Position numbers and translations under genes: made by a program
The notes under the pieces: model-generated
What the model was told of the DNA's origin: nothing
The model's database searches: none
What the model saw: the letters and a program-made list of their open reading frames with translations, nothing else
Part shown: positions 1 through 64,000 of the stretch, one piece after another
Layout of the letters: each line of letters opens with the position of its first letter
How positions within the stretch are numbered: position 1 is the stretch's first letter
Virus record (IMG/VR): IMGVR_UViG_3300025141_000025
Coordinates: 1 to 64,000 of that record
Length of the DNA: 64,000 nt
Direction: 5' to 3' (one strand)
DNA from: a virus

Positions 1-1218
1 GGTACCGTACTTGTTGTTGGCCTTGGTAGAAGCTTTAATGTTCTCGATGGTAATCTTGAACTCTCCGGAACCAATGGCACCGTCGGAAAGGGTGTGGAAC
101 TTGAACAGGTCGATGTTCGAAGCACCAAACTTCTGTGATACAACAAATGGCGAGAAAGCCGCGCTGAACCTGTCTTCCCAGTTTTCAAAATTCGGAATAC
201 CGACCGTGGTTGCCCCAGTTGCTGATCCTGCATTTCTTCCTAGCGCTCCTGTCAATAACATTACCGAAGTTTCTAGAGCGGAGGCACCGCCGTGGCCTGC
301 ACCGCCCGAACCAGATCCGGCGGTGATAACACCCGAACCTGTCACAACCGCCATCGTTTTTGCGATGTCAAAGTGCGCGTACAGGTAATGGCCAGCCTCT
401 TCGATTTTTGTAGGATCAGTGTTGAAAACATTCGCAATATAATTTGGCGCCTCAGGATCCAAAGAAGCCGTCAGGGTGTTCTTGTACTGTTTGCTATTTT
501 TCAGACCGTTTAACAACATCACAAACTCATAAGTTGTGGTGTTAATTGATCCAATGGGACTACCTGCGTTGGTCGATGCCGCAAAACTGTTGTAGGCAGC
601 TAAATTCGCCGCTGGTGAGTTGTTATCAGCACCAGTCACTGACGAGCTTAAACCTAGCACAACACCCGACGGAGCCATAAGGACACCTCGAAGAATCGGG
701 TGCGCCATATTTGCAGCGTGACCTAACTGGTGACCTGCATCCGTCAAATATGTTGAGTCTGTGGCGCCTGACATGAAAGCGCAAAGAAAGTGCGTTCGTC
801 CCAGTGGGCCGGCGGCTGCATTCGTCGCACCGGCATAGGCGTTGTCTGCCTGTGTGCCGTTAGAACCCGGAAGCTCCTGTCCCACAACAAAACCTGCATT
901 ATTAACGCGGCCGGCATTAGTTCCTGATTTTCTGGCGGTGCCATCACCGCAACCAAGAACGCGAACATAAGTTCCTGCCTTCGCGTTTCGTAACCATTCT
1001 CGCATTGCGATCGGGCCAAATTTTTGACCATCACTATTTCCGAATGTTGAAATAAAATCCTGGAATGTTGCTACAGTCACAGGAACGAATGCAGGGCCTC
1101 TCACTGCGGTGCCAATTACACCAGCAGGAACGCCTGTTGGTAAAACCTGTGTAGGACTGGAAAGGTCGATCTCTCGGGTCACAACACCCGGGCTAACTGG
1201 AAATGTTAACTCTGCCAT
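1..1218 (-). CDS. gp18: Tail sheath protein, second paralog (5' part; runs off the left edge; absent from the ORF track)
   Basis: Manual translation from ATG at 1218: MAELTFPVSPGVVTREIDLSSPTQVLPTGVPAGVIGTAVRGPAFVPVTVATFQDFISTFG...TYVRVLG, the canonical sheath N-terminus. At the window edge the frame reads FKITIENIKASTKANNNKYGT, matching YKVSIAALKASTNEKQPYGS of the neighbouring sheath. AGGAGA Shine-Dalgarno upstream. Confidence 0.92.
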   Translation of the reverse strand, partial: MAELTFPVSPGVVTREIDLSSPTQVLPTGVPAGVIGTAVRGPAFVPVTVATFQDFISTFGNSDGQKFGPIAMREWLRNAKAGTYVRVLGCGDGTARKSGTNAGRVNNAGFVVGQELPGSNGTQADNAYAGATNAAAGPLGRTHFLCAFMSGATDSTYLTDAGHQLGHAANMAHPILRGVLMAPSGVVLGLSSSVTGADNNSPAANLAAYNSFAASTNAGSPIGSINTTTYEFVMLLNGLKNSKQYKNTLTASLDPEAPNYIANVFNTDPTKIEEAGHYLYAHFDIAKTMAVVTGSGVITAGSGSGGAGHGGASALETSVMLLTGALGRNAGSATGATTVGIPNFENWEDRFSAAFSPFVVSQKFGASNIDLFKFHTLSDGAIGSGEFKITIENIKASTKANNKYGT

Positions 1219-1247
1219 TTTTTCTCCTGCTTATTACTACTTATCAT

Positions 1248-4200
1248 TTACTCAAAGCTCACGCCACTGTTAGTGATGATAAAATCAACGGCAATAAATT
1301 CGACTGCGCGGGTTGGAACCACCTGGATCGTTCCCCGTAGCCTATTTTGCTCAATATCGGCAGTCGTGTTGTTGGTATCATCACAAACAACTTTGAATGC
1401 CTCAATGCCTCTTCCTGCCTGGACCATTGTCAATGACTTAACAGCTTCAGCAACAAACTTTGTGCGTGTGGCTGCGTTGTTCTGCTCAAAGACAAGGTTG
1501 AGGGCAATATTACTAATTCTACGCTTCACTTCAAGAAGCATTCTTCTAACGTTAATTCTGTCAAGCGCTGTTTGCGCAACCTGTAACGTTTTTTGACCAA
1601 AAACAACAAACCCAGCACGTGGGAATGTCGCAATCGGATTAATTTTTGCATCGTATAGATCATCTCGATCGTTTGAACTCAGTCTATTCTCGACGTTAGT
1701 CACAAAATCAAGAGCACCCCTGTTGAAACCGGCCGGTGCAAAGAAAACGTTCTTTGACGACTTGTCATTGAAGGCGATTGCCCCCATGGCTGCAATGGAA
1801 GACGGGACCTCAACAACTCGATTGTTGCGATCATCATTGATGCTGACACCCGGAAAGTAGGTGGCTACATAGTTGTTATCCAGCGCGCGGCTTTCAAACT
1901 GATTAATCGTCTTTGTGACGTCCGACCTATTTGATGAATCTTCATAAAGCCTGGCGGAATCCTTATCGTAGTCCGGAATGTCCATGAGGTACATTGCCAA
2001 GCTATATGATTTTACAGCATCTGAAGCGTGATCAGTCACATACGCATCGCGGGCACCTGGAACAGCCAAAAGGTTGATCTTTGATGTCACCGGGTTGGTA
2101 ATAATATCAATTCCCTTTTGTAAAGAATAAACATTATTATTTCTTCGTCCGGAACCTGCTGCAGAGGCTTCGAGACCAATATCAGGCAATGTCACGTTCT
2201 TGCCGCCGGTGTCAGCGGACAGTGATCGATCCCGGAAATAGAACTGATCTTCATCTAAGAAGTTGACTCCATCATAACCACCGTAGAAAATATTGGTGAA
2301 TTTCGCGAACTCTGTGAATCTGTTGAATGTCGCCGAAGATGTGGCAAGTAATGTTGCCAGAGTAATTCTATCAGCACGTGTTCCGTCAGTTACAGTGTAT
2401 GTCGTTGAATCAGGAAAACCATTTCTTACGTATGCCGTTTCAAGCATATGCTCGGTGGCGTTGCCGGTTACAGCAGTTACCGCAGCCGATAATGTCGTCG
2501 CTGTGTTATACAAGGCAACACGAGCAAGCGTAAACTTGTTGTCATTGAAAGCATCCTGTGCAGTTCCTGTGACCAGCGTGTCTAGCTTTTCAATTCCAAT
2601 CATCTTTGTATATGCTCTTACAAGCGGATTGATTCCAGCACCAACGTTTGCATTACGAACGGCTCCACCAATTCCGTTGACAGAATCTGTAGACGATGAA
2701 ACGGGCATCGGTTCTGACTTGACACCCCAATAAAACCTGCTGTCGACCCTTTCGTCGGAACCAGGATGGCCAAGGAAACTGGCATCCGCCGCTACCTGAC
2801 CGCGTGTCACCTTTACCCTGTAAGGAAGTGGCGGAATAATTGAGCCAGTTGATGTATTCAGGCGACCTAAAGCGGCCTGTCCTAATGTCTCACCGTCATA
2901 TGTAAGCGCTGTGGTGCTGTCCTTGAGGGAGTTGGTCGTTTTGAGGGTTGGAATCCCGCGGAACCCAAATGGCAGCGCCTTTTTTGGTACCTGCCCCTTG
3001 TCAACTGCTTCATTCATCACGATTCGAACCCTAGACGACATGTTCGGATACTTGCCTGTCACCACAAGGCGACGTTCGTTAGGATCTTCCTGGTCGAAAT
3101 CAAATCGAACTTTTTTATCACCGACAATTCTCGCAACGTAACGATCTGAATTCGGATCTAGCGAGCAGTTTGGAAACCTCTCTAAGATTTGTGAGGCGCC
3201 GTCGCTGTCTTCAAAAGACCGCACCTGTACTTCAAATGATCCGTATGGTTGTTTTTCGTTTGTGGAAGCCTTAAGCGCAGCGATCGATACTTTATATTTC
3301 TCGTTAGCGTAGGCACCGTCATCAATACACTCAAAGTGAAACAAGTCAAATTCAGCTTTACCGAATGGCTGCGAAAAGAATTTTGTTGTTTTGGGTGTTT
3401 GGTATCTCGTGTCTAGTCTTCCAAAAAGTTCCTCAAACGTCAAGGTATTAAGGCCGCTGGTGGTAGATGTCCCAGAAGTTCCCGACACAACTGCAACCGT
3501 AGCGCAGTGACCGCCGCTCGCGGCAGCTTCGTTCGCGGCCATTATAGGCGCCAAGTCATGCTCAACAGCAAAATCAGCGTACAGAAGGTGTTGTTCAGCT
3601 TGAAATCGGCGTGGATTGGTATTTAGAACTTTTCCAATGTAAGCGCCGTCGCTGGGATCCAGCGAAGCGGTAAGAATTCTAATGCCTGCCTGATTCTCGT
3701 CAATTCCCCAGGAGGAACCTGCGCTGGAACTTAAAACCAACTTGAAATATTTCTCCTGAGAAAGTGCTGAACCTGCAATGGCACCGACGTCTGCAGCAGT
3801 GCCCTGTTTCGTGACACCAGCACGCAACACAGCGGTTCCAAGGTCACCAAAATCTTGATTGTTACCCAACGCGAACATTCGTGTACCAGATGCCAGTAGT
3901 ACCATACCCCTAACAAGGGCAGGACGCTGCGCAGTCGTAATACTTGAGTTATCAGTAAAAATTGGAAAGCCGGCGGCCTCTTCATCGACGGTATTGTGGA
4001 CCCCAATGATGAAGTTTACCATACCATTTGATGAAGACACCGGCGAGTTGGTATTGTTTGTCATCGATCCGGATATTTTTACGCCGGCGTTGGAAACAAT
4101 TCCTGCTGTCTGGGTGTTACTGATCTGTGTTGTTGTCTCGTTGGCCCCTGCGCCAAGAACACGTACATAAGTGCATGCTGTTCTGTATGCTAGCCACTTT

Positions 4201-4412
4201 TGAACCGCGTATGGACCGAATCTCTTCGGGTCAAGGGTTCCGAACTTGGTTTCAAAATCTGCGAAAGACCCCAAGGTCACAGGCACAAAGGCAGGGCCTT
4301 TTTCCGCTGTACCGACAACACCGGCCGGTATTCCTGTCGCCTGCACTTGGCGGCCTGAAAGGTCGATCTCCTGATCAAAGAACCCGGGTGATCTAAATGT
4401 CTGCTCTGCCAT
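1248..4412 (-). CDS. gp18: Tail sheath protein (1054 aa)
   Basis: N-terminal SPG..EIDLS and GTAEKGP motifs. C-terminal sheath domain FFAPAGFNRG...DDLYDAKINPI...FGQKTL...DRINVRRML...FKVVCDDTNNT...PTRAVEFIAVDF. Confidence 0.96.
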   Translation of the reverse strand: MAEQTFRSPGFFDQEIDLSGRQVQATGIPAGVVGTAEKGPAFVPVTLGSFADFETKFGTLDPKRFGPYAVQKWLAYRTACTYVRVLGAGANETTTQISNTQTAGIVSNAGVKISGSMTNNTNSPVSSSNGMVNFIIGVHNTVDEEAAGFPIFTDNSSITTAQRPALVRGMVLLASGTRMFALGNNQDFGDLGTAVLRAGVTKQGTAADVGAIAGSALSQEKYFKLVLSSSAGSSWGIDENQAGIRILTASLDPSDGAYIGKVLNTNPRRFQAEQHLLYADFAVEHDLAPIMAANEAAASGGHCATVAVVSGTSGTSTTSGLNTLTFEELFGRLDTRYQTPKTTKFFSQPFGKAEFDLFHFECIDDGAYANEKYKVSIAALKASTNEKQPYGSFEVQVRSFEDSDGASQILERFPNCSLDPNSDRYVARIVGDKKVRFDFDQEDPNERRLVVTGKYPNMSSRVRIVMNEAVDKGQVPKKALPFGFRGIPTLKTTNSLKDSTTALTYDGETLGQAALGRLNTSTGSIIPPLPYRVKVTRGQVAADASFLGHPGSDERVDSRFYWGVKSEPMPVSSSTDSVNGIGGAVRNANVGAGINPLVRAYTKMIGIEKLDTLVTGTAQDAFNDNKFTLARVALYNTATTLSAAVTAVTGNATEHMLETAYVRNGFPDSTTYTVTDGTRADRITLATLLATSSATFNRFTEFAKFTNIFYGGYDGVNFLDEDQFYFRDRSLSADTGGKNVTLPDIGLEASAAGSGRRNNNVYSLQKGIDIITNPVTSKINLLAVPGARDAYVTDHASDAVKSYSLAMYLMDIPDYDKDSARLYEDSSNRSDVTKTINQFESRALDNNYVATYFPGVSINDDRNNRVVEVPSSIAAMGAIAFNDKSSKNVFFAPAGFNRGALDFVTNVENRLSSNDRDDLYDAKINPIATFPRAGFVVFGQKTLQVAQTALDRINVRRMLLEVKRRISNIALNLVFEQNNAATRTKFVAEAVKSLTMVQAGRGIEAFKVVCDDTNNTTADIEQNRLRGTIQVVPTRAVEFIAVDFIITNSGVSFE

Positions 4413-4448
4413 GTCTTCTCCTGTTCGTCTTCTAACGAAGCTCCATTG

Positions 4449-4455
4449 TAAGTAT
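4449..4455 (-). promoter_or_regulatory. Putative late promoter element ATACTTA upstream of the sheath genes
   Basis: One of nine intergenic copies of ATA(T/C/G)TTA placed just upstream of late genes. Confidence 0.65.
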
Positions 4456-4518
4456 CTGTAAAAAAGTCGTTTGACTAATCTTGTGCGTCAATTTTTCACA
4501 CAATAAATTTATTTACTA

Positions 4519-5856
4519 CTAAATAATCTCTCGATACACGGTTTCACCATTTCTACTTGTTCTTGTTTTTATGTAAGACCTAGTATCTTCAACGTCTCCT
4601 GTAAACGGATTTTTTTCCTGCACAAGGACAGGTATTCTTTGTGGTGTTCCGCTTCCACCACGCTCACTTGAACCGCTAATAAAATTTGCAGGATACGCCA
4701 CCATGTCATTTGTGGCATCACCAATAAGTGCTGTATCCTCCTGTGTTAAATTATTCACACCTGGTCGACGGGGATCAGTTGCCGATTTCGAATTGCCACC
4801 TGCTATCGCCTGGCCAGGCAGTGGAGAATCTATACTTCTGTCATCTAAAACATAATCTTCTTGATTCGCACTCGGAATATTCGAATTTTTTGTCGGAATT
4901 TGAACATCGCCACTTAAAAAATTCATTTCAAACGTAAGCTGAGGCGCTGACAGTGACGAACGCAACCTACTGGGCGAGCCTGTGTATGTTTCGCCTAATA
5001 AATAGCCAGGAACTTTCATGGTAAATGTAGTTCGAATAATTCTTTCATCATCAGTAAAGTCATCAAAGTTATTGCCCGGATCAAAGTTAGAATCTAAATA
5101 ACCGACAAAAGTATAACCCTTTTTTGTCTCCAAACGAAATGTTCTACCAGAATAACTTTGCATATTTGACATTATTGCCATCATGATATCGTTCATTTGT
5201 TGAACATACTGTGCCCAGACAGTTATTTCATAGGTTGCCGTTATAAATTGTACAGGTGGCAATTCAATAACTTCAAAAATATTATTTTTCAGGTCAGGCT
5301 CTAATAGCCTACCCCTTCTTGCGCCCATTGGAACAAGTGAACCATCTCGTCGTGACGCGACTCGGCCCGGTTTGGCATCCTGGTACGACCTAGAACCTGT
5401 TACAATAAACGCTTCCTTTGTTGGAAGGTCATCTGAACTTACCAGGCCCATCTTATTTATTATTCTTTGATACCTTGGATCCCTCTTAGAAAGCTTTTTC
5501 CTAATCACAAGTGGTGCGTTTTGATTGGATGCTAGGCCCATTTCATTTTGTGCCACAATCGATGATCTCATGATTGACAAAACGGGTAATATCAAGGCAT
5601 TGTTTTTATCACGTAAAGGTTTTTTTCTCGCAATTAGCGCAAACCTTTCTCCAGCGGCAAAAACTACAGGTACACGCTGTGACTCTTTCTTGTATTTGTA
5701 GTGAATCGGCAAGTCTTTATCAAACAAATCAAATACAGACCTGTCCATATCCTCAATCGTACAATTCGGGATCTCTAGGGATGTATCAGAAGCATTTTCA
5801 CGGGAGATTGGTATATCACCCCCTCTTTGCGCTTCAATTGTCTCACGTGTGCTCAT
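4519..5856 (-). CDS. Tail terminator / sheath-stabilising protein, T4 gp15-like
   Basis: VPVVFAAGERF...ILPVLSIMRSSI and YEITVWAQYVQQMNDIM resemble gp15 family motifs. Lies between the gp14-like gene and the sheath. Confidence 0.7.
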   Translation of the reverse strand: MSTRETIEAQRGGDIPISRENASDTSLEIPNCTIEDMDRSVFDLFDKDLPIHYKYKKESQRVPVVFAAGERFALIARKKPLRDKNNALILPVLSIMRSSIVAQNEMGLASNQNAPLVIRKKLSKRDPRYQRIINKMGLVSSDDLPTKEAFIVTGSRSYQDAKPGRVASRRDGSLVPMGARRGRLLEPDLKNNIFEVIELPPVQFITATYEITVWAQYVQQMNDIMMAIMSNMQSYSGRTFRLETKKGYTFVGYLDSNFDPGNNFDDFTDDERIIRTTFTMKVPGYLLGETYTGSPSRLRSSLSAPQLTFEMNFLSGDVQIPTKNSNIPSANQEDYVLDDRSIDSPLPGQAIAGGNSKSATDPRRPGVNNLTQEDTALIGDATNDMVAYPANFISGSSERGGSGTPQRIPVLVQEKNPFTGDVEDTRSYIKTRTSRNGETVYREII

Positions 5857-5859
5857 TTA

Positions 5860-6528
5860 TTAGCTCTCGTCATAAAATGATGATTTAATTCTTGCGGGTT
5901 CATCCGCTCGGGGCGAGACCTCAGCAGGACCTGAAATTGGTTTTTCTAGTGTTCCATTTTCCTGCAATGCCCTAACATCTCCTGTTTTGCCCAGCCTATT
6001 TTCTTCAAACCCTCTTTGTTGGACAAACGTATCCTGTACAGCACCTGGATCCGTGTAACTTTCATCGGTTGGCCCATGAGGTGTCAAATCTATTTGTCCC
6101 ATTCTTGCCTGTTTTCCAAGCAGGTGAATTCCCATTGCATGTTCAATTTGGCCATAAATAGTCGAATCGACTTGTTGTTGAATTATTTCAAAAAAAGTTG
6201 CATCATATGAAAAATAATCGCCAATCCTTACATCTATATTCCTGTCAAGCAAATCACGATTATGAAGATATACATCTATGTCGTAAGTGCCTTCAGTACC
6301 AAACCTATTTGTCGATATCCCCTCAGGTTGATATTCGACCCGGGCTTCTATTTCAACTGGAATGTCGAAAACTTTTTCTGGGGCTTCTTCATATACGTCA
6401 TGTATTTTTGTTACATCAGTTCTAACTGCATAATAATAAATTTTTTGCCCAACAACGTCTTTTATGACTTCTTTATTGATGTCATTGATAAAATCGATTT
6501 CGCGTGGTGATAAAAAAAGACGTGACAT
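5860..6528 (-). CDS. Neck / head-closure protein, T4 gp14-like
   Basis: EVIKDVVGQKIYYY...DVYEEAPEKVF...IEARVEY pattern as in gp14. Synteny gp13-gp14-gp15. Confidence 0.75.
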   Translation of the reverse strand: MSRLFLSPREIDFINDINKEVIKDVVGQKIYYYAVRTDVTKIHDVYEEAPEKVFDIPVEIEARVEYQPEGISTNRFGTEGTYDIDVYLHNRDLLDRNIDVRIGDYFSYDATFFEIIQQQVDSTIYGQIEHAMGIHLLGKQARMGQIDLTPHGPTDESYTDPGAVQDTFVQQRGFEENRLGKTGDVRALQENGTLEKPISGPAEVSPRADEPARIKSSFYDES

Positions 6529-6534
6529 AATTTA

Positions 6535-7704
6535 TTATCCTATAAAAATCGCTTTTCCATTTGGAATAGGAATTTTCTTAAGAATATTTGTTAGACTATC
6601 CGCAGCACCCGCTTCATCTTCCAACATTTTGCTGTATGTCAATTCTTCCAGCATTTCGCCCAATTTATCTTTTAGTGCTCCTTTTTCTTCTCGACCTTGA
6701 GAAATTAAATCCGATCCATTTAATTGCAGGTCGCCGCCTGGAATTGGTACGGAAGAAAACTTACTCCTAATCAATCCAAGTAATTCCTTCGCAAGGGCTA
6801 ACGCGTACTGCCTAACCCATTGCCTCCCAACTGAATTTACATTTTTATAAGTTAAATTTCCAAATGGGACATTCGACATGTTGGAAACACCATAAATTCC
6901 AGGATCATCAATATTAGGGTTCATTGGATCTGGCGAAAATTGTACTCTAATGAACAGGCTCTTTGGATCATCCTGCTTCGGTACTGGGTAAATTCTAATA
7001 TTTTGTCCAATAATCCTGTAAGAATAATTCGATCGACGAACACGGTTTGATAAATCAAGTTGTCCACCTCGTAAAATATCTTCAAACACTGGAAGGACAT
7101 AAAACACTGTCTCAGGGGTAAAAGATTCAAAAGAAAACTCGTTATTCAGGTAATTGATTGCCGAGTTTGTGTCAAAAAACCTATAAGCTGCCTGCGGTGA
7201 GAAATGAAAAACTTCCATGATTTTCATCTTGGAGTTGGAAGTGTTTAAGCTGCTTGAGAATATTAAATTACCGTCGCCATCTTTCAGCGTTTCATAAATG
7301 TTGTAGTCTTGTTGATCTTTAGCAAGCGCTATTGATCCGGATATGGAGTTATAAGAACCTCCTAGCCCAGCTTCCATAGCATAAGGTTCTGCCCTTCTAA
7401 GCATAAACTCTAGGTTTTCTCTTGGAAACTTTTGCTCATATCCTTCAAGCGAACCTGTTGCAAATCCTAGCAAGTTTGCCAATTGTGACTTGATCTGGTA
7501 TTGGTTTATTAGTGAACCATACTCACAGAAAGACTCTTCAAAACATGCCCAAACCTGTTTTTTAGTCAGTTCAACGCTAAGCACATCATCACCTAACTTT
7601 CTTTTAACAAAAGTTACAATGGCGTCTGCTTCAGTTTGAAACTCAGAATCCGAGTCAAAAAAACCAAACGGTGTGGGATTTAAAGTATTTAGAAAGCTAG
7701 TCAT
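6535..7704 (-). CDS. gp13: Neck / head-tail adaptor protein, T4 gp13-like (likely start at 7704, MTSFLN)
   Basis: KRKLGDDVLSVELTKKQVWAC and WVRQYALALAKELLG...IPGGDLQLNGSDLISQGREEK match gp13 motifs. GGAGAG SD precedes the ATG at 7704. Confidence 0.88.
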   Translation of the reverse strand: MTSFLNTLNPTPFGFFDSDSEFQTEADAIVTFVKRKLGDDVLSVELTKKQVWACFEESFCEYGSLINQYQIKSQLANLLGFATGSLEGYEQKFPRENLEFMLRRAEPYAMEAGLGGSYNSISGSIALAKDQQDYNIYETLKDGDGNLIFSSSLNTSNSKMKIMEVFHFSPQAAYRFFDTNSAINYLNNEFSFESFTPETVFYVLPVFEDILRGGQLDLSNRVRRSNYSYRIIGQNIRIYPVPKQDDPKSLFIRVQFSPDPMNPNIDDPGIYGVSNMSNVPFGNLTYKNVNSVGRQWVRQYALALAKELLGLIRSKFSSVPIPGGDLQLNGSDLISQGREEKGALKDKLGEMLEELTYSKMLEDEAGAADSLTNILKKIPIPNGKAIFIG

Positions 7705-7719
7705 CGGTCTCTCCATGAC

Positions 7720-7726
7720 TAAATAT
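7720..7726 (-). promoter_or_regulatory. Putative late promoter element ATATTTA upstream of the neck genes
   Basis: Shared intergenic motif (context GATATTTAG). Confidence 0.65.
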
Positions 7727-7746
7727 CTTGAAGTACAAAAATTTTA

Positions 7747-8073
7747 TCAAATGAACTTTTGTGCGAAAAGGGCAGTTGCCATGAGAAACTGGATAACAGC
7801 AAAAATTGTAATTGCTTTTGTCTTAAATTTTTCTAAATCAGCAACTTGTTCTCGTATTTCTCTCATTTGAGTTGGTGAATGTACCTCGTCAACTTTGTCT
7901 TTCCAAGCTTTGAGTTCATCCACCTTATCCTCTCTCACTTGCATCTTAGCAATTTCTTGCTTTACGCCCTGTAATTCATCTTTGAGATTTTCAATACCGT
8001 CAGAAAGAGTCTCAAGTTCCTTAAGCACGAGCTTTGAATACTCATTCCACCCATTTTGATGATCACTCGCCAT
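7747..8073 (-). CDS. Coiled-coil protein with single C-terminal transmembrane helix (holin/XhlA-like architecture)
   Basis: Heptad-rich N-terminus, hydrophobic C-terminal AITIFAVIQFLMATALFA. TAATG overlap with the upstream PAS gene. Function is inference. Confidence 0.55.
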   Translation of the reverse strand: MASDHQNGWNEYSKLVLKELETLSDGIENLKDELQGVKQEIAKMQVREDKVDELKAWKDKVDEVHSPTQMREIREQVADLEKFKTKAITIFAVIQFLMATALFAQKFI

Positions 8074-8627
8074 TACTCGTCCTCACTTGCTAATAACAAT
8101 TGTCTGAGCCTACTCGAACGTAAGGCTTTTTCAGACTTTTGATGAATTATTTTATAGTCTCCCCTTCTTCCACGGGTTGTGTCCCAAATATCTTCTAAGC
8201 ATGAAAGTATCACAGCGTTTGCTGTCACATCCCATGACACACCGGTAACACCACACATTTGACCATTTTCGTCATAACGGGGAAGAAGTTTTACATAAAA
8301 AACAGATTTTTGTGACCTTGCAAAATAGTCAACTTTCTCGCCAAGGAGTGCCTGTTCGTGCTTTTCTATTGAAAGACTTTTGACATCGGGGCACAGAAAC
8401 ATGTTCTCTAGGCAATCAGCCTCACACGCAACAAACCCGTTGCCCCTTTTTGATAAAATAGTTTTTTCTTGAGAAATAGACCACATTGTAACAGGAATGG
8501 GAAAAGTTTCAAAAAACTCCTCAAAAAGCCGCATATCTTTTTTTAACTGATCGTCTCTATCACTTAATTCATTAACCAGATTATGAAGTCTGGTCATGCC
8601 TTCGCTTCTTGGGGTTTTACATTTCAT
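8073..8627 (-). CDS. Stand-alone PAS/PAC-domain protein
   Basis: Coiled-coil lead-in, then LFEEFFETFPIPVTMW (PAS start), HEQALLGE and the PAC signature VKLLPRYDENGQMCGVTGVSWDVT. Confidence 0.8.
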   Translation of the reverse strand: MKCKTPRSEGMTRLHNLVNELSDRDDQLKKDMRLFEEFFETFPIPVTMWSISQEKTILSKRGNGFVACEADCLENMFLCPDVKSLSIEKHEQALLGEKVDYFARSQKSVFYVKLLPRYDENGQMCGVTGVSWDVTANAVILSCLEDIWDTTRGRRGDYKIIHQKSEKALRSSRLRQLLLASEDE

Positions 8628-8911
8628 TATACTAGATGACGGACTGCTTTTGCTAACTCATCAAACCCTGCATTACTAAGTGCCTTTGTGCCACCAGATT
8701 TCGCGAGGCTGGTCAAGTGAAGTCGATCACCCTTGCTAAGCGTTGGATCTTTCTTTCTAAAAATTCTCATAAGTTCTGCCGTAAGATCTAATTTTTTGGC
8801 GGGTGATTTTGCGCTTGAGGTTTTTCTCTCGGCGGTAGCGGTGTTCTTCGTTACTCTTTTTGATTTTGGTGTTTTTGAAACTGTTGTTTTCTTGTTAGAA
8901 CCAATAGCCAT
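8627..8911 (-). CDS. Small Lys/Thr/Ser-rich basic protein, possibly DNA-binding (likely start MAIGSNKK at 8911)
   Basis: Very basic low-complexity N-half. AAGGAG SD before the ATG at 8911. TAATG overlap with the PAS gene. Confidence 0.6.
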   Translation of the reverse strand: MAIGSNKKTTVSKTPKSKRVTKNTATAERKTSSAKSPAKKLDLTAELMRIFRKKDPTLSKGDRLHLTSLAKSGGTKALSNAGFDELAKAVRHLV

Positions 8912-8945
8912 TTTTATCTCCTTCGTGATTATAAACACGTACTAA

Positions 8946-8952
8946 TAACTAT
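8946..8952 (-). promoter_or_regulatory. Putative late promoter element ATAGTTA for the basic protein/PAS/membrane protein unit
   Basis: Shared motif (GATAGTTAT) located just downstream of the capsid-gene terminator. Confidence 0.55.
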
Positions 8953-8988
8953 CTCATATTGAAAAAATCGTTATTTTCAATAGTGAAA

Positions 8989-9030
8989 TTAAAAAGAAAG
9001 GGCCCTTTCAAAAGAAAGGACCCCTTCCCG
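8989..9030 (-). terminator. Rho-independent terminator after the major capsid gene
   Basis: Minus strand GAAGGGGTCCTTTC-TTTT-GAAAGGGCCCTTTC forms a 14-bp stem (two G-U pairs) followed by a T run. Confidence 0.85.
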
Positions 9031-9053
9031 AACTTTTATATCTTAGCTTACGC

Positions 9054-10925
9054 TTAGATGATGTTCATATCGAGGCACGTAACAGTACCGTAGAAGTCGG
9101 AACGAACCATCTTCTTACCGTAACGAGTCATGACACCCTTACGCGGGGTGAAGTCCTCAGGAGCGAAGATAGTAGGCGTAACGATAAGCGGTACGTACGG
9201 AGCATAGACGTAGCCAGTCTCAAGGTAGCTTCCGCCCTTGTAGCCGACGAGAACCTTATTTCGTGGGAAGTAAGGATCCTTGTAGACCGTGAAGCGGTTG
9301 CTAAGAGTACCGACCTTGTCAGCACCGATGACCATACCACTGACTTGTCCGTCACCGTCCAACGAGAACGAAGGCTTGAAGTAAACAGAAGCCTCGAGGA
9401 TTGTGGCGACGTCCGGACCGACAACAACAAAGTTTGCCGAACCACGGAGGGTCTTGCGGTGAATCTCATTGGCGACATCGATGATAGTCTCAATGAGGGT
9501 CTCGTACCACTCACGAACGGTACCGGTAAAGTTTGGACCAGGTGCATTGGATCCGCTACGCAGAACCTCAGAACCATTCTTCTTGTTGACAAACTTACCT
9601 GGCGAACGTGACCAGTAGTAGTTAGCAGCACCAGCCTGGGTGAGAAGATCGTTGAGGATCTCGCGATCGAGTTCCAGCGCAATCTGCTCAGAAAGGATCT
9701 GCGTCAACTCAACCTCAGCGTCGAGGCTGTGGTATGCATTGAGATCCTGTGCCAGTTCTGGCGACCAACGAGCACGCAACTTACGAGTCTCAGCAACAAC
9801 AGCAACCGACTCAATCTTGATGTCAATCTCTGGGATTGCTGGGGAAGGAGTTGTGCCGAAATCTGATTCGAAAGATGGAATGACAAGCGTGTCACCCGTA
9901 CCAGTGTTAAGCTGAGCACCTGTGACGTGTGTCACAACCATGGTTCCAGCGGCTGTAGTATCAGCATTTACACCGGAAACGATAAGAAGCAGCGCAGCGT
10001 TTGCATCACCAGGTTGGGTGAGACCGTCAGGAGTAAAAGTACCCCCATCCCATAGACCAATCTGGTTGAGACGACGAACGTTCGCGCATGTGCCATCCTG
10101 AATTGCCTTACCTTCAGCGTCGTTTCCAACCGCTTTGTACGGGCCAACTGCAGGAATTGACATCTCCTTAACAAGTGTTGTGTCAGCCTCACCGAACGCA
10201 GCCGATGTTAGGGAGACAACAACTGCCGAATAAACAGCATTACCTGAACTGGCGCCTGCACCGGCGGAACAATCCTCGATCGCTGTTGTAAGCTGTGGAT
10301 CAAACTGCATCAGCTTGCCGTCAGAACCTGTTGCAAAGAGGTTGTTCCCAATTGCAAACGTTGAAGTTCCAGCGAACGCGCCGGATGCGAGCAATGTTGC
10401 GTCGACCACACCATAAACACGTGAATAACCAGAACCTGCCAAGTCATACTGACCGCCAACACCGAGTGAACCGGAACGGACACCCTTACCTGCTGGTGAG
10501 TTGTAGATTGAAGATCCTGAGTTATAAGGAACAGCCGAACCGGCGTTACCAGCAAGGACACCACCGTAGGTGTAATCCAAGTAAAAGAGCAGACCGGAAG
10601 GAAGGCTCATTGGTTGAATCGATACCAAATCGTTAGCGATCAGGCCACCAAAAACACGACGAACAATTGGAAATGCAATGTTCGTGAAACCACGAAGATC
10701 GCCTGATGAAGTCAGATTTCCGCCACCGGTTGAGAGACTTGAAGCCTCCTTCAACACCTGGCCTGCCTGATTCTCAAGCATGCGGGCCATGTTCTCCCGC
10801 TTTGTGCCGTCAAGGCCTCGAAGCAAACCGGTTCGGTTCCACTTCTCAACCAGCTGCCTGCTTTGCGAACCCAAGTGACGTGCTCGGATTCCTTCAGTCA
10901 GCGTTTCAAGATTAAAGTTAGACAT
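9054..10925 (-). CDS. gp23: Major capsid protein, T4 gp23-like (623 aa)
   Basis: ARMLENQ, FPIVRRVF, VSIQPMSLPSGLLFYL, AETRKLRARWSPELAQDLNAYHSLDAEVEL, YAPYVPL, FTPRKGVMTRYG motifs. Confidence 0.97.
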   Translation of the reverse strand: MSNFNLETLTEGIRARHLGSQSRQLVEKWNRTGLLRGLDGTKRENMARMLENQAGQVLKEASSLSTGGGNLTSSGDLRGFTNIAFPIVRRVFGGLIANDLVSIQPMSLPSGLLFYLDYTYGGVLAGNAGSAVPYNSGSSIYNSPAGKGVRSGSLGVGGQYDLAGSGYSRVYGVVDATLLASGAFAGTSTFAIGNNLFATGSDGKLMQFDPQLTTAIEDCSAGAGASSGNAVYSAVVVSLTSAAFGEADTTLVKEMSIPAVGPYKAVGNDAEGKAIQDGTCANVRRLNQIGLWDGGTFTPDGLTQPGDANAALLLIVSGVNADTTAAGTMVVTHVTGAQLNTGTGDTLVIPSFESDFGTTPSPAIPEIDIKIESVAVVAETRKLRARWSPELAQDLNAYHSLDAEVELTQILSEQIALELDREILNDLLTQAGAANYYWSRSPGKFVNKKNGSEVLRSGSNAPGPNFTGTVREWYETLIETIIDVANEIHRKTLRGSANFVVVGPDVATILEASVYFKPSFSLDGDGQVSGMVIGADKVGTLSNRFTVYKDPYFPRNKVLVGYKGGSYLETGYVYAPYVPLIVTPTIFAPEDFTPRKGVMTRYGKKMVRSDFYGTVTCLDMNII

Positions 10926-10966
10926 AATTTTCTCCTATATGTTCTAAACAAAAAATTGGATCAGCA

Positions 10967-12679
10967 TTACTTGCCGATACCAGCCAAGACTGCCCATCTA
11001 TCCGTCTCAACGCCATTACTGGAAGGCTGTGCCGACCGGGTTGATCTGGAGGATGATCCGAGAGTCCTTCTAACAGACTCGCTAAGGGTTTTACCACTAC
11101 GGCCTCTCCGTGCGAGTGATCCAGAGAGTGACTTGTAAAGCAGCTTTGCTTCGCGGAGCGTCTTGGCATTATCTAGAGCCTCGACAATTGCCCGCTGTTG
11201 CTTGACAGTCAAATTTTTGTTTTGCAAAAGCTTGTTTGCATAAAGTAATTTTGCGTTGAATAAGTTCATTTCAACTAATTGTTTCTTAAGGGACTGTGCG
11301 GCACGCTTATACTCAGCGGCTTCACGAATCGCACTTTGATTTCTAGAAGGTGATCGTCGGCTTCTTCGGCGACGCTCAGCAATTCTACGAGCACGGCGTC
11401 GGCGACTCTCAGGCATTGCATCACCACCTGCAGCAGGTCCACCAAGGGCTCCTCCTACGTCTGGCGTTGGGGCATCGCCTAGCTCATCCGCGAGTGCGTT
11501 GATCAGGTCATCCTCATCGACATCCACAACCACATCGCCATCGCTGTCACCACCACCAAAGTTATCAAGGACGGAATCATCGACGCCTTCCTCTTGCTCT
11601 CGTAGTTGTCTTCGTCGGCGCATGCGCTTGAGTTCACGACGTAAGGCAGCTTCTGAAATTTCGTACATTTCGCCTTCCTCAAGGTCTAGCTCTTCCTCAT
11701 CGTCGAGCTCCAATTCCTCGTCGCCTTCCTCTTCACCTTCTTCACCTTCTTCAGTGATTTCAAGATCCAAACCTAAGGCAACACCTAGGTCCTCAAGGGC
11801 AGTTGAAGCTGCATCGACATCAACGTCCTCAGCACCTACTTCGACCTCTTCCTCTTCGACGTCGACTTCAACCTCATCGGTTTCCACCTCGTCCTGCTCG
11901 TACATACCTTCTTTCTTCATCTCAGCATCCTCCGCTTCGAAGAGAAAGTCGAAAATGTTCTTCTTATACTTACTTGACATTTCTCTCATCTCCTTTATGG
12001 TAGAATTCAGCCTTTTTTGGAGGCGCTGAGAACCTCTTCCACTTCGTCTCAAATCATTTTGCAAGGAGACCCCCTCCTTGACCAATGAAACAAAACTAAG
12101 TTCTAATCTGCGTTGTTGATTTTTTCTAAGTTTTCCTTCTCTAACAACGCTTAGCACACCACGTAATTTGGAAACCTTCTCTTCCAACCTCGTGATTCGT
12201 GCATTGATCTTTTTATCTGCAATAAAATCATGCTTGACTAATTTTGCAAATGCTTCAGCAATTGCCCTGTCAGTCATTAGGGTTTCATCGTCAGCTTCGT
12301 CCTCTTCGGTTTCAAGCTCAATATTAACATCACCCGATGCATATACGGCAATTGCAGAATCAGCGACGTCGGCAGCTGTGTCCATCATCTGTGAAGTTGT
12401 ACTGTCATCGACATCAACGTCTGGAATGCTATCAACGATTGAATCAAAATCTAGACCATCATCTGTTTGACCAGGCTCCATTAAATCAATGCCTAGTTCT
12501 TCACTGGCATCACCCTCAAGATCATCTTCAAGACCATCTTGTTCAAACAAAATTCGTGCATTAATCATTTGCCGAATTTGTGGCGTAATTGACTCCATAA
12601 TTTTATCGCGTGCCGCTTGTTCCGCTGTTTCTCTAATTTTTTTTGCGTCAAGCAAAGCTTCATCATATATTCTTGACAT
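10967..12679 (-). CDS. Prohead scaffolding/core protein (gp22-like; likely start MSRIYD at 12679)
   Basis: Immediately upstream of the capsid gene. Extremely acidic tracts plus coiled coils, many (L/I)-x-E potential prohead-protease sites, C-terminal MNLFNAKLLYANKL...DRWAVLAGI. GAGG SD. Confidence 0.8.
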   Translation of the reverse strand: MSRIYDEALLDAKKIRETAEQAARDKIMESITPQIRQMINARILFEQDGLEDDLEGDASEELGIDLMEPGQTDDGLDFDSIVDSIPDVDVDDSTTSQMMDTAADVADSAIAVYASGDVNIELETEEDEADDETLMTDRAIAEAFAKLVKHDFIADKKINARITRLEEKVSKLRGVLSVVREGKLRKNQQRRLELSFVSLVKEGVSLQNDLRRSGRGSQRLQKRLNSTIKEMREMSSKYKKNIFDFLFEAEDAEMKKEGMYEQDEVETDEVEVDVEEEEVEVGAEDVDVDAASTALEDLGVALGLDLEITEEGEEGEEEGDEELELDDEEELDLEEGEMYEISEAALRRELKRMRRRRQLREQEEGVDDSVLDNFGGGDSDGDVVVDVDEDDLINALADELGDAPTPDVGGALGGPAAGGDAMPESRRRRARRIAERRRRSRRSPSRNQSAIREAAEYKRAAQSLKKQLVEMNLFNAKLLYANKLLQNKNLTVKQQRAIVEALDNAKTLREAKLLYKSLSGSLARRGRSGKTLSESVRRTLGSSSRSTRSAQPSSNGVETDRWAVLAGIGK

Positions 12680-12695
12680 GCGCACCTCTTGCACG

Positions 12696-12702
12696 TAAGT
12701 AT
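12696..12702 (-). promoter_or_regulatory. Putative late promoter element ATACTTA upstream of scaffold/capsid genes
   Basis: Shared intergenic motif. Confidence 0.65.
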
Positions 12703-12727
12703 TGTTTAACAAGGCAATATTGACTCA

Positions 12728-13300
12728 TTATGAATCTTTTTTTGCCAAATCTATCAATGTGTAAATATCATCGTCTTTTGCAAAGTCACCTTCTTCTTTT
12801 TCTATGTCATTTTTCAAGGCCACTTTTAAGGGTGGCGGTGACTTCGACCAACCCCTTAAAGTACCTGTCCTTTTATAATTTGAACCGCCGCCGCCTTGGT
12901 ATGGGAATGCGGAACTGTATCCTGATGATGAAGGACCGACACTTTTATGTAATTGTGGAACGGAAACCATCGAATCGCTGAATGCAGCAATTTCAAAAAG
13001 AACTTTGTCTACCCTCCAAAAACAATCACTTAATTTAGTGTTTCCACCGGCAAAATAAAAAGAGTCAGTACCTCCGCCGGCGAAGTGATCAGTCGGAAAA
13101 TATTCTACTGATTTGCTTCTAACTGAGGATACTGACTCTTCATCAGTAAATTCTTCATCCTGATATGGGTCAAAATCTTTGTATGGATAATTTCCCGACA
13201 ACGCTCTTGGGTGATGAAACTTAGGATTGTTTGTTCCGTAACCTAAATCCTGCCTAGAGTCATAGGTTGCTATTACCGTCCTGCCGTCAGAACCTTGCAC
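12728..13300 (-). CDS. Hypothetical protein in head module
   Basis: 190-aa ORF filling the gap in the co-oriented operon. No recognised motif. Confidence 0.6.
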   Translation of the reverse strand: MQGSDGRTVIATYDSRQDLGYGTNNPKFHHPRALSGNYPYKDFDPYQDEEFTDEESVSSVRSKSVEYFPTDHFAGGGTDSFYFAGGNTKLSDCFWRVDKVLFEIAAFSDSMVSVPQLHKSVGPSSSGYSSAFPYQGGGGSNYKRTGTLRGWSKSPPPLKVALKNDIEKEEGDFAKDDDIYTLIDLAKKDS

Positions 13301-13321
13301 ATTGATCCTTTACGTCTTCGT

Positions 13322-13921
13322 TTATCCCGACTTTGCGGGATTAATTGCATCACGACTAGCCATGTTTTCGGCCTGCGTTTTTAGATTTGCAACGTCAGTG
13401 ATCTTTTGTCCGGCTAGCGTTGGCTGACCGTCTGATGAAAGTTTATCAGTAAAGGACTGTGGTGCTTCAGGTTTTGTGGTAACAGATGTGCTACCTTCGC
13501 CTGGTGAGGTTGGATTCGGAACAAAACCGGATGCCGGTTTTCCGTCTTTAGCATCGAGCTGTAATGCCTGTGTTTCTAAGTCGGGTGGAGGATTGGTCGC
13601 ATCGTCACTGGAATTAAAGTCTAAATCGTACTTACTCAATCCGTAAACACTGTCGTCTATGTTTCCTCTAACAACATTTTTAAAAAACCACCACTTCATG
13701 GCTGCAGGGGATGAAGTATCTACCTTGTCTACTTCTCCACCAGGTGCCTCATCGCCCTCTCCGGCGCCGGCGTATCCAACAACGGGTGTGCCAGGAAAAC
13801 ACTGTTGTAATGATGTAACATTCCTTGTTCCCATACTGCCTTCGACACCTTTACCACCAAAACCGGTAGTATCAGCCGTGACAGTCGCGTGTTCCATCGT
13901 TGTTTTAACTTCAATAGCCAT
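13322..13921 (-). CDS. Hypothetical protein in head module (Gly/Pro/Asp-rich)
   Basis: 199-aa ORF with strong GGGAGAG SD. Confidence 0.7.
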   Translation of the reverse strand: MAIEVKTTMEHATVTADTTGFGGKGVEGSMGTRNVTSLQQCFPGTPVVGYAGAGEGDEAPGGEVDKVDTSSPAAMKWWFFKNVVRGNIDDSVYGLSKYDLDFNSSDDATNPPPDLETQALQLDAKDGKPASGFVPNPTSPGEGSTSVTTKPEAPQSFTDKLSSDGQPTLAGQKITDVANLKTQAENMASRDAINPAKSG

Positions 13922-13937
13922 GAATTCTCTCCCTTAG

Positions 13938-14219
13938 TTATACTCTTTTTGCAATTCTGCGAGTAAGCAACTCTTTAGCCTCACGAATTTTCTTGATTTT
14001 TTTAATCAAACGTCTTTCCGTAATCTTCAAAGCCTTAATATGGTCTAGGTCTTTAGCAATTGAGTCCGCAAATTCGGAAGCTTCAACTTCCTCTGCATCA
14101 ACTTTTTCAATTGGCTCAAGTTCCCCGCCAGAAACTGCCTCTTGGCGAAGCTTGCGCGCTTCTTCTTTAATAACTTTCTTCAAGAAATCAGGTGTAATCT
14201 TTCTAACTCTTTTTGCCAT
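13938..14219 (-). CDS. Small prohead core/internal protein candidate (likely start MAKRVRK at 14219)
   Basis: GGAGA SD, charged helical sequence, LKKVIKEE motif, head-module position. Confidence 0.6.
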   Translation of the reverse strand: MAKRVRKITPDFLKKVIKEEARKLRQEAVSGGELEPIEKVDAEEVEASEFADSIAKDLDHIKALKITERRLIKKIKKIREAKELLTRRIAKRV

Positions 14220-14252
14220 TTTATTCTCCGCGCCATTTTTGGCGATCAACTC

Positions 14253-14259
14253 TAAATAT
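14253..14259 (-). promoter_or_regulatory. Putative late promoter element ATATTTA
   Basis: Shared intergenic motif. Confidence 0.6.
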
Positions 14260-14261
14260 AC

Positions 14262-14759
14262 CTACGGCGATGTTTTTGACGTTCTTTCTACGACTTCGCC
14301 CCAATTTTTTGTTGCTTCGCCAAAAAGGGAATTAATATCTATTCCCGCATTGCCTGCTGTGGGTAAATTTGCATCATTCACTAAATCATGACCATGTGAA
14401 CTCGAACCACCACTTATGGCATGAGGTGTGGGAATATTTGATTCATGTTGCATCTGTTCCTGGAGCGTAGTTCTTGCTGTATCGGCAAGGATTCCTTGTA
14501 ATACAGGATCATCAGTCGCTGCCTGCGCTGTTGCGCTCACTTTTGTTTCAAACGTAGTGCCACCACCAGCACGAGATTTATTTTGCAAAGCCGAATCCAA
14601 TTGATCAAATAATGACCTTGAACGCTTTTTAGTAGGTTGTAATGTTCTTTGTGAAGTGGCCTCCATAAGCTTCTCAGAATTGCCTAAACCGTCTGCCAAT
14701 ATCTCTACCAGGCACTCCTTGACAATACCCTTTAACATCTTCTTTGTAACTTTAGCCAT
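14262..14759 (-). CDS. Hypothetical head-associated protein
   Basis: N-terminal KKMLKGIVKECLVEIL resembles the neighbouring gene's LKKVIKEE motif. Confidence 0.65.
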   Translation of the reverse strand: MAKVTKKMLKGIVKECLVEILADGLGNSEKLMEATSQRTLQPTKKRSRSLFDQLDSALQNKSRAGGGTTFETKVSATAQAATDDPVLQGILADTARTTLQEQMQHESNIPTPHAISGGSSSHGHDLVNDANLPTAGNAGIDINSLFGEATKNWGEVVERTSKTSP

Positions 14760-15164
14760 TTAGCCAACACCCTCAAAGCCATTTGAACCTGTCATCTCCG
14801 GAAATTCTTTTACGTTGGTAAGTCCGGCTATAATTGTAAAACCTGTTGTGCTGGTACTTGATAAAAAGTAAACAGCATCACATTTGACAGGAATAACAGG
14901 GCTTACGTTAGAACCAGCATCATTTGGCAAAAGAATCCTGTTTATGGTTTCTGCGCCTTTAACACCGTTTGCGGTAAAACCAATATATAAATCGTTGCCC
15001 CCAATATTGGTTACCTGGATGAATTGCGTCACATATGGGAACCCTATTTTAATTGGGGTTGTGGCACCTACCTCGGTAGTGCTTGAACCGGTTACGAAAG
15101 GAAATCCACTTACTTGAAATTCCGATGTAGATCCATGGTGTGCTTTTGGGTAATGTATGCTCAT
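14760..15164 (-). CDS. Small beta-rich virion protein, possible capsid decoration (likely start MSIHYP at 15164)
   Basis: Beta-strand pattern, two TGS motifs, TAATG coupling to the protease gene. Confidence 0.55.
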   Translation of the reverse strand: MSIHYPKAHHGSTSEFQVSGFPFVTGSSTTEVGATTPIKIGFPYVTQFIQVTNIGGNDLYIGFTANGVKGAETINRILLPNDAGSNVSPVIPVKCDAVYFLSSTSTTGFTIIAGLTNVKEFPEMTGSNGFEGVG

Positions 15165-15769
15165 TATTTCCACTCCTTGATATCGTTGAATAGTCTAAAC
15201 AAACGATCTGATTTTGTGAAATGACGGTTCAAATCTTTTCTGGAGAAATCTTTACCTTCTTTCATCATAAATGCACCCGGTGTTGAAGGCTCAGACACAT
15301 AATCCCAGCAGATCAACTGAAAATCGTCTTGTACAACATCATAGTCACCTTCACGGCGAGTAGAGCCAACACCCCTTGAAGAAATGCCGAGAGTCACGCC
15401 TGATTCCACAAGACTTTGGAGTATTTTTCCACTTGGTGTATCCAAAAGCTCGACTGTTCCATAACATACGCCGGCATCCATATGGGCTTCACGAATAATG
15501 TGTGATGCATTTTTTAGTTCAACAACCGATGAATCCGGATGGTCACATTCACCTAGTGCTCTGTTTTCCTTAATAAATTTCTGGTAGTTTCGAACTTCGC
15601 GAGTAAGAATAGACTCCGGATAGATTCTTCCATTTTGATTCAATGTATCTGACTTCTGTAAAATTCCCTTCATGATAATTTTACCATTGTTCATTTCACG
15701 ACTTTCTTTGATCTGGTCAGGTGAATAATCAAACGCCAGCCATTCTGTCAATAATTTTCTCTCACTCAT
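15164..15769 (-). CDS. gp21: Prohead maturation protease, T4 gp21-like (likely start MSERK at 15769)
   Basis: NQNGRIYP, ALGECDHP (catalytic His), TPSGKIL, LGISSRGVGS (catalytic Ser), WDYVSEPSTPGA. Confidence 0.95.
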   Translation of the reverse strand: MSERKLLTEWLAFDYSPDQIKESREMNNGKIIMKGILQKSDTLNQNGRIYPESILTREVRNYQKFIKENRALGECDHPDSSVVELKNASHIIREAHMDAGVCYGTVELLDTPSGKILQSLVESGVTLGISSRGVGSTRREGDYDVVQDDFQLICWDYVSEPSTPGAFMMKEGKDFSRKDLNRHFTKSDRLFRLFNDIKEWK

Positions 15770-16613
15770 TTGATTCCATCTCCTCAATTAGGTGGACAAG
15801 GTGCAATGTCTTTGAGACGACATCATCATTTTTTTGCTCTGGCAAAGATTCAATTGACGCCTTGACACCTGCAATATTTTCTTTCAAAACTTTATTTTCA
15901 CAAGTTCTTCTAAATGAATCTAACGTTTGTAATGCCTTTGCTTTTGTTTCTTGTATAATCTCAATAAATTCCGCGTCATTACCTAAAACAGAACATTCCA
16001 AAATATTCTTTTGAGTTTCGCTTAGAGTGTCCTTGTATTTTTTTTCAAACTTTTGATACATGAGTTTTCTCACAAGGGGGTCAACAGGAATCTGTGCTGT
16101 TGCAGGTTTTTCTGTATCACGCGCCAACCACTCAACAATTTTCTCTTCATAAGTGGCACGTTCAGTAAGACCGAGCTTTTCCTTTCCTCTCCACTCATTT
16201 AAAATAGTTTGTACAGTCGCAAATAGCTTGTAATTGTCTATCTTAATGTCATAAAATCTACGCGACTCCGCCAGTGACGTATTGATATCCTTAATCAGTA
16301 ATGATTTTTCAATTCGCAATCTTTGTGGGTCGTGTGCACTTGCAGCGTTTTTACTCTCTGTTAAAATTCGTTCGGCCAAGGACCTATTTCCAACTGGCAT
16401 GTTTACCATTGCGTTGAATAAACGAAATTCCTTATAAAGCTCAGTGCCCGGCCGAAAGTGCTTTGCAATTATTTGAACTGCTCTTTCAGCTGCTTTGTTG
16501 TCCTCGGCGATCATCGAACTTGCAACGTATCTTACGAGCTGTTCGTGAATCAAACCGACGTTGCGTTTCTTATTATGCTTCGCCATTTTGGTCTTCTCCG
16601 TCGTTATCGTCAC
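15762..16613 (-). CDS. Hypothetical helical head-assembly protein between portal and protease
   Basis: Long ORF with N-terminal KHNKKRN. Occupies the position of the T4 prohead core genes 67/68. Real start may be MAKHNKK. Confidence 0.65.
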   Translation of the reverse strand: MTITTEKTKMAKHNKKRNVGLIHEQLVRYVASSMIAEDNKAAERAVQIIAKHFRPGTELYKEFRLFNAMVNMPVGNRSLAERILTESKNAASAHDPQRLRIEKSLLIKDINTSLAESRRFYDIKIDNYKLFATVQTILNEWRGKEKLGLTERATYEEKIVEWLARDTEKPATAQIPVDPLVRKLMYQKFEKKYKDTLSETQKNILECSVLGNDAEFIEIIQETKAKALQTLDSFRRTCENKVLKENIAGVKASIESLPEQKNDDVVSKTLHLVHLIEEMESNE

Positions 16614-18501
16614 CTAACAATACTTCTGAAAGTAGGGACTTTCTATTTATATTTATCGAATTGCCCATTGAAGACATCATTCTTTCCAGATCATTTGTTA
16701 TTCTAGGCCTGTCTACATCACGTGCATCTTCTAATGCAGGATTAAGTAGAAAATCTGAATCAAATGGTTTATTCATGGAATCTTGACCCCTACCGGCTTT
16801 TCCTACCGATACCATTTTACCAAAATTTGGCATATGTGTAGAGTCCGGGCCATTTCTCACCCGGCGATCAGCCTTAATTGGGCCACCGAAAGCATTCATC
16901 TTTTTGGCAGCTTTTTCTGGAGCGTCATCATCGTCCATAGATAAATCCAGCATTAAATCATCATCTTCATCAACTTCTTCTTTGTTTGAATCTTTGGCGG
17001 GCAATGCAGTGATAAGGTCACCCTCAGGCTTATCACCTGAGAAGAGGTCATCTCCACCACCTGCATCGTCTCCACCACCTGCATCGTCTCCGCCACCTTC
17101 TGCTGCTGCGGCGCCCGATTCAACTTCAGAATCTTCAATTTTATCAGCAATTCTGCCGTCTTTAATTTCACCGATTTCTTCTGATGTGAGACCTAAAATA
17201 TTTCTCCTGATCCATTCTCTGTCAACGACACCTTCAGGAGCTGCACCGGCAATTTCAAACTGAGCACGAATTAGCTCAAGTTTTTGTTGCTGTGCAACCG
17301 AACTTGGGTTCGTAAGGCGAAGATTAAAGTCTGCCAACTCTTCACCTTCAAATCCATGACAGTATAGGTGAATCATTGCCAATTTGTTTAATTCGGCGAT
17401 TATTGTTTTTTGAATTCTAGTAATAGTCCTGGAAAACCTAATATCTTCCTGGGCCAGCGTTGCTTTTGAACCGACATCTTCATCATATCCCAAATATGCT
17501 CGAGGAATCTTGAGTGCGGCGAAGAGTTTCTTTTGAATGTACTGAACATCTTCAATGGCAGACGCATTTGTACCTCCAGCTAACGTGTCAATTTTAGTTC
17601 CACTTTCGCCACCCCTAACAGGCAAAAAATAATCTTCATCCACTGAATATGGATTATAACGAAAATCGACTTGACCATTGTCTTTATCAACGACAGGTTG
17701 CCTTTTTAGGCTTGACTGGGCTTGTTGCATGTAATTTTCAATTTCTTCTGGTGCAATGTTACCTACATCAATATAAAAAACCCTTCGCTCCGGAGCACGT
17801 ATTACCCTGTAAACTAACATTGCATCTTCCATGAGAATAAGCTGGCGCCAAATTCTTCGGGCAGATTCTAAAACAGATGAGCCATACGGCAAAAATGCAT
17901 CATTTCCTAAAAGCCTAAAGTGGCTAATTTGCCAATTCTCTAATGTTTGATTGCCTTGAGTAATCCATCTAAAACGAACTGCCATGGGATCTTCGGCATC
18001 AAAACCTTCCTCTCTTTCAATCTCACTAATCGCTATAGGATAAGCATTTATGACCCCAAACTCAGGTGAGATGTCGTTAAACAAAAAGAAATCCCCGTAT
18101 TTACACAGGTTCCTTGCCCACATCACCAAGTTAAAATCGACATTCAGAATATCATAAAAGAGCTCTTCCAAAATCTCTTGAATTCTATTGTTTTCTGAAT
18201 AGATGTGGAGGACTCTACCCTTATCATCTCCACTGACTGTCTCTTCGGAGTAAATGTCAAGCGCAGATCCAATTTCTGGTGTTGCTTCCATCTCGGAAAA
18301 ATCGCTATACCTCGACATCCTATCAAATGCGCCATAAGAGCTTAATGTACTGTTGTATACATCACTGTGGGCTTTTCTAAAAACCTCAAGTGCCGAAGAT
18401 GCCCCTGTCTGACTGACATTTCTTACTTTTCTACGAACTACGGGGCCGGAACGAAATAGCTTTGTTAGCCGAGTAAATAATGATCCCTTGTTATCTGCCA
18501 T
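16573..18501 (-). CDS. gp20: Portal protein, T4 gp20-like
   Basis: LILMEDAMLVYRVIRAPERRVFYIDVGN, EDYFLPVRGG, TKIDTLAGG, DVQYIQKKLFAALKIP motifs. Confidence 0.96.
   Translation of the reverse strand: MADNKGSLFTRLTKLFRSGPVVRRKVRNVSQTGASSALEVFRKAHSDVYNSTLSSYGAFDRMSRYSDFSEMEATPEIGSALDIYSEETVSGDDKGRVLHIYSENNRIQEILEELFYDILNVDFNLVMWARNLCKYGDFFLFNDISPEFGVINAYPIAISEIEREEGFDAEDPMAVRFRWITQGNQTLENWQISHFRLLGNDAFLPYGSSVLESARRIWRQLILMEDAMLVYRVIRAPERRVFYIDVGNIAPEEIENYMQQAQSSLKRQPVVDKDNGQVDFRYNPYSVDEDYFLPVRGGESGTKIDTLAGGTNASAIEDVQYIQKKLFAALKIPRAYLGYDEDVGSKATLAQEDIRFSRTITRIQKTIIAELNKLAMIHLYCHGFEGEELADFNLRLTNPSSVAQQQKLELIRAQFEIAGAAPEGVVDREWIRRNILGLTSEEIGEIKDGRIADKIEDSEVESGAAAAEGGGDDAGGGDDAGGGDDLFSGDKPEGDLITALPAKDSNKEEVDEDDDLMLDLSMDDDDAPEKAAKKMNAFGGPIKADRRVRNGPDSTHMPNFGKMVSVGKAGRGQDSMNKPFDSDFLLNPALEDARDVDRPRITNDLERMMSSMGNSININRKSLLSEVLLGDDNDGEDQNGEA
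17051..17097. repeat. 18-bp tandem repeat (about 2.6 copies) encoding GGGDDA in the portal C-terminal tail
   Basis: TCTCCACCACCTGCATCG x2 followed by TCTCCGCCACC. Confidence 0.85.
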
Positions 18502-18517
18502 GGTGCCTCTAATCCAC

Positions 18518-18524
18518 TAAATAT
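18518..18524 (-). promoter_or_regulatory. Putative late promoter element ATATTTA upstream of portal
   Basis: Shared intergenic motif followed by GAGG SD. Confidence 0.65.
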
Positions 18525-18561
18525 TGACTTAGTGATGATTGTAGAAAGAATTCAAAAACTG

Positions 18562-20160
18562 TTATTTTAATAACCAATCAAATTCTTTAGAGTCCTCATC
18601 AGTTCTTCTAGAGGTGGAATAGGCATCAGCTGGCATTGGAACAAATGGATTCATTCCGTTATAGTGTTTGACTGGTTTGAGTTCTTTTTGATTTTTATTG
18701 TTTACAGCGAAACCGCCTAGCATCGCTTTCGAAACGTCTACCGATTTATATGTGTGCTGACCTTTTGCCTCGACTAACGAATTTCCAATTGCCAATGCCA
18801 TCACCAGGTCATCGTGAGAACCCTTTTTTGCCTGAGCCTTATTTCCCTTCCACACGAAAGTTTTAAGTTCTTCTATAAGTCTGCCAGATCTAACCCGTAG
18901 TGTTTTATTTCGAAGTCTTTCCTCTAGAAGTGTTAGTGTGGGACCTCTTGTAGCAGCGTTTGTATGAAAGCCTATTTTTCCAATAGAAGAGGCAGGGTCT
19001 GAACCATAGAGAATATTGAATTTATCCTTGGCAGATTTAAAATAAAGATTTTTATATCCTAACTCCACGAGCTTTAGAATAGTTGTGTATCCAAAAGTAT
19101 TATTTTCAGGACACAATAGCGCATCGTTAAATCTTTTTCCAGCTTCTGCCAGTAAAACCCCGAACTGGTCCGGCGGAATTCTACCACGAAATTCTGCTAC
19201 CTGCTCGCATGTGCTCTTATCAATTACTTGAAATGTGGAATAGTCACCACCATCTCCTCGGGCAACGTCGGCGGAAATTACATATTCATCTTCTTTTCCA
19301 GGATATTTCCACTGCCACACATTTCCATCTGGGCCCCATTTTTCGATAGGGGTTTCAACTTGCATTCGAAGCATTTCCACAATTTCACCTGCAACGAATG
19401 TGTCTCCTGATGCGGAAAAGTCACAAAGTAGCTCCTGCGCAACCTGCTTTTTTGTCATGTTTTTTGATTCATTTTCGAACCACTTATCATCACGTTCAGG
19501 ATGCACGTACCAGGGAAGCTCTATATAATTGAATTGATTTTTACCTTCTTTTGATTCCTCGGCTAGTTTATGATACCTTCCGCCGATACCGTTGGGCGTA
19601 CTGATTACAGCAGCACGGCCACCCGTTGACAATGTTGAATACAGGCCCATCCAAAGTTCATCAAAGTTTCTAATAAATGCTGCCTCATCAATAATCAGCA
19701 TAGAAAGTGCTTCTGAACGTCCTGCATCTTCTGATGTTGGAATTGCCTTTATCTGTGACCCGTTGCTAAAAGAAACGTGCTGCTTTGTCCGTTCAGTAAT
19801 TTTTGGCATTACCAACCACTTTGGTAACGCATCGAGCGCAACCTTTACCTTTCGAATAAAGTTTTGAGCAACTGCCAGTTTCGTAGCAATAACAAGAATA
19901 TTTTTGTCGCGATAAAAAATTGCCAACCACACGGCATATATTGCAGAAACTGTAGACAATCCAAGCTGTCGCGACTTTACAATAATATTAAATCTATGTT
20001 CCAGGTATGCCTTTATGCAATCGTCTTGGAATGGATAGGTGTCAAATTTTATTGTTCCGCGTTGAGGATGCTGGATCTTTGCGTACCTGTTAATAAAATA
20101 AACAGGATCCTTACCGCACTTGACAATTTCTTTTGCCTGTGATGTGGATGGTCCCGACAT
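18562..20160 (-). CDS. terL: Terminase large subunit, T4 gp17-like
   Basis: YPFQ adenine-binding motif, KSRQLGLST Walker A, LIIDEAAF Walker B, ISTPNG coupling motif, nuclease ADVARGDGGDYS and HDDLVMALA. Confidence 0.96.
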   Translation of the reverse strand: MSGPSTSQAKEIVKCGKDPVYFINRYAKIQHPQRGTIKFDTYPFQDDCIKAYLEHRFNIIVKSRQLGLSTVSAIYAVWLAIFYRDKNILVIATKLAVAQNFIRKVKVALDALPKWLVMPKITERTKQHVSFSNGSQIKAIPTSEDAGRSEALSMLIIDEAAFIRNFDELWMGLYSTLSTGGRAAVISTPNGIGGRYHKLAEESKEGKNQFNYIELPWYVHPERDDKWFENESKNMTKKQVAQELLCDFSASGDTFVAGEIVEMLRMQVETPIEKWGPDGNVWQWKYPGKEDEYVISADVARGDGGDYSTFQVIDKSTCEQVAEFRGRIPPDQFGVLLAEAGKRFNDALLCPENNTFGYTTILKLVELGYKNLYFKSAKDKFNILYGSDPASSIGKIGFHTNAATRGPTLTLLEERLRNKTLRVRSGRLIEELKTFVWKGNKAQAKKGSHDDLVMALAIGNSLVEAKGQHTYKSVDVSKAMLGGFAVNNKNQKELKPVKHYNGMNPFVPMPADAYSTSRRTDEDSKEFDWLLK

Positions 20161-20165
20161 GACTA

Positions 20166-20540
20166 CTAGCCTATCGTAAGCGTGTGATTCATTCTGTAGT
20201 AGGCAACTTTTCTAGGGCTGTTGGCCGTTGACTGTATCAATTCTACATCATCACTTGCTTTACCGGGTGTCGTTTTTAGTGTGGAGCCCGCAATATCTTT
20301 AAAGTCTTTTTTAATGTTTGCAAGGTAATCATCCAACCTAGACTGTGCCTCTTCGCTACACATAACAACTTGGTCTCGTAAACCGTGCTCAGAAGCAAAG
20401 TGAACAATTGTCGCATATTTTAGCGTCATCGTATCACCGGCCAAATCACACTTTATGGAATAGTCACCTGACGGTGATGATGCCTTGCCATATGTCGTAT
20501 TGATTAAGTTTCCTAATACATTTACTTCATCAAATGTCAT
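20166..20540 (-). CDS. Hypothetical protein (likely start MTFDEV at 20540)
   Basis: GAGG SD. Fills the operon between the zinc-finger gene and terL. Confidence 0.65.
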   Translation of the reverse strand: MTFDEVNVLGNLINTTYGKASSPSGDYSIKCDLAGDTMTLKYATIVHFASEHGLRDQVVMCSEEAQSRLDDYLANIKKDFKDIAGSTLKTTPGKASDDVELIQSTANSPRKVAYYRMNHTLTIG

Positions 20541-20785
20541 TTTATTTCCTCTTTGTTTGGTCGCCATCCCATTTGCCATTTATCAGCATTCGGATAGTAG
20601 TAAGTATCTACACATTCAGTGCATGCACCTTTATCAAAGTAGCTTGCCATGTCTTTATCATCTCTAAGGACAAAACCACAAACTGCGCATTCACATGCAT
20701 TAGCAGTGCTGTCAACAATTAGCCTGTAGCTGCCCTTAAAGGAAGGTAACTTGTGAGTCATGACCCTTACTCGTTGATATTTCAA
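20537..20785 (-). CDS. Small zinc-ribbon protein
   Basis: CAVC...CTEC cysteine pairs. Overlaps both neighbours in operon fashion. Confidence 0.6.
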   Translation of the reverse strand: MKYQRVRVMTHKLPSFKGSYRLIVDSTANACECAVCGFVLRDDKDMASYFDKGACTECVDTYYYPNADKWQMGWRPNKEEIK

Positions 20786-23700
20786 TTACGTTATCCACAA
20801 CATCCTTGACCGTGTCCACATGTGATATTATTATTATTGATTTAAAAGTTTTTGTTAAGCTTCTTAGAAGTGCCGTGCATGCTTCAATATTTGATGCATC
20901 CAATGCGCCGAAACCCTCATCTATAATAAGCATGTCAGATTTTGGTAAATTTGAAATTCTATTCATTGCAGTTCTAATTGCCAATGATGACATCATTTTT
21001 TCCATACCAGAACAACACTCTATGACCCTTTTAGAATCACCATAATCTAACATAATATCCATTCCCTTATTGTCGGATACCAATTCAACAGTAAACCCGG
21101 TCACACCGGTAAGAATGTTTGCAATTTCCCTATTGATTATTGGTAATTTTCTTTTGACTATCTGCAAGGGAATACCATCACGACCGAGAGACTTGTACAA
21201 TAAATTCAAAACCTGAACATGTACATTGTTTTCTTCATACGCGATCTTGTCATTTTTAATTTGCTCTATTTCAGCACCTAAAAGACCAATTTTTTCAGAT
21301 AAAAATTGTATTTTTGTTTTTGCTTGCTCACGTTTTTCTTCAGCGATTTTTTTCTTTTTTACTAGCAATGTTCGCTGTTTAGCAGTTTCAGTATCACAGA
21401 GGTTCAACTTCATCTTATCCAACATCAAAGACTGCTTTCGAAGATCCCTCTCTGCGGTACTAATCTTGGTATCTAAACGAAGCATATTAATATCACATTT
21501 TGATGTCTCCTGATTCAGGTGTAATATTTTTTCGTCTATCTCTCTTTTTTCTTTTAGTTTTTCATCGACATTTTCTGCTAAAAGCTTTTTTAAAGAAGAA
21601 CGTAATGACGATGCGTATTTTCTAACCTTAGATAAGTCACCCTTTTTTTCAAGAATTGATTTTTCAGCCTTTTTAGCGCTGATTATATACTTGCATGTCG
21701 GAAATTTGTCACCGCAGGGGACATCAGATAATTTTTTAACTGCCTGCTTATCTGATCGTAACTTTGAGGTTTTTGTTTCAATCTCTCCTTTCACAACCAA
21801 AAGCGTTCGTTCAGTCTCTGAAATTTGTTCTCTTGTATCACGTAATAAATCATAATCAATATCTTGAATGTTGGCTTGAATCTCTTTTAGTTTCTCGTCA
21901 AGCGCTTCTTTTAGAATTATTTGTTCATCTTTTTCACAGTGAAATTCCTGTATCGAATTTTTCAGATTTTCTACAACCATTTCCTTGTCATTAACTTCCA
22001 ACTCAGTATATTGCTCTTCGCCAGGATGAGCTGCCAATGATGAACTTAAAGATGATAAGATTTCCGATATCTTTTCTAAAGCCTCAGTTTCCGCTTGTCT
22101 TTCGTGTTTTCTGGCTTTCATTTTTGACACCCTATCGACTATTTGGGCATCAAACTCCTTTTCGGGTATTTTTCTTAATGCCGATTTTGCAACAGCCAAT
22201 TCTGTTTTGACATGCTCCTGCAGGGTGTCTAAAATATCAAGCCTAAGAAATTTTGCCAAAATAGCCTTTCTTGTGGCACTACCCTGTTTTACAAATCTAT
22301 TAATATCGCCCTGTGATGCCAACGATGTCAAAAGAAAATCATCCAAAGTTCCAATATATTCTCGCAGCAACTTATCAGTTTCTCTTCTCTGCTCATCTGA
22401 TAGGTCTTTTAGCGGTGTGCCTGTATCATCACATGAAAATAAATTTAAATGAGTTGTTGCACTTACCTGGCCTTTTCTGCTAGTTCGCTTGACTGTCTGC
22501 CTCTCAATCAAAAAATTATTTCCTTTCTTGGAAATAATTGCCCTTACTTTACAAAAGTTTTTTCTTGCATTTACCACATGCAAACTCTTCATAGGACCTC
22601 TATCAGTTCCATTAAAAAGAGCGTATGTCAAAGCACCGCATATTGAAGATTTACCACTTCGATTTTTTCCAAAAATTCCTGTAATTCCGGTCGCAGAATC
22701 AAAATTTACGATATTATTTTCTCCATATCCAAAAATATTATCAAATTCAATTTTTCTTACCGACCAGCGTCCTGAAGATACGTTGTCCTGGATTTTTGCA
22801 TTATTCCAAGCTGTTGCCAGCGATTGTTTCATAATGCTTCTGGTTCTATCTGATAAATTTGTTTTTGAATAATAATCTTCCACTAGGCCTAAAACAGTGT
22901 CATAGCTATCCAAAGTCTCTGACTCATCTAACATTTCCTCAGAAAGTTTGTTTTGAGACTCTTCACTTTCAGACTTAAAGACAATCTCTTCAGGATCAGC
23001 AACACCTTTTATCGCCGCCCTAATTTGAGAACGTTCTGCCTGAGTCACATTATCATGAACCCTAATCCTGAAACGTGATCGTTCCGGGTGCTCTTCTGCC
23101 AAAGTTTGTAATTCGTCTAAATTGTTTTCATAAGCTAACGTTACAAATGGAGAATCATGATATACACCGACATGCTTTACATCAAAATCTAAATTGTCAA
23201 TTTCCCAAAACAAAAAACCCTTTCCTGCTTTTTCACCATAATTTTGCTGAATTGTTGAACCACAATAGGCAATTCGGTCAGACAGAAATTGTTGTTTGTG
23301 AATATCACCCAGCATGACATAATCGAATCCGTCAAAAAATGAAATGTTAGTAGAGCTTTCTAAGCACCAGTTATCATCAGTTTGGGAACCGTGGACAGGC
23401 CCATGGAAAGTTGCGATGTTAATTTTATCGTCTTCAGGTGAAATATTTTTCCAATTAGTTTCATCAAAACAACTAAACACACACAAATTGTGCTTTTCAT
23501 CTATCTGATAGACACCTGACTTTTTATATAGTTTGATTCTATCATCGCCAATTGCGTTAATGATTGGTGAAATTGCGTCTTCCCTGTCGGGATTCAACAC
23601 AAGACCATCATGATTTCCCAACGTCACATGTACATCACAAATGTCGGCCATCGATCTGAACCACCCCGTTAGGTTACTAATCAGTTCAGGTGATATTCCC

Positions 23701-23855
23701 TGCGTTTTTGAATGAACAATGTCACCCGCAATCAAAATAGCGTCAGGTTTTAATTTTTCTAAACTAGAAAAAGCATCTTGAAAACTTTTTCTATATTCTT
23801 CGTGCCTTGTAAGGCTTCGCCAGTGTACATCACCGAAGTGAGCGATTTTTATCAT
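20736..23855 (-). CDS. Fused SbcD-SbcC (Mre11-Rad50, T4 gp47-gp46-like) recombination nuclease/ATPase
   Basis: N-terminal metallophosphoesterase motifs (GDVH, AGD, GNHD, GDIH). Then Walker A GKNRSGKS, Q-loop ASQG, long coiled coil, signature CSGME, Walker B LIIDEGFGALD, H-loop IISH. Confidence 0.93.
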   Translation of the reverse strand: MIKIAHFGDVHWRSLTRHEEYRKSFQDAFSSLEKLKPDAILIAGDIVHSKTQGISPELISNLTGWFRSMADICDVHVTLGNHDGLVLNPDREDAISPIINAIGDDRIKLYKKSGVYQIDEKHNLCVFSCFDETNWKNISPEDDKINIATFHGPVHGSQTDDNWCLESSTNISFFDGFDYVMLGDIHKQQFLSDRIAYCGSTIQQNYGEKAGKGFLFWEIDNLDFDVKHVGVYHDSPFVTLAYENNLDELQTLAEEHPERSRFRIRVHDNVTQAERSQIRAAIKGVADPEEIVFKSESEESQNKLSEEMLDESETLDSYDTVLGLVEDYYSKTNLSDRTRSIMKQSLATAWNNAKIQDNVSSGRWSVRKIEFDNIFGYGENNIVNFDSATGITGIFGKNRSGKSSICGALTYALFNGTDRGPMKSLHVVNARKNFCKVRAIISKKGNNFLIERQTVKRTSRKGQVSATTHLNLFSCDDTGTPLKDLSDEQRRETDKLLREYIGTLDDFLLTSLASQGDINRFVKQGSATRKAILAKFLRLDILDTLQEHVKTELAVAKSALRKIPEKEFDAQIVDRVSKMKARKHERQAETEALEKISEILSSLSSSLAAHPGEEQYTELEVNDKEMVVENLKNSIQEFHCEKDEQIILKEALDEKLKEIQANIQDIDYDLLRDTREQISETERTLLVVKGEIETKTSKLRSDKQAVKKLSDVPCGDKFPTCKYIISAKKAEKSILEKKGDLSKVRKYASSLRSSLKKLLAENVDEKLKEKREIDEKILHLNQETSKCDINMLRLDTKISTAERDLRKQSLMLDKMKLNLCDTETAKQRTLLVKKKKIAEEKREQAKTKIQFLSEKIGLLGAEIEQIKNDKIAYEENNVHVQVLNLLYKSLGRDGIPLQIVKRKLPIINREIANILTGVTGFTVELVSDNKGMDIMLDYGDSKRVIECCSGMEKMMSSLAIRTAMNRISNLPKSDMLIIDEGFGALDASNIEACTALLRSLTKTFKSIIIISHVDTVKDVVDNVIEISTSKGHDSQVTFL

Positions 23856-24802
23856 AATATAGATCCACTCTTAATTCCCAAAATTTTTTGAGAAATTAAT
23901 AATTCTTGTGTCCAGGGGATGATATTTTGCAATAAATCCTTTACCTCCTGTTTTGTTCGACTACCGAGATCATTACCTGTCACGCTAATCCTAAACACCT
24001 TACATCCCGCCGAATTTAATAACTTACAGACACGATGAGATTTATCAGCAGCGTCCTCATCAAATGCAACGATAACTGTTGATTGGTTTTTTGATAATTT
24101 TTGAAAAAGAGCAGACTTCTTTGACAATGTAGACCCAAGTGCCACCACAGCATTATCTGGGCATTTTATGGCATCAAAGACACCTTCAACCAAAACAATC
24201 GGATCTTGCCAATTTATATCAATTTCATTAAATATAATCTCTTTTTTCGGAACTTTGGCATTCGTGTATTTGAATTTTGTTTCATCAATACTACGAGAGG
24301 TGTAATAATTTAGTTTGCCTGTTGTATCAAAAGATGGAAAAATGACTTTTCTTCTAAATTTAAAATCATTTGAAACACAAATTCTCCACCGGTACATGTC
24401 GGCTCTGCTCACGCCTCGAGCACGTAAATATTTTTCAACATCGCGGGCGTCGGGATCGTATAGCATGCTTTGTAGCAGCTTAATATCTGGCGGTAATTCT
24501 ACAGGCTTCTTTTCTTCTTGTATGGGTTCTAAATTTTGATTCGTCGGAAATAACTCAACGCATTGACTAGCATACGAACTGGCATATTTTCGAAAAAGAT
24601 AATTTATATTTTTTCCTGATATGTTACAGACCCAACAATTATACCACCCAGTGTCTAATTGCACGTATAATTTCTTTTTTTCTCTACGTGAATCTTTACA
24701 AACCGGACATCTCAGGTGTAAATTTTCCTCACCTGGTTCCAGGTTTCCTGTACCAAACGCCGCCTGTAAAAGCTTAATTTTTCGAGACTTCTGTAGATTC
24801 AC
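23852..24802 (-). CDS. DNA primase (zinc-binding + TOPRIM; T4 gp61-like), GTG start
   Basis: CPVC...CWVC zinc finger, YLRARG, KYTNAK, TOPRIM VEGVFDA and FDED. Confidence 0.9.
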   Translation of the reverse strand: MNLQKSRKIKLLQAAFGTGNLEPGEENLHLRCPVCKDSRREKKKLYVQLDTGWYNCWVCNISGKNINYLFRKYASSYASQCVELFPTNQNLEPIQEEKKPVELPPDIKLLQSMLYDPDARDVEKYLRARGVSRADMYRWRICVSNDFKFRRKVIFPSFDTTGKLNYYTSRSIDETKFKYTNAKVPKKEIIFNEIDINWQDPIVLVEGVFDAIKCPDNAVVALGSTLSKKSALFQKLSKNQSTVIVAFDEDAADKSHRVCKLLNSAGCKVFRISVTGNDLGSRTKQEVKDLLQNIIPWTQELLISQKILGIKSGSIL

Positions 24803-25392
24803 TATAAAATAGTAGTATCAATATCCTCAATTTTCAATTGAGTGCATCCCCACAGCGCCATTACGAACGCATCAGCAATGTCAAAACAGAATGGTTCATC
24901 TATTTTTTCACCTTTACGGGGTCCCGATTTTAATATTTTTGTAGGCCAATCAAATTCCAACATTTCAGGTCGTTGCTTTGTCCAGTGTAAAACCTGCTCT
25001 TTGGTGTTTAGATCTGATTTTTTATCAATAGATATACCCACAGCCTTTCTTACTGATATCACGTTTCCTAAACATACCGGCACATCAAATATTGAACGTG
25101 ATATAAAGCTCACTATTCCATTGAACCGATTCAGCGTTGAAATTGTTTTTGCAGATGACATCCTGCTTCGAAACGCCTGTAAACTTTCTTCAATTACAAT
25201 TAGATCTACTTTATGTTGCCGGCTAACATCATGAAGTACGTCCTGGATAACGCAGGACTTTGCATAAAGGCCTTTGACCTTCGACATGGGTACCGCTATG
25301 GCTAGCAAATTTCGAACGTCCTGTGGGCCTTTAGAATCCATCAGGCATATACCGACATTTGATGTAGAAACATCAAGTCCTAAAACTTTCAA
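24802..25392 (-). CDS. ruvC: RuvC-like Holliday junction resolvase
   Basis: VLGLDVST (D), LIVIEES (E) and DIADA (DxxD) RNase H-fold catalytic motifs. Confidence 0.85.
   Translation of the reverse strand: MKVLGLDVSTSNVGICLMDSKGPQDVRNLLAIAVPMSKVKGLYAKSCVIQDVLHDVSRQHKVDLIVIEESLQAFRSRMSSAKTISTLNRFNGIVSFISRSIFDVPVCLGNVISVRKAVGISIDKKSDLNTKEQVLHWTKQRPEMLEFDWPTKILKSGPRKGEKIDEPFCFDIADAFVMALWGCTQLKIEDIDTTIL
24809..24837 (-). promoter_or_regulatory. Sigma70-type promoter (TTGAAA-17 nt-TACTAT) 6 nt upstream of the primase GTG
   Basis: Near-consensus hexamers with exact 17-nt spacing, inside the 3' end of ruvC. No SD fits before the start codon. Confidence 0.65.
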
Positions 25393-27878
25393 TAATCCAT
25401 CCTTAAACGAATTGTATAACGATCATCATCTCTTTTTACAACAGGTTGTGATAAATTTGCGCGTCCAATAACGTTTAAATTTTCATCATGTAATTGCAAG
25501 CCAGTAAGATAGACAAATTCCTTTGCAGTTTCATTAGCATTATCAGTCGGCATCATTTTTTTGAAACTTGGATTTGATGAAGAATTAAAAAGCCCCTTTT
25601 CGGCGGTAACATTTATTTCTAACACATGAATATTTCTTTCACCTTCGAAAGAAAGCTCCCAGGCATCGGCACCGAACAAGGGTAAATTTGGAGATTTAAT
25701 AATGATTATGCCTTCTTCATACATAACATTACCAACTGATGCCCATGTTGCATGTTTTGACTCAGCATCGGCTCGGTATAGATTACCTAGTCCGTCATCT
25801 TTAAGTGTAACCTGTACCCTACCATTCGTGCCTGTTACTGCCAAATCCTTTAAAACCACAGATTGGGGCTTGATCTGGTCTCCGTAAAACATATTTGATA
25901 TGTCAAAAAAGACGACCTCATTAGAGCTAGGATCTTTTGTTCTTTGTAAAATTGTAAGAATATTACCACCAGAAACTGCAGGATCTTCAGGTTTTGCGCC
26001 AATAACTGGGGTCAACATACCATCAGAGCCAGATGTTAGCTCATCACCGACCTCACCAACCTTTAGAAGACTTGCCGTGCTAACAAGATTGTTCAGGTCA
26101 ATCCTAGAAAGATCCAATCCACCAAAGTCATTTTTAAATCTATCAAGATCGCTCCCACTCACGGCATTTGTTAGGCTTCCTGTTAGTAACATTTGGAAAT
26201 TTGGTAAAAATTTTCCATTATCGCAAGGCAAAACTGAAATGTTTCTTTTTCTATTTGAACCTGATTCGTAAATAAAATAATTCGCTGTTCTTGCGATGGA
26301 AGTTGTTTCATTCACGCGGGCTGCCTGTAGACCATACGGGCGTGGATAAAACCCTCTTACAAATTCACGTGTGAAATTTTGTAAATTTAACTCATGGCCG
26401 CCAACACCAAATGACATTGCGACGTTGAACGGGTCATCAGAGGAACCTGTCGCATAAAAAAATGGAGTTTGATTTACGTAACGAGTTGGTGAAATCTTCG
26501 TAAAAAATGGTGGAACATAAAATAAAAGACCAGCTTCAGCAGATGAACCTGACACATAGGGGTTTGAACCGGTTACATTTGATCTTTTGAAATATGGATC
26601 AAAACTAAATCCTTTAATTGATGATGTGTAAATTTGATCAATGTTTCTATATCGATCAAAAATTTTCAAATCGTGAACTTCGGCGTTTAATGGGTGAGCT
26701 AAGGTTACATCGCTAGGGTCGGTTGTAATATTTTCATTTAGAATTACAGTCCCATATTCGGCTGCCGCCGTCGGATTAAAAAACCCCATAATGGGGTCAT
26801 CATCCCTGTTACTTCCTTCATAAAAATTACCAATAAAAACCGCGTCAGCATCATTTAGTTCCGGCTCATTCGTTATGGGTGCCATCACAGATGCACTCGT
26901 AATAACAAATGTAGATGCCTGCTTGCCGTCAATTACAAATGATCCAGTTCCTTCCTGGACACTACGACCACCCCACCTAACAGCGATGTGGTGCCATGTG
27001 TTTCTTTTTAGCGAATTATCAGGTGAAACAAATAAAAATCCTGTGTCGGCAGTCGCATTAGGAGCAGTTACAGTGTCACCCGTTATCGCAACAGAACTAG
27101 GTGGGATTTCAGCACTTTGACTTAACTGCAAAAGAATGCGATATCCATCTATTTTTCCGTCCTTTGCAACTGAACTGCCTGTGACTAAACTAATTGCGTA
27201 TGACGATGACATATGAAAAACAGTGCCTGCCTTAAAATGATCACCTAATGTTTCAGAAGTATATCTTGGATTTATGTAAAAGTCAAAAGTAAAACTAGAA
27301 CTGGGTGCATAAAAAGCAACATCTTCAAGGGCAACTGTGCCTGTACCAGCAGGATAAATCAGCGCAGTACTTTCAGGTAAACTTGAACATGTAACAAAAT
27401 TTAGTGAATGATAATTCGTATAAGAATACTGCATACTTGGATATATGCTACGATACCAAGGAAAAAGCACGTCTTTTACGACGCGTTTTCTTTGAAAGTC
27501 AGGATTTAATTTAGCTCCTGGCTCAAATCTAATCACCTTTTGTGTTTTTGAAAACATAGAAGATGAAACAAGCGAATTAACACCTGACAAATATGTCTCT
27601 GCTGAATTTCCTCCGTACCCTGCATTTTGACTGATACGAAATGCAGCATAACCGCGATCTATTTCTATATTATCATCGTCTGCCGGAGCACCCCCAGGCA
27701 CAAGATTGATAATATCCTTCATTGTGGATGTGCCATCGGCAAAAAGTGGCAAAGAACCAGTAATTCCCGGTGGTGTGATATGAGGAATATTAGTTGACGC
27801 AGACGTTATTGTACGTCTAGGATTGGCTAATAAAGTATACCTTTCGATATTGTCTTGAGTAATTTTTATGATTGACAT
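25389..27878 (-). CDS. Baseplate/tail structural protein with LamG (concanavalin-like) domain
   Basis: FTFDFYINP...WHHIAVRW...FVIDGK...DLKIFDR LamG pattern. C-terminal GLQLHDENLNVIGRANLSQPVVK tail-collar-like motif. Confidence 0.7.
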   Translation of the reverse strand: MSIIKITQDNIERYTLLANPRRTITSASTNIPHITPPGITGSLPLFADGTSTMKDIINLVPGGAPADDDNIEIDRGYAAFRISQNAGYGGNSAETYLSGVNSLVSSSMFSKTQKVIRFEPGAKLNPDFQRKRVVKDVLFPWYRSIYPSMQYSYTNYHSLNFVTCSSLPESTALIYPAGTGTVALEDVAFYAPSSSFTFDFYINPRYTSETLGDHFKAGTVFHMSSSYAISLVTGSSVAKDGKIDGYRILLQLSQSAEIPPSSVAITGDTVTAPNATADTGFLFVSPDNSLKRNTWHHIAVRWGGRSVQEGTGSFVIDGKQASTFVITSASVMAPITNEPELNDADAVFIGNFYEGSNRDDDPIMGFFNPTAAAEYGTVILNENITTDPSDVTLAHPLNAEVHDLKIFDRYRNIDQIYTSSIKGFSFDPYFKRSNVTGSNPYVSGSSAEAGLLFYVPPFFTKISPTRYVNQTPFFYATGSSDDPFNVAMSFGVGGHELNLQNFTREFVRGFYPRPYGLQAARVNETTSIARTANYFIYESGSNRKRNISVLPCDNGKFLPNFQMLLTGSLTNAVSGSDLDRFKNDFGGLDLSRIDLNNLVSTASLLKVGEVGDELTSGSDGMLTPVIGAKPEDPAVSGGNILTILQRTKDPSSNEVVFFDISNMFYGDQIKPQSVVLKDLAVTGTNGRVQVTLKDDGLGNLYRADAESKHATWASVGNVMYEEGIIIIKSPNLPLFGADAWELSFEGERNIHVLEINVTAEKGLFNSSSNPSFKKMMPTDNANETAKEFVYLTGLQLHDENLNVIGRANLSQPVVKRDDDRYTIRLRMDY

Positions 27879-27906
27879 AAGTCCTCACGCTTTTTCCTCA
27901 AGGCTG

Positions 27907-29184
27907 TTAGAAGTCCAATCGAATTCGAAATGTGATGTCCCTCTCGTCACTTTTTTCAATTGGCCTCGAAACCTTCGCGACCGCCAATAAATTTCCAAAC
28001 TCATCATGAAGCCCCACAGTGGTGGGCATTGTGAATGTTCGCTGCACATCTTCCTGGCCGGAATCAACCACCTGGATCCTTCCATTCGTATCGACGAATG
28101 TTGGATTTGTGGAATAGTTGAATTCATCAGCTGTTGCACGACAAAAAACCAGAGTAGAATTGATATTTGTATTATTTTGAAATGTAGCTGCTGTCAATGT
28201 TCCTGATTGGAACCTTGTTGTGGCAACGTGATCAACAATGTCATCAATCGACCCGGAAACCAGAAAGTCAGGTATCAACTTGGCATTTGGATTTCCAACG
28301 GATGAACCCATAATTGTTTTTCCGGCTGCTACCGTGGCACCTGCGATGGTTCCACCGGCAAACATTGCATCGATTGTCCCTGACATCATTTGAGATCCTG
28401 AAAATACCTTCGCCATATCGAGAACGACCATTCCAGCATCATAAAAAATTAATCCAACAGATTCTGTCGTATCATTTGCATTTCTAATATTACCGACAGC
28501 ACCTCCAAATGTCCTTGTTTGACTAGTAGACGCGCCGATATCAGTAAAAATAGTTGATCCGGATATTGATGTTGATGACAAGTTTGGCTGTCCTGAGGTT
28601 GATAGAGCGCCATCCTCATCTTTTTTCGCAGAAGATCCGCTACGATACATTCTTACTGCGAATGTTTCACGTTTGAATCCGTCACGAGTGAACAGGCGCT
28701 TAAAAGACATGAAAAGGGCATCATCAATTCTATTTGTGGATGTAGCAGTTGGATCTGCAACAATTTGAAACGGAGCATAAAAAGCTTGATCTACATCACC
28801 AATAAGGGTTCCTGCATATTGCTTATAAATGTCAACTTTTTCTCGCATCATAAGTGATTGTGAAGGAAAAAGTTGCTTACCAGCGCTATCGTCATTGATG
28901 TGAGCATCCATGGTCGTACTGCCACTATACCACAACCCAACTGTCATGTCCACTATTGGGTTTGCCGTTTGCAGCGTGAAATCTTGATCGTAAACTGTTT
29001 GAAAAAGAGAAGATGTTACACCTGGTCCGATTCCTCCAGTAACAAAAACTTGATATGCCCGACGTGTTGAAGAACCTGACACATCCTCCTGCACAACATC
29101 AACCAATTGATTGAGAACTGATTTTGAAACCTTTATGTCTTCAGGTGAAATTCTTTTAAAACTACCGCCAACTACTCTTGCCAT
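27907..29184 (-). CDS. Baseplate/tail structural protein, C-terminally paralogous to 25389..27878
   Basis: FNYSTNPTF...TTVGLHDEFGNLLAVAKVSRPIEK...FRIRLDF versus FNSSSNPSF...LTGLQLHDENLNVIGRANLSQPVVK...IRLRMDY. Confidence 0.7.
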   Translation of the reverse strand: MARVVGGSFKRISPEDIKVSKSVLNQLVDVVQEDVSGSSTRRAYQVFVTGGIGPGVTSSLFQTVYDQDFTLQTANPIVDMTVGLWYSGSTTMDAHINDDSAGKQLFPSQSLMMREKVDIYKQYAGTLIGDVDQAFYAPFQIVADPTATSTNRIDDALFMSFKRLFTRDGFKRETFAVRMYRSGSSAKKDEDGALSTSGQPNLSSTSISGSTIFTDIGASTSQTRTFGGAVGNIRNANDTTESVGLIFYDAGMVVLDMAKVFSGSQMMSGTIDAMFAGGTIAGATVAAGKTIMGSSVGNPNAKLIPDFLVSGSIDDIVDHVATTRFQSGTLTAATFQNNTNINSTLVFCRATADEFNYSTNPTFVDTNGRIQVVDSGQEDVQRTFTMPTTVGLHDEFGNLLAVAKVSRPIEKSDERDITFRIRLDF

Positions 29185-29199
29185 TTTTTATTCTACCTC

Positions 29200-29895
29200 T
29201 TATTTTGTAATCGTTACCTGGAATTCTTTCCTAAGTCCCGATTGGTCGCCTACAACCGCAACAACCGATGTGATTGTTGTACCATCCCCATAAACATTAA
29301 ATGTAGTATCATCTAAGGCTTGCAATACTAGGGTAAATGATGCAAGTGCTCCATTTCCGTTTGTAGTATCGTAGCGCATGATATTATAACTGGCAATTCT
29401 AGAATTTGGTTCCACATTCAGTGTAGGCTCATTTTGAATTCTAAGAAATCTATCAGGGACAAATACTGAGAATGTTACGTCACTTGTTCCATTCGGTACC
29501 CGTGTTTCAGCATCGATTTTTTGTTCAACATTGACTTTATTCGATGTTACTGTGTTCCTGTTAAAGGAAACTGAATTGTTAGATAGGTTCGTTGTACCTT
29601 CAAGTGAAAGTGTCGGAAGCCTGATAATTGTTGGATCAGGTAATGTCAATAGGCGATGTTTTAGTGCCAAGTCACCCTTTGTTTGGGCCTCAAATACAGG
29701 TGTATTTTTCATGACTTTTTCCTTACCTACTGTTCTTCCAAACTTCTTGATGACAGAATAATCGACTTCATCATCGGCAAGTGAGAAAAAAGCTATCCTA
29801 AAACTTCCGTTATTGTCAGCCAGTTTTCGTCTACCTGTATCCGTAAGAACGGCATCAATTATAATGTTGTTTGTGCTATGATCTAAAAATCCCAT
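29200..29895 (-). CDS. Virion structural protein (baseplate/tail-collar-like N-terminal motif)
   Basis: MGFLD...DAVLTDTGRRKLA...FFSLADDEVDY. GGAG SD. Confidence 0.65.
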   Translation of the reverse strand: MGFLDHSTNNIIIDAVLTDTGRRKLADNNGSFRIAFFSLADDEVDYSVIKKFGRTVGKEKVMKNTPVFEAQTKGDLALKHRLLTLPDPTIIRLPTLSLEGTTNLSNNSVSFNRNTVTSNKVNVEQKIDAETRVPNGTSDVTFSVFVPDRFLRIQNEPTLNVEPNSRIASYNIMRYDTTNGNGALASFTLVLQALDDTTFNVYGDGTTITSVVAVVGDQSGLRKEFQVTITK

Positions 29896-29911
29896 AATAT
29901 ATCTCCATGTG

Positions 29912-29918
29912 TAAATAT
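29912..29918 (-). promoter_or_regulatory. Putative late promoter element ATATTTA
   Basis: Shared intergenic motif (TTGATATTTAC). Confidence 0.65.
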
Positions 29919-29975
29919 CAACAAATTGCGTGTCCTGTAAAATTGAGCCCCATTTAACTGCATCATTTATTAGAA

Positions 29976-31757
29976 TTAATTTTCATCAATCTTCAATTCA
30001 GCTGTCGTTGATTTTTGTAAATCTAGATTAATGATGTGCATCTTGTATTTTCCTTGTTGCGCAGATGTAACAAAGTTTTTATAAATAGAACCTACATTAT
30101 CATCACATATTCTCGCATCAGGGGTAAAATATACCTTTATAGAGTGCTTACCACTGTCAAAAATAGCATCTTGTGAAAAACTATCAACGGCTAAGTTTTC
30201 ATCCATATCAGGATCTATAAAAAAATTAGGATACTGCTTTGGTGCCCCTGGTCTCGAAATATTTTTTAGTTCAATTTCATTTTTTGTTATGTTAAATTTA
30301 ACGATCGTTTGGGCGGAATAACCCGATGTCAGGCCATGCGCGTCGACAGCACAAACAGCGTAAATCCATGGATCACTTTCTCTATTAAAGCCTGTATCTT
30401 CAAAAGATGTCACCATGCCGCGAAATTGCCTTACCAAACCCGAATCAATAGTTTCGGCCCGCAGGGTCTTGATGTCTGAATCGTCAAAGTCAAGCTCAGC
30501 AATGCACATAAAAGGATCATGTATCGATTTACGCTTAAAAATTTGAAAAAACTTTATATCTTGTGACCTTCCTACAGGTGCCTGCCATGAAAGTATCAAG
30601 CCCCTGCCTTTTCTATAGTTGAAACGAAACAACAATCCATCAGGGGTAGTAGGCGGTTCATGTTCAACCGTTTCCACAGTTGTTGCTACTGATGGTCTCG
30701 AAGCAATATAGGTTACTATTTTCATGCCAGAAGCAGTGCTATCCGTACCAGATGTATCTACAATTGCATCTATACGGTAAGTATTACGAACTGTGTATGA
30801 ATATTTTGTCCCATAGACAATGTTGTCATCAATATATTCCGTATTTTCCGTACCTTTAATAGGATAAGACTGCCAAGAAATAGGTAAACCATTTGGCGAA
30901 TATTGAGTTCTTTCAATGATATAGCCCACATGTCTCGCCCCTAACAACCTAGGTGTTTCTTTGGAATCTCTTATTTCTTCAGAACTGAATGCAGGGAGGT
31001 TCGGATAAATGTCACTTTGAGTAACACCTCTATTTGAACTCGCTATGTAAGCTTTGGAAATGGCAGTTGCGTTATTAGCTGAATACATTGCCGAAAGTGA
31101 TGATATATCTCCATATCCCGTAAGTGCCTTACCTGCTATTCTTTTGTTGACAAGCATATTGATATTGTTTTTTGCCCCAAAATCATAAAAATCTTTAGAG
31201 GCTGCATCGCTTTTAAAATTAACAAAAAGTTCACCTGGAAGAGGAGCGACTAACGGCTGTAATAGCGATTTTTCAACACCGGTTAATGTACTAATTTGCT
31301 CAGTTTGCTCGCTGTCAGCAATTGACAAACCTACAACATCACTAAGTGCTTCAAATTTCTCCCTAATACGATGTTTTACATCGGGATCAGACTCATGATA
31401 GGAGTAAAATGGACCTGTCGTGATTATCTCTTCATCAATTGCACTTGCGCCGTCCCATGTGGTGCCTTCTCTGCCGCCATCGGAGGTATTTTTTTCATCG
31501 CCCATGTTACCAAATTGCAAAATAGTCCCTGCCGAATAAGAAAGCTTTATGTATCGAGGAATTTGTTGGTTTAGCGAATTTCTATTAATCAACCGCTGTG
31601 TCTCTCCATCACCTATAGGACCTGGAATTCGCCTATCGCCTAGATCGTTGAGCCTTTCATCTGGAGTGAAAAAGTTATAAACAAACGTTGCGTTAATTTT
31701 AACGGGATCAGGTAGGTCTGCAACAGCAAATCTCCTGCTTGGTTTTGCCTGTGACAT
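29976..31757 (-). CDS. Large virion protein with fibronectin type III-like repeats
   Basis: GYIIER...YIDDNIVYGTKYSYTVR and LSWQAP...FQIFKR...YAVCAVDAHGLTS FN3-like patterns. Confidence 0.55.
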   Translation of the reverse strand: MSQAKPSRRFAVADLPDPVKINATFVYNFFTPDERLNDLGDRRIPGPIGDGETQRLINRNSLNQQIPRYIKLSYSAGTILQFGNMGDEKNTSDGGREGTTWDGASAIDEEIITTGPFYSYHESDPDVKHRIREKFEALSDVVGLSIADSEQTEQISTLTGVEKSLLQPLVAPLPGELFVNFKSDAASKDFYDFGAKNNINMLVNKRIAGKALTGYGDISSLSAMYSANNATAISKAYIASSNRGVTQSDIYPNLPAFSSEEIRDSKETPRLLGARHVGYIIERTQYSPNGLPISWQSYPIKGTENTEYIDDNIVYGTKYSYTVRNTYRIDAIVDTSGTDSTASGMKIVTYIASRPSVATTVETVEHEPPTTPDGLLFRFNYRKGRGLILSWQAPVGRSQDIKFFQIFKRKSIHDPFMCIAELDFDDSDIKTLRAETIDSGLVRQFRGMVTSFEDTGFNRESDPWIYAVCAVDAHGLTSGYSAQTIVKFNITKNEIELKNISRPGAPKQYPNFFIDPDMDENLAVDSFSQDAIFDSGKHSIKVYFTPDARICDDNVGSIYKNFVTSAQQGKYKMHIINLDLQKSTTAELKIDEN

Positions 31758-34700
31758 TATCGAATCCCCTCCACTATAATTGGTTCACCCACATCAGCAT
31801 AACATTCATATGTTCTAATTGAAACACTTGAAGGTGTTTTGTCAATATTTTTTTCATTGTCATCATTCATGACTTCGTGACCGCCGTCCATCACAACAAT
31901 GTCATCATCCTCTTCAACGGGCGCGAAGTCATCGGGTGTATAATACAAACACATTGTTTTGTCAAAATATCCGGGACTAAAAATAAAACTACTTAGCAAG
32001 CTTGAATTAAATAAAAGACTTGAAAATAAATCGGCGAACATGTCAGCAGCACCGAAGCTTAATGGTAGAAAATCAACGTGCTGTACCCATGCCTCTGCCC
32101 GAAGAGACACCCCGGTTAAACCCATCAGTTTCGTGGGCTTGTATTCTGTTCCGGTTCGTTTTCCTTTTGGTGGATCAAAAACTTTTGAGAAATCGAGGTT
32201 TTTTATTTTTGATACTTTTGCAAATAAATTGGCAAGATCTCGTGATCCTGGGTCTCTTTCATTGTAATTAAAATCAACTAAGTCATGCGCAAAAAAATTG
32301 CCTGCACAAATTATAGAAAACATTTTTTTACAAAGATGAGAATTTACTTCGTTTGTTAACATTTCCCTTGCCTTGTCAGGTGCAATGGCGGCTTTTATAA
32401 ACTGGTGCCCGAATAATCCATTTTTTAATTTAACAGCATCAACTATATTCTCAAACGTCATATCAGGCTGTAAGTTCTTAAAGCTATTTGAATCAATCAA
32501 CCTTTCCGCACTAAATGTTTTTGACAAATTTGATCTTGCTGAACTGGAAAATACATCATATGATTTTATTGTTACATCAATCGATGCATACTCAGGTGCT
32601 GTATCAAAGCCGTTTATGAGATGAAATTTTGGTAAAATAATTTCCCTGTAAAAATCAGCAGGTAGCCCAATAAATGAAAAAACAACGCTTTCTGATGTGA
32701 GGCTTGCAATTTTCGATATTAAAACCTGTATTGCATTCATTTCACCGGTGGTTATTTTGGCATTTCGATAAACAGGGCTATTTTTTGCTTCAAGAACACG
32801 TGCCATTCTTTCCTTGGCAATTGTAAGTGAAGAATCAGTAAAGCTAGGAATAAAATTTTCGCCTACTGCGGTTTTTACAAATGTCGTGAAATCAACAAGC
32901 TCGTCTCTTGGTGTTACTGATTTTCTTAATTCATTTCCAATAGTAATCAAGCTATTTTGTGAGTCACAGCAATATTTTATAAAGCCTGCATTACTAAGAA
33001 GCAGAGCGAATGGAATTTCACGCTCAAGGGCCAGGTCCGTAAAGATACGCTCAATCGTCCTATAAGTTACGTCATGTACAACAGGGTAACCACTCGAAAC
33101 CACGGTTTGATGGGTTGCGTCCGTTCCCAGTGCTGGAATATTATCGTTATCGTCGTAAGCAGAGGTAAAATCATTTGTCTCTGAACAGTTTATTAAGGTA
33201 TTTAATGCCGAATGTATATTCGTCCCTGGTTCACCGACCAGTTGCAAGTTGAGCCACATCCCGTTGAGTATGTTTGCGACTTCATCGGCCTTCGTTTGGC
33301 TGACGCCGCCGAGGAGGAAGCCGGAGGGGAATGGGTCTCCATATTTCCAGGCCATATCAACCATAGGAATCATTAGATCATGCAACACATCCGATTGGTC
33401 ACGGTCTCCACCGAGGGAGAGGCGGCCCCACCCATGGGTTACTGGGGAAAATTGAAACGCCAGTGCTGCTGCTGTTTCAAAAATCATTCCCATAAGTGTT
33501 CCTGCGTCTAAACCAGATGCTCTGGTGTATCGATTACCATTCAAAAAATTAGATTTCGATGGGCCTGATTTTGCTATTTCGCGAGCTTCTTCATGACATT
33601 CAATAAAAACATCGGCAAGCCTTTTGCATAGGGAAGCCGCGGCGGGAGAAGTCAGGAATTCCGTATATAAGTCCATTATATTGTCTAGACCGGCGCCGTG
33701 TTCGCCACCGGATGACCTCTGTAAAGTCCCTAGATTACCTTCCTTTCCCCACGGTACCGTCATCGTGTTACTTTGGTTGCCCATCCCCTTGGTAACGTGC
33801 TCCAGTCCAGCACAATAAGCCACCATCGCGATGGCAGGTAATTGGCCATTTTCAAAAAAATCAGCGTCATCGGTGCTAAATGCAATAGTATCTGATACTT
33901 CGACACCTTTTTCTTCATGGCCTTTTTTATCAGATGAGGATTTTATTACAAATGTGTCCTGTGGCCCACCATTCTTTTTTACTTTAACTGTCGTAGTCGT
34001 TTCATTTTGTACCCCCGCTACATAATCCGGAGAAGATCCCCACACATTTGAATCAGTCCCTGATAGTTCCTTGTACGCATGTGTACATGCTAGCTTAAAA
34101 AGCATCATTCTTGCCATGTTTGTGTGTGTTTGATGATCATCATTTTCAAAGTGTTCACCGACCTTGGCAAACATTGCCAATTCCTGCAATGCAAAATGTC
34201 CCGAAGCACTGATATTGGTCATGGAGTGGCCTAGTTTTCCAATTGATTCATTAACTTCCTTTAGTATTCTAGTGAAAAGTTTTTTAGGTGTCAAAATTTT
34301 CAGATCATTATCACGATTGTGAAGTTGTTGAAAAAATTCTAAACCTTCTGCAATTTTACTGCTTGCGTTTTGTAAAGATTCATCGTAGTTTGACATTCTA
34401 TTTTTCAACGGGCCTCGGGCTACGGCTTTTGCAAAATAATCTGTTGCGCTCCAAACACCTTTGTTTTTTGCATTACTGGGGATCGGGATCGTATTTCCAT
34501 CGAATATTTTTATTTTTGACCCTTTCGATTGATAGGAAGTTGGATTGCCGCCTGAATCGACTATAAAGATGCTGGACAGGCTTTGGCCGGTGTTGCCAGC
34601 ATGGTCATGATGGTTACCCGGTGAACCCGTGAAAGTTTCCATTACATGTGCCAAAGTGTTGTTTCCGGCAACACCATACTGCTTACCTAATTCTGTGTTA

Positions 34701-35854
34701 TCCAGGCGACCCATGCCGGCTGATATCAACATTTCATTAACAAACTGTGTGACCAACATTTTTGAACGTTTTAAAGGTAGCTTTTCTTTCATGTGAAAAA
34801 ATGGAGCGCATTTTGGAATAAACCCAAACGACAAGATCCTGAGTAGTGCCGAGGAGGAGGTGGCGCTGGGGCCTACTCTTACTGTTACAACGCCGGTGCG
34901 ATCATACGGCCCCCCTCTTGTAACAATATCTTTTCCTGTATGCTCATTACTGGGGGTGGTCTTATACGTTGTTTGGGCAGCAATATAAGAACTTTTCTTT
35001 TTTGTTCCTTTTTGCTGCCCAGCATGAAATAATTTTTTCTTCATTTCAGGGGTTAAATCATAAGAATATCCACGTGTCATATATTCATGAAATGACCTAA
35101 GGTTCATGCCGAGTATTGCTGTGTTCGTCTTTCCCTTTATGTATTCTTCATCCTCGGGGTGGGCTGGGCTGGCACAGATATTTTTGCACATTGTGACGTG
35201 ATCAGTTATGTATGAACCGCCATTTAAATTAAATAAAAACTCATCAAGTCCTCCATACTCTTCCGCAATTTCCCTAGCGTTGAGTGCAATTTGATTAGCG
35301 CCGGTGCCGGGAACAAGGTTTTTGTCAAAATGCCTAACTTCCCTAAGAATAGTATCAAGGGCATTCAGTGTATTTTTAGCAGATACAACATTGTTTTCAA
35401 TTGCCTCTTCAGCAGCCATGACTGCATCAGGGTCTTCTGCTTTTAGCTTTTCAATCAAACTGTTGGAGTATGCTGTTGACACTGCATCTTCAACAACGCA
35501 TGTTTTTAAAATGCTAAGAATAGGAGAATTATGTCCCCCAGAATTGTAAAAATCTAAAGTTCTCGATGTCACCACTGCCAGGGGTTCAGGTCTGTCATTT
35601 ATAAGCCCGACTTTTTCAGCAGGTGTTGAAGATGAATCTTCATTACCACCTTTGTTGCTTTTAGGATTAGGTTCTATGACCTCTATTACATCATCCTCAG
35701 TTTCTCGCGCTTCTTCCTTTGTATTTTTAGTAGGGGATTTATTTACAATTGGTTTTTGATCACGCTTATCAAAAGATTTTTCTTTTGTGGTTGTTTCACC
35801 TGCTTTGTGTTGTGCCTGTGATCCGACATTGGCCTGTATATCTCTTAATGCCAT
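31757..35854 (-). CDS. Large hypothetical protein (1365 aa), probably virion-associated
   Basis: Long uninterrupted ORF in the tail module. No recognised domain. Confidence 0.75.
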   Translation of the reverse strand: MALRDIQANVGSQAQHKAGETTTKEKSFDKRDQKPIVNKSPTKNTKEEARETEDDVIEVIEPNPKSNKGGNEDSSSTPAEKVGLINDRPEPLAVVTSRTLDFYNSGGHNSPILSILKTCVVEDAVSTAYSNSLIEKLKAEDPDAVMAAEEAIENNVVSAKNTLNALDTILREVRHFDKNLVPGTGANQIALNAREIAEEYGGLDEFLFNLNGGSYITDHVTMCKNICASPAHPEDEEYIKGKTNTAILGMNLRSFHEYMTRGYSYDLTPEMKKKLFHAGQQKGTKKKSSYIAAQTTYKTTPSNEHTGKDIVTRGGPYDRTGVVTVRVGPSATSSSALLRILSFGFIPKCAPFFHMKEKLPLKRSKMLVTQFVNEMLISAGMGRLDNTELGKQYGVAGNNTLAHVMETFTGSPGNHHDHAGNTGQSLSSIFIVDSGGNPTSYQSKGSKIKIFDGNTIPIPSNAKNKGVWSATDYFAKAVARGPLKNRMSNYDESLQNASSKIAEGLEFFQQLHNRDNDLKILTPKKLFTRILKEVNESIGKLGHSMTNISASGHFALQELAMFAKVGEHFENDDHQTHTNMARMMLFKLACTHAYKELSGTDSNVWGSSPDYVAGVQNETTTTVKVKKNGGPQDTFVIKSSSDKKGHEEKGVEVSDTIAFSTDDADFFENGQLPAIAMVAYCAGLEHVTKGMGNQSNTMTVPWGKEGNLGTLQRSSGGEHGAGLDNIMDLYTEFLTSPAAASLCKRLADVFIECHEEAREIAKSGPSKSNFLNGNRYTRASGLDAGTLMGMIFETAAALAFQFSPVTHGWGRLSLGGDRDQSDVLHDLMIPMVDMAWKYGDPFPSGFLLGGVSQTKADEVANILNGMWLNLQLVGEPGTNIHSALNTLINCSETNDFTSAYDDNDNIPALGTDATHQTVVSSGYPVVHDVTYRTIERIFTDLALEREIPFALLLSNAGFIKYCCDSQNSLITIGNELRKSVTPRDELVDFTTFVKTAVGENFIPSFTDSSLTIAKERMARVLEAKNSPVYRNAKITTGEMNAIQVLISKIASLTSESVVFSFIGLPADFYREIILPKFHLINGFDTAPEYASIDVTIKSYDVFSSSARSNLSKTFSAERLIDSNSFKNLQPDMTFENIVDAVKLKNGLFGHQFIKAAIAPDKAREMLTNEVNSHLCKKMFSIICAGNFFAHDLVDFNYNERDPGSRDLANLFAKVSKIKNLDFSKVFDPPKGKRTGTEYKPTKLMGLTGVSLRAEAWVQHVDFLPLSFGAADMFADLFSSLLFNSSLLSSFIFSPGYFDKTMCLYYTPDDFAPVEEDDDIVVMDGGHEVMNDDNEKNIDKTPSSVSIRTYECYADVGEPIIVEGIR

Positions 35855-35864
35855 AATTTAATTC

Positions 35865-38800
35865 CTAAAATATGCTCTTGAATCCAAACGCCGAGCCAAG
35901 GCCCGGATTACTATTGTTCGCTGCACTGTTATCGGCTTCATAATCTGTGTAATTTTCATTCACGTCCATTTGTAAACCTGCATTTTGTGCTGCAGGTGCA
36001 TTTGCTGCCTGCGCTGTGGGCTGAACTGAATCCGTGAAGGCATTTGCAGCTGCACTTACATTTACATTATTTCCAATATTATTAAAGGCGGAACCTGCCG
36101 TCACTGATACATTCGTATATGGTGATGACAATACATCACCTCCAAAATTTGGTAAATTCACTTTAGTTGCCTCGTTACCAGGCCCAAATAATGCTGATCC
36201 AATATTTTGTAATCCACTAACTAAGGAGTGGTCAATGTTAGCGTAATCAAATACGGTAGGATTAATTTGAGGTGTCGGTTTACTAAGGTGGTTCTCGAGA
36301 TGTTGTGACAGCGCGCTCAGTGCGTCACCTGTTCCATCGCCACCATCATGCTCTTTTGGTGGCATGATTTTTTTATGTTGCCCGCGGGCGGGAGCAACAG
36401 GAATAATTTTGCTTTTTTTACCAAAAGAACCAAAAATTGCACCTACAATCATATTTTCAGGAATAGAAAATGTTTTTTGCTGGGAAGCAGTTGGTGAAGG
36501 CCCTAATTTTTCATCTGAATAGGTCACAGGTGTCACAAAATAAGATTTTGTTCCAACATCCCGATGGTACCTGGTATCCTTAAACGTGTATGAATTTATG
36601 GATTTGGCTGCTGACACAGATCCTAGTAGATTTTTTTCTCCTTCAAAAGTACAATACACTAAAAAATAAGAAATGTCTGCAGTGTCGCCTGTCATTGACC
36701 ACTTTAGCATATTAAAATTAACATCTTCAATTATATCAAAGGCACCAACTTTTCCTATGCTTTTTGGTATTTGTGCATTCAATACAAATTCAAAACCTAA
36801 TTGAGATTCTGAAATTATTTGTTCCATTGAAACGCCATTCTTGATGTCTGACTCAGAAGGAAGAACGCCCATTCTGTCGTATATAAAACGACTAAACCTG
36901 GCCGCCTTTTTTTGGATTTCCTTTCCGAATTTATTAATCAAGCCTACGTTAGTGGTTTGTAAAAACGTCGCCGGATCTTGTAGGCAAACCTTAAAAATAT
37001 AAGAATATTTTTTTCCAGGTTCCAACGGTGAAACGCCCGCCAATTTTTGCGTTTCAGCATTGTCTGAAAAATCTGTTGTGGGATGTATACCAAACGTCTC
37101 TTTTCTTCCTGTTGTGACATCAAACCTTTCAATCAAAAATAAAACAAACTGCCGAGCTTTAATGTCGTCTTTTTGAAGTTCAGCAACAAATTGATCAGAG
37201 ATTCCTGCATCTTGCAGCGCTTTCTTTACAGTGTTGAATAAATTATCCACCTCGGCGGCATTTATTTTGAAGTTAACACTAATCCCATTTTGACCTTGAA
37301 CTGTCTGCGGCTGATCTATGGACAAAAGAACTGGAAGTTTTTGTGCCGCTGGTTTACGACAAACGATTATTTCATCTTCATCTGACATTATCTCTTGTGA
37401 CATTGCGGGTATCTGCAGTCTTGTTCCTGCTCGATACGCACAAAAATATCGATATTTTCTGCCATGAATGGCATTTAAATCCATAAAATGCACAGTACGC
37501 TTTCCATTACCCACGATGACCAACGGTTGTTGACCCTTTTGTGGTGGAACTTCGACCACTGTGTCAGAAAATTCTCCAAATTTTCCTATTTCTTGACGCA
37601 AAAGCCTCAAAGACAAAGTTTTGTCATTTAACGATTTCACGGTAATTTTTATTGCGCCACCTGAGTTTGATGCCAGTATACTGATCGGAATTGCCGTTGA
37701 TGAAAGTGGATCGCTAACTTTTTTAAAGCTTGGCAGGACAACTGAGGTGAACTCGCCCAAACTTTCATCAAAATTAACAACAGCAACCCTATAGATAAAT
37801 TGATTAGGTTTTACATTAGAAATAACATCATCAAAATTTATCACACCCTCACTATTAAATGAGTGTGTTCCCATATCTTTTATTTCATCTTTTTTCAGCG
37901 CTGGATTTTTTCTAATTCTTAGAATATGACATGCGACAAGTGTAGGGTCATCTTTTAAAATTCTAATTTTAACCCTGCGATAATTGACATATACCACAGA
38001 AACATTTGGAGGTTCCGGATTTAGAAGCCAGTTGGCAAGTGATTCTTGGTGTTCAATAGTTACTTTTTTTCTTTTAGTGCTAAGACTAAATTCACTTTCA
38101 GCACCTTTCACATTTCTATTATTTTTTATAAGAGCCGCTATCTGCACATAAATTTTTTGATACCCGTACACCTGCGCCTTGGAAAGAAAAAAATCCTGTG
38201 ACATCAATCTTTTTGTTGGCACTAAGCTAATGGCTGTGGCACCTGATTTTGTATTTCCGATAGAATTTGTGTCATCTTGTCGGGTAATTAAATTGTCTTG
38301 ACTCCCCTGTCTTTTGTTTCGTAAATCATATCTTAGATTTTTTATGCTGATTCCTGATTGGGGAGACGCAGTGGCTACCCGAGGTGGTAAACCATACTCA
38401 CCTTGTAAGCCTGCATCACTATAGGCGCTAAGTGACATTGCTGTTGCCAAACCTATTGTTGCATAATTTCCTTTGGAGGCTAGCTCCGCAGGATCCCTGT
38501 TGTTTATCCATGCTGTGTTTGAAACAGTCTCAAATCCTGGCTGGGGAGGTGCGTTTTCGGTATTCGGTACAGACATCTCGTCAGGAAGTGCTTTTCTTCC
38601 TCCTTGAGTAGACATTAATACACGTTTTTCACCCCCAGCAAATCCGGTAAGTGAAACGAATCCACCACGTTTAGGAAGTTTTGTAATTTTTTTATTAACT
38701 AAATCGTGACTAGGAAAAATTATTGTTGCTGTTTCAATTGCATCATTTTCAAAAAGGTTATTTGTATCAGGATCATCCAAAAAAAATAAAAACCTAACAC

Positions 38801-39017
38801 CAGCCACACCCTGGAGTTCTGCCATCCTTTGATTTACAACAAATTCAGAATTATAAACATAGTTACCCTGACTTTTTAAAGCAGCGGCTACCACACCTTT
38901 TTCTTCTGTCTCATTTATTATATCTTTTAGGCCAAAAGCAGGCTGACCTATTGCAAATTCAAAAAATGAACCAAGAGAAACATCACGTTTTTTTACTTTT
39001 ACTGAAGATATGCCCAT
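35865..39017 (-). CDS. Large hypothetical virion protein (1050 aa) with FN3/Ig-like segments
   Basis: Beta-sandwich-like motifs (IYRVAVVN, KYRYFCAY, KYSYIFKV, LKWSM...SYFVTPV). Low-complexity Asn/Ala C-terminus. Confidence 0.7.
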   Translation of the reverse strand: MGISSVKVKKRDVSLGSFFEFAIGQPAFGLKDIINETEEKGVVAAALKSQGNYVYNSEFVVNQRMAELQGVAGVRFLFFLDDPDTNNLFENDAIETATIIFPSHDLVNKKITKLPKRGGFVSLTGFAGGEKRVLMSTQGGRKALPDEMSVPNTENAPPQPGFETVSNTAWINNRDPAELASKGNYATIGLATAMSLSAYSDAGLQGEYGLPPRVATASPQSGISIKNLRYDLRNKRQGSQDNLITRQDDTNSIGNTKSGATAISLVPTKRLMSQDFFLSKAQVYGYQKIYVQIAALIKNNRNVKGAESEFSLSTKRKKVTIEHQESLANWLLNPEPPNVSVVYVNYRRVKIRILKDDPTLVACHILRIRKNPALKKDEIKDMGTHSFNSEGVINFDDVISNVKPNQFIYRVAVVNFDESLGEFTSVVLPSFKKVSDPLSSTAIPISILASNSGGAIKITVKSLNDKTLSLRLLRQEIGKFGEFSDTVVEVPPQKGQQPLVIVGNGKRTVHFMDLNAIHGRKYRYFCAYRAGTRLQIPAMSQEIMSDEDEIIVCRKPAAQKLPVLLSIDQPQTVQGQNGISVNFKINAAEVDNLFNTVKKALQDAGISDQFVAELQKDDIKARQFVLFLIERFDVTTGRKETFGIHPTTDFSDNAETQKLAGVSPLEPGKKYSYIFKVCLQDPATFLQTTNVGLINKFGKEIQKKAARFSRFIYDRMGVLPSESDIKNGVSMEQIISESQLGFEFVLNAQIPKSIGKVGAFDIIEDVNFNMLKWSMTGDTADISYFLVYCTFEGEKNLLGSVSAAKSINSYTFKDTRYHRDVGTKSYFVTPVTYSDEKLGPSPTASQQKTFSIPENMIVGAIFGSFGKKSKIIPVAPARGQHKKIMPPKEHDGGDGTGDALSALSQHLENHLSKPTPQINPTVFDYANIDHSLVSGLQNIGSALFGPGNEATKVNLPNFGGDVLSSPYTNVSVTAGSAFNNIGNNVNVSAAANAFTDSVQPTAQAANAPAAQNAGLQMDVNENYTDYEADNSAANNSNPGLGSAFGFKSIF

Positions 39018-39027
39018 GTTAATACCC

Positions 39028-39987
39028 CTAATCCATTACGACAGTAAAAACATTGCAAAACGTCTCAGCACCAAATTTATCACGCAATATTTTACCTATA
39101 AAAAACACTCTAATTCCTGGACTTAATGGATCATCATCTATAAATTCTCCAAAATCTATAATTGATAGTTTATCAATGCCGGAAACATCTTGTTCAAAAA
39201 ATTGCACCACTAAATTATTCGACCTGGATGTTTTGCTAAAAGTAAATTCGCGATGTTGTTTGCCTTTTAGCGATGCTAAAATACCGTCTAGGGTGATAAT
39301 TTCTTTTTCATTTAATTTTGGATAATTTCCAATTTTATTCCCAATATCAGTACCGGGAATTGGCTTATTTACCGGAGGTAAATATTTGAAATTTGGAAAA
39401 TGCGAAAAACGCCTATCATTAAAAATGCTTGGTATTTCATCTAAAAACACTTTTCCTGTGCTGTCCGCACGGAAAAAATCTTTAAAGTTCTCGGTCGCTG
39501 TAAATGTACCTGTCACAGGAGATATAACAACCTCCTGATAAAGCGAAAACTCGTCTGTCGTTCCAATGATTCTTTGGTCAGTGAAATTTGTTGTTATCCC
39601 TTCTAGCATTGCCTCCATGGCGGGGCCTATATCACTTCCTGACAGGACGTTTGGTCTGTCGCTCATTCCTTCTGTAAAAGTGCCTGAAGCGATTGTGCCA
39701 CCCATGATCTCAAAATCAGATGTCCTAAACGGTCGTAGAGAATACCCTGCCTCCAACTCAGGTACTATTACATCCTGGTACCTGTTGTATGTCTCAAAAT
39801 ATATTTTGCTTGAGGCATCATCAGCTAAGCTGGGATTTAATAGACTTCCCGACGTCGTATAATTTGCATGCAAATCCGTGAAGGAGGCGAATCGGATTCT
39901 CATTTCTCCGGTGCCTGCTTGACGTTTTCCTTCCTGCGTAACTGTAAAATCCATTACGCGTTCTTTATTGTCTAATATTCCTGCCAT
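39028..39987 (-). CDS. Virion structural protein; N-terminus paralogous to 29200..29895
   Basis: MAGILDNKERVMDFTVTQEGKRQAG...IRFASFTD versus MGFLD...IDAVLTDTGRRKLA...IAFFSLAD. Confidence 0.65.
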   Translation of the reverse strand: MAGILDNKERVMDFTVTQEGKRQAGTGEMRIRFASFTDLHANYTTSGSLLNPSLADDASSKIYFETYNRYQDVIVPELEAGYSLRPFRTSDFEIMGGTIASGTFTEGMSDRPNVLSGSDIGPAMEAMLEGITTNFTDQRIIGTTDEFSLYQEVVISPVTGTFTATENFKDFFRADSTGKVFLDEIPSIFNDRRFSHFPNFKYLPPVNKPIPGTDIGNKIGNYPKLNEKEIITLDGILASLKGKQHREFTFSKTSRSNNLVVQFFEQDVSGIDKLSIIDFGEFIDDDPLSPGIRVFFIGKILRDKFGAETFCNVFTVVMD

Positions 39988-39993
39988 CTTTAC

Positions 39994-40000
39994 TAAATAT
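39994..40000 (-). promoter_or_regulatory. Putative late promoter element ATATTTA, 6 nt before the ATG at 39987
   Basis: Shared motif (TTGATATTTAG). Confidence 0.6.
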
Positions 40001-40041
40001 CAACATAGTTCGGTTCAAAAAATGTGTGATGTTATAAATTG

Positions 40042-40053
40042 CCCGCCGGCGGG
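40042..40053. repeat. Perfect 12-bp GC palindrome CCCGCCGGCGGG right after the beta-helix gene stop (weak terminator or processing hairpin)
   Basis: All-GC inverted repeat in an AT-rich gap, without a clear U tract. Confidence 0.4.
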
Positions 40054-40054
40054 A

Positions 40055-41074
40055 TCAATCTTCAACACTTATTACTTTCGATATCTTATTTGTATCCACA
40101 CCAGACACAGTTGTATATTGAAACTCATGCGCGCCCATGTCATTTGGGGTTGCGGCGGCATTAATGCCATTTACTTTTTTTGAGTATTTCCATGTAACAG
40201 ACCCACTAGTAATGTCTGTTGTCCTAGACGAACCATTGGCGGCTCCTAAACAGGGAGATCCATTTTCTAATCTAAAGCTACTAGAATTGATCAGAGGGTC
40301 GGTCTCAATGTCACCTGTACCGGCACCACCATAAAAATTTCCGTTTGTGGCGCCATCACTTCCTGAGACACAGTTATAGGTGTGAGTGTCAGCCCTAATT
40401 CCAGCAGCCTTTATGTGATGAAAAGGGTCAGCTACAATACAATATTTCACTGTCCCAAGCGTTGCAACTATTCCGTAGCCGCCAGCGCCTTCGCCAAAAC
40501 ACGAATTGTATACAGTGCAGTGTGTGACGGTTGTCCCTTGTTGTGTTGCTGCAATTCCGTCGTGTTGAATATCGTATATAAGACAATTATCAATAGCAAC
40601 GGGCTGCACACCAGCACTGATGGCCCGTGAAGATGTGCCCCTCACATTATAAATGGTACAATCGCTGATTATACTACCACTCTTTGGTCCAGTAATTGCG
40701 TGATCGGTCAGGTTGTGAAGGGTACAATTTTTTATGTGTACTACCCTGATACCTGCAACTGAGATTAAGCCGGCGCCGCTTGTTGCTGTTCCATCATAAT
40801 CTGTAATTGTGAGGTCTTCTATAACCCAATTATTATAAAACTTTATCGCGCAATCTAGGGTGCCGCCGCCATCGAGAGTGGGTGTGTATTTATTTCCATT
40901 AGAATCCGTTCCCGCTCTTATCGTGAGATCAGCAGTAATCTTTGAAAGGTTACCCTCATTGTAGGTACCGCTATCTTGTATTTCTATTATGTCATATCTA
41001 TTAGCAGCAGCTAGCGCGGTTGCGATTGTTGTATAATCACCAGAACCATCCTGCTTTACGACACGAATGGCCAT
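40055..41074 (-). CDS. Right-handed parallel beta-helix (pectin lyase-like) protein; putative tailspike/depolymerase
   Basis: VKQDGSGDYTTIATAL (pectinesterase-type N-terminal motif), repeated I.NCT.YN rungs, C-terminal DP...FRLENGSPC...DMGAHE. Confidence 0.75.
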   Translation of the reverse strand: MAIRVVKQDGSGDYTTIATALAAANRYDIIEIQDSGTYNEGNLSKITADLTIRAGTDSNGNKYTPTLDGGGTLDCAIKFYNNWVIEDLTITDYDGTATSGAGLISVAGIRVVHIKNCTLHNLTDHAITGPKSGSIISDCTIYNVRGTSSRAISAGVQPVAIDNCLIYDIQHDGIAATQQGTTVTHCTVYNSCFGEGAGGYGIVATLGTVKYCIVADPFHHIKAAGIRADTHTYNCVSGSDGATNGNFYGGAGTGDIETDPLINSSSFRLENGSPCLGAANGSSRTTDITSGSVTWKYSKKVNGINAAATPNDMGAHEFQYTTVSGVDTNKISKVISVED

Positions 41075-41862
41075 TATGAAATTTCAACCCATGTGGAATC
41101 AGGATTAAAATAAAGCAACATGTCCCTGGTGTGTGTGTCTAGACAGTAGCCAACTATTCTAACAAAATCATTAGCACCGCTTGGCGCTGTAAATGCATAT
41201 TCGCCAGCTGTTGTTGACACAAAAACAGGATATCCCACTGCTGCTGTTCCGTTTATTAAAGTGGAAGAAATTCTAACAAACCCTTTTAGTAGCATGCCGT
41301 GATCGGTTGGACTAGTTCCCATGGCCACGCCTAAAAACTGACTTCCTCCGGATGATGTGGCATTGGCATTGGCATCAGCCCAAGAACCGTCCGTGTGCAA
41401 ATAATAAAGTTCACCAGCCACCGTGGTTCCGGTGCCGTACTTTAAAATATCGCCGCCCCCTTCACCACCTGTCAGTTGATTTTCAAAAGTTGTTGCATTA
41501 TAATCGTGCACAACATCCAAAGAGGTTTTGGCGGCTCCGGAGGTTGAAATTCCGACTGAACCCGTCGTGAAAATTTTTCCGACTGCTGCCTCCGTGAACA
41601 ATGAGCTGCCGCCGACGCCTGCACCAGATCCGACTTCGGAACCTGCCCACATTAGTGTGCCGTTTTCGTTATAGAGCCTGTGATCTGTTTTTGTGGGTGC
41701 TGCCTTGGGTGGGATTGAAATAGCAGCGTCCTTCAGCATGTCTGTAGGTAATCCTACCTGTATTCCATTTGGAAACACAACTTTGAGAACACGATTGTCC
41801 TTTTTACTTCTAAGGACAATTTTATCTTCCTGTACAACCTTGTCTAGTTCTATCTTTGGCAT
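41074..41862 (-). CDS. Fibre/decoration-type structural protein
   Basis: RLYNENGTLMW and GSVGIST fibre-like motifs. C-terminal GELYYL...FLGVA...GYPVFVSTTAG...APSG...VRIVGY domain typical of phage fibre/cement proteins. Confidence 0.55.
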   Translation of the reverse strand: MPKIELDKVVQEDKIVLRSKKDNRVLKVVFPNGIQVGLPTDMLKDAAISIPPKAAPTKTDHRLYNENGTLMWAGSEVGSGAGVGGSSLFTEAAVGKIFTTGSVGISTSGAAKTSLDVVHDYNATTFENQLTGGEGGGDILKYGTGTTVAGELYYLHTDGSWADANANATSSGGSQFLGVAMGTSPTDHGMLLKGFVRISSTLINGTAAVGYPVFVSTTAGEYAFTAPSGANDFVRIVGYCLDTHTRDMLLYFNPDSTWVEIS

Positions 41863-41871
41863 TTTTACATC

Positions 41872-44800
41872 CTAAGACACATCAATGTTAACTTCAATAG
41901 GCTCAAGAACGATGTCAGGATTATCCAGCCTGTCTTTTACCTGCCCATCGTAGTAAGGCATTGTAGATGTTGCGTACGTATCCAAATTTTGGCTGTGGGT
42001 TTTTGCCGGATCAGTTGTTTCACCACTTTGACTGTCTTGAGGTACAAATATGATTTCAACAGGATAAGACAGACCTCCTTTACTGTCCAGAGTGACCGGA
42101 TATTTTCTCTGTTCCAGCATGTCTCTAAACTGTCCAAATCGATCCCTTCTCCACCTGCTATCAACTCTTGAACCAAAAATGCCCCCTAAGCCATACTTGT
42201 ATCCTCTCATGATTGGGGTAGAAATAAAAAAGCCGAATGCGGAGACCTTAAGGTCAGGTGTTGGTAAATTATAAGCGCCGTCTCCAAATCCCCACAACCA
42301 CCTGGTGGTATTTTTTCTAGCGCCTGGACTGTCAATGTAATTACCCCTTTCATCACTAGAGACGGTAGCAATTCCGTATGCTGAGCCGGATCCAAAAATA
42401 TATGCCGTATCTAACTGTTTAACTTCTCCGGCACCTTCCAGCTCGTTGTCACCGTCAAAAACTGACAATCGGGTACCTCTAAAACTTTGTGCCAGAAATC
42501 TCTGGTGCTTGATCTCATAGGCGGGGCGCATGTACCACTGCGTGTCGGATCCTGACAGGTCCTGTCCGCCGAGGGCATGAATATAATAGCTTCCCGTTGG
42601 TGCGCCAACTGCTATTGCTGCGTTTGAGAGGGCTGTTCCAAAAAGACCCTTACCCGATGCTTTTATCACCTCCAAGGCATTAGGGGGATAACTGTCATAA
42701 ACAGTTCCAATTGAGTCTGTCAATCTCACAAAACGCTGCAAAGAACCTGTCGTGCCAGCCTGCCCGCGGGCCACAGACGCAACGACCCCCCTAACATTAT
42801 CAACTGCCGGATTACCGTATGAACCATCGGCACCGGTAGCGAACATGGTGCCGGTAATGATGAGATCCACGTAAGAACCTGTTAGCGCCTGCTCGGGTTC
42901 CACATCCCACTGGTCATAGACAGGATTGTCGTAGTGCAGATCTTCGTGAATCGCGTCGGATGTGAGTGGTTGGTTACTTTTCTGTTCTACAGGTAAATTA
43001 TCCTGCAGCAAGGACCCAAAAAGTGTTAATGTGCCACCACCGGGCTCTAAATTATTCACGTATTCTTTGGCTATGTTTACTTCGGAGGGGGCGTTGGCGG
43101 AAGCTGGATCACCGACGGCACCCTGGTGGGAGTGCATTAAAACTAGTTTATCGCCAGGTAAAAGCACGAAAGGGCTCTCTCGGGACTCATGAAGATATGC
43201 ATCAAAAGGAATATATCCGCCTGCGGCCAGGGCCATGAATGAAACAGAGGAAGAAACTACCTGTGAGCCTATCACTGATCTTATGAAAGACCTGCCGTCC
43301 GCGCGATCTCGAAGATCTCGACCTCCTTTTTGTCGGCCGAAGAGCGTTCCCGGTGTGCCGGCGCCGTAGCCTCGTCCAAAAAATGCTGCTCCTACCCTGG
43401 GTTGTTTACACGGAATGTTTGGTGTACCGCGAAGAACAAACGAACCGGTGGGGTAGGCGCCGCCTTGAGGGAGCCATAAATCGGCCGCGGACCACGTTCC
43501 GGGAAAAGAAGAACTTAGAGCTGCTTCGGTTGCAAAACTATGTGTAAAGTATGTTCCAATTCGACCGTACCAGATAATACTCTTGTCGGTGTTTGAATCA
43601 AAAGTGGTTCCTGTCACCTCGAGTTTATCAACGTTATACCGATAAGTCTCAAAAAAAGTTTCTACTGATGCCGTGACTGGTTGTTCCCGTTGCAATACCA
43701 ACATAAATGTTGTAATCTGCATCTGCTCAGAGGCTGCGAGGACTGGGTACGTGCCGATAACACCCGAAAACCTCATTTCCACCTTTTCTAACAAAAATGG
43801 TGCCGTTATGGATGCTGTTGTATTATAAAGTTGCGAACTTGTGGCATTAAACTTTGTAGCATAGGGAAAACCTGCAACGTCAGTCGGGCCGCCTAGGCCA
43901 CCATTGAACGGTTGCATGTCCCAGGTCGCCAGATTCGTGCCGATATATTCAGCTGGAATTATGGAAAGCATGCTACCTGTGACAACCGCTTGGTCTTTGT
44001 TCAGGTAATCTACATTGCTTCCAGTCGTTAGATCTCCTACAATTTCCCACTTTTTTTGTTGAAAATTAAAATAAGCAAGACCCGAGTTGACACCTTCTGC
44101 AAGACCCTCAGCATTTGGCAAAGTCCCTGTGGATAAGGCCACACGAGTGGTTTCTGTTGGATTAATGTCGATTGTTAAGATGGTCTTCGATGACAACCGC
44201 TGGGCAAAACCCGGCAACGTGCCTGATGCCGTTCCTGTCGTATAAAATGCCGTCTCATTATCGAGGGTCACACGGCTTTCATTAAACGGCGTGATACTTT
44301 CACCGGGTGTGAAAGATATATGCGTGTCTGCAATACCCGCTGAGCACGAGCCAACTGTTTTCAAGCCTTGCAGGGCATTAGGTGTGGCGACGCCACCGGA
44401 AATAAATTTACTTCCTGGACCAGATTCTGGCAAACCTGTCGGGTAAATAATATTGCTGTCTGTCGAGAATACTATTGTGTTTGTGTCATCAAAACGCGAT
44501 GGATATGTTCCTAAAAAGTCAGGATCACCTGTTCTTGCCAGTGTCGGATAAGAACCGGTGTGATTGTCCTGGTCTTGTAACATTATCCTGGTAGGGTTGG
44601 AGATAATGCCCGAAACTGTTCCATTATCAAGTTTGGTAATATTATAAATTGCCTTGACATCTGCGGCACTCAGGGCATATCCCGACCACATCGCAAATTC
44701 TGAAATTTGTGCATCAGGTTCAGTGTCAGACTGATATGAAGCACCCACTTTCAGTGTATCATCATCATCTCTTTTCATCGACAGGTAACCCGAATCGCTA

Positions 44801-45465
44801 CTGTAATTCGAAGTTGTGTGTATTTCACCATTCAGGTATATTTTCATTCCTGCATATGCAGTATTCCCGCCGCTGCCGTCATATGTGAAAACAAGATGAT
44901 TCCACACTCCATTTAAATCACTTGTAGGGATATCTGAGGTTGATCGTATGCTTTGTGTTTTTGAGTTATCCTGATCATTTATGGCGAAGACTAATTGGTC
45001 GTAGTCAGCGTCCAGGTAAGCGTAGTACTCCGTAACGGAGGAAGTCCCCTTGCCAAAAAGATATGAAAGACCAGATGATGCGACGTTAGTAAAGTTTATC
45101 CACAAGCTTATCGAGAAAGCAGTATCGGAACCTGCTGCGGTCGTAGCTTCATCAGCTAAGCTAACATGTGATAGTATACCTGAACTTGGAGGTGTGACTG
45201 ACACATGCTGATTGGATGAATCGTTCGATGTGAATGTAAATCTAAGTGCGCCGCCCGGTGGATCCAGAGACTGGAGTTGACCGGCGGTTGGGCTATTTAG
45301 ATATATAGAAGTTAAATTATACGAAGCGTTGTCAGTCGGCGTTCCCGTTGTCATTTGTAACCACAAGACGAGACGCTCGGCAGCTGAGGCAGAGTAGCGA
45401 TTGCCTAAATTATCTTTAAACGGGCAATTAAGATCGTAATATTTTCCTTTTAGTTTTCTAGGCAT
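41872..45465 (-). CDS. Large baseplate/receptor-binding protein with N-terminal LamG domain (1197 aa)
   Basis: FSISLWINF...WNHLVFTYDG...MKIYLNG...ISEFAMW...LSAADVKAIYN LamG signature. Confidence 0.75.
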   Translation of the reverse strand: MPRKLKGKYYDLNCPFKDNLGNRYSASAAERLVLWLQMTTGTPTDNASYNLTSIYLNSPTAGQLQSLDPPGGALRFTFTSNDSSNQHVSVTPPSSGILSHVSLADEATTAAGSDTAFSISLWINFTNVASSGLSYLFGKGTSSVTEYYAYLDADYDQLVFAINDQDNSKTQSIRSTSDIPTSDLNGVWNHLVFTYDGSGGNTAYAGMKIYLNGEIHTTSNYSSDSGYLSMKRDDDDTLKVGASYQSDTEPDAQISEFAMWSGYALSAADVKAIYNITKLDNGTVSGIISNPTRIMLQDQDNHTGSYPTLARTGDPDFLGTYPSRFDDTNTIVFSTDSNIIYPTGLPESGPGSKFISGGVATPNALQGLKTVGSCSAGIADTHISFTPGESITPFNESRVTLDNETAFYTTGTASGTLPGFAQRLSSKTILTIDINPTETTRVALSTGTLPNAEGLAEGVNSGLAYFNFQQKKWEIVGDLTTGSNVDYLNKDQAVVTGSMLSIIPAEYIGTNLATWDMQPFNGGLGGPTDVAGFPYATKFNATSSQLYNTTASITAPFLLEKVEMRFSGVIGTYPVLAASEQMQITTFMLVLQREQPVTASVETFFETYRYNVDKLEVTGTTFDSNTDKSIIWYGRIGTYFTHSFATEAALSSSFPGTWSAADLWLPQGGAYPTGSFVLRGTPNIPCKQPRVGAAFFGRGYGAGTPGTLFGRQKGGRDLRDRADGRSFIRSVIGSQVVSSSVSFMALAAGGYIPFDAYLHESRESPFVLLPGDKLVLMHSHQGAVGDPASANAPSEVNIAKEYVNNLEPGGGTLTLFGSLLQDNLPVEQKSNQPLTSDAIHEDLHYDNPVYDQWDVEPEQALTGSYVDLIITGTMFATGADGSYGNPAVDNVRGVVASVARGQAGTTGSLQRFVRLTDSIGTVYDSYPPNALEVIKASGKGLFGTALSNAAIAVGAPTGSYYIHALGGQDLSGSDTQWYMRPAYEIKHQRFLAQSFRGTRLSVFDGDNELEGAGEVKQLDTAYIFGSGSAYGIATVSSDERGNYIDSPGARKNTTRWLWGFGDGAYNLPTPDLKVSAFGFFISTPIMRGYKYGLGGIFGSRVDSRWRRDRFGQFRDMLEQRKYPVTLDSKGGLSYPVEIIFVPQDSQSGETTDPAKTHSQNLDTYATSTMPYYDGQVKDRLDNPDIVLEPIEVNIDVS

Positions 45466-45466
45466 T

Positions 45467-46408
45467 TTATTTCTTTAACCCTCCATACACAATGGAATCA
45501 TACGTATAATTGTCATTTTGTGAAAAGACAAAACCGTGCCTGGCAATGATCTCATCTTCTCTTGTATTTTCAGTTCGAAACGCCTTGTAGGATGTGGAAG
45601 CACTTACGAAGCCGTCCACCAAGACGTGCCTAATTTCTGTGTCAAGTGTTCCCGAGGCATAAAAAAGCTCTCGCTGAGTTGTGTCAGTAAACGGCAACAT
45701 GTTGGAATCTGCATCAGAAAAAGCGCCTGGTAAATCAACACCACCGAATGCCTCTTGGCTGTCTAAAAATGGCCTAGTGGAGCTATTTTTTAGATTTTTT
45801 TTGTCGTCAAATACTAAGCTTTCTCTTTTTGCATTTGTAGCGCACATGTCGCCTTTTATTGAATGTGAAACATACGGAAGCTCTATTGATGACCTATCAA
45901 CAACTTTTCTAATATCCAGAGGTTCAATCACACCGTCCATCGTAAGCGGAGAAGCAGTAACCTGGACTAGGCTTATCGGTAGTGAAACCGCAAGCGGGTT
46001 TGTCATCATAAACTCTACAGGGCTAGATTCCAAGGAGGTGGCCTCGACAAACGGCGAGCTATCGTTGTATGATAAGGACTGCCCCAGGTCTCGCCTGTCA
46101 ACAGTGTGGTAAACAACCTGGCCCAGTTTACCTGTCGTGTCAATGTTTGCTAATGATCCGGTGCCACTCGTTCCTAGATTTTCAGATATTACTGATTCGT
46201 TAAAAAAATCCTGTGTTTGTGGAACCTCATTAAGTGTTGTAACAAGCCCGGTATTCGAACGAATTTTTACTATTGTGTAATTTGTTAATTGGTGTGGCTG
46301 GCGTAGATTTGTTCCCTGCAAAAAAGGAGAGTGCGAAGATGAATAGTGTAGGACACTGGTTTCGTCAGTTCCGTTTTGCCAAATTGATCCTGTTGTCGCG
46401 CTTGCCAT
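45467..46408 (-). CDS. Hypothetical baseplate-region protein
   Basis: 313-aa ORF translationally coupled to both neighbours. Confidence 0.65.
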   Translation of the reverse strand: MASATTGSIWQNGTDETSVLHYSSSHSPFLQGTNLRQPHQLTNYTIVKIRSNTGLVTTLNEVPQTQDFFNESVISENLGTSGTGSLANIDTTGKLGQVVYHTVDRRDLGQSLSYNDSSPFVEATSLESSPVEFMMTNPLAVSLPISLVQVTASPLTMDGVIEPLDIRKVVDRSSIELPYVSHSIKGDMCATNAKRESLVFDDKKNLKNSSTRPFLDSQEAFGGVDLPGAFSDADSNMLPFTDTTQRELFYASGTLDTEIRHVLVDGFVSASTSYKAFRTENTREDEIIARHGFVFSQNDNYTYDSIVYGGLKK

Positions 46409-49400
46409 TAAAATTTCCTCACTGTGCCAACCAGTTGCTGCAGCAATATCACTTCCTTACCACCCCTGTCTTCTTCACCCAAGTACAGGTCATAATATTT
46501 ATATGAAAATTTTGCGCGCTCTAAGGCATGTGATTCAATCACATAAGATGTACCAGAAAATTTTGCATCGTGAGGAAGCATTTGTTCTAAAATATCCCCA
46601 ATGGTGTCATCAAAAAACTTAAAGAATTCAAAAAATGACTGTAAATTAACCTTGTCAGTTAGCCTGTTAAAGTAAATTCTGCGTAAATTTCTCATGTGTG
46701 GATAATTTTGTGAAAAAACCAACTCTGGACTTCCAATAACGTTGTCTAACTTATCTAGGGTCGCAAAAATATTCATTATATCTTCGTTCAATCCCTGTGT
46801 TGTTGAAATTTCTATCGCCACCCTTTTATCATCATTTGGTTGATCATTTTGTGGTATTTCGTACAGGGGTGCAGTCGCGGCGTCATGTGTGTCAATGTTA
46901 TTTTGCTGTTTATAACTACGAATCCTTATTTTATTTGGATTTTCACCTGATTGGAAATTTGAACTGAGAACTTCAAAATCGTATCTTTCAGGTTTTATGA
47001 TTCTTTTTGATACTTCAAATCCTGTTCCAGCAAAAGTTAAATAATTTTGACTAAAATCAAATGCAGTCAGACGCCCAGACACATTTGATTCTGTTGTTGG
47101 CTGATCCAATGATATATCCTGTCGCAGACACTGAAATGAGCCACTCATGTTCGTTACAAAATTAAAATTAACCTCGGGATCAGTGACACCTAAAGACTTG
47201 TAGTTTCTAACATGCGTCTTTGTCTCCTGTTCTGAAAGGCTTTTACTCCAAAATCTTAAATTTGCAACTTTACCCGTGAATGTTGTTGTACGACTGTTAC
47301 TTTCAATAGATGTGTTGTTTAGAAATTTTCCGCCAGAAGTATCCAAGCTTTGACTGCCGATTACCATGAATGACCCGCTAGCATTATAAGCCACTGATCG
47401 TCTTTGTAGCGAGTTTGGTGTTATGGAGTCGTCATATAAACTTGAAGTTGTATAATATTGCTCCATTCCCGCAGGGCTAAATTTGGCTGCCCTCAAAAAA
47501 TATGAAGACGAAACGTAAGATTCAAATAAATCATTTCTTTCGCGACCGAAAGAAACATACCACTTTCCACCGTCGAATATGTCCACACCTGTTAATATTA
47601 GTTGTAATGTAGGTGCTGCTGTGCTTGTTGTGGGATGTCCGTATAATGTTATTGAACCCGTTACACTAGAGGCAGGTTCTGGTTTTTTTGCCACACAATT
47701 AAATAATGTGCCATGCTTATTTGAAGGCGCTGTAGTGCCTGTGACATGCATTCTGGCCAAACTTTGATATTGTGGATGAATAAATTTAGCGTCAAATTTG
47801 TACCTACCTTCCCATGTCCAGGATCCTGATGTGAACAAGCCATCACTTGACTTGTCTGTACCTGTCACAGGATGAACTAACCCTGTTCCTCCATTTCCCC
47901 ACACCCTAGGTAAACCTGGCTCTGTCCTAGAACCTGACAAAAAGCTACCCTGTAAAAATGGCCGGCTACCATCTATTCCATGAAAATTTAATGTTCCCTG
48001 TGAACCAAATGTACCGCTCATGTCTAGCATAGCAGCTATTTCATTTCTTCTGATGTAAGAGTCACCGAGTGTTCTTAGTTTTGATCCGCCAAACTCTCTA
48101 ATTCTAATTGGTCCATTTGAAGAAATTCCCATACTGGCAAGTGTTGCCCTAATTGATTGATGGGTTCCACGTGTAGAAAATAAAAACGGCAATTCAGAAA
48201 AAATTCTTCTCCAAATTGTATTTTGAATTGTTTGTAATGATGTGGTTTGTGCCCTGTCCAGTCTCACGTCCTGACCCTCGAAAAATTGAACAATGTTGGC
48301 CGAGTCAAATAGGGACGGTAATTTTATACCATAATAGCGTGACAGCCATGGCAACATTTGATTGCTAACAGTTTCATTTGATAAATGATCTACCTTTAGC
48401 AATCTTTTAAATTCATCAACAAACATTTTTAGTTCATCAAATGTTTTAGCAAAAGTAAAGAGCATACCTGCAATAATCTGAGGTTGTCCAATTACAGCGC
48501 CCCCAGGTTGATCAATATTTGTTGCGACAGTATCTGATAAGTTTCCATTTTCTTGAGAAAAGCCTTCCGCGGCAGAGGCGTCAGTTAGGTAGTGAGGCGG
48601 AATTAATTTTGTCACCAAGTTTGGATTATTGGAATCATAAAGAGATGCAGACAATAAAAGCCTGGAACTAAGGTTTGTAATATCGCCAAAAGACGGAAAA
48701 AGGCATATTGTAGACATTCTCGACTCACCCAAAACAGGTGATGTCCCGAAAGAAGATGTGTTCCTCAATGACATAGAAAAATTAGAAATTGTTGAATGTA
48801 GCGCATTTCCACTTGAATCTAAAACTAAACTTTCACCAGAACCATCATAGCTTCCTGACGGTTCATTAAATCTAAAAAATAGTTTTAGTTTTGGATCGGC
48901 AAATATTTCATTGAATCTTTGCGTTTTAATTTCTGTTTGTGTCTTTGCCTTATGCCAAAATCTAAAATCATCAATGGCACCTGACAGTGTTTCTACAGGG
49001 GTAAAAATATATGAATTTTGTGAATGAACTGATCCGCTTCCTATGTAAGCGGGCGAAGTTTTGAAATCTATTTTACCTAAGTGACCAAACGATGATGATG
49101 CCTTTTGCACAGCATTATTATACATTTTAATTTGGCCGGGTCCTGCAGATCTATCGAATACAGCAGCAATATGTTGAAATTCGCCTTTTGTAACTTCTAA
49201 AGAAGCCGATAAATTTAATGATGATGAACTTATTAGACAAAAAAGATCCGCTGTTGCAGTTGATGTAGATTGCGATAAAAATAAAGTGACCCCGTTACTA
49301 CCACTTAATTTTTGTAATATTACCTGATTATCGTTAGCAGTTGTTGGCACAGAAAAATGAAATTCAACTGTAAACGGTTTTGTATCGGGATCTAGGACAC

Positions 49401-49890
49401 TTTCGCCTGTTGGACTTTTTGTCAGTGTCGGCTGTGTTGAACCTTTAAAATCATTTACCGTTATATAACTTCCGGGTTCTGTTGCTGAATTTGAACCGCT
49501 AAAAGACAAATATCCTACGTGCACAGGAAAATTATCATAAACATGCTTTTCAAAACCTGACAATTTGTCAACAAATGTTATTATTTCGCTTTTACTGTCA
49601 TCAAACGGCATTTGATTTATTATCTTGGAAAATGCCAGCTGTGTTTTCGCTTCTGCACTATTAAAGAATGTGTGGTTATGAAATTTTGAAAAATCTACAT
49701 TTAGTTGCTGAGTACTTTTTAGAGGCGAACCTGGAGCATCAAACCTAAAAGTTCCAGTCAACACCAACGCACTATTGTCAAGATCACTAAGGGAAACGTC
49801 TTTAATTGGTGACCCATTTTTCGAAGATCTTGTAATTCCTGCTTTAAACAACAGGGAATCATCGGCTAATGTATTTTTTTCTTTTGCCAT
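46408..49890 (-). CDS. Baseplate wedge protein (gp7/P2 gpI-like core) with two LamG domains
   Basis: MLPWLSRYYGI...WRRIFSELPFLFSTRGTHQSIRATL (gpI-like LPWL...KGT pattern) flanked by LamG motifs (FQHIAAVFD...IDDFRFW; WYVSFGR...VANLRFWSKSLS). Confidence 0.7.
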   Translation of the reverse strand: MAKEKNTLADDSLLFKAGITRSSKNGSPIKDVSLSDLDNSALVLTGTFRFDAPGSPLKSTQQLNVDFSKFHNHTFFNSAEAKTQLAFSKIINQMPFDDSKSEIITFVDKLSGFEKHVYDNFPVHVGYLSFSGSNSATEPGSYITVNDFKGSTQPTLTKSPTGESVLDPDTKPFTVEFHFSVPTTANDNQVILQKLSGSNGVTLFLSQSTSTATADLFCLISSSSLNLSASLEVTKGEFQHIAAVFDRSAGPGQIKMYNNAVQKASSSFGHLGKIDFKTSPAYIGSGSVHSQNSYIFTPVETLSGAIDDFRFWHKAKTQTEIKTQRFNEIFADPKLKLFFRFNEPSGSYDGSGESLVLDSSGNALHSTISNFSMSLRNTSSFGTSPVLGESRMSTICLFPSFGDITNLSSRLLLSASLYDSNNPNLVTKLIPPHYLTDASAAEGFSQENGNLSDTVATNIDQPGGAVIGQPQIIAGMLFTFAKTFDELKMFVDEFKRLLKVDHLSNETVSNQMLPWLSRYYGIKLPSLFDSANIVQFFEGQDVRLDRAQTTSLQTIQNTIWRRIFSELPFLFSTRGTHQSIRATLASMGISSNGPIRIREFGGSKLRTLGDSYIRRNEIAAMLDMSGTFGSQGTLNFHGIDGSRPFLQGSFLSGSRTEPGLPRVWGNGGTGLVHPVTGTDKSSDGLFTSGSWTWEGRYKFDAKFIHPQYQSLARMHVTGTTAPSNKHGTLFNCVAKKPEPASSVTGSITLYGHPTTSTAAPTLQLILTGVDIFDGGKWYVSFGRERNDLFESYVSSSYFLRAAKFSPAGMEQYYTTSSLYDDSITPNSLQRRSVAYNASGSFMVIGSQSLDTSGGKFLNNTSIESNSRTTTFTGKVANLRFWSKSLSEQETKTHVRNYKSLGVTDPEVNFNFVTNMSGSFQCLRQDISLDQPTTESNVSGRLTAFDFSQNYLTFAGTGFEVSKRIIKPERYDFEVLSSNFQSGENPNKIRIRSYKQQNNIDTHDAATAPLYEIPQNDQPNDDKRVAIEISTTQGLNEDIMNIFATLDKLDNVIGSPELVFSQNYPHMRNLRRIYFNRLTDKVNLQSFFEFFKFFDDTIGDILEQMLPHDAKFSGTSYVIESHALERAKFSYKYYDLYLGEEDRGGKEVILLQQLVGTVRKF

Positions 49891-49896
49891 TTTATA

Positions 49897-51441
49897 TTAT
49901 CCATTAACCTTAAAGATAGTATCCCTATTTTGAACAAGGTAACTAACGCCCCTCTCTACTATATAGAAATCAAAGGCATATGACCTACCGACCACCAGAG
50001 CCTGCATTTTAAAATCAAAAAACATACCATCTGTGTCTGTTGAAACCTTGGTTGAATTAGTGGTATTGTCATATGGTATGATAATTTTGCCGGTAACACG
50101 ATCAACAACCTGATAATATAAATCGTCAAAAATTACCGATGGTCTGTTTATCGGGATTTTTACAGGGGCATTTTCCTCATTAATGAGATCACGACCATAC
50201 AATCTAAATTTAACAGTATCGTTCTTGTGATAACCTGTGTCAGCATTGGTCACAATAATCTGTGGTTCTCTAGATATAAATTCCCCACCCCTACGATCAG
50301 GTTTTTTCAATGTCACTGTCCCTGTGTGATATGTCACAGTTCCGTCAATAGAGTTCCAATAAGTGGTAAAATCAACCTCACCAGTATTGGTAAGTAATTT
50401 TGCAATAGATTCTGTTTTTGTATGTTTACCCGTTTCTACAGATGCCATGGCAAATGATGCCGAATAAAGACCTGTAACACCGGATCCATCAGTTCCTGCC
50501 GTATGCTGACTGCCTGTTACATAAAAATTGAACAATCCTTTATTTAGCTGCAAAATAAAACAGTTCTGTCCCGTGATTGCAGATAAACTTGATCCACTAA
50601 CTAGATTGGCGCGGGCTGACCTATCATACGAGTTCAAAAATAATGTTCCACTCGAGTCAAAATTAAAATTCTTATGACTATCAACAATGGAATCATCAAA
50701 CTTAACTACTAACCTAGGTCTCAGTAACGGATTTGCAACATGCCTAGACGCGAACCTTTTTACAAATCTAGATTTCTTATCATTTTCTTGTGATCCGCTA
50801 AAAGACAATCTAAAACCAACATCAGGAATTTGTGATGCGACTGTTGCAGATACGATATTTGTAACATCAATTGATAAATCCTCCGTACCAAGGGTAAATG
50901 CCTGTTTTTTCTCAAACGATGCAACACCATTTCCGTCGCTAAGGTTTCCTGAACTTATGTAATCAATATCAGCTGAACCTAATAGGCCACCCGCATTTGC
51001 ACCTGATGCAAACCAGACGTTGTTGTCGGTTGTATAAGATGCTGTGAGAAAATTGGCCACGTGAACATCATCGAATTTACCCGTATCGAAACCTTCACCT
51101 TCATCAAATGTCTGTGATAGTGGATAAACTGATAGTGTGAAATTCCTAGGAACTGCGTGCCCAGTCATAATATCCTTCATTTCTAACACAGCCCTAAAAT
51201 TACTTGAATTTAAATTTAATATCGTTCCTGTTAGCTGTGTAATGGGTTGAAGGTCAAACCTTACCATGGCTCTTGATAATTCCAACTGTGATGATGTTCC
51301 ATTTAGTGTTGTTTCATTATAAAGCTTAAAAAGATCCAATGTGGATGCCTGTCCTACATTGGCATCTGTAACCCTCAGGTTTCCGTCTATAATTTTATCT
51401 GTGATATAAGTGTCAGAACTAGCTGTGCATACAATAATCAT
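49897..51441 (-). CDS. Baseplate protein with DNRLRE-like (carbohydrate-binding type) domain
   Basis: ASSDTYI...NVG...SRAMVRFDL...VYPLSQTFDEG...DVTNIV...GFRL...FASR...RPRLVV pattern. Confidence 0.6.
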   Translation of the reverse strand: MIIVCTASSDTYITDKIIDGNLRVTDANVGQASTLDLFKLYNETTLNGTSSQLELSRAMVRFDLQPITQLTGTILNLNSSNFRAVLEMKDIMTGHAVPRNFTLSVYPLSQTFDEGEGFDTGKFDDVHVANFLTASYTTDNNVWFASGANAGGLLGSADIDYISSGNLSDGNGVASFEKKQAFTLGTEDLSIDVTNIVSATVASQIPDVGFRLSFSGSQENDKKSRFVKRFASRHVANPLLRPRLVVKFDDSIVDSHKNFNFDSSGTLFLNSYDRSARANLVSGSSLSAITGQNCFILQLNKGLFNFYVTGSQHTAGTDGSGVTGLYSASFAMASVETGKHTKTESIAKLLTNTGEVDFTTYWNSIDGTVTYHTGTVTLKKPDRRGGEFISREPQIIVTNADTGYHKNDTVKFRLYGRDLINEENAPVKIPINRPSVIFDDLYYQVVDRVTGKIIIPYDNTTNSTKVSTDTDGMFFDFKMQALVVGRSYAFDFYIVERGVSYLVQNRDTIFKVNG

Positions 51442-51450
51442 TATTTTCTC

Positions 51451-53295
51451 CTAAATTGCTGTGCCAATTACATCAAATGTAGGATATTTCAATTCAAAAA
51501 TTGCGCCTCTTTCAGGAACAATCAATCCCTTGGTTTGACTTTGTTTAAAATCAAAAACAGTAGTGTTGTAATTTCTATCTTCTATTACGCCTAACCTCGG
51601 AAAAATTTGCAAATCTATTAGAGAAATTACAAAATTTGTATTAATGATAATGTTGGTAATATCATCAATGACAATAGGTTGTCCAATATTGAAGAATTTT
51701 CTATCAAGGGCCGCAGCGATGGTGCTGTTAACAGTCGCAACAACCTGTGACTTGTTAGCGTTATCGGCAACATAAACGCTGTATTTTACAGCAAAATTTA
51801 TAACCCTTGTATCCAAAACGTCCACGGCGTCTCCAACTAGACGTAACTCATTGAGATAAACTTGTAAATTTTTCTTTAATGAATCGGGCGATGGGCCTAA
51901 GCTGCCATCTGCATTTTTTGATATTAGATAAAGAAGGGCAGAGTTGGGATTTACAGGATTATCCAAAATAGATGCCCTATAAACTCTTCCAAATTCACTA
52001 GGCAGGGAGTATATCCTAGCTAACAAGTCCTCCCTAGAAACAACTCTTCGTTGTGATTTTCTGGCTGACGTTATTCGTGTCTTTAGATCATCTAGGGTCG
52101 GAGCAACATCACCACCTGAGGAAGATAGGGGGTTTGTTACAAGAAGAGACTGCCTTACAGTTAGCGCATCCGTGGCCTCGGGGTTTCTTCTAAATGCGAT
52201 TGATAAAAAATCAACTGCCTCGATGGTATTTGATGCAACGTTATGTTCCAGTCCCCCGCCATGGCGATACCTGATTGAGAGGGTTACACCGCGTGGCGAA
52301 ATACCAAGTGTTTGTGTCTCCAATAAAGACTGTGGATCAATATTGAATCTAGGCATTACAGTTTTTCCAAATAGTTTTAATGACAAACTACTAGGGTCAG
52401 GAACAATATCGTTGTCAAGGGTCTCAGCATTACCTCCACCAAATCTAACAGTCGTTAGCTGCGTCATTGGATCATACCTTCTAAGGAACCTATAAGGTGC
52501 CGCGATCACACGTATAAAACTGGGAACCTGATTTGCGTCCTGGGTTATGTTTTTTGTCTTTAAGAAAATAGTGTCTTCAGCCAAGGATGACACCTCATAA
52601 TATGTGTTTGCCTCAGAATCAGTTATCGAAAGAACAGCAGTAATATTTTTTTCACTAAGCACTATTTCACGAAATGAAACAAACGTATCAGGAACTACAA
52701 CTGTCTCTGTCTTATCTTTTCCCGACACGGCGAAAACCTCAGCTGTCATTGTAAAAGTTTTTGGACTACCGTCTTCATTCGTAGACGCTATAATAAAATT
52801 AGCTTCAAAATTACCGTCTTCATCTTGCTCGGCAAAATCTAAGTCGTCTATGGTAGTAAATTCAACGCCTGAAATTGCTGACACTTGTGTGCCGGCCAAG
52901 ATAACAGGTAAGCAGTTTCTTTTTGGCAGATAGTTGCCGCTGATAAGTTCTGCGGGGGCTGTTATAGAAAACTTTAGAGAAACAACGGCAGGAGACGCGC
53001 CTACAATTTCAACACCTGAATTTCTCAAATGTGTTATGATGTTATCAGGCTCAACTGCCCTAACAGGGTCAAGTTCTCTAAATGCATGATCTAGGTAAAA
53101 GTTCAATGAGTCACCAACCGTGGCGACAAAATCTAAAAACATTCCTCCAACTGATGCTTCTGAAAAATCCTGTATCTTATCAGGAAAATAAACTCTTGCT
53201 GTATCCAAAAGTTGTGCACGGAGGGTTTCAAAATCGCGTGCCGTGAATGTTTTATTTTGCTCTTTTTTTATTTTCTTTTGTACTTGAAATGCCAT
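51451..53295 (-). CDS. gp6: Baseplate wedge subunit, T4 gp6 / baseplate J-like
   Basis: RDFETLRAQL...DFSEASVGGMFLDFVATVGDSLNFYLD and QRRVVSREDL motifs. Directly downstream of gp25. Confidence 0.88.
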   Translation of the reverse strand: MAFQVQKKIKKEQNKTFTARDFETLRAQLLDTARVYFPDKIQDFSEASVGGMFLDFVATVGDSLNFYLDHAFRELDPVRAVEPDNIITHLRNSGVEIVGASPAVVSLKFSITAPAELISGNYLPKRNCLPVILAGTQVSAISGVEFTTIDDLDFAEQDEDGNFEANFIIASTNEDGSPKTFTMTAEVFAVSGKDKTETVVVPDTFVSFREIVLSEKNITAVLSITDSEANTYYEVSSLAEDTIFLKTKNITQDANQVPSFIRVIAAPYRFLRRYDPMTQLTTVRFGGGNAETLDNDIVPDPSSLSLKLFGKTVMPRFNIDPQSLLETQTLGISPRGVTLSIRYRHGGGLEHNVASNTIEAVDFLSIAFRRNPEATDALTVRQSLLVTNPLSSSGGDVAPTLDDLKTRITSARKSQRRVVSREDLLARIYSLPSEFGRVYRASILDNPVNPNSALLYLISKNADGSLGPSPDSLKKNLQVYLNELRLVGDAVDVLDTRVINFAVKYSVYVADNANKSQVVATVNSTIAAALDRKFFNIGQPIVIDDITNIIINTNFVISLIDLQIFPRLGVIEDRNYNTTVFDFKQSQTKGLIVPERGAIFELKYPTFDVIGTAI

Positions 53296-53786
53296 TAGCT
53301 AGTCACCACTAAAACAACTTTTACTTGTTGTCCCGTTACTTCAATTGAAGGAATGCTATATCCAACACGGATTGCAACCTGTATTATATCACCGGCTTCG
53401 GATTTTTCGATATTTGGTTCAAACTCTTGTAATTCTATAAACGGCATAAATTTATTAACTGCCGATGAAATTCTTGTTAACGCTTCCCCAATTCCAGCTT
53501 CGCTAGTTAATTCGAATGCCAAGGGTCGAAGATTTGCACCAAAATCAGTTAGCATCAAACGTTCACCGTGATTTGTTACCAATAAATTTCTTAAATTATC
53601 GGCAACTTGCACCTGTAAATCCTTTGACATTGCAAAAACTGAACCTGCGCCACCGTATTGTGCAAATGATACCGGCGTCAATATGCCAATAGGTGTTGAA
53701 GATGTTGTATCAAGAAAATTTTCTTCAAATTTATCTTGTTGCAAACCAACGGATTTAAAATCATATACTTTTGTCGCTTGCGCCAT
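53295..53786 (-). CDS. gp25: Baseplate wedge / sheath initiator, T4 gp25-like
   Basis: NLRNLLVTNHGERLMLTDFGANLRPLAFE...AVNKFMPFI. Confidence 0.9.
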   Translation of the reverse strand: MAQATKVYDFKSVGLQQDKFEENFLDTTSSTPIGILTPVSFAQYGGAGSVFAMSKDLQVQVADNLRNLLVTNHGERLMLTDFGANLRPLAFELTSEAGIGEALTRISSAVNKFMPFIELQEFEPNIEKSEAGDIIQVAIRVGYSIPSIEVTGQQVKVVLVVTS

Positions 53787-53802
53787 AATAAAGTCCTGAC
53801 AC

Positions 53803-53809
53803 TAAATAT
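53803..53809 (-). promoter_or_regulatory. Putative late promoter element ATATTTA upstream of gp25
   Basis: Shared intergenic motif (GATATTTAG) followed by AGGA SD. Confidence 0.65.
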
Positions 53810-53832
53810 CCAAAAAACCAGTTTAGCAGTTA

Positions 53833-54423
53833 CTAACCTTGTATATCTCCTAATGCGGTTCCGCCTGCTGGGTGATCTTGGCTAGTCGATGGAACTGGCG
53901 CAGTCGCAGGTGGAGGTGACAAATACCCCATGACAGTAACGCCAGCATGCACATCAAATATTAAGTCTATGATTCCTGTGAAGGCAAATTCATGAATTGC
54001 GTCTGCTATATCTTGAGCTTTTTGTTCAATAATGGCATCGGAATCGGCACCTTTTTTAGATCCGTCCTCCTTTGCTTTTTTCTTGGCTTCCTCTATTCCT
54101 ATTTTTAATTGCTCATTTGTTGGAAAAGAAAGGGCGCCGTCAGCATCATGTTCGCCGGAACCTTGACCGGGTGACACATATGTACCAGCGCCGGCGCCGG
54201 GGGCAGGACCTGCTGCTACAGCAGATTGACCAGCCTGAATTTCGTGTGATGTTATGACCTTGGCAGTTTCCATGTACTTGTGTATTGCATCAGCAAGGTC
54301 TTGGGCAAGGTCTGATATTATTTGATCCGGGTCTGCAGCACCTTTCATTCCCTCATCGCGGGCTTTTATGTGCGCATCGTAAAATTCTGTGTCTAAATCA
54401 AGTACGCCGTCTTCAAGTGCCAT
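53833..54423 (-). CDS. Spike-associated protein with two copies of an approximately 90-aa repeat domain
   Basis: KARDEGMKGAADPDQIISDLAQDLADAIHKY and KAKEDGSKKGADSDAIIEQKAQDIADAIHEF. Confidence 0.7.
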   Translation of the reverse strand: MALEDGVLDLDTEFYDAHIKARDEGMKGAADPDQIISDLAQDLADAIHKYMETAKVITSHEIQAGQSAVAAGPAPGAGAGTYVSPGQGSGEHDADGALSFPTNEQLKIGIEEAKKKAKEDGSKKGADSDAIIEQKAQDIADAIHEFAFTGIIDLIFDVHAGVTVMGYLSPPPATAPVPSTSQDHPAGGTALGDIQG

Positions 54424-54636
54424 CTTTACTCCAAAAATCCTTCACCGGTTCCACTACCAGGTGAAACAGTCATGCCTGAACAAGGAGCATCCATCTGACC
54501 GGAAGATATTGTATCATTTGTCTGAACTTTGGCTTCCAGGGTATATGTGTGCACAGCAGCTGATAGATCTGTGGCAAGGTCAGTTATTATTTGATCCGGG
54601 TCTGCCTCACCTTTCATTCCCTCATCACGGGCTTTT
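54304..54636. repeat. Direct repeat pair, 64 bp, 59/64 identical (54304-54367 and 54573-54636)
   Basis: Manual alignment of GGCAAGGTC...TATTATTTGATCCGGGTCTGC..CACCTTTCATTCCCTCATC.CGGGCTTTT in two adjacent paralogous genes. Confidence 0.9.
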
Positions 54637-54698
54637 TTGTATGCATCGCTGATTGCTGCTGCCAATGTTTCTTTTACTGCATCTAACCCTGCTGGCAT
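54426..54698 (-). CDS. Spike-associated protein with one copy of the same repeat domain
   Basis: KARDEGMKGEADPDQIITDLATDLSAAVHTY. GGAG SD. Confidence 0.7.
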   Translation of the reverse strand: MPAGLDAVKETLAAAISDAYKKARDEGMKGEADPDQIITDLATDLSAAVHTYTLEAKVQTNDTISSGQMDAPCSGMTVSPGSGTGEGFLE

Positions 54699-54701
54699 TT
54701 T

Positions 54702-56393
54702 TTATTCTCCAAATATTCTTTCAGACTTTACATTGGCGATATCAGGCTTAAGTTTGCTATCAATCTTTGCCTTTAGGTCAGCCGCTGCCTGTGTTAATTG
54801 TGGACTAGGGGCACCATATCCAGGTGTCACATGCCCGACAACAGTTTGACAAAATTTGCCGAGCTCTGTCATTGTGTCGTTCCACAAATCTTCCAATTCC
54901 TGGTATTTTACATACGGTTGGGACTCTCCTGCGCCTGGACCATTTCCAGCTCCGCCATCTACCTCCTTTGCCCTACCTAAATAAATTTTATTACCGCTAA
55001 TTTGAATTGTTCCATCTGGTTCAATATAAATGCATGCCAAATCCTCGGTTGGATTTCCTTCTTTGACAATTCTAATACTTCCGTTTGTTTTTCCATCGGC
55101 ATCAGCCTTGTCAGGAAGAATACTTTTTGTTGCATCAATTGGAACTTTTCTTGCTACGATCCTAATATGATCTGCTTTAACTGCAACAACAGGAGCCGCG
55201 GCTTGTGGATCGGGTTGTGTTTCAAACCCCTGTGCCTTTATCACATCCAGGCCTAATTTTTTATCAATTTCTGATTTTTCAGAAATGTAAATACGGGCTG
55301 CATCAACAAGAAAATCCGGGTCGCCTTCTGCTGGATTTGTTTTTTGATTTCCGGGATCAGAAGGGGCGCCTGTTCCCTCCTTTGCCAAATCAGATTCACT
55401 ATCCTGGTCTTGTGAAGCCGCAGGATCCTTGTCAACCTCAAATTTATCTAGTGAATTTTTAACTAAAAAAGGCGCTGTGCTGTTCTTCGGTCCGCCAACA
55501 TTTGCTTTTTTTCTTGGTTTTTTTATCTCGTTGTCGACAGTGTCAAAATACCTACCACGACCAGCGACAATATCAATAGACCCCGCTTTTTCCGACGCCG
55601 CGTCGCTAGAATTTGATGATTTTTGCTCAGACGGGCGTACTGCATGGTCAAAACCCCTGTCAATACCAAGACAGATGCTGGTATTATTCGAACCTTGTAA
55701 AACAAAATCACCTGGGCGTTTTGTCATTCTAGGGGTCGGCTCCATTATTACTTGTGCTGTTTCAACTGATTCCTTGACGATTCTTTTCATTTCGTCTTTT
55801 AGTTTTTCTTCAGTTGGAGGGGCTTTTGGATCAGCGGGCGGCGAAAGCACAAAAACACTTGGTGCTACTTCATTTGGAAAATCTTCCAACCTTTTGTCCG
55901 GGGCAACCGACGCTGTTAATAATAAATCACTTACATCTCTTGTTGGTGATGTATAGTTCACATCTTCAAGCGGCAGAATATCATGAATTCTAGAGATCCA
56001 ATAAGTTGTCGAATCACGAATATCACCAAATAAATCAGGTTTAAAAATCCAAACCTGCTCACCCGGTTTTACAGGAAGGGCAAGATGTGATGAGAAAAAA
56101 GGATAACTTACAATATCAGCATTTGTTGCTGTGCTGTTTTCATCATCAATAATTCTGGCGACAATTGAATTTCTTGGTGACTGGTAAAATAATTTTTCTG
56201 AAAACTCTGACAAAGATGTTGGTATTTCTTCAACAATTGATGGGTCGGATATTGTCTCTATCACGATTGCCCTGTTGAATATCCTAACTGCCTTTAGTGC
56301 CTCTAAATCATTTCTAATTGCTGAGGCGCCGCTGCCTTCAAACGGTGTGTTACTGACCGTCGCGTTTGCTGCGCCAATTGCGTCTTCACTCAT
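54702..56393 (-). CDS. Baseplate central spike/hub, gp5/gpV-like (no lysozyme domain seen)
   Basis: OB-fold-like YPFFSSHLALPVKPGEQVWI, PGDFVLQGSNNTSICLG, beta-rich C-terminal half, and an apex-like GHVTPG...PSP. Lies upstream of gp25/gp6. Confidence 0.7.
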   Translation of the reverse strand: MSEDAIGAANATVSNTPFEGSGASAIRNDLEALKAVRIFNRAIVIETISDPSIVEEIPTSLSEFSEKLFYQSPRNSIVARIIDDENSTATNADIVSYPFFSSHLALPVKPGEQVWIFKPDLFGDIRDSTTYWISRIHDILPLEDVNYTSPTRDVSDLLLTASVAPDKRLEDFPNEVAPSVFVLSPPADPKAPPTEEKLKDEMKRIVKESVETAQVIMEPTPRMTKRPGDFVLQGSNNTSICLGIDRGFDHAVRPSEQKSSNSSDAASEKAGSIDIVAGRGRYFDTVDNEIKKPRKKANVGGPKNSTAPFLVKNSLDKFEVDKDPAASQDQDSESDLAKEGTGAPSDPGNQKTNPAEGDPDFLVDAARIYISEKSEIDKKLGLDVIKAQGFETQPDPQAAAPVVAVKADHIRIVARKVPIDATKSILPDKADADGKTNGSIRIVKEGNPTEDLACIYIEPDGTIQISGNKIYLGRAKEVDGGAGNGPGAGESQPYVKYQELEDLWNDTMTELGKFCQTVVGHVTPGYGAPSPQLTQAAADLKAKIDSKLKPDIANVKSERIFGE

Positions 56394-56771
56394 TTATTCC
56401 TCTATTTGCGAAAAAATAATGTCAGCATCGACTGTGCTTGCTTTTTCTATTTCTTTGGTGACTAGACCAGCCAAAGAAATTAATTGGTCGTTTGCCTTTG
56501 TCATCCTTTCAAGATATTTTACCAATGTAGGTCCCATCGTCACATGCTCAGATGCGCTTCCGCCTAGCTGGGCAAATGCCTGCGTAAACAAAGCACTAGC
56601 ACAAACCCTGTCATTTTTTGCATTATTATAAATTTCTAACCATAAAAATAATTTTCTTCTGTCTAGGTCTTCAATTTCAGATAATATTTCTTCAAATTCG
56701 GATATTTTTTTTGCAGCAACCTTGTCGTTTTCTAGCATTTTTTCTATTTTTTTAATTTCGTTTGCTTTCAT
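56394..56771 (-). CDS. Small helical protein (possible terminase small subunit; unconfirmed)
   Basis: 125-aa all-helical ORF with ATGA overlap to the sigma gene. The function is a guess from size and helicity. Confidence 0.45.
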   Translation of the reverse strand: MKANEIKKIEKMLENDKVAAKKISEFEEILSEIEDLDRRKLFLWLEIYNNAKNDRVCASALFTQAFAQLGGSASEHVTMGPTLVKYLERMTKANDQLISLAGLVTKEIEKASTVDADIIFSQIEE

Positions 56772-57508
56772 AGGGTGCCGCCTTTTTCCTCAACCACAAT
56801 TCTGGCATAAATTTTTCTAATTTTGCTCATTGATTTTGCAATATGTTTCTTTTCTAGGCCTGATATTTCGACCAAATAAACATAAATCGATTGCTTATTA
56901 ATAAAATCTAGTTCTTTTGCATGATCAAATAATCTTTCAACTGCACTTATCGTTATCAAATCTCGATCATCAGTCAAGTGCTCTCTGATTTTTTTAACCC
57001 TTGCGATATTTTCGGCGCGGCGCTCTGCATTTATTATAAGTTCTTCAGTTGACGGAAGCTCTATATAAGAATCGATCTGTTGCTTGAGAAGTGAGTCACC
57101 TTTTCTTGCCGTCACCTCGTCTAGATAAACGTGCTTAAAATATTTTTTTCGGTGACTATTCGTTGTATTGATTAGAAAGTTTTTTGCAACAACATTGAAG
57201 TAGCTAAATGCTTTCGAGCCCTTGGCAGGATTCCACTTATGAAGTGAATTATAAAGAAAATAACAACCCTCTTCAATTAGTTCCTGCGTATTCATAAGAG
57301 GCGATTTAAAACCATAAACATAAATGAGACTTTCAACAAGTTTCTTCATGGCCGGTAATATTTCATTGCCGTAGACTGTTTCACGTTGTTTTCGTTCTGT
57401 AGATTCTAAAAAAGTGATAATTGATACCTCAGTGTCTTTGGTAAAATACATTACACTTTTTTGACCAGGCCTACGCTTTATTCTTTTTCTTCCTTTTTTG
57501 ACTGCCAC
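56768..57508 (-). CDS. gp55: Phage late-transcription sigma factor, T4 gp55-like (GTG start)
   Basis: N-terminal YFT motif, ELIEEG, and region-2 motif LHKWNPAKGSKAFSYFNVVAKNFLI. Confidence 0.8.
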   Translation of the reverse strand: MAVKKGRKRIKRRPGQKSVMYFTKDTEVSIITFLESTERKQRETVYGNEILPAMKKLVESLIYVYGFKSPLMNTQELIEEGCYFLYNSLHKWNPAKGSKAFSYFNVVAKNFLINTTNSHRKKYFKHVYLDEVTARKGDSLLKQQIDSYIELPSTEELIINAERRAENIARVKKIREHLTDDRDLITISAVERLFDHAKELDFINKQSIYVYLVEISGLEKKHIAKSMSKIRKIYARIVVEEKGGTL

Positions 57509-57795
57509 TATTCATTTTCCTCTTTAAGTTCTGTGATATTTGATGCCAATGCTACAGCAACAGAATGAATAGAATCGCGGACAGAATCAATATCCCTTAC
57601 GACAGCTTTTACCTCAGGGCTGTCATAAAATAAGGGGCGTTCTAATATTTCCGACATTTTTTGATATTTTTCATCTATTGTGTCTAAGCACTCTTCAATT
57701 GTGTCTTCCATTCTTAAAATAGTAATGCCTAGCCTAACGTTTTTGTATAACGACAAGCACAACAACAATGCAAGAACCAAAGATACGTATATCAT
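57508..57795 (-). CDS. Small membrane-anchored coiled-coil protein
   Basis: Hydrophobic N-terminus IYVSLVLALLLCLSL followed by heptads. Overlaps both neighbours. Confidence 0.65.
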   Translation of the reverse strand: MIYVSLVLALLLCLSLYKNVRLGITILRMEDTIEECLDTIDEKYQKMSEILERPLFYDSPEVKAVVRDIDSVRDSIHSVAVALASNITELKEENE

Positions 57796-58970
57796 TTATC
57801 TACATGTTCCATAACTATTTGTTGAAATTTTTCCTGTAAAGCCTCATGACTATGAGACTTTTTCAAACGTTCAGATAATTCAGCAGCTGCAGTCAATAGT
57901 TTTTGATTCTCATTTACCGCTAGCTTGAGTTTTCTACAAAAATTTCCTTCCCTGGCTTGAGCCCAACTAGAGCCTGTAACAAATATTGTTCCGTCTATTC
58001 TACTGCCTGGAATTGGCATCATGTCACACGCAACCGAAGAAAAACTTTTGCCACTTAGAAATTCAGTGTGCGCTGACCAGTCTGTGGCCACTATTGGAAT
58101 TCCGGCTACAGCAGCTTCAAGTAGTGGCAGGCCAAACCCCTCACCTCGTGTTGCAGTCGCAAATACACATAATTTTGGACTTTTGTAAAGATTATTCATC
58201 TCCTCTCGCGTCATAGCACCGTGGAGCAGGTAAACTTTCGGTGACTTTGCCGGATCCTGTTTAGACATATTTTTTACTTGTCGAAGCATTTTTCTAACCA
58301 GTTCACGATCAATCGTGGTATCACGTCCTTTAGACGTTTTTACAACCAATCCAACATCAGGATTTCCTTTAAACGCCTTCATAAACCACAAAATACTACT
58401 AAGGAGATTTTTCCTATCACTTTCTGGGTTTTCACTTGTCAAGGTCCCCACCATTAAAACATTTTTAGTCGTTACAACATCCTGTAAAGGATCGGCCGAC
58501 GGTTCGTCTAACAATTGGGGAAAATATGCTTCAGGTAAAACAACTATTGGTGTTTTTTCAGTACCGTTGCCTGATCTTTCTAATGTATTTTTTGTAAATT
58601 TACTTGGGACAATTATTAGGTTCATTTTTTCACGATGAACTGTTGCCCAATCAGATGAGCACCTTGTTGTTTCTACGCCGGCTGTAACACCAATATTAAA
58701 CTTTGCCAGCGATGTATTCCACTCGTGGGGTAATTGCACTTGAAAAGATATGTCATATTGCTGTTTTGGTGTTGTAACCTTTTGCAGGATTTTATCATAC
58801 AGGCCATTTTCATAATTAGAACCTAAAATCCACGGTGTAATTCCCCAAGGCAGTGCCTCAACATCTACTTGCCAATCCGGTTGATTCATACAAAATTCAA
58901 ATATTTGCCTAGCATGAACACCGTATCCTGACTGTGTCAACAACGGGCCCCTTACCAACACTCTTTTCAT
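57792..58970 (-). CDS. Glycosyltransferase, GT-B fold family 4
   Basis: SGYG N-terminal motif, DRKN, GEGFGLPLLEAAVAGIPIVAT (E-x7-E). Confidence 0.92.
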   Translation of the reverse strand: MKRVLVRGPLLTQSGYGVHARQIFEFCMNQPDWQVDVEALPWGITPWILGSNYENGLYDKILQKVTTPKQQYDISFQVQLPHEWNTSLAKFNIGVTAGVETTRCSSDWATVHREKMNLIIVPSKFTKNTLERSGNGTEKTPIVVLPEAYFPQLLDEPSADPLQDVVTTKNVLMVGTLTSENPESDRKNLLSSILWFMKAFKGNPDVGLVVKTSKGRDTTIDRELVRKMLRQVKNMSKQDPAKSPKVYLLHGAMTREEMNNLYKSPKLCVFATATRGEGFGLPLLEAAVAGIPIVATDWSAHTEFLSGKSFSSVACDMMPIPGSRIDGTIFVTGSSWAQAREGNFCRKLKLAVNENQKLLTAAAELSERLKKSHSHEALQEKFQQIVMEHVDK

Positions 58971-60247
58971 TAAATTTCCTCCAGGATAAACTTTTTATCC
59001 AGCGTATAATTTTCACACAAATCCCACAAAGACTCATGCCATTTATCAATGGTACTTTGAAGGGAAAATTCTGATTGGACATATTGGCGGGCTTTCTCAC
59101 CTAGCTTTCTTCTTTCATCAGCACCCATTTTGTACATTTTATAAAGTGCGTCGGCAACTGTGTCGGTACAGACATAATCCTCATAAATGTATGGAACCAT
59201 TTGTGACCCTACCATTGACCTCATTTCAACAGGTAATGCAATTCCATTTTCCGAGCCATCTCGATGATCAACCACCTGCCTTGTTAGACCACCCGTCTTT
59301 AGGGCAATTATGGGATTGCCACATTGCATAGATTCTAATGTACCCAGGCCAAAACCTTCGGCGTAGGCAATGTTGATGCACGAATCAGTGATATTATGCA
59401 ACACATTCATTTGTTCAAATTCCACCCTTTGGTTTGAAAATACTGTGTTTTCTACAATATCAAATGCCTCGGCACAGATTAACAAATTAGGGCCTTCAGG
59501 ATCATTGGGGTCTGTATGTAAAAGCAAAGTTGCGTCATTTTTTCCCTCTGCCTTGATTTTTTTCATGAATTTTGACCACGCCTCCATAACATCGGCAGGT
59601 CGTTTCCGGCGGGCATTTCTATTTACCCACATTACCGTAAAATGATCTTCTCGTTCCTTACCTAAAATTTGAATTTTATGTGCTTTTCTTTCCTCTAGGC
59701 TAAGAGGAAAAAACATTTCGTTTGGAAGCGCATGGGGTACAAAGTTTGCTTTGCCAGGAATTATCTCGTTAACCAGTTCATACGTAAGATGACTGTGGCA
59801 GTTCATAAGATCGGTCGCTTCATATAGAACTTTATTAAATTCCGGTGCCGGCTTGTTATCCCAAACATGCCAATAGGCAATTGGGCAAACCTTGTTTATT
59901 TCATCATGCATTTCCCACACATAAATGAAAAAACGTGGATCAGTAAAAAGCAATAATACGTCAGGTTTTTCCGCTGCGATAGCCTGTAACAGCATGTCGC
60001 GATTGCCAAAGCCGTCAATAGGCTTAATAATGAAATCAGGATTAACAACGACTGTGTCGTAATTGTTGTGCTTTACAGCAGCGCCAAACTGTCTAACAGT
60101 CCAGCATCCTTTTTCCACCAAGCCGTTGATAAGAAATCGACTTTGACAGCCCACGCCTGACGTACTAAGGGCATGGTCGGCTAGCATTAGAATTTTTTTC
60201 TTTGATTTTGTGTGTTGTACTTGCATCATAGAAATACTATCGCTCAT
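58970..60247 (-). CDS. Glycosyltransferase, GT-B fold family 4
   Basis: TSGVG, NRNARRK, AEGFGLGTLESMQCGNPII (E-x7-E). Confidence 0.92.
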   Translation of the reverse strand: MSDSISMMQVQHTKSKKKILMLADHALSTSGVGCQSRFLINGLVEKGCWTVRQFGAAVKHNNYDTVVVNPDFIIKPIDGFGNRDMLLQAIAAEKPDVLLLFTDPRFFIYVWEMHDEINKVCPIAYWHVWDNKPAPEFNKVLYEATDLMNCHSHLTYELVNEIIPGKANFVPHALPNEMFFPLSLEERKAHKIQILGKEREDHFTVMWVNRNARRKRPADVMEAWSKFMKKIKAEGKNDATLLLHTDPNDPEGPNLLICAEAFDIVENTVFSNQRVEFEQMNVLHNITDSCINIAYAEGFGLGTLESMQCGNPIIALKTGGLTRQVVDHRDGSENGIALPVEMRSMVGSQMVPYIYEDYVCTDTVADALYKMYKMGADERRKLGEKARQYVQSEFSLQSTIDKWHESLWDLCENYTLDKKFILEEI

Positions 60248-60278
60248 TTAGCGACAGTAAAACTAACAATACAAATAA

Positions 60279-61145
60279 TCAGGTGCAATATTGCGTATTT
60301 GCAAACTCACAAAATTTACAAGACATTCTATTTTTAATGGAAAATCCCGAGTTCATTCCCTTTAGCATCCCGCTTACCATCTTATTCGCCTTTTCACGGG
60401 CTTGGGGTCCAGCGGAAACCTTGACAATAGAAACTGATTTTCCAGGTTTGCTATCTCTCTTCAGTAAAACAAAGGCAGTCTTAATTTGATGACTAGCCTT
60501 TCCTGATTCTTTCATCCAGTAATGCTTGTACAATACAAGCTGTGCCTGTACCAGGAAATCTCGCTGTTTATCGCGGTGCCATCCTCTTGGTCCTGCCGTC
60601 TTCCAATCAATGACAACATGACGACCATTTGGAAGCTCCAAAACACAGTCAATAAATCCCTTGAACTTACCTGTTTCCGTACCGTCGACATCTTCGTATA
60701 GATAATGCTCAGCAGACACAGGTTTCCATCCAGGGAACTCTTCTTCTAAGAATAAGGGTAACTGTTCTAAACTGTTTTTGGCCGACTCTAGCCACCCAGA
60801 AAGGGACACGTGTCGATACTTCCAGCCCTGTGATTCAGCTTTTTTAGTTTGTTTTTCCACAAACTCAGGTGTATCGAATCCTTTCTTTTTCCACGCGGCA
60901 CGAATTTTATCGTGAACCAAATCAATGTCAATTGGCGTTCCGTTTAAAAAGGACTCAGCTGCATCATGGACAATTGTCCCATAGTCCAAATATGGACTGT
61001 CCTCAAATGTAGAAACTTTATCAATATAAGTTAATTTATGTTTCCATGGGCATGCTTGCCACATACTAACTTCAGAATATGAAACATGTGGCTTTCCATT
61101 TTTTAAATTTGGAAGATTTTTCGAATTTTTTTCACTGGTTTCCAT
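60279..61145 (-). CDS. PD-(D/E)XK (Cas4/RecB-like) nuclease with four-cysteine motif
   Basis: SYS...CPW, GTIVH, E, KGFID, IDWKT, QLVLY, and C-terminal CKFCEFANTQYC. Confidence 0.88.
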   Translation of the reverse strand: METSEKNSKNLPNLKNGKPHVSYSEVSMWQACPWKHKLTYIDKVSTFEDSPYLDYGTIVHDAAESFLNGTPIDIDLVHDKIRAAWKKKGFDTPEFVEKQTKKAESQGWKYRHVSLSGWLESAKNSLEQLPLFLEEEFPGWKPVSAEHYLYEDVDGTETGKFKGFIDCVLELPNGRHVVIDWKTAGPRGWHRDKQRDFLVQAQLVLYKHYWMKESGKASHQIKTAFVLLKRDSKPGKSVSIVKVSAGPQAREKANKMVSGMLKGMNSGFSIKNRMSCKFCEFANTQYCT

Positions 61146-62047
61146 TGTAATATTGTACCATTATTACAGGAAATTTGCACATTTTTTACAAATTTATTTA
61201 CATAATTTTCCAAATTTTTTGTTACTTTCCAATGCGTGTGTTCAGCTAGCAATGAGTTATCTGCCAAGGTGTTTCTTGCTTCGCCCGGGCGTGCAGGAAT
61301 ATACTTCTTTTCCCCTCCAAACATCACCGCTAATTCATTTATTGAATAATTGATACCTGTTCCAATATTAAAAATCCATGTTGTCTCATTTTCGCTCCAA
61401 TCTTTTTCCCCTAGTGCAGCAAAACCTAAAACTATGTCATCTACATGCGTAAAATCGCGGCGTTGTTCACCGTCACCGGTGATAGTCAGTGGTTCACCGG
61501 TTTCATATTGTCTTTCAAACACACCAACAACTGTTGCGTATGCCCCTGTTGTTGGTTGTCTATCACCATAAACATTAAAAAACCTGGCAACAACTGTGCT
61601 CATGCCATAAACCTCATGATATAATTGACACACCTGTTCACCGGTATATTTTGCAAAAGCGTACGGATTTAAAAAATGACCACCATATGCCGATGATGAA
61701 CCAGCGTATACTAGCCTGGCGCCGGCTCTGCGCGTAAATTCACAGACTTCTGCTGTACCCATTACATCAATTGACAAGTATCTCAATGGGTCATCAAATG
61801 ATGGTTGAATTCTTGCAAGAGCAGCCAGATGATACACTACATCAAATTCTTCATTTGCATATTTGACATGACTTAAATTTCTCACATCATCAATCCAGTA
61901 CCTAACGTCTTCTCTCATGTATTTTTTAGAAGATGACTCAGAACACAAGTTGTCAATCACGGTTATTTCGTACTTTTTTGTACCTGCCAAATAGTCGACA
62001 AGATTACTACCAACAAAGCCTAGGCCACCTGTTACCAATATTTTCAT
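61103..62047 (-). CDS. NAD-dependent nucleotide-sugar epimerase/dehydratase (extended SDR)
   Basis: TGGLGFVG, HLAA, SSSAYG, YAFAK (YxxxK), RFFNVYG, GDGEQRRDFTHVDD. Confidence 0.93.
   Translation of the reverse strand: MKILVTGGLGFVGSNLVDYLAGTKKYEITVIDNLCSESSSKKYMREDVRYWIDDVRNLSHVKYANEEFDVVYHLAALARIQPSFDDPLRYLSIDVMGTAEVCEFTRRAGARLVYAGSSSAYGGHFLNPYAFAKYTGEQVCQLYHEVYGMSTVVARFFNVYGDRQPTTGAYATVVGVFERQYETGEPLTITGDGEQRRDFTHVDDIVLGFAALGEKDWSENETTWIFNIGTGINYSINELAVMFGGEKKYIPARPGEARNTLADNSLLAEHTHWKVTKNLENYVNKFVKNVQISCNNGTILQWKPVKKIRKIFQI
61152..61180 (-). promoter_or_regulatory. Extended -10 sigma70-type promoter (TGgTACAAT) 6 nt upstream of the nuclease ATG
   Basis: Minus strand GTGCAA-17 nt-TACAAT-attaca-ATG. 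Confidence 0.55.
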
Positions 62048-62048
62048 T

Positions 62049-62999
62049 TTATTCCTCTGAAATTGCTCTGCCTTTTAATTTTTCCCAATCCCTTTGAGGC
62101 CTTACTTCTAAATTCTTTTGCCAAGCACCGGTCATGACCTTTGGATCTACCCCCAGGACCCTTGCCTGATACATCAGAGCGTTTATATCCTTCACGAAAC
62201 AAGAACCACCAAACCCTAATGCGGGATCACCCGTGTCATCGGCAGGCATCGGTCCTGGAACTCGCCAGTGAGAACCACCCAACCTTTTGTCGAATGTTGC
62301 ATATTCAATCACCTTATCATAATCAATATTGCCGCCGTTTTGGTCGAGCGCATTACAAATTTGATAAAATTCATTAGCAAGAGCAACTTTCGTTGCCAAA
62401 TGAACGTTTGTAACATATTTTACCATTTCAGCTGTTGTAGATGATGTTTTAATAATTGGAACATCAGGAAAGGCTCGTTGAAAAATATTTCTCACTTTAT
62501 TTATTTGTGGACGGGGGCCGCCCAGAATAATCCTGTCTTGATTTCTCATATCATTTAAAGCATTTGCCTCTGTCAAAAACTCAGGATTAAAAACAACTGT
62601 AAGGTTGTCAAGATCATGATTCCACTGTTGCGTGCTTCCCGGTGGCACTGTTGATTTTACTACCGCTATTCTGTGTTCTTTTGCAGGAATATCACTAAGT
62701 TCCTTCAACACACTATCGACTATTGAAAGATCTGCTTCGCCCGACGTTTTCATTGGTGTAGGTAAGCAAATAAAATAAATTCCAGAAAATTTTTCTGTAT
62801 TTTCACATGCCGACACAAATTGTGCCAAATTTTCTGGTTTTCCCATTACTTTCCATGCGCCTGGAACTTCAGCCCCTTCCGATAGTTTTCCGGCCTTGTC
62901 ATATGCAAAGACTCGGAGACCTCGTTCATTCATGACTGTTGATAGGGAGCCACCTACAAATCCCTGCCCTATTACCGCTATACTTTTGCGCCCTGACAT
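62049..62999 (-). CDS. UDP-glucose/GDP-mannose dehydrogenase family protein (short form)
   Basis: GQGFVG, ICLPTP, KSTVPPG, FNPEFL, AEMVKY, catalytic GFGGSCFVKD. Confidence 0.92.
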   Translation of the reverse strand: MSGRKSIAVIGQGFVGGSLSTVMNERGLRVFAYDKAGKLSEGAEVPGAWKVMGKPENLAQFVSACENTEKFSGIYFICLPTPMKTSGEADLSIVDSVLKELSDIPAKEHRIAVVKSTVPPGSTQQWNHDLDNLTVVFNPEFLTEANALNDMRNQDRIILGGPRPQINKVRNIFQRAFPDVPIIKTSSTTAEMVKYVTNVHLATKVALANEFYQICNALDQNGGNIDYDKVIEYATFDKRLGGSHWRVPGPMPADDTGDPALGFGGSCFVKDINALMYQARVLGVDPKVMTGAWQKNLEVRPQRDWEKLKGRAISEE

Positions 63000-63001
63000 C
63001 T

Positions 63002-64000
63002 TTACTCCTTGTTACGTTGCGCTAATACATTATACTCAGGAAAGAACAAATAATCGATTTCTGTACCTAAAAAACAGTTCACGGCATGCTCAACATTTTC
63101 GCAAATTGGTTCTCTGTCATTAAAACTCGTGTTCAAAATAATTGGCACACCTGTTTTTTCTTTCCAAGCTTGAAGAAAATTATAATACCACAAATTATCT
63201 TCTTGTCTCACTGTCTGCAACCTCGCGGTTCCGTCAAAGTGAACCACAGCCGGCACCAAAGAAGCCTTTTCTTTTTTAAACTTTAAGACAAACTGCATAT
63301 AAGGACTTTCCTGATATGTCGTAAACCACTCTTCCACGTGTTCGTTCAAGATAGAAGGTGCAAATGGTCTAAACCATTGCCGATGCTTTACTTTTTCATT
63401 AATAATATCCTTCATTTTAGGATTTCTTGGATCGGCAAGAATACTTCTATTTCCTAGAGCACGACGACCAGATTCAGATTTTTCATTAAAGACAGAAACT
63501 ATATTTCCGTCCGACAGGAGATCTACAATTTTATCTAAAGTACACTCTTCTAATTTTAGATTATTTTTATTAATTACTTCATCAAAGTGAGCTTTGTCCC
63601 AATTTTCGCCTAGGTACGGGGTAAAATTATGTTTCCATTCTATACGAGGGTTTCCCAAAACTTCATGCCAAACTATCTGTGCGGCGCCAATGGGTAATCC
63701 GCCGTCGTAAGGAACCGGAGGTATGTATACCTGGTCTATTCTTTCTCCAAATACTTCCTTGACTTTTCCCATTGCAACTGAATTTAATACGACACCGCCT
63801 GACATACAAATATTTTTTATGTTTGGGTTTGTACGTAATGCAAAATCTATAATTGCAAAAATTACAGCCTCAGTTGCCTTTTGTAAGCCGGCAGCGAGGT
63901 CAAACTTGTCTTGTTCACTTTTTCTAGCGATTGCTGCCCATGGCTCTAAATAGGGATGTTTTGGATCTTTATCTGATGTTGCTCCGGGCGGTTGACCTGG
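63002..64000 (-). CDS. NodU/CmcH-family O-carbamoyltransferase (3' part; starts beyond the right edge)
   Basis: The frame stays open from 63805 to 64000 (...DLAAGLQKATE...NICMSGGVVLNS). Motifs DGGLPIGAA, ESGRRALGNRSILADPR, VKHRQWFRPFAPS, VHFDGTARLQTV, LNTSFN. Confidence 0.93.
   Translation of the reverse strand, partial: PGQPPGATSDKDPKHPYLEPWAAIARKSEQDKFDLAAGLQKATEAVIFAIIDFALRTNPNIKNICMSGGVVLNSVAMGKVKEVFGERIDQVYIPPVPYDGGLPIGAAQIVWHEVLGNPRIEWKHNFTPYLGENWDKAHFDEVINKNNLKLEECTLDKIVDLLSDGNIVSVFNEKSESGRRALGNRSILADPRNPKMKDIINEKVKHRQWFRPFAPSILNEHVEEWFTTYQESPYMQFVLKFKKEKASLVPAVVHFDGTARLQTVRQEDNLWYYNFLQAWKEKTGVPIILNTSFNDREPICENVEHAVNCFLGTEIDYLFFPEYNVLAQRNKE

Follow-up and report, generated by a model that had tools for sequence, protein, structure and literature searches.

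We analyzed positions 1 to 64,000 of the record IMGVR_UViG_3300025141_000025 (hereafter, the window means this whole 64-kb stretch), which derives from an uncultured marine T4-like phage and in which the minus strand carries every gene examined. Between the major capsid gene (gp23) and the neck genes lies a unit of three small genes that encode a basic protein, a PAS protein (PAS184), and a coiled-coil membrane protein that is probably tail anchored (TA108), with a TAATG overlap at both junctions. Table 1 shows the coordinates of these genes and of the features around them. The terminator behind the capsid gene, the GATAGTTA motif, and the two TAATG junctions by which a preliminary description had delimited the unit were all confirmed, and GC-rich hairpins of a similar kind follow gp23 in relatives as well. 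Downstream, a gp13-like neck gene (head-tail adaptor in PHROG; PF26809 in relatives) begins 30 bases past TA108; gp14-like and gp15-like genes come next, and then the sheath gene. A search for a terminator between TA108 and gp13 returned none, so transcription probably continues from the unit into gp13. For the gp13-like gene itself, the first ATG lies at 7716, but the start is probably the ATG at 7707, which has a GGAGAG ribosome-binding site and gives the N terminus found in relatives (MTSFLNTL...).

Table 1. Coordinates of the three-gene unit and neighboring features in the window, together with those of a motif-bearing protein from other phage records
Feature	Position	Strand	Basis or remark
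gp23 major capsid gene	9054-10925	-	Pfam Gp23, E 1.6e-76
Intrinsic terminator directly after gp23	8994..9029	-	16-pair stem (7 GC), 4-nt loop, T-run
Late-type promoter-like motif GATAGTTA	8946..8953	-	GATAnTTA pattern; 42 nt upstream of the ATG at 8911
Gene for the 94-aa basic protein	8627..8911	-	ORF; AGGAGA ribosome-binding site
Gene for the 184-aa PAS protein (PAS184)	8073..8627	-	ORF; AF2 model
Gene for the 108-aa coiled-coil membrane protein, probably tail anchored (TA108)	7747..8073	-	ORF; helix/TM analysis
Second promoter-like motif GATATTTA, before the gp13-like neck gene	7720..7727	-	GATAnTTA pattern; downstream edge of the unit
All GATAnTTA copies	4456, 7727, 8953, 12769, 20608, 29919, 40001, 53810	-	Pattern search of the window
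RPTSHGGWP-motif protein	L060 5496-5759; L071 5235-5474; L077 3653-4516		

The unit had been described as having a late-promoter motif of its own, and the pattern search bears this out. The window has eight copies of GATAnTTA on its minus strand and none on its plus strand, and all eight have a gene start within 60 nt downstream. The genes behind them include those for the sheath, gp13, a scaffold-like protein, and a baseplate wedge protein, and a less strict version of the motif is found before the portal gene. Since the motif is common to virion genes, the unit appears to have a promoter of the virion-gene class. The T4 late promoter TATAAATA was rejected as the promoter of the unit, having only three copies in the window, none of them upstream of it; GATAnTTA is a lineage-specific promoter-like motif that differs from the one used by T4. 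A sigma70-like match (ATGAGA-18-TATAAT) overlaps the region of the GATAGTTA motif, and GATAGTTAT-like motifs are found upstream of the PAS gene in many relatives. Judged by its promoter-like motif, the PAS184-TA108 pair in the window phage is probably expressed together with the late genes.

The AF2 model of PAS184 (pLDDT, 83.6) consists of an N-terminal helix (residues 7 to 41), a PAS core (ca. 43 to 134), and three C-terminal helices within residues 135 to 183. Strands were predicted at 46 to 52, 56 to 62, 99 to 104, 109 to 118, and 124 to 133, with a helix at 80 to 94. In VIA comparisons, the top 50 matches of the model were all PAS domains (Z of up to 11.4), aligned with rmsd values of 2.1 to 3.1 Å over 90 to 100 residues, and Foldseek gave 43 matches at an E value of ≤1e-3, with only PAS and LOV domains on top. 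A PAS fold, that is, a five-stranded antiparallel sheet with intervening helices, is thus well supported by the predicted structure. Along similar lines, a phmmer search of 1.8 billion representative proteins reached PAS regions of multi-PAS sensor kinases at E values of 5e-9 to 1e-3, although a sequence-profile search of the PDB returned noise only. The search for the expected match to PAS_4 gave mixed results: the window protein itself has no Pfam match, but 17 of 28 homologues match PAS_4 weakly, below the cutoff (best E value, 3.9e-4), and one (L041) clears it with 23.9 versus 23.1 bits. Another homologue (L091) comes close to PAS_9 (26.7 bits versus a cutoff of 27).

The earlier view of PAS184 as a stand-alone PAS protein also held. 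The chain has only the PAS core and its flanking helices, with no kinase, receiver, HTH, or other output domain, and its close relatives are all 168 to 201 aa long. The sole candidate for a PAS-TA108 fusion, the 293-aa protein P0060, turned out to be a frameshift artifact, with the end of the PAS part out of frame on a contig of 2× coverage where gp14 is split too. The cysteine cluster that had drawn attention (CEADC-x6-C) is present as C68, C72, and C79, but C68 and C72 vary among homologues, in which only C79 and C143 are nearly invariant. Because the cluster is not conserved, there is no indication of an Fe-S or metal site. Similarly, H90 in the F-alpha helix was considered as a heme ligand, a possibility weakened by its replacement with F, K, or C in distant PAS partners. 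In close relatives, on the other hand, H90 and W132-D133, all in the region of the PAS pocket, are invariant, which suggests that the PAS domain is functional where present. The sequences imply no cofactor, and the domain might serve for dimerization only.

Among known structures, the model resembles (VIA Z of 10 to 11.4) both short stand-alone PAS/LOV proteins with flanking helices, such as PpSB2-LOV and SBW25-LOV, and the PAS sensors of histidine kinases (TodS PAS1, SrrB PAS, and ThkA PAS). The five-stranded core, the N-cap helix, and the C-terminal helices are alike in all these matches, even though identity is only 9 to 18%. Like the short stand-alone PAS/LOV proteins, PAS184 has no enzymatic or DNA-binding output in its chain. 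Unlike the LOV proteins, it lacks the LOV cysteine motif and any conserved cofactor ligand, and it is phage encoded and paired with TA108. A phage-encoded PAS protein is already known in VqmA of phage VP882, which is also a structural match (7dwm and 6ide; Z of ca. 9.9). However, VqmA is a quorum-sensing receptor in which the PAS domain is joined to an HTH DNA-binding output, while PAS184 has no output and has a membrane partner instead.

That partner was correctly anticipated as a coiled-coil protein with one C-terminal TM helix. The TA108 model has two long helices (5 to 64 and 67 to 107) with a break at S66-P67, and the TM segment (87 to 105; Kyte-Doolittle 19-residue maximum of 1.91) is followed by only three residues, KFI. 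Since lysines precede the TM segment, TA108 is likely a tail-anchored protein with a cytoplasmic N terminus. Its invariant features are the N-terminal NGWNEYSxLVLKEL, the W57-K58 pair, the SP(T/S)Q motif, and, within the TM segment, T89, F91, A92, Q95, and M98. The family comprises at least 1,372 clusters at 90% identity and is found on 345 IMG/VR contigs, mostly marine. Neither TA108 nor its relatives belong to a Pfam or PHROG family; the Pfam search gave only generic coiled-coil families (FlgM, CENP-F, ZapB, DivIC, and DUF2730), all below the cutoff, and Foldseek found no match to the TA108 model in the PDB. In the cultured phages of INPHARED, tblastn with PAS184 and TA108 found nothing, and blastn with the whole region gave one match, of 227 nt, in the capsid gene.

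We then surveyed 90 loci, in 80 of which the gene upstream of TA108 could be resolved. A PAS-type partner (130 to 213 aa, matching the PAS profile) precedes TA108 in 54 of these 80 loci, and a short helical partner of 72 to 93 aa without a PAS core does so in 24. The two exceptions are an overextended ORF call (L061) and a locus with a 416-aa gene between the short partner and TA108 (L077), the only one examined in which the two genes neither adjoin nor overlap. Where a PAS gene could be evaluated, TA108 directly follows it in all cases (45/45), with gaps of −29 to +4 nt. The basic protein (pI 10.8, lysine rich, 22 K+R), small and basic as first described, has recognizable relatives in only 3 of the 90 loci (L013, L018, and L070). 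It has no family in Pfam or PHROG, and its best score in the Atlas was 0.78, with no useful neighbor. The co-conservation proposed for the trio therefore holds for PAS184 and TA108 but not for the basic protein: the conserved unit is a two-gene pair, partner plus TA108, and the 94-aa protein appears, from its sequence relatives, to be variable cargo outside the conserved module. The gene directly upstream of the adaptor gene in three non-T4 lineages encodes a lysine-rich protein with a conserved RPTSHGGWP...TPV..QI..YL..MGL motif (Table 1); this protein is not homologous to the 94-aa protein.

The two types of partner have their N-terminal helix in common (hhalign probability of 72%; E value, 3e-5), and in the widest alignment of the partner family, only L17, L21, D25, and P43 stay conserved. 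Given that the short partners keep this helix without the PAS core, the partner appears to be a helical adaptor into which the PAS core is optionally inserted. TA108, on the other hand, keeps its N-terminal motif invariant while the partner diverges to 21 to 30% identity or drops the PAS core. Complex prediction for PAS184 and TA108 from two alignments gave a score of 0.00 which, obtained without controls, weighs neither way.

These features bear on the proposal that PAS184 is a decoy, forming heterodimers with PAS domains of host kinases and so jamming two-component signaling. A stand-alone PAS domain without output, with weak sequence similarity to those of sensor kinases, is what a decoy would look like. 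However, the gene is strictly linked to that of a membrane partner encoded by the phage, PAS-less partners exist, and the nearest cellular PAS domains are only 23 to 33% identical and come from many different architectures. We consider the decoy role extremely improbable, above all given the obligate partner.

The interpretation to which we give about an even chance is that the pair forms a split, membrane-tethered module of sensor and effector, made from two translationally coupled genes. The first gene would supply a cytoplasmic helical adaptor, carrying a PAS sensor domain in the window phage, and TA108 would be the constant effector, a tail-anchored coiled-coil protein at the inner membrane. 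The two proteins would associate on the cytoplasmic side of that membrane, most likely through the conserved N-terminal helix of the adaptor (LxKLRxLxxxL...DRD..LK), since this is the sole part common to PAS and PAS-less partners. The invariant motif at the N terminus of TA108 and the conserved polar character of its TM segment (Q95) suggest either a specific target or self-assembly within the membrane. As an optional regulatory insert, the PAS domain would let the effector respond to a ligand or redox cue inside the cell. A sensor tied to a membrane effector had already been proposed in the preliminary description. The tight coupling of the genes makes this reasonable, but sensing is not essential to the module, because the PAS core is absent from 24 of the 80 loci.

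In order to see which event such a module might control, we compared its genomic surroundings. The pair is found in at least four unrelated phage backgrounds. In the T4-like lineage, it lies between gp23 and gp13; in a group with ThyX and an amidase, it comes after ThyX; elsewhere, it sits between RNR/ClpP and HhH-GPD/Nei or adjoins an Fe-SOD gene on a freshwater-type contig. The pair is also found, with a more canonical PAS partner, on an AT-rich contig of a Prochlorococcus single-cell assembly. This 32-kb contig, from the assembly of Prochlorococcus sp. AG-409-L21, encodes a PAS protein of 138 aa and a TA108 of 116 aa (L091, 5546 to 6309). It may belong to an infecting phage and so hint at the host of that lineage. 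No functional neighbor accompanies the pair consistently across backgrounds.

In all of 33 distinct T4-like arrangements, the pair lies between gp23 and gp13, although the spacing varies (307 to 3,051 nt from gp23 to TA108 and 12 to 1,464 nt from TA108 to gp13). The cargo around the pair is variable as well, from 0 to ca. 2.4 kb upstream and from 0 to 1.4 kb downstream. In L001, a 2OG-Fe(II) oxygenase-like gene (5392 to 5958) and two unknown genes fill the interval between gp23 and the PAS gene, which marks this interval as a cargo site. Its constant position, together with the promoter motif that it has in common with virion genes, would suit a pair that helps in the assembly of the head or neck at the inner membrane, by analogy with T4 gp40 or with membrane-initiated prohead assembly. 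Against this, in the other backgrounds the pair lies beside ThyX, RNR, ClpP, Nei, or Fe-SOD genes with no structural genes nearby, the interval that it occupies in T4-like phages holds variable cargo, and it is hard to see what a PAS sensor would do in assembly. An assembly helper is therefore very unlikely in our opinion.

Lysis timing had been the membrane event named as an example at first, with TA108 seen as holin-like. According to this explanation, TA108 would be a holin-like or accessory protein similar to XhlA, and the PAS protein a cytoplasmic antiholin-like regulator, analogous to RIII of T4, that delays or triggers lysis according to the state of the host. The late-type promoter motif and the small single-TM protein with a conserved polar TM segment are consistent with it. 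In addition, the nearest named cluster to TA108 in the ESM Atlas is XhlA (score of 0.92, with 174 of 256 features shared), a protein of PBSX-type lysis modules of Bacillus that has the same size and layout as TA108 (ca. 70 to 110 aa, a coiled coil followed by a C-terminal TM segment). XhlA adjoins the holin XhlB and the amidase XlyA. TA108, unlike XhlA, is not found beside lysis genes and is not matched by the XhlA HMM. At an E value of ≤10, XhlA (PF10779) was absent among the best 25 of 28 families listed for the window TA108 and among the best 25 of 104 families listed across 17 members, and a six-frame search of three TA108-bearing phage records with its HMM hit only unrelated places, below the cutoff. 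Nor does TA108 fit the usual picture of a holin: no holin model matched, the TM segment is at the extreme C terminus, and the charged cytoplasmic tail that follows the TM segment in holins has no counterpart in the three residues of TA108.

What the pair would have in common with the T4 holin T and its cytoplasmic antiholin RIII (and the periplasmic RI) is the logic: in a T4-like phage, a small, soluble helical protein would regulate a membrane protein with one TM segment by way of its cytoplasmic part. The size and helical content of RIII resemble those of the short partners of 72 to 93 aa. However, neither T nor RIII has sequence or profile similarity to the pair (PHROGs and Pfam), and the layout of TA108 is the opposite of that of T, with the bulk of the protein cytoplasmic and the TM segment C-terminal. 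There is also no link to an endolysin.

Gene context gives no support to a link between the pair and lysis. An endolysin-type protein (Amidase_2 plus PG_binding_1) is encoded 1.6 to 2.7 kb upstream of the pair, on the same strand and with genes between them, in the ThyX lineage only, and this speaks for lysis. Proteins of this type are encoded ca. 10, 60, and 75 kb from the pair in three other lineages (L071/L075, L060, and L077) and were not found in four fragmentary records. No peptidoglycan hydrolase directly adjoins the pair in any locus examined. The close relative G001, rated complete, has no match for Amidase_2, Phage_lysozyme, or SLT and only one subthreshold match for Peptidase_M15_4, far from the pair. 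In the T4-like lineage, the neighbors are gp23 and gp13 and not an endolysin as in a lysis cassette, and outside the T4-like backgrounds, the pair is surrounded by genes for replication and nucleotide metabolism. Taking both sides together, we regard lysis timing by an XhlA-like TA108 and an RIII-like regulator as unlikely. In the ThyX-type L069 lineage only, ThyX and the adaptor gene are separated by three small ORFs (5090 to 5698); one encodes a multi-TM protein of 76 aa and another an 81-aa protein with a TM segment and a possible lipobox, and these two could be lysis-type membrane proteins.

The strict conservation of the TA108 N-terminal motif, set against a partner that diverges or loses its PAS core, would also fit a conserved host target. 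TA108 could thus bind a host membrane or cytoplasmic machine in the course of host takeover or exclusion, without true sensing, with a structural PAS domain and a partner that is only a chaperone or dimerization adaptor. Candidate targets would be division, ribosome tethering, transport, or superinfection exclusion. The behavior of the pair as an autonomous cassette in variable regions agrees with this. So does the likeness of TA108, in size and architecture, to ElaB, YqjD, and YgaM (DUF883), which are tail-anchored, ribosome-associated proteins of the Escherichia coli inner membrane with ca. 100 to 110 aa and a helical cytoplasmic domain. We know of no PAS partner for these proteins. However, the DUF883 HMM (PF05957), run on five phage records at an E value of ≤10, gave no match on TA108, and the residues invariant in the PAS domain of close relatives suggest that it is functional. 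Takeover without sensing is, in our estimate, quite unlikely.

We therefore return to the sensor-effector module and to the event that it may control. Given this module, lysis timing or permeabilization is a somewhat doubtful outcome, while control of another host membrane process (division, energy state, or exclusion) is possible, although still short of an even chance. The latter is at least as likely as lysis timing, since the context does not favor lysis. In its most specific form, the module would be a mobile and widespread signal-gated membrane switch, in which the PAS adaptor reads a metabolite or redox state and holds or releases TA108 for an event such as lysis; as a complete account, we find this doubtful. 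Were it true, abundant marine phages would have a counterpart of holin-antiholin control that is regulated from the cytoplasm. More generally, if the pair reads host physiology and acts at the membrane, it would represent a new regulatory layer in abundant ocean viruses and offer a compact pair of sensor and effector to study. A literature search (PAS with phage or holin; tail-anchored phage proteins) found no description of such a pair, which is thus a widespread phage module undescribed in the literature searched. Whatever its function, the strict pairing and the optional PAS insert allow clear and cheap experiments.

Some features of the capsid region were also recorded. Base composition changes sharply at the highly expressed capsid gene, whose GC content is ca. 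52% compared with 35 to 40% in the genes on either side. Upstream of gp23, a very acidic, repeat-rich protein of 581 aa (10967 to 12712) without a Pfam or PHROG match is kept in relatives and is probably the scaffold. Two tandem genes of the gp23 family precede the PAS-TA108 pair in L009, L020, L031, and L037, while the window has one. Finally, two relatives (L001, 378 to 626, and L006, 1986 to 2210) carry a gene for ribosomal protein S21 (PF01165) immediately upstream of those for the scaffold and the capsid.

What the first reader, a model, noticed from the sequence alone, without database searches (positions are those of the whole stretch)
25389..51441. (S/T)-G-(S/T) tripeptide saturates virion-surface proteins: candidate sequon for a phage-encoded virion glycosylation system
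Seen (manual, approximate counts): SGS/TGS/SGT/TGT occurs about 12 times in 829 aa (25389), 8 in 425 (27907), 4 in 319 (39028), 15 in 1197 (41872), 4 in 313 (45467), 14 in 1160 (46408) and 6 in 514 (49897), roughly one per 75 aa. There are about 6 each in sheath and capsid protein. Only about 3 occur in some 4000 aa of enzymes (SbcCD, TerL, primase, RuvC, GTs, nuclease, epimerase, dehydrogenase, sigma). Composition alone does not explain it: 8 of 11 (S/T)G dipeptides in the 425-aa protein and 12 of 17 in the 829-aa protein are followed by S/T. The copies are dispersed rather than tandem and use both TCN and AGY serine codons, so selection acts on the peptide. SAS/SSS variants are also common. 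Established: glycosylation systems use short sequons (N-x-S/T; D-S/T-x in Bacteroidota), and some phages glycosylate capsid and tail proteins with their own glycosyltransferases. Inference: (S/T)-small-(S/T) is the acceptor sequon for the GT4/nucleotide-sugar/carbamoyltransferase cluster at 57792-64000, giving a glycan-coated virion. I know of no description of this sequon.
Basis: partly seen in the sequence, partly recalled or inferred. Interest (0 to 1): 0.88.

Follow-up and report, generated by a model that had tools for sequence, protein, structure and literature searches.

The report
Ser/Thr-Gly-Ser/Thr tag on phage tail proteins
The outer baseplate and fibre proteins of this uncultured marine T4-like phage, and of thousands of relatives including two cultured phages, carry the tripeptide Ser/Thr-Gly-Ser/Thr four to six times more often than chance; it behaves like a tag read by some other factor, possibly a sugar-adding enzyme, but nothing shows a sugar is attached and the link to the neighbouring sugar genes is weak.

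Summary
All seven counts reproduce exactly: 63 motifs in 4757 aa against 14.3 expected, and SGS is the most over-represented tripeptide (z 10.4). The signal lies in the peptide, not the DNA. It needs Gly in the middle and a hydroxyl residue on both sides.

The excess comes from about 30 conserved positions per large protein, kept with S/T swaps across homologs of 32-56% identity. In an AlphaFold model these positions sit at loop/strand junctions of LamG-like sandwiches. All 40 related IMG/VR loci show the excess, as do the cultured Microcystis phage Mel-JY01 and Flavobacterium phage immuto. T4 and cyanophage P-SSM7 do not.

Two lineages lost the sites together in two protein families, so the fold does not need them. 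That points to a constraint from outside the protein. O-glycosylation is the leading candidate (about 0.4).

The proposed link to the adjacent cluster is weak. The motif-poor lineages keep both GT4 genes with intact catalytic motifs. The nucleotide-sugar genes vary without any relation to motif density. New sites are not in excess, and the capsid sites are not conserved.

This scan found the same motif earlier on other DNA. Glycoproteomics on immuto or Mel-JY01 would decide the question.

The parts
49897..51441 (-). 514-aa protein directly after the gp6-like gene; 6 motifs (1.4 expected)
   Evidence: Four sites (215, 264, 282, 373) are kept in most relatives with 44-74% gp6 identity. They are replaced by unrelated residues in four motif-poor lineages.
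46408..49890 (-). 1160-aa multi-LamG baseplate protein at the position of T4 gp7; 14 motifs (3.5 expected)
   Evidence: Pfam Laminin_G_3, 67 bits. AlphaFold model pLDDT 82.6. Foldseek matches LamG, pentraxin and neurexin folds. 108 homologs have a median of 12 motifs against 2.6 expected. Sites 285 and 688 are kept in 91 of 108.
45467..46408 (-). 313-aa protein; 4 motifs (0.95 expected)
   Evidence: Orthologs carry 1-7 motifs and the positions vary.
41872..45465 (-). 1197-aa LamG_3 protein; 15 motifs (4.4 expected)
   Evidence: Orthologs at 43% identity keep 8-9 of the 15 sites.
40055..41074 (-). 339-aa right-handed beta-helix protein; 4 motifs (1.5 expected, p 0.06)
39028..39987 (-). 319-aa protein; 4 motifs (0.64 expected)
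27907..29184 (-). 425-aa protein of a very large, highly conserved family of unknown function; 8 motifs (1.5 expected)
   Evidence: More than 3800 homologs; the 120 listed are 66-84% identical. Sites 36, 208 and 327 are invariant or nearly so; sites 87, 182 and 262 vary. The AlphaFold model failed at pLDDT 32.
25389..27878 (-). 829-aa protein with a weak LamG_3 match; 12 motifs (1.9 expected)
1248..4412 (-). Tail sheath, 1054 aa; 6 motifs, all in the extra N-terminal 615 aa and none after residue 617; the segment matching the sheath family runs 616-1053
   Evidence: p 0.025. The Mel-JY01 sheath has 5 against 1.7 expected.
9054..10925 (-). Major capsid protein; 6 motifs (1.8 expected); the sites are not conserved in relatives
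4519..5856 (-). 445-aa neck/tail protein with a weak gp15-like match; 4 motifs (0.68 expected)
29976..39017 (-). Three large proteins of the same module (593, 1365 and 1050 aa) with no excess (1, 3 and 0 motifs)
   Evidence: No family match.
51451..53786 (-). gp6-like and gp25-like inner baseplate proteins; 0 motifs
57792..60247 (-). Tandem GT4 glycosyltransferases (GT4b 57792-58970, GT4a 58970-60247), the candidate modifying enzymes
   Evidence: Pfam Glycos_transf_1. EX7E present. The pair was found in every relative whose locus reached that far upstream, including the motif-poor ones.
60279..61145 (-). PD-(D/E)XK nuclease, always next to the GT4 pair
61103..64000 (-). Variable sugar cassette: SDR epimerase, UDP-sugar dehydrogenase and a carbamoyltransferase cut by the window end
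   Evidence: Beyond the window come a cupin, a PfkB kinase, a cytidylyltransferase-like gene and a second epimerase. The content differs between relatives.
56768..57508 (-). Sigma-70-like factor between the GT4 pair and the baseplate genes
   Evidence: NCBIfam sigma70-ECF, 22.9 bits, below the cut-off.

Best explanation
[ST]-G-[ST] is a conserved short linear motif placed at loop/strand junctions of outward-facing beta-sandwich and beta-helix modules. It occurs in the distal baseplate and fibre proteins and in the outer part of the sheath.

Shown: it is kept by a constraint that does not come from the fold itself, and that constraint can be switched off for a whole lineage.

Inferred: the flanking Ser/Thr hydroxyls are acceptor or recognition sites for a soluble phage-encoded modifying enzyme acting in the cytoplasm during assembly. 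O-glycosylation is the most likely modification. The clade's core tandem GT4 pair is the prime candidate for the first sugar, and the variable neighbouring cassette would supply and tailor the sugars.

Not shown: any covalent modification, which residue accepts it, or which enzyme acts.
For: 1. The excess is large and specific. [ST]G[ST] is 4.06x. [ST]G[ND] is at or below expectation, [ND]G[ST] ranges from about 1 to 2.3x, and [ST]A[ST] is 1.6x. It lies at the peptide level.
2. Sites are conserved as a class with S/T swaps on both flanks across 108 homologs of 32-56% identity. They are also kept in orthologs of four proteins.
3. The fold does not need the motif. A well-supported clade of four homologs (99*), sister to the window's clade, and one separate lineage carry 1-3 sites instead of about 12. 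About 5000 aa of LamG-rich orthologous and neighbouring proteins in locus L013 have O/E 1.16.
4. In those lineages the S/T flanks are lost far more than equally conserved control columns (difference -0.30). In 200 random sets of five homologs the difference is 0.007 +/- 0.06 and none is as low. The Gly is kept like other Gly columns.
5. The same lineages also lost the sites of the unrelated 514-aa family. The loss is therefore concerted across proteins.
6. In the model, 0 of 14 sites lie in long helices and 12-13 lie in loops or at strand ends, in several different structural settings.
7. The excess is absent from inner baseplate, portal, terminase and other enzymes.
8. The clade carries a conserved block of soluble glycosyltransferases with no sign of lipid-carrier machinery in the stretches examined. 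GT4a homologs occur in only 9 of 50,697 phage records. The four of those phages that were tested, counting the four immuto records as one, all show the excess: immuto 2.8x, Mel-JY01 4.5x, LR756508 2.6x. RM378 and TJE1 were not tested.
9. T4 (about 0.6x) and P-SSM7 (1.5x) lack both the block and the excess.
10. immuto DNA gave dA, dC, dT and fdPreQ1 only (bioRxiv 10.1101/2023.04.13.536721). This argues against DNA as the target of the enzymes.
Against: - All four motif-poor lineages keep the GT4 pair. The catalytic motif is intact in every copy that could be aligned.
- Sugar-supply genes vary without relation to motif density.
- Rare or young sites are not in excess (1.7 per protein against 2.6 expected). 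There is no sign of selection for density as such.
- A need for S/T on both sides of Gly is unusual for a sequon.
- In immuto the motif also forms regular strand-turn-strand arrays. It lies beside YadA/Hep_Hag-like repeats, where such tripeptides are plainly structural.
- The capsid sites are not conserved.
- The two GT4s fit no curated protein O-glycosyltransferase family; GtfA scores 15 bits against a cut-off of 575.
- Solvent exposure could not be computed.
- The motif-poor lineages were picked by their low counts.
Confidence: 0.4

Rival explanations
1. A structural habit of the clade with no modification. S/T-G-S/T would be this clade's preferred way to end or start a beta-strand: Gly for the turn and hydroxyl side chains capping the backbone. 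It would be inherited with a shared stock of LamG, beta-helix and fibre-shaft modules and kept site by site by ordinary purifying selection.
For: - The excess rests entirely on conserved positions, with no excess of new sites.
- Sites sit at strand boundaries with hydrophobic neighbours: Y/F at -2, V/L at -1, L/F at +1.
- The Gly is retained even where the flanks change.
- immuto fibres use the motif in periodic strand-turn-strand arrays and next to Hep_Hag-like repeats.
- Some sites resemble the LamG_3 'l-t-G-x-F-T' strand; this is recalled from memory and was not tested.
Against: - Homologs of the same folds do without it.
- The loss is concerted across two unrelated protein families in the same lineages and is specific to the S/T columns.
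- Asn and Asp, the usual turn residues, are not enriched beside the Gly.
- The sites occupy several different structural settings, and only 1 of 14 is a two-residue hairpin.
- T4 and P-SSM7 baseplate and fibre proteins lack it.
Confidence: 0.32
2. A lineage-wide constraint from outside the protein without glycosylation. Candidates are another modification of Ser/Thr (phosphate or acyl), recognition by an assembly chaperone or decoration protein, or an ecological pressure on exposed loops such as protease resistance or weak binding to host polysaccharide, which disappears after a change of host or habitat.
For: The loss is concerted, cross-protein and specific to the S/T flanks while the GT4 pair stays intact. 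This fits a factor other than these enzymes. The motif is confined to outer modules.
Against: No candidate kinase, acyltransferase or binding protein was found in the window. The kinase-like match inside the 1160-aa protein lacks the catalytic residues. Generic pressures do not explain the strict pattern of Gly between two hydroxyl residues. The marine cyanophage P-SSM7 lacks the excess.
Confidence: 0.18
3. The GT4 pair and its cassette have nothing to do with the virion. They would modify phage DNA or host envelope glycans, and their position next to the baseplate genes would be incidental.
For: - The pair always sits beside a PD-(D/E)XK nuclease.
- In immuto and Mel-JY01 the block is far from the baseplate genes.
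- It persists where the motif is lost.
- Most GT4 enzymes act on lipid-linked or small acceptors (general knowledge).
- The moraphage paper lists DNA and virion as open options (PMC12619734).
Against: immuto DNA shows no glycosylated nucleoside. No flippase, polymerase or initiating transferase was seen in the stretches examined.

This rival concerns the enzymes only and leaves the motif unexplained. It can be true together with either of the first two rivals, so the confidences do not sum to one.
Confidence: 0.45

Closest known systems
Virion glycosylation of mycobacteriophages by phage-encoded glycosyltransferases (Freeman et al. 2023, Cell Host Microbe; known here only through its citation in PMC12619734)
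   Same: Soluble phage-encoded glycosyltransferases with methyl or tailoring enzymes. The proposed target is Ser/Thr of virion proteins, modified in the cytoplasm.
   Different: There the glycans sit on C-terminal tails of capsid and tail-tube subunits. Here the candidate sites are dispersed internal loops of baseplate and fibre proteins, the tail tube is not involved and the capsid only weakly. Modification is proven there and unproven here.
Short glycosylation sequons: N-x-S/T, and the Bacteroidota O-glycosylation motif D-(S/T)-(A/I/L/V/M/T) (general knowledge)
   Same: A three-residue motif with a hydroxyl acceptor, often followed by a hydrophobic residue (38 of 68 sites here).
   Different: Those systems transfer a preassembled glycan outside the cytoplasm from a lipid carrier. 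Here no lipid-carrier genes are seen, both flanks must be S/T, and occupancy is unknown.
Aah/TibC heptosylation of the AIDA-I and TibA autotransporters (general knowledge)
   Same: Cytoplasmic glycosylation of many Ser/Thr at turn positions of a repetitive beta-structure. A heptose-type sugar route (PfkB kinase plus cytidylyltransferase-like gene) lies just beyond the window.
   Different: Those enzymes belong to the heptosyltransferase (GT9-like) family, not GT4, and recognise a structural repeat rather than a tripeptide.
GtfA/GtfB GT4 pairs that O-glycosylate serine-rich proteins of Gram-positive bacteria
   Same: A tandem pair of GT4 genes, soluble, with Ser/Thr acceptors.
   Different: No membership: GT4b scores 15 bits against a cut-off of 575 for GtfA. 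Both copies here keep EX7E. The acceptors there are long Ser-rich repeats.
YadA-like head / Hep_Hag repeats of trimeric autotransporter adhesins (PDB 7o23, 3s6l)
   Same: SGS/SGT/TGT-type tripeptides recur as turn elements of a trimeric beta-roll. The immuto tail spike matches these repeats at E 6e-10.
   Different: The window's own proteins are LamG-type with dispersed, non-periodic sites. Only a 0.059 E-value hit to YadA_anchor was seen.

Membership tests
Phage virion O-glycosylation system (mycobacteriophage type) | Phage-encoded glycosyltransferases with intact catalytic motifs | tested here: met
   Two GT4 genes above the Pfam cut-offs. EGFGLxxLE is present in both.
Phage virion O-glycosylation system (mycobacteriophage type) | Glycan shown covalently bound to virion proteins | not testable with these tools
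   Needs mass spectrometry or glycan staining of virions. Cultured relatives exist: immuto and Mel-JY01.
Phage virion O-glycosylation system (mycobacteriophage type) | Acceptor sites in C-terminal tails of capsid and tail-tube subunits | tested here: not met
   Sites are internal and dispersed in baseplate and fibre proteins. The Mel-JY01 tube has 0, and capsid sites are not conserved.
Protein glycosylation sequon | Short linear motif enriched and conserved in the target proteins | tested here: met
   4.06x excess. Conserved with S/T swaps in 108 homologs.
Protein glycosylation sequon | Motif and enzyme gained or lost together across genomes | tested here: not met
   Four motif-poor lineages keep the GT4 pair; EX7E is intact in every copy aligned. 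UGDH and epimerase are uncorrelated with motif density. The only co-occurrence is at the level of the whole clade.
Protein glycosylation sequon | Sites in solvent-exposed loops | tested here: inconclusive
   Secondary structure of the AlphaFold model places 12-13 of 14 sites in loops or at strand ends and none in long helices.
GtfA/GtfB accessory-Sec glycosyltransferase pair | Match to the curated GtfA/GtfB models | tested here: not met
   TIGR02918 scores 15.2 bits against a cut-off of 574.6 for GT4b, and nothing for GT4a.
Laminin_G_3 / ConA-like lectin fold (carrier domains) | Pfam match and fold match | tested here: met
   PF13385 scores 67 and 57 bits in the 1160- and 1197-aa proteins. Foldseek gives LamG, pentraxin and neurexin at E down to 2.5e-10.
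Gly-centred tight beta-turn as a purely structural motif | Motif required by the fold: kept in all homologs, in one structural setting | tested here: not met
   Homologs lack it. Only 1 of 14 sites is a two-residue hairpin. The Gly alone is partly retained.
T4-type DNA glycosylation | Glycosylated (hydroxymethyl) nucleoside in virion DNA | not testable with these tools
   Not tested for this phage. For the cultured relative immuto, published HPLC-MS lists dA, dC, dT and fdPreQ1 only.

The most novel reading that the evidence does not exclude
A three-residue O-glycosylation sequon, hydroxyl-Gly-hydroxyl, is read in the cytoplasm by a phage-encoded tandem GT4 pair. It decorates some 60 or more loops on the distal tail proteins of a very abundant clade of aquatic T4-like phages. 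Swappable sugar cassettes would give each lineage its own virion 'serotype'. Some lineages have dropped the coat altogether.
Probability: 0.28. Interest if true: 0.85.

Novelty: new variant of a known kind. Interest (0 to 1): 0.62.

Why it matters
If the motif is an acceptor site, it would be the first sequon described for phage virion glycosylation. It would apply to a globally abundant group of aquatic phages: more than 2200 homologs of one carrier protein in a library clustered at 50% identity.

A sugar coat on baseplate and fibres would bear on host recognition, virion survival in water, grazing and adsorption. It would also give a function to the glycosyltransferase genes that are core to these large phages and currently unassigned.

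Even without modification, the result stands that a tripeptide can be held at dozens of positions across unrelated proteins and then released all at once in a lineage. That is a clean case of a constraint from outside the protein. Because two cultured phages share the trait, the question can be answered directly at the bench.

Tried and rejected
- DNA-level motif: rejected. The 69 sites use 58 distinct 9-mers with mixed TCN/AGY codons.
- Composition or GC artefact: rejected. O/E does not correlate with a GARP/FYMINK proxy for GC (rho -0.04). Relatives at 31-34% GC still show 3.8-4.5x.
- General property of T4-like baseplate proteins or of marine phages: rejected (T4; P-SSM7).
- Intrinsic hallmark of LamG_3 domains: rejected as sufficient. 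LamG-rich proteins of locus L013 show 1.2x.
- Avoidance of labile Asn-Gly or Asp-Gly: rejected. N and D before Gly are at expectation (0.90 and 1.01).
- Density-driven turnover, as for a glycan shield: not seen.
- A replacement motif in the motif-poor lineages: none found.
- Kinase-like stretch in the 1160-aa protein (E 5e-4 to STK24/25): judged spurious, because the catalytic Asp and Asn are absent.
- AlphaFold model of the 425-aa protein: unusable at pLDDT 32.
- PHROGs gave nothing for the nine fibre-set proteins. PDB sequence searches gave nothing useful for the 425- and 1160-aa proteins.
- Atlas look-ups of the two large proteins without the excess were uninformative.
- Literature searches for a described phage sequon found none. 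Freeman 2023 was not held.
- The whole genome was not available, so gene content of motif-rich and motif-poor genomes could not be compared.
- A GT4a-GT4b complex prediction was not run, because a pass would have moved the odds little.
Full report
**What the window is.** All genes lie on the minus strand. PHROGs and Pfam identify a distant T4-like myovirus: sheath, gp13/gp15-like neck, major capsid protein, portal, large terminase, SbcC, primase, and gp25- and gp6-like baseplate wedge. After gp6 comes a run of large proteins with no PHROG match. Three of them carry Laminin_G_3 domains and one a right-handed beta-helix. The closest cultured relatives by capsid protein are Microcystis phage Mel-JY01 (35%) and Flavobacterium phage immuto (45%). 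Its gene set resembles the 'moraphages', in which four glycosyltransferase families are core genes of unassigned function (PMC12619734).

**The observation.**
- The seven proteins hold 63 [ST]G[ST] in 4757 aa, against 14.3 expected from composition shuffles, with p between 0 and 0.013 per protein.
- Across the nine proteins of the fibre set, SGS is the most over-represented tripeptide (z 10.4).
- The excess is specific. [ST]G[ST] is 4.06x. [ST]G[ND] is at or below expectation, [ND]G[ST] ranges from about 1 to 2.3x, [ST]A[ST] is 1.6x and [ST]S[ST] is 1.5x.
- It survives control for dipeptides (Fisher p 3e-9) and is absent from the rest of the window.
- Codons are mixed, so the signal is in the peptide.
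- Flanks are hydrophobic and poor in charge: Tyr 4x at -2, Val 3.7x at -1, Leu/Phe at +1.
- The gp6- and gp25-like proteins, portal, terminase, other enzymes and three large neighbouring proteins (593, 1365 and 1050 aa) show no excess.
- All six sheath sites lie in its extra N-terminal 615 residues, and none lies after residue 617; the segment matching the sheath family runs 616-1053.

**How the sites evolve.**
- The 1160-aa protein has 2255 homologs in a library clustered at 50% identity.
- 108 full-length homologs (32-56% identical) carry a median of 12 motifs against 2.6 expected.
- Individual sites are held as a class. Sites 285 and 688 are kept in 91 of 108, site 916 in 75 and site 838 in 61, with S and T exchanging on both flanks.
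- Orthologs of four proteins in IMG/VR contigs behave the same way.
- The excess comes from about 30 shared positions. Rare sites occur at 1.7 per protein against 2.6 expected by chance, so nothing suggests selection for sheer density.
- In typical lineages the motif's S/T columns are as conserved as other columns of equal conservation; the difference is 0.007.

**Structure.** An AlphaFold model of the 1160-aa protein built on 56 homologs reached pLDDT 82.6. Foldseek matches it to LamG, pentraxin and neurexin folds. None of the 14 sites lies in a long helix, although about a fifth of the protein is helical, and the mostly helical stretch 346-624 has no site. One site is mid-strand. The others sit directly before a strand (688, 744, 838), directly after one (131, 625, 717), in a two-residue hairpin (196) or in longer loops (285, 345, 916). 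The settings differ, so this is not one structural element.

**The key natural experiment.** Five homologs carry only 1-3 motifs. Four of them form a well-supported clade (99*) that is sister to the window's own clade. The fifth lies elsewhere in the tree and is also the most divergent by gp6.
- In these proteins the sites read NG, DG, AG and the like.
- The S/T columns are lost far more than equally conserved control columns (-0.30; none of 200 random sets is as low). The Gly columns are kept like other Gly columns.
- The same four contigs also lost the conserved sites of the unrelated 514-aa family, there including the Gly.
- About 5000 aa of LamG-rich proteins in locus L013 show O/E 1.16, with no replacement motif.

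The folds therefore do not need the motif, and the constraint can be lifted for a lineage across proteins. This is the behaviour expected of sites read by some factor outside the protein. One caveat is that these lineages were chosen by their low counts.

**Testing the link to the sugar genes.**
- The cluster holds two GT4 genes, a PD-(D/E)XK nuclease, an SDR epimerase, a UDP-sugar dehydrogenase and a carbamoyltransferase. Beyond the window come a cupin, a PfkB kinase, a cytidylyltransferase-like gene and a second epimerase.
- The order PD-(D/E)XK, GT4a, GT4b, sigma-like gene, gp25, gp6, 514-aa, 1160-aa was found in every relative whose locus reached that far.
- All four motif-poor contigs keep the GT4 pair. 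The catalytic motif is intact in every copy that could be aligned.
- All 40 IMG/VR relatives with enough downstream sequence show pooled O/E of 2.7-5.5. Among the 24 with the full 10 kb upstream in view, that holds whether or not UGDH and epimerase lie there.
- Two motif-poor lineages have a different cassette, with a homologous GT2 that is absent from motif-rich loci in range. This is a lead from two cases only.
- Covariation therefore does not support the adjacent cluster as the reader of the motif.

In favour of a link:
- The same nuclease and GT4 pair, together with GT2, methyltransferase and aminotransferase genes, exists in immuto and Mel-JY01, far from their baseplate genes.
- GT4a homologs occur in only 9 of 50,697 phage records.
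- The proteins downstream of gp6 in these phages share the excess: Mel-JY01 4.5x, immuto 2.8x and the 484-kb phage LR756508 2.6x.
- T4 (about 0.6x) and cyanophage P-SSM7 (1.5x) have neither. This is one clade-level coincidence, not repeated covariation.
- Published HPLC-MS of immuto DNA lists dA, dC, dT and fdPreQ1 only. That weakens DNA as the target of these enzymes.
- No flippase, polymerase or initiating transferase was seen in the stretches examined.

**Against a sequon.**
- S/T is required on both sides of the Gly, which is unusual.
- New sites are not in excess.
- Capsid sites are not conserved.
- In immuto the motif forms periodic strand-turn-strand arrays, including a recurring [ST]GSF[ST]GSFxGD unit. 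It lies beside Hep_Hag-like repeats, where such tripeptides are structural.
- The GT4s belong to no curated protein-glycosylating family. Their nearest solved relatives are generic GT4 enzymes.

**Verdict.** The motif is best read as a conserved loop tag held by a lineage-wide constraint from outside the protein. O-glycosylation of its hydroxyls by soluble phage enzymes is the single most likely mechanism (about 0.4). A purely structural habit of the clade (about 0.32) and another outside factor (about 0.18) remain serious rivals.

The proposed coupling to the cluster at 57792-64000 is not supported by covariation and rests on clade-level co-occurrence only. The same [ST]-G-S excess was noted earlier in this scan on other DNA (e1-5319143, e1-5389586, e1-5328142). 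I treated those notes as leads. My tests add the retained GT4 pair in motif-poor lineages, the concerted loss across proteins, the lack of new-site excess, and the negative controls. I found no published description of such a sequon.

Noticed in passing
window 27907-29184 (-): This 425-aa protein belongs to an extremely large and conserved family: more than 3800 hits, with the 120 listed 66-84% identical, mostly from marine metagenomes. It has no Pfam, PHROG, NCBIfam or PDB match, and the AlphaFold model failed (pLDDT 32). It is probably a core virion protein of unknown role.
   Followed up: partly
window 57792-61145 (-); L096 4807-8726; L097 3929-8856: The trio PD-(D/E)XK nuclease, GT4 and GT4 is a fixed block across the clade, including the cultured phages immuto and Mel-JY01. 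The sugar-supply genes beside it change from phage to phage. GT4a is better conserved than gp6 (about 51-66% against 44-50% identity in the more distant relatives).
   Followed up: partly
L014 6016-6774 (-) and L015 7077-7802 (+): The two motif-poor lineages whose upstream DNA was read both carry a homologous GT2 (26% identity, E 7e-20) near the nuclease/GT4 block. No homolog was found in the window or in the motif-rich IMG/VR loci within range. With only two cases this is a lead, not a correlation.
   Followed up: partly
L011 378-2835 (just beyond the window's high end): A PfkB-type sugar kinase, a small cytidylyltransferase-like gene, a cupin and a second SDR epimerase lie upstream of the carbamoyltransferase. 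The layout is reminiscent of ADP-heptose-type nucleotide-sugar synthesis.
   Followed up: no
L092 34656-38466 (Flavobacterium phage immuto): A 211-aa protein and the 1053-aa tail spike share recurring units of the form [ST]GSF[ST]GSFxGD. The spike's C-terminal part matches YadA/Hep_Hag head repeats of trimeric autotransporter adhesins (PDB 7o23, E 6e-10).
   Followed up: partly
window 46408-49890 (-), residues 507-618: A weak sequence match to human STK24/25 kinase domains (E 5e-4) lies in the helical middle of the 1160-aa protein. The catalytic HRD Asp and Asn are missing and the DFG triad reads EFG, so it is probably chance.
   Followed up: partly
window 1-1218 (-): A second ORF with weak sheath-like matches (phrog_23, Gp18 domain III) lies directly downstream of the 1054-aa sheath gene and runs off the window.
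   Followed up: no
window 56768-57508 (-): A 246-aa protein with a weak sigma-70/ECF match sits between the GT4 pair and the baseplate genes, in the same place in all relatives. It is a candidate late sigma factor.
   Followed up: no
L012 17855-23339: In one motif-poor relative the genes after the LamG proteins encode large RCC1/WD40-like repeat proteins instead of the fibre proteins seen in the window.
   Followed up: no
window 9054-10925 (-): The major capsid protein (623 aa) is about 80-100 residues longer than those of Mel-JY01, immuto and T4. Four of its six motif sites lie before residue 354, where the match to the capsid family begins.
   Followed up: partly
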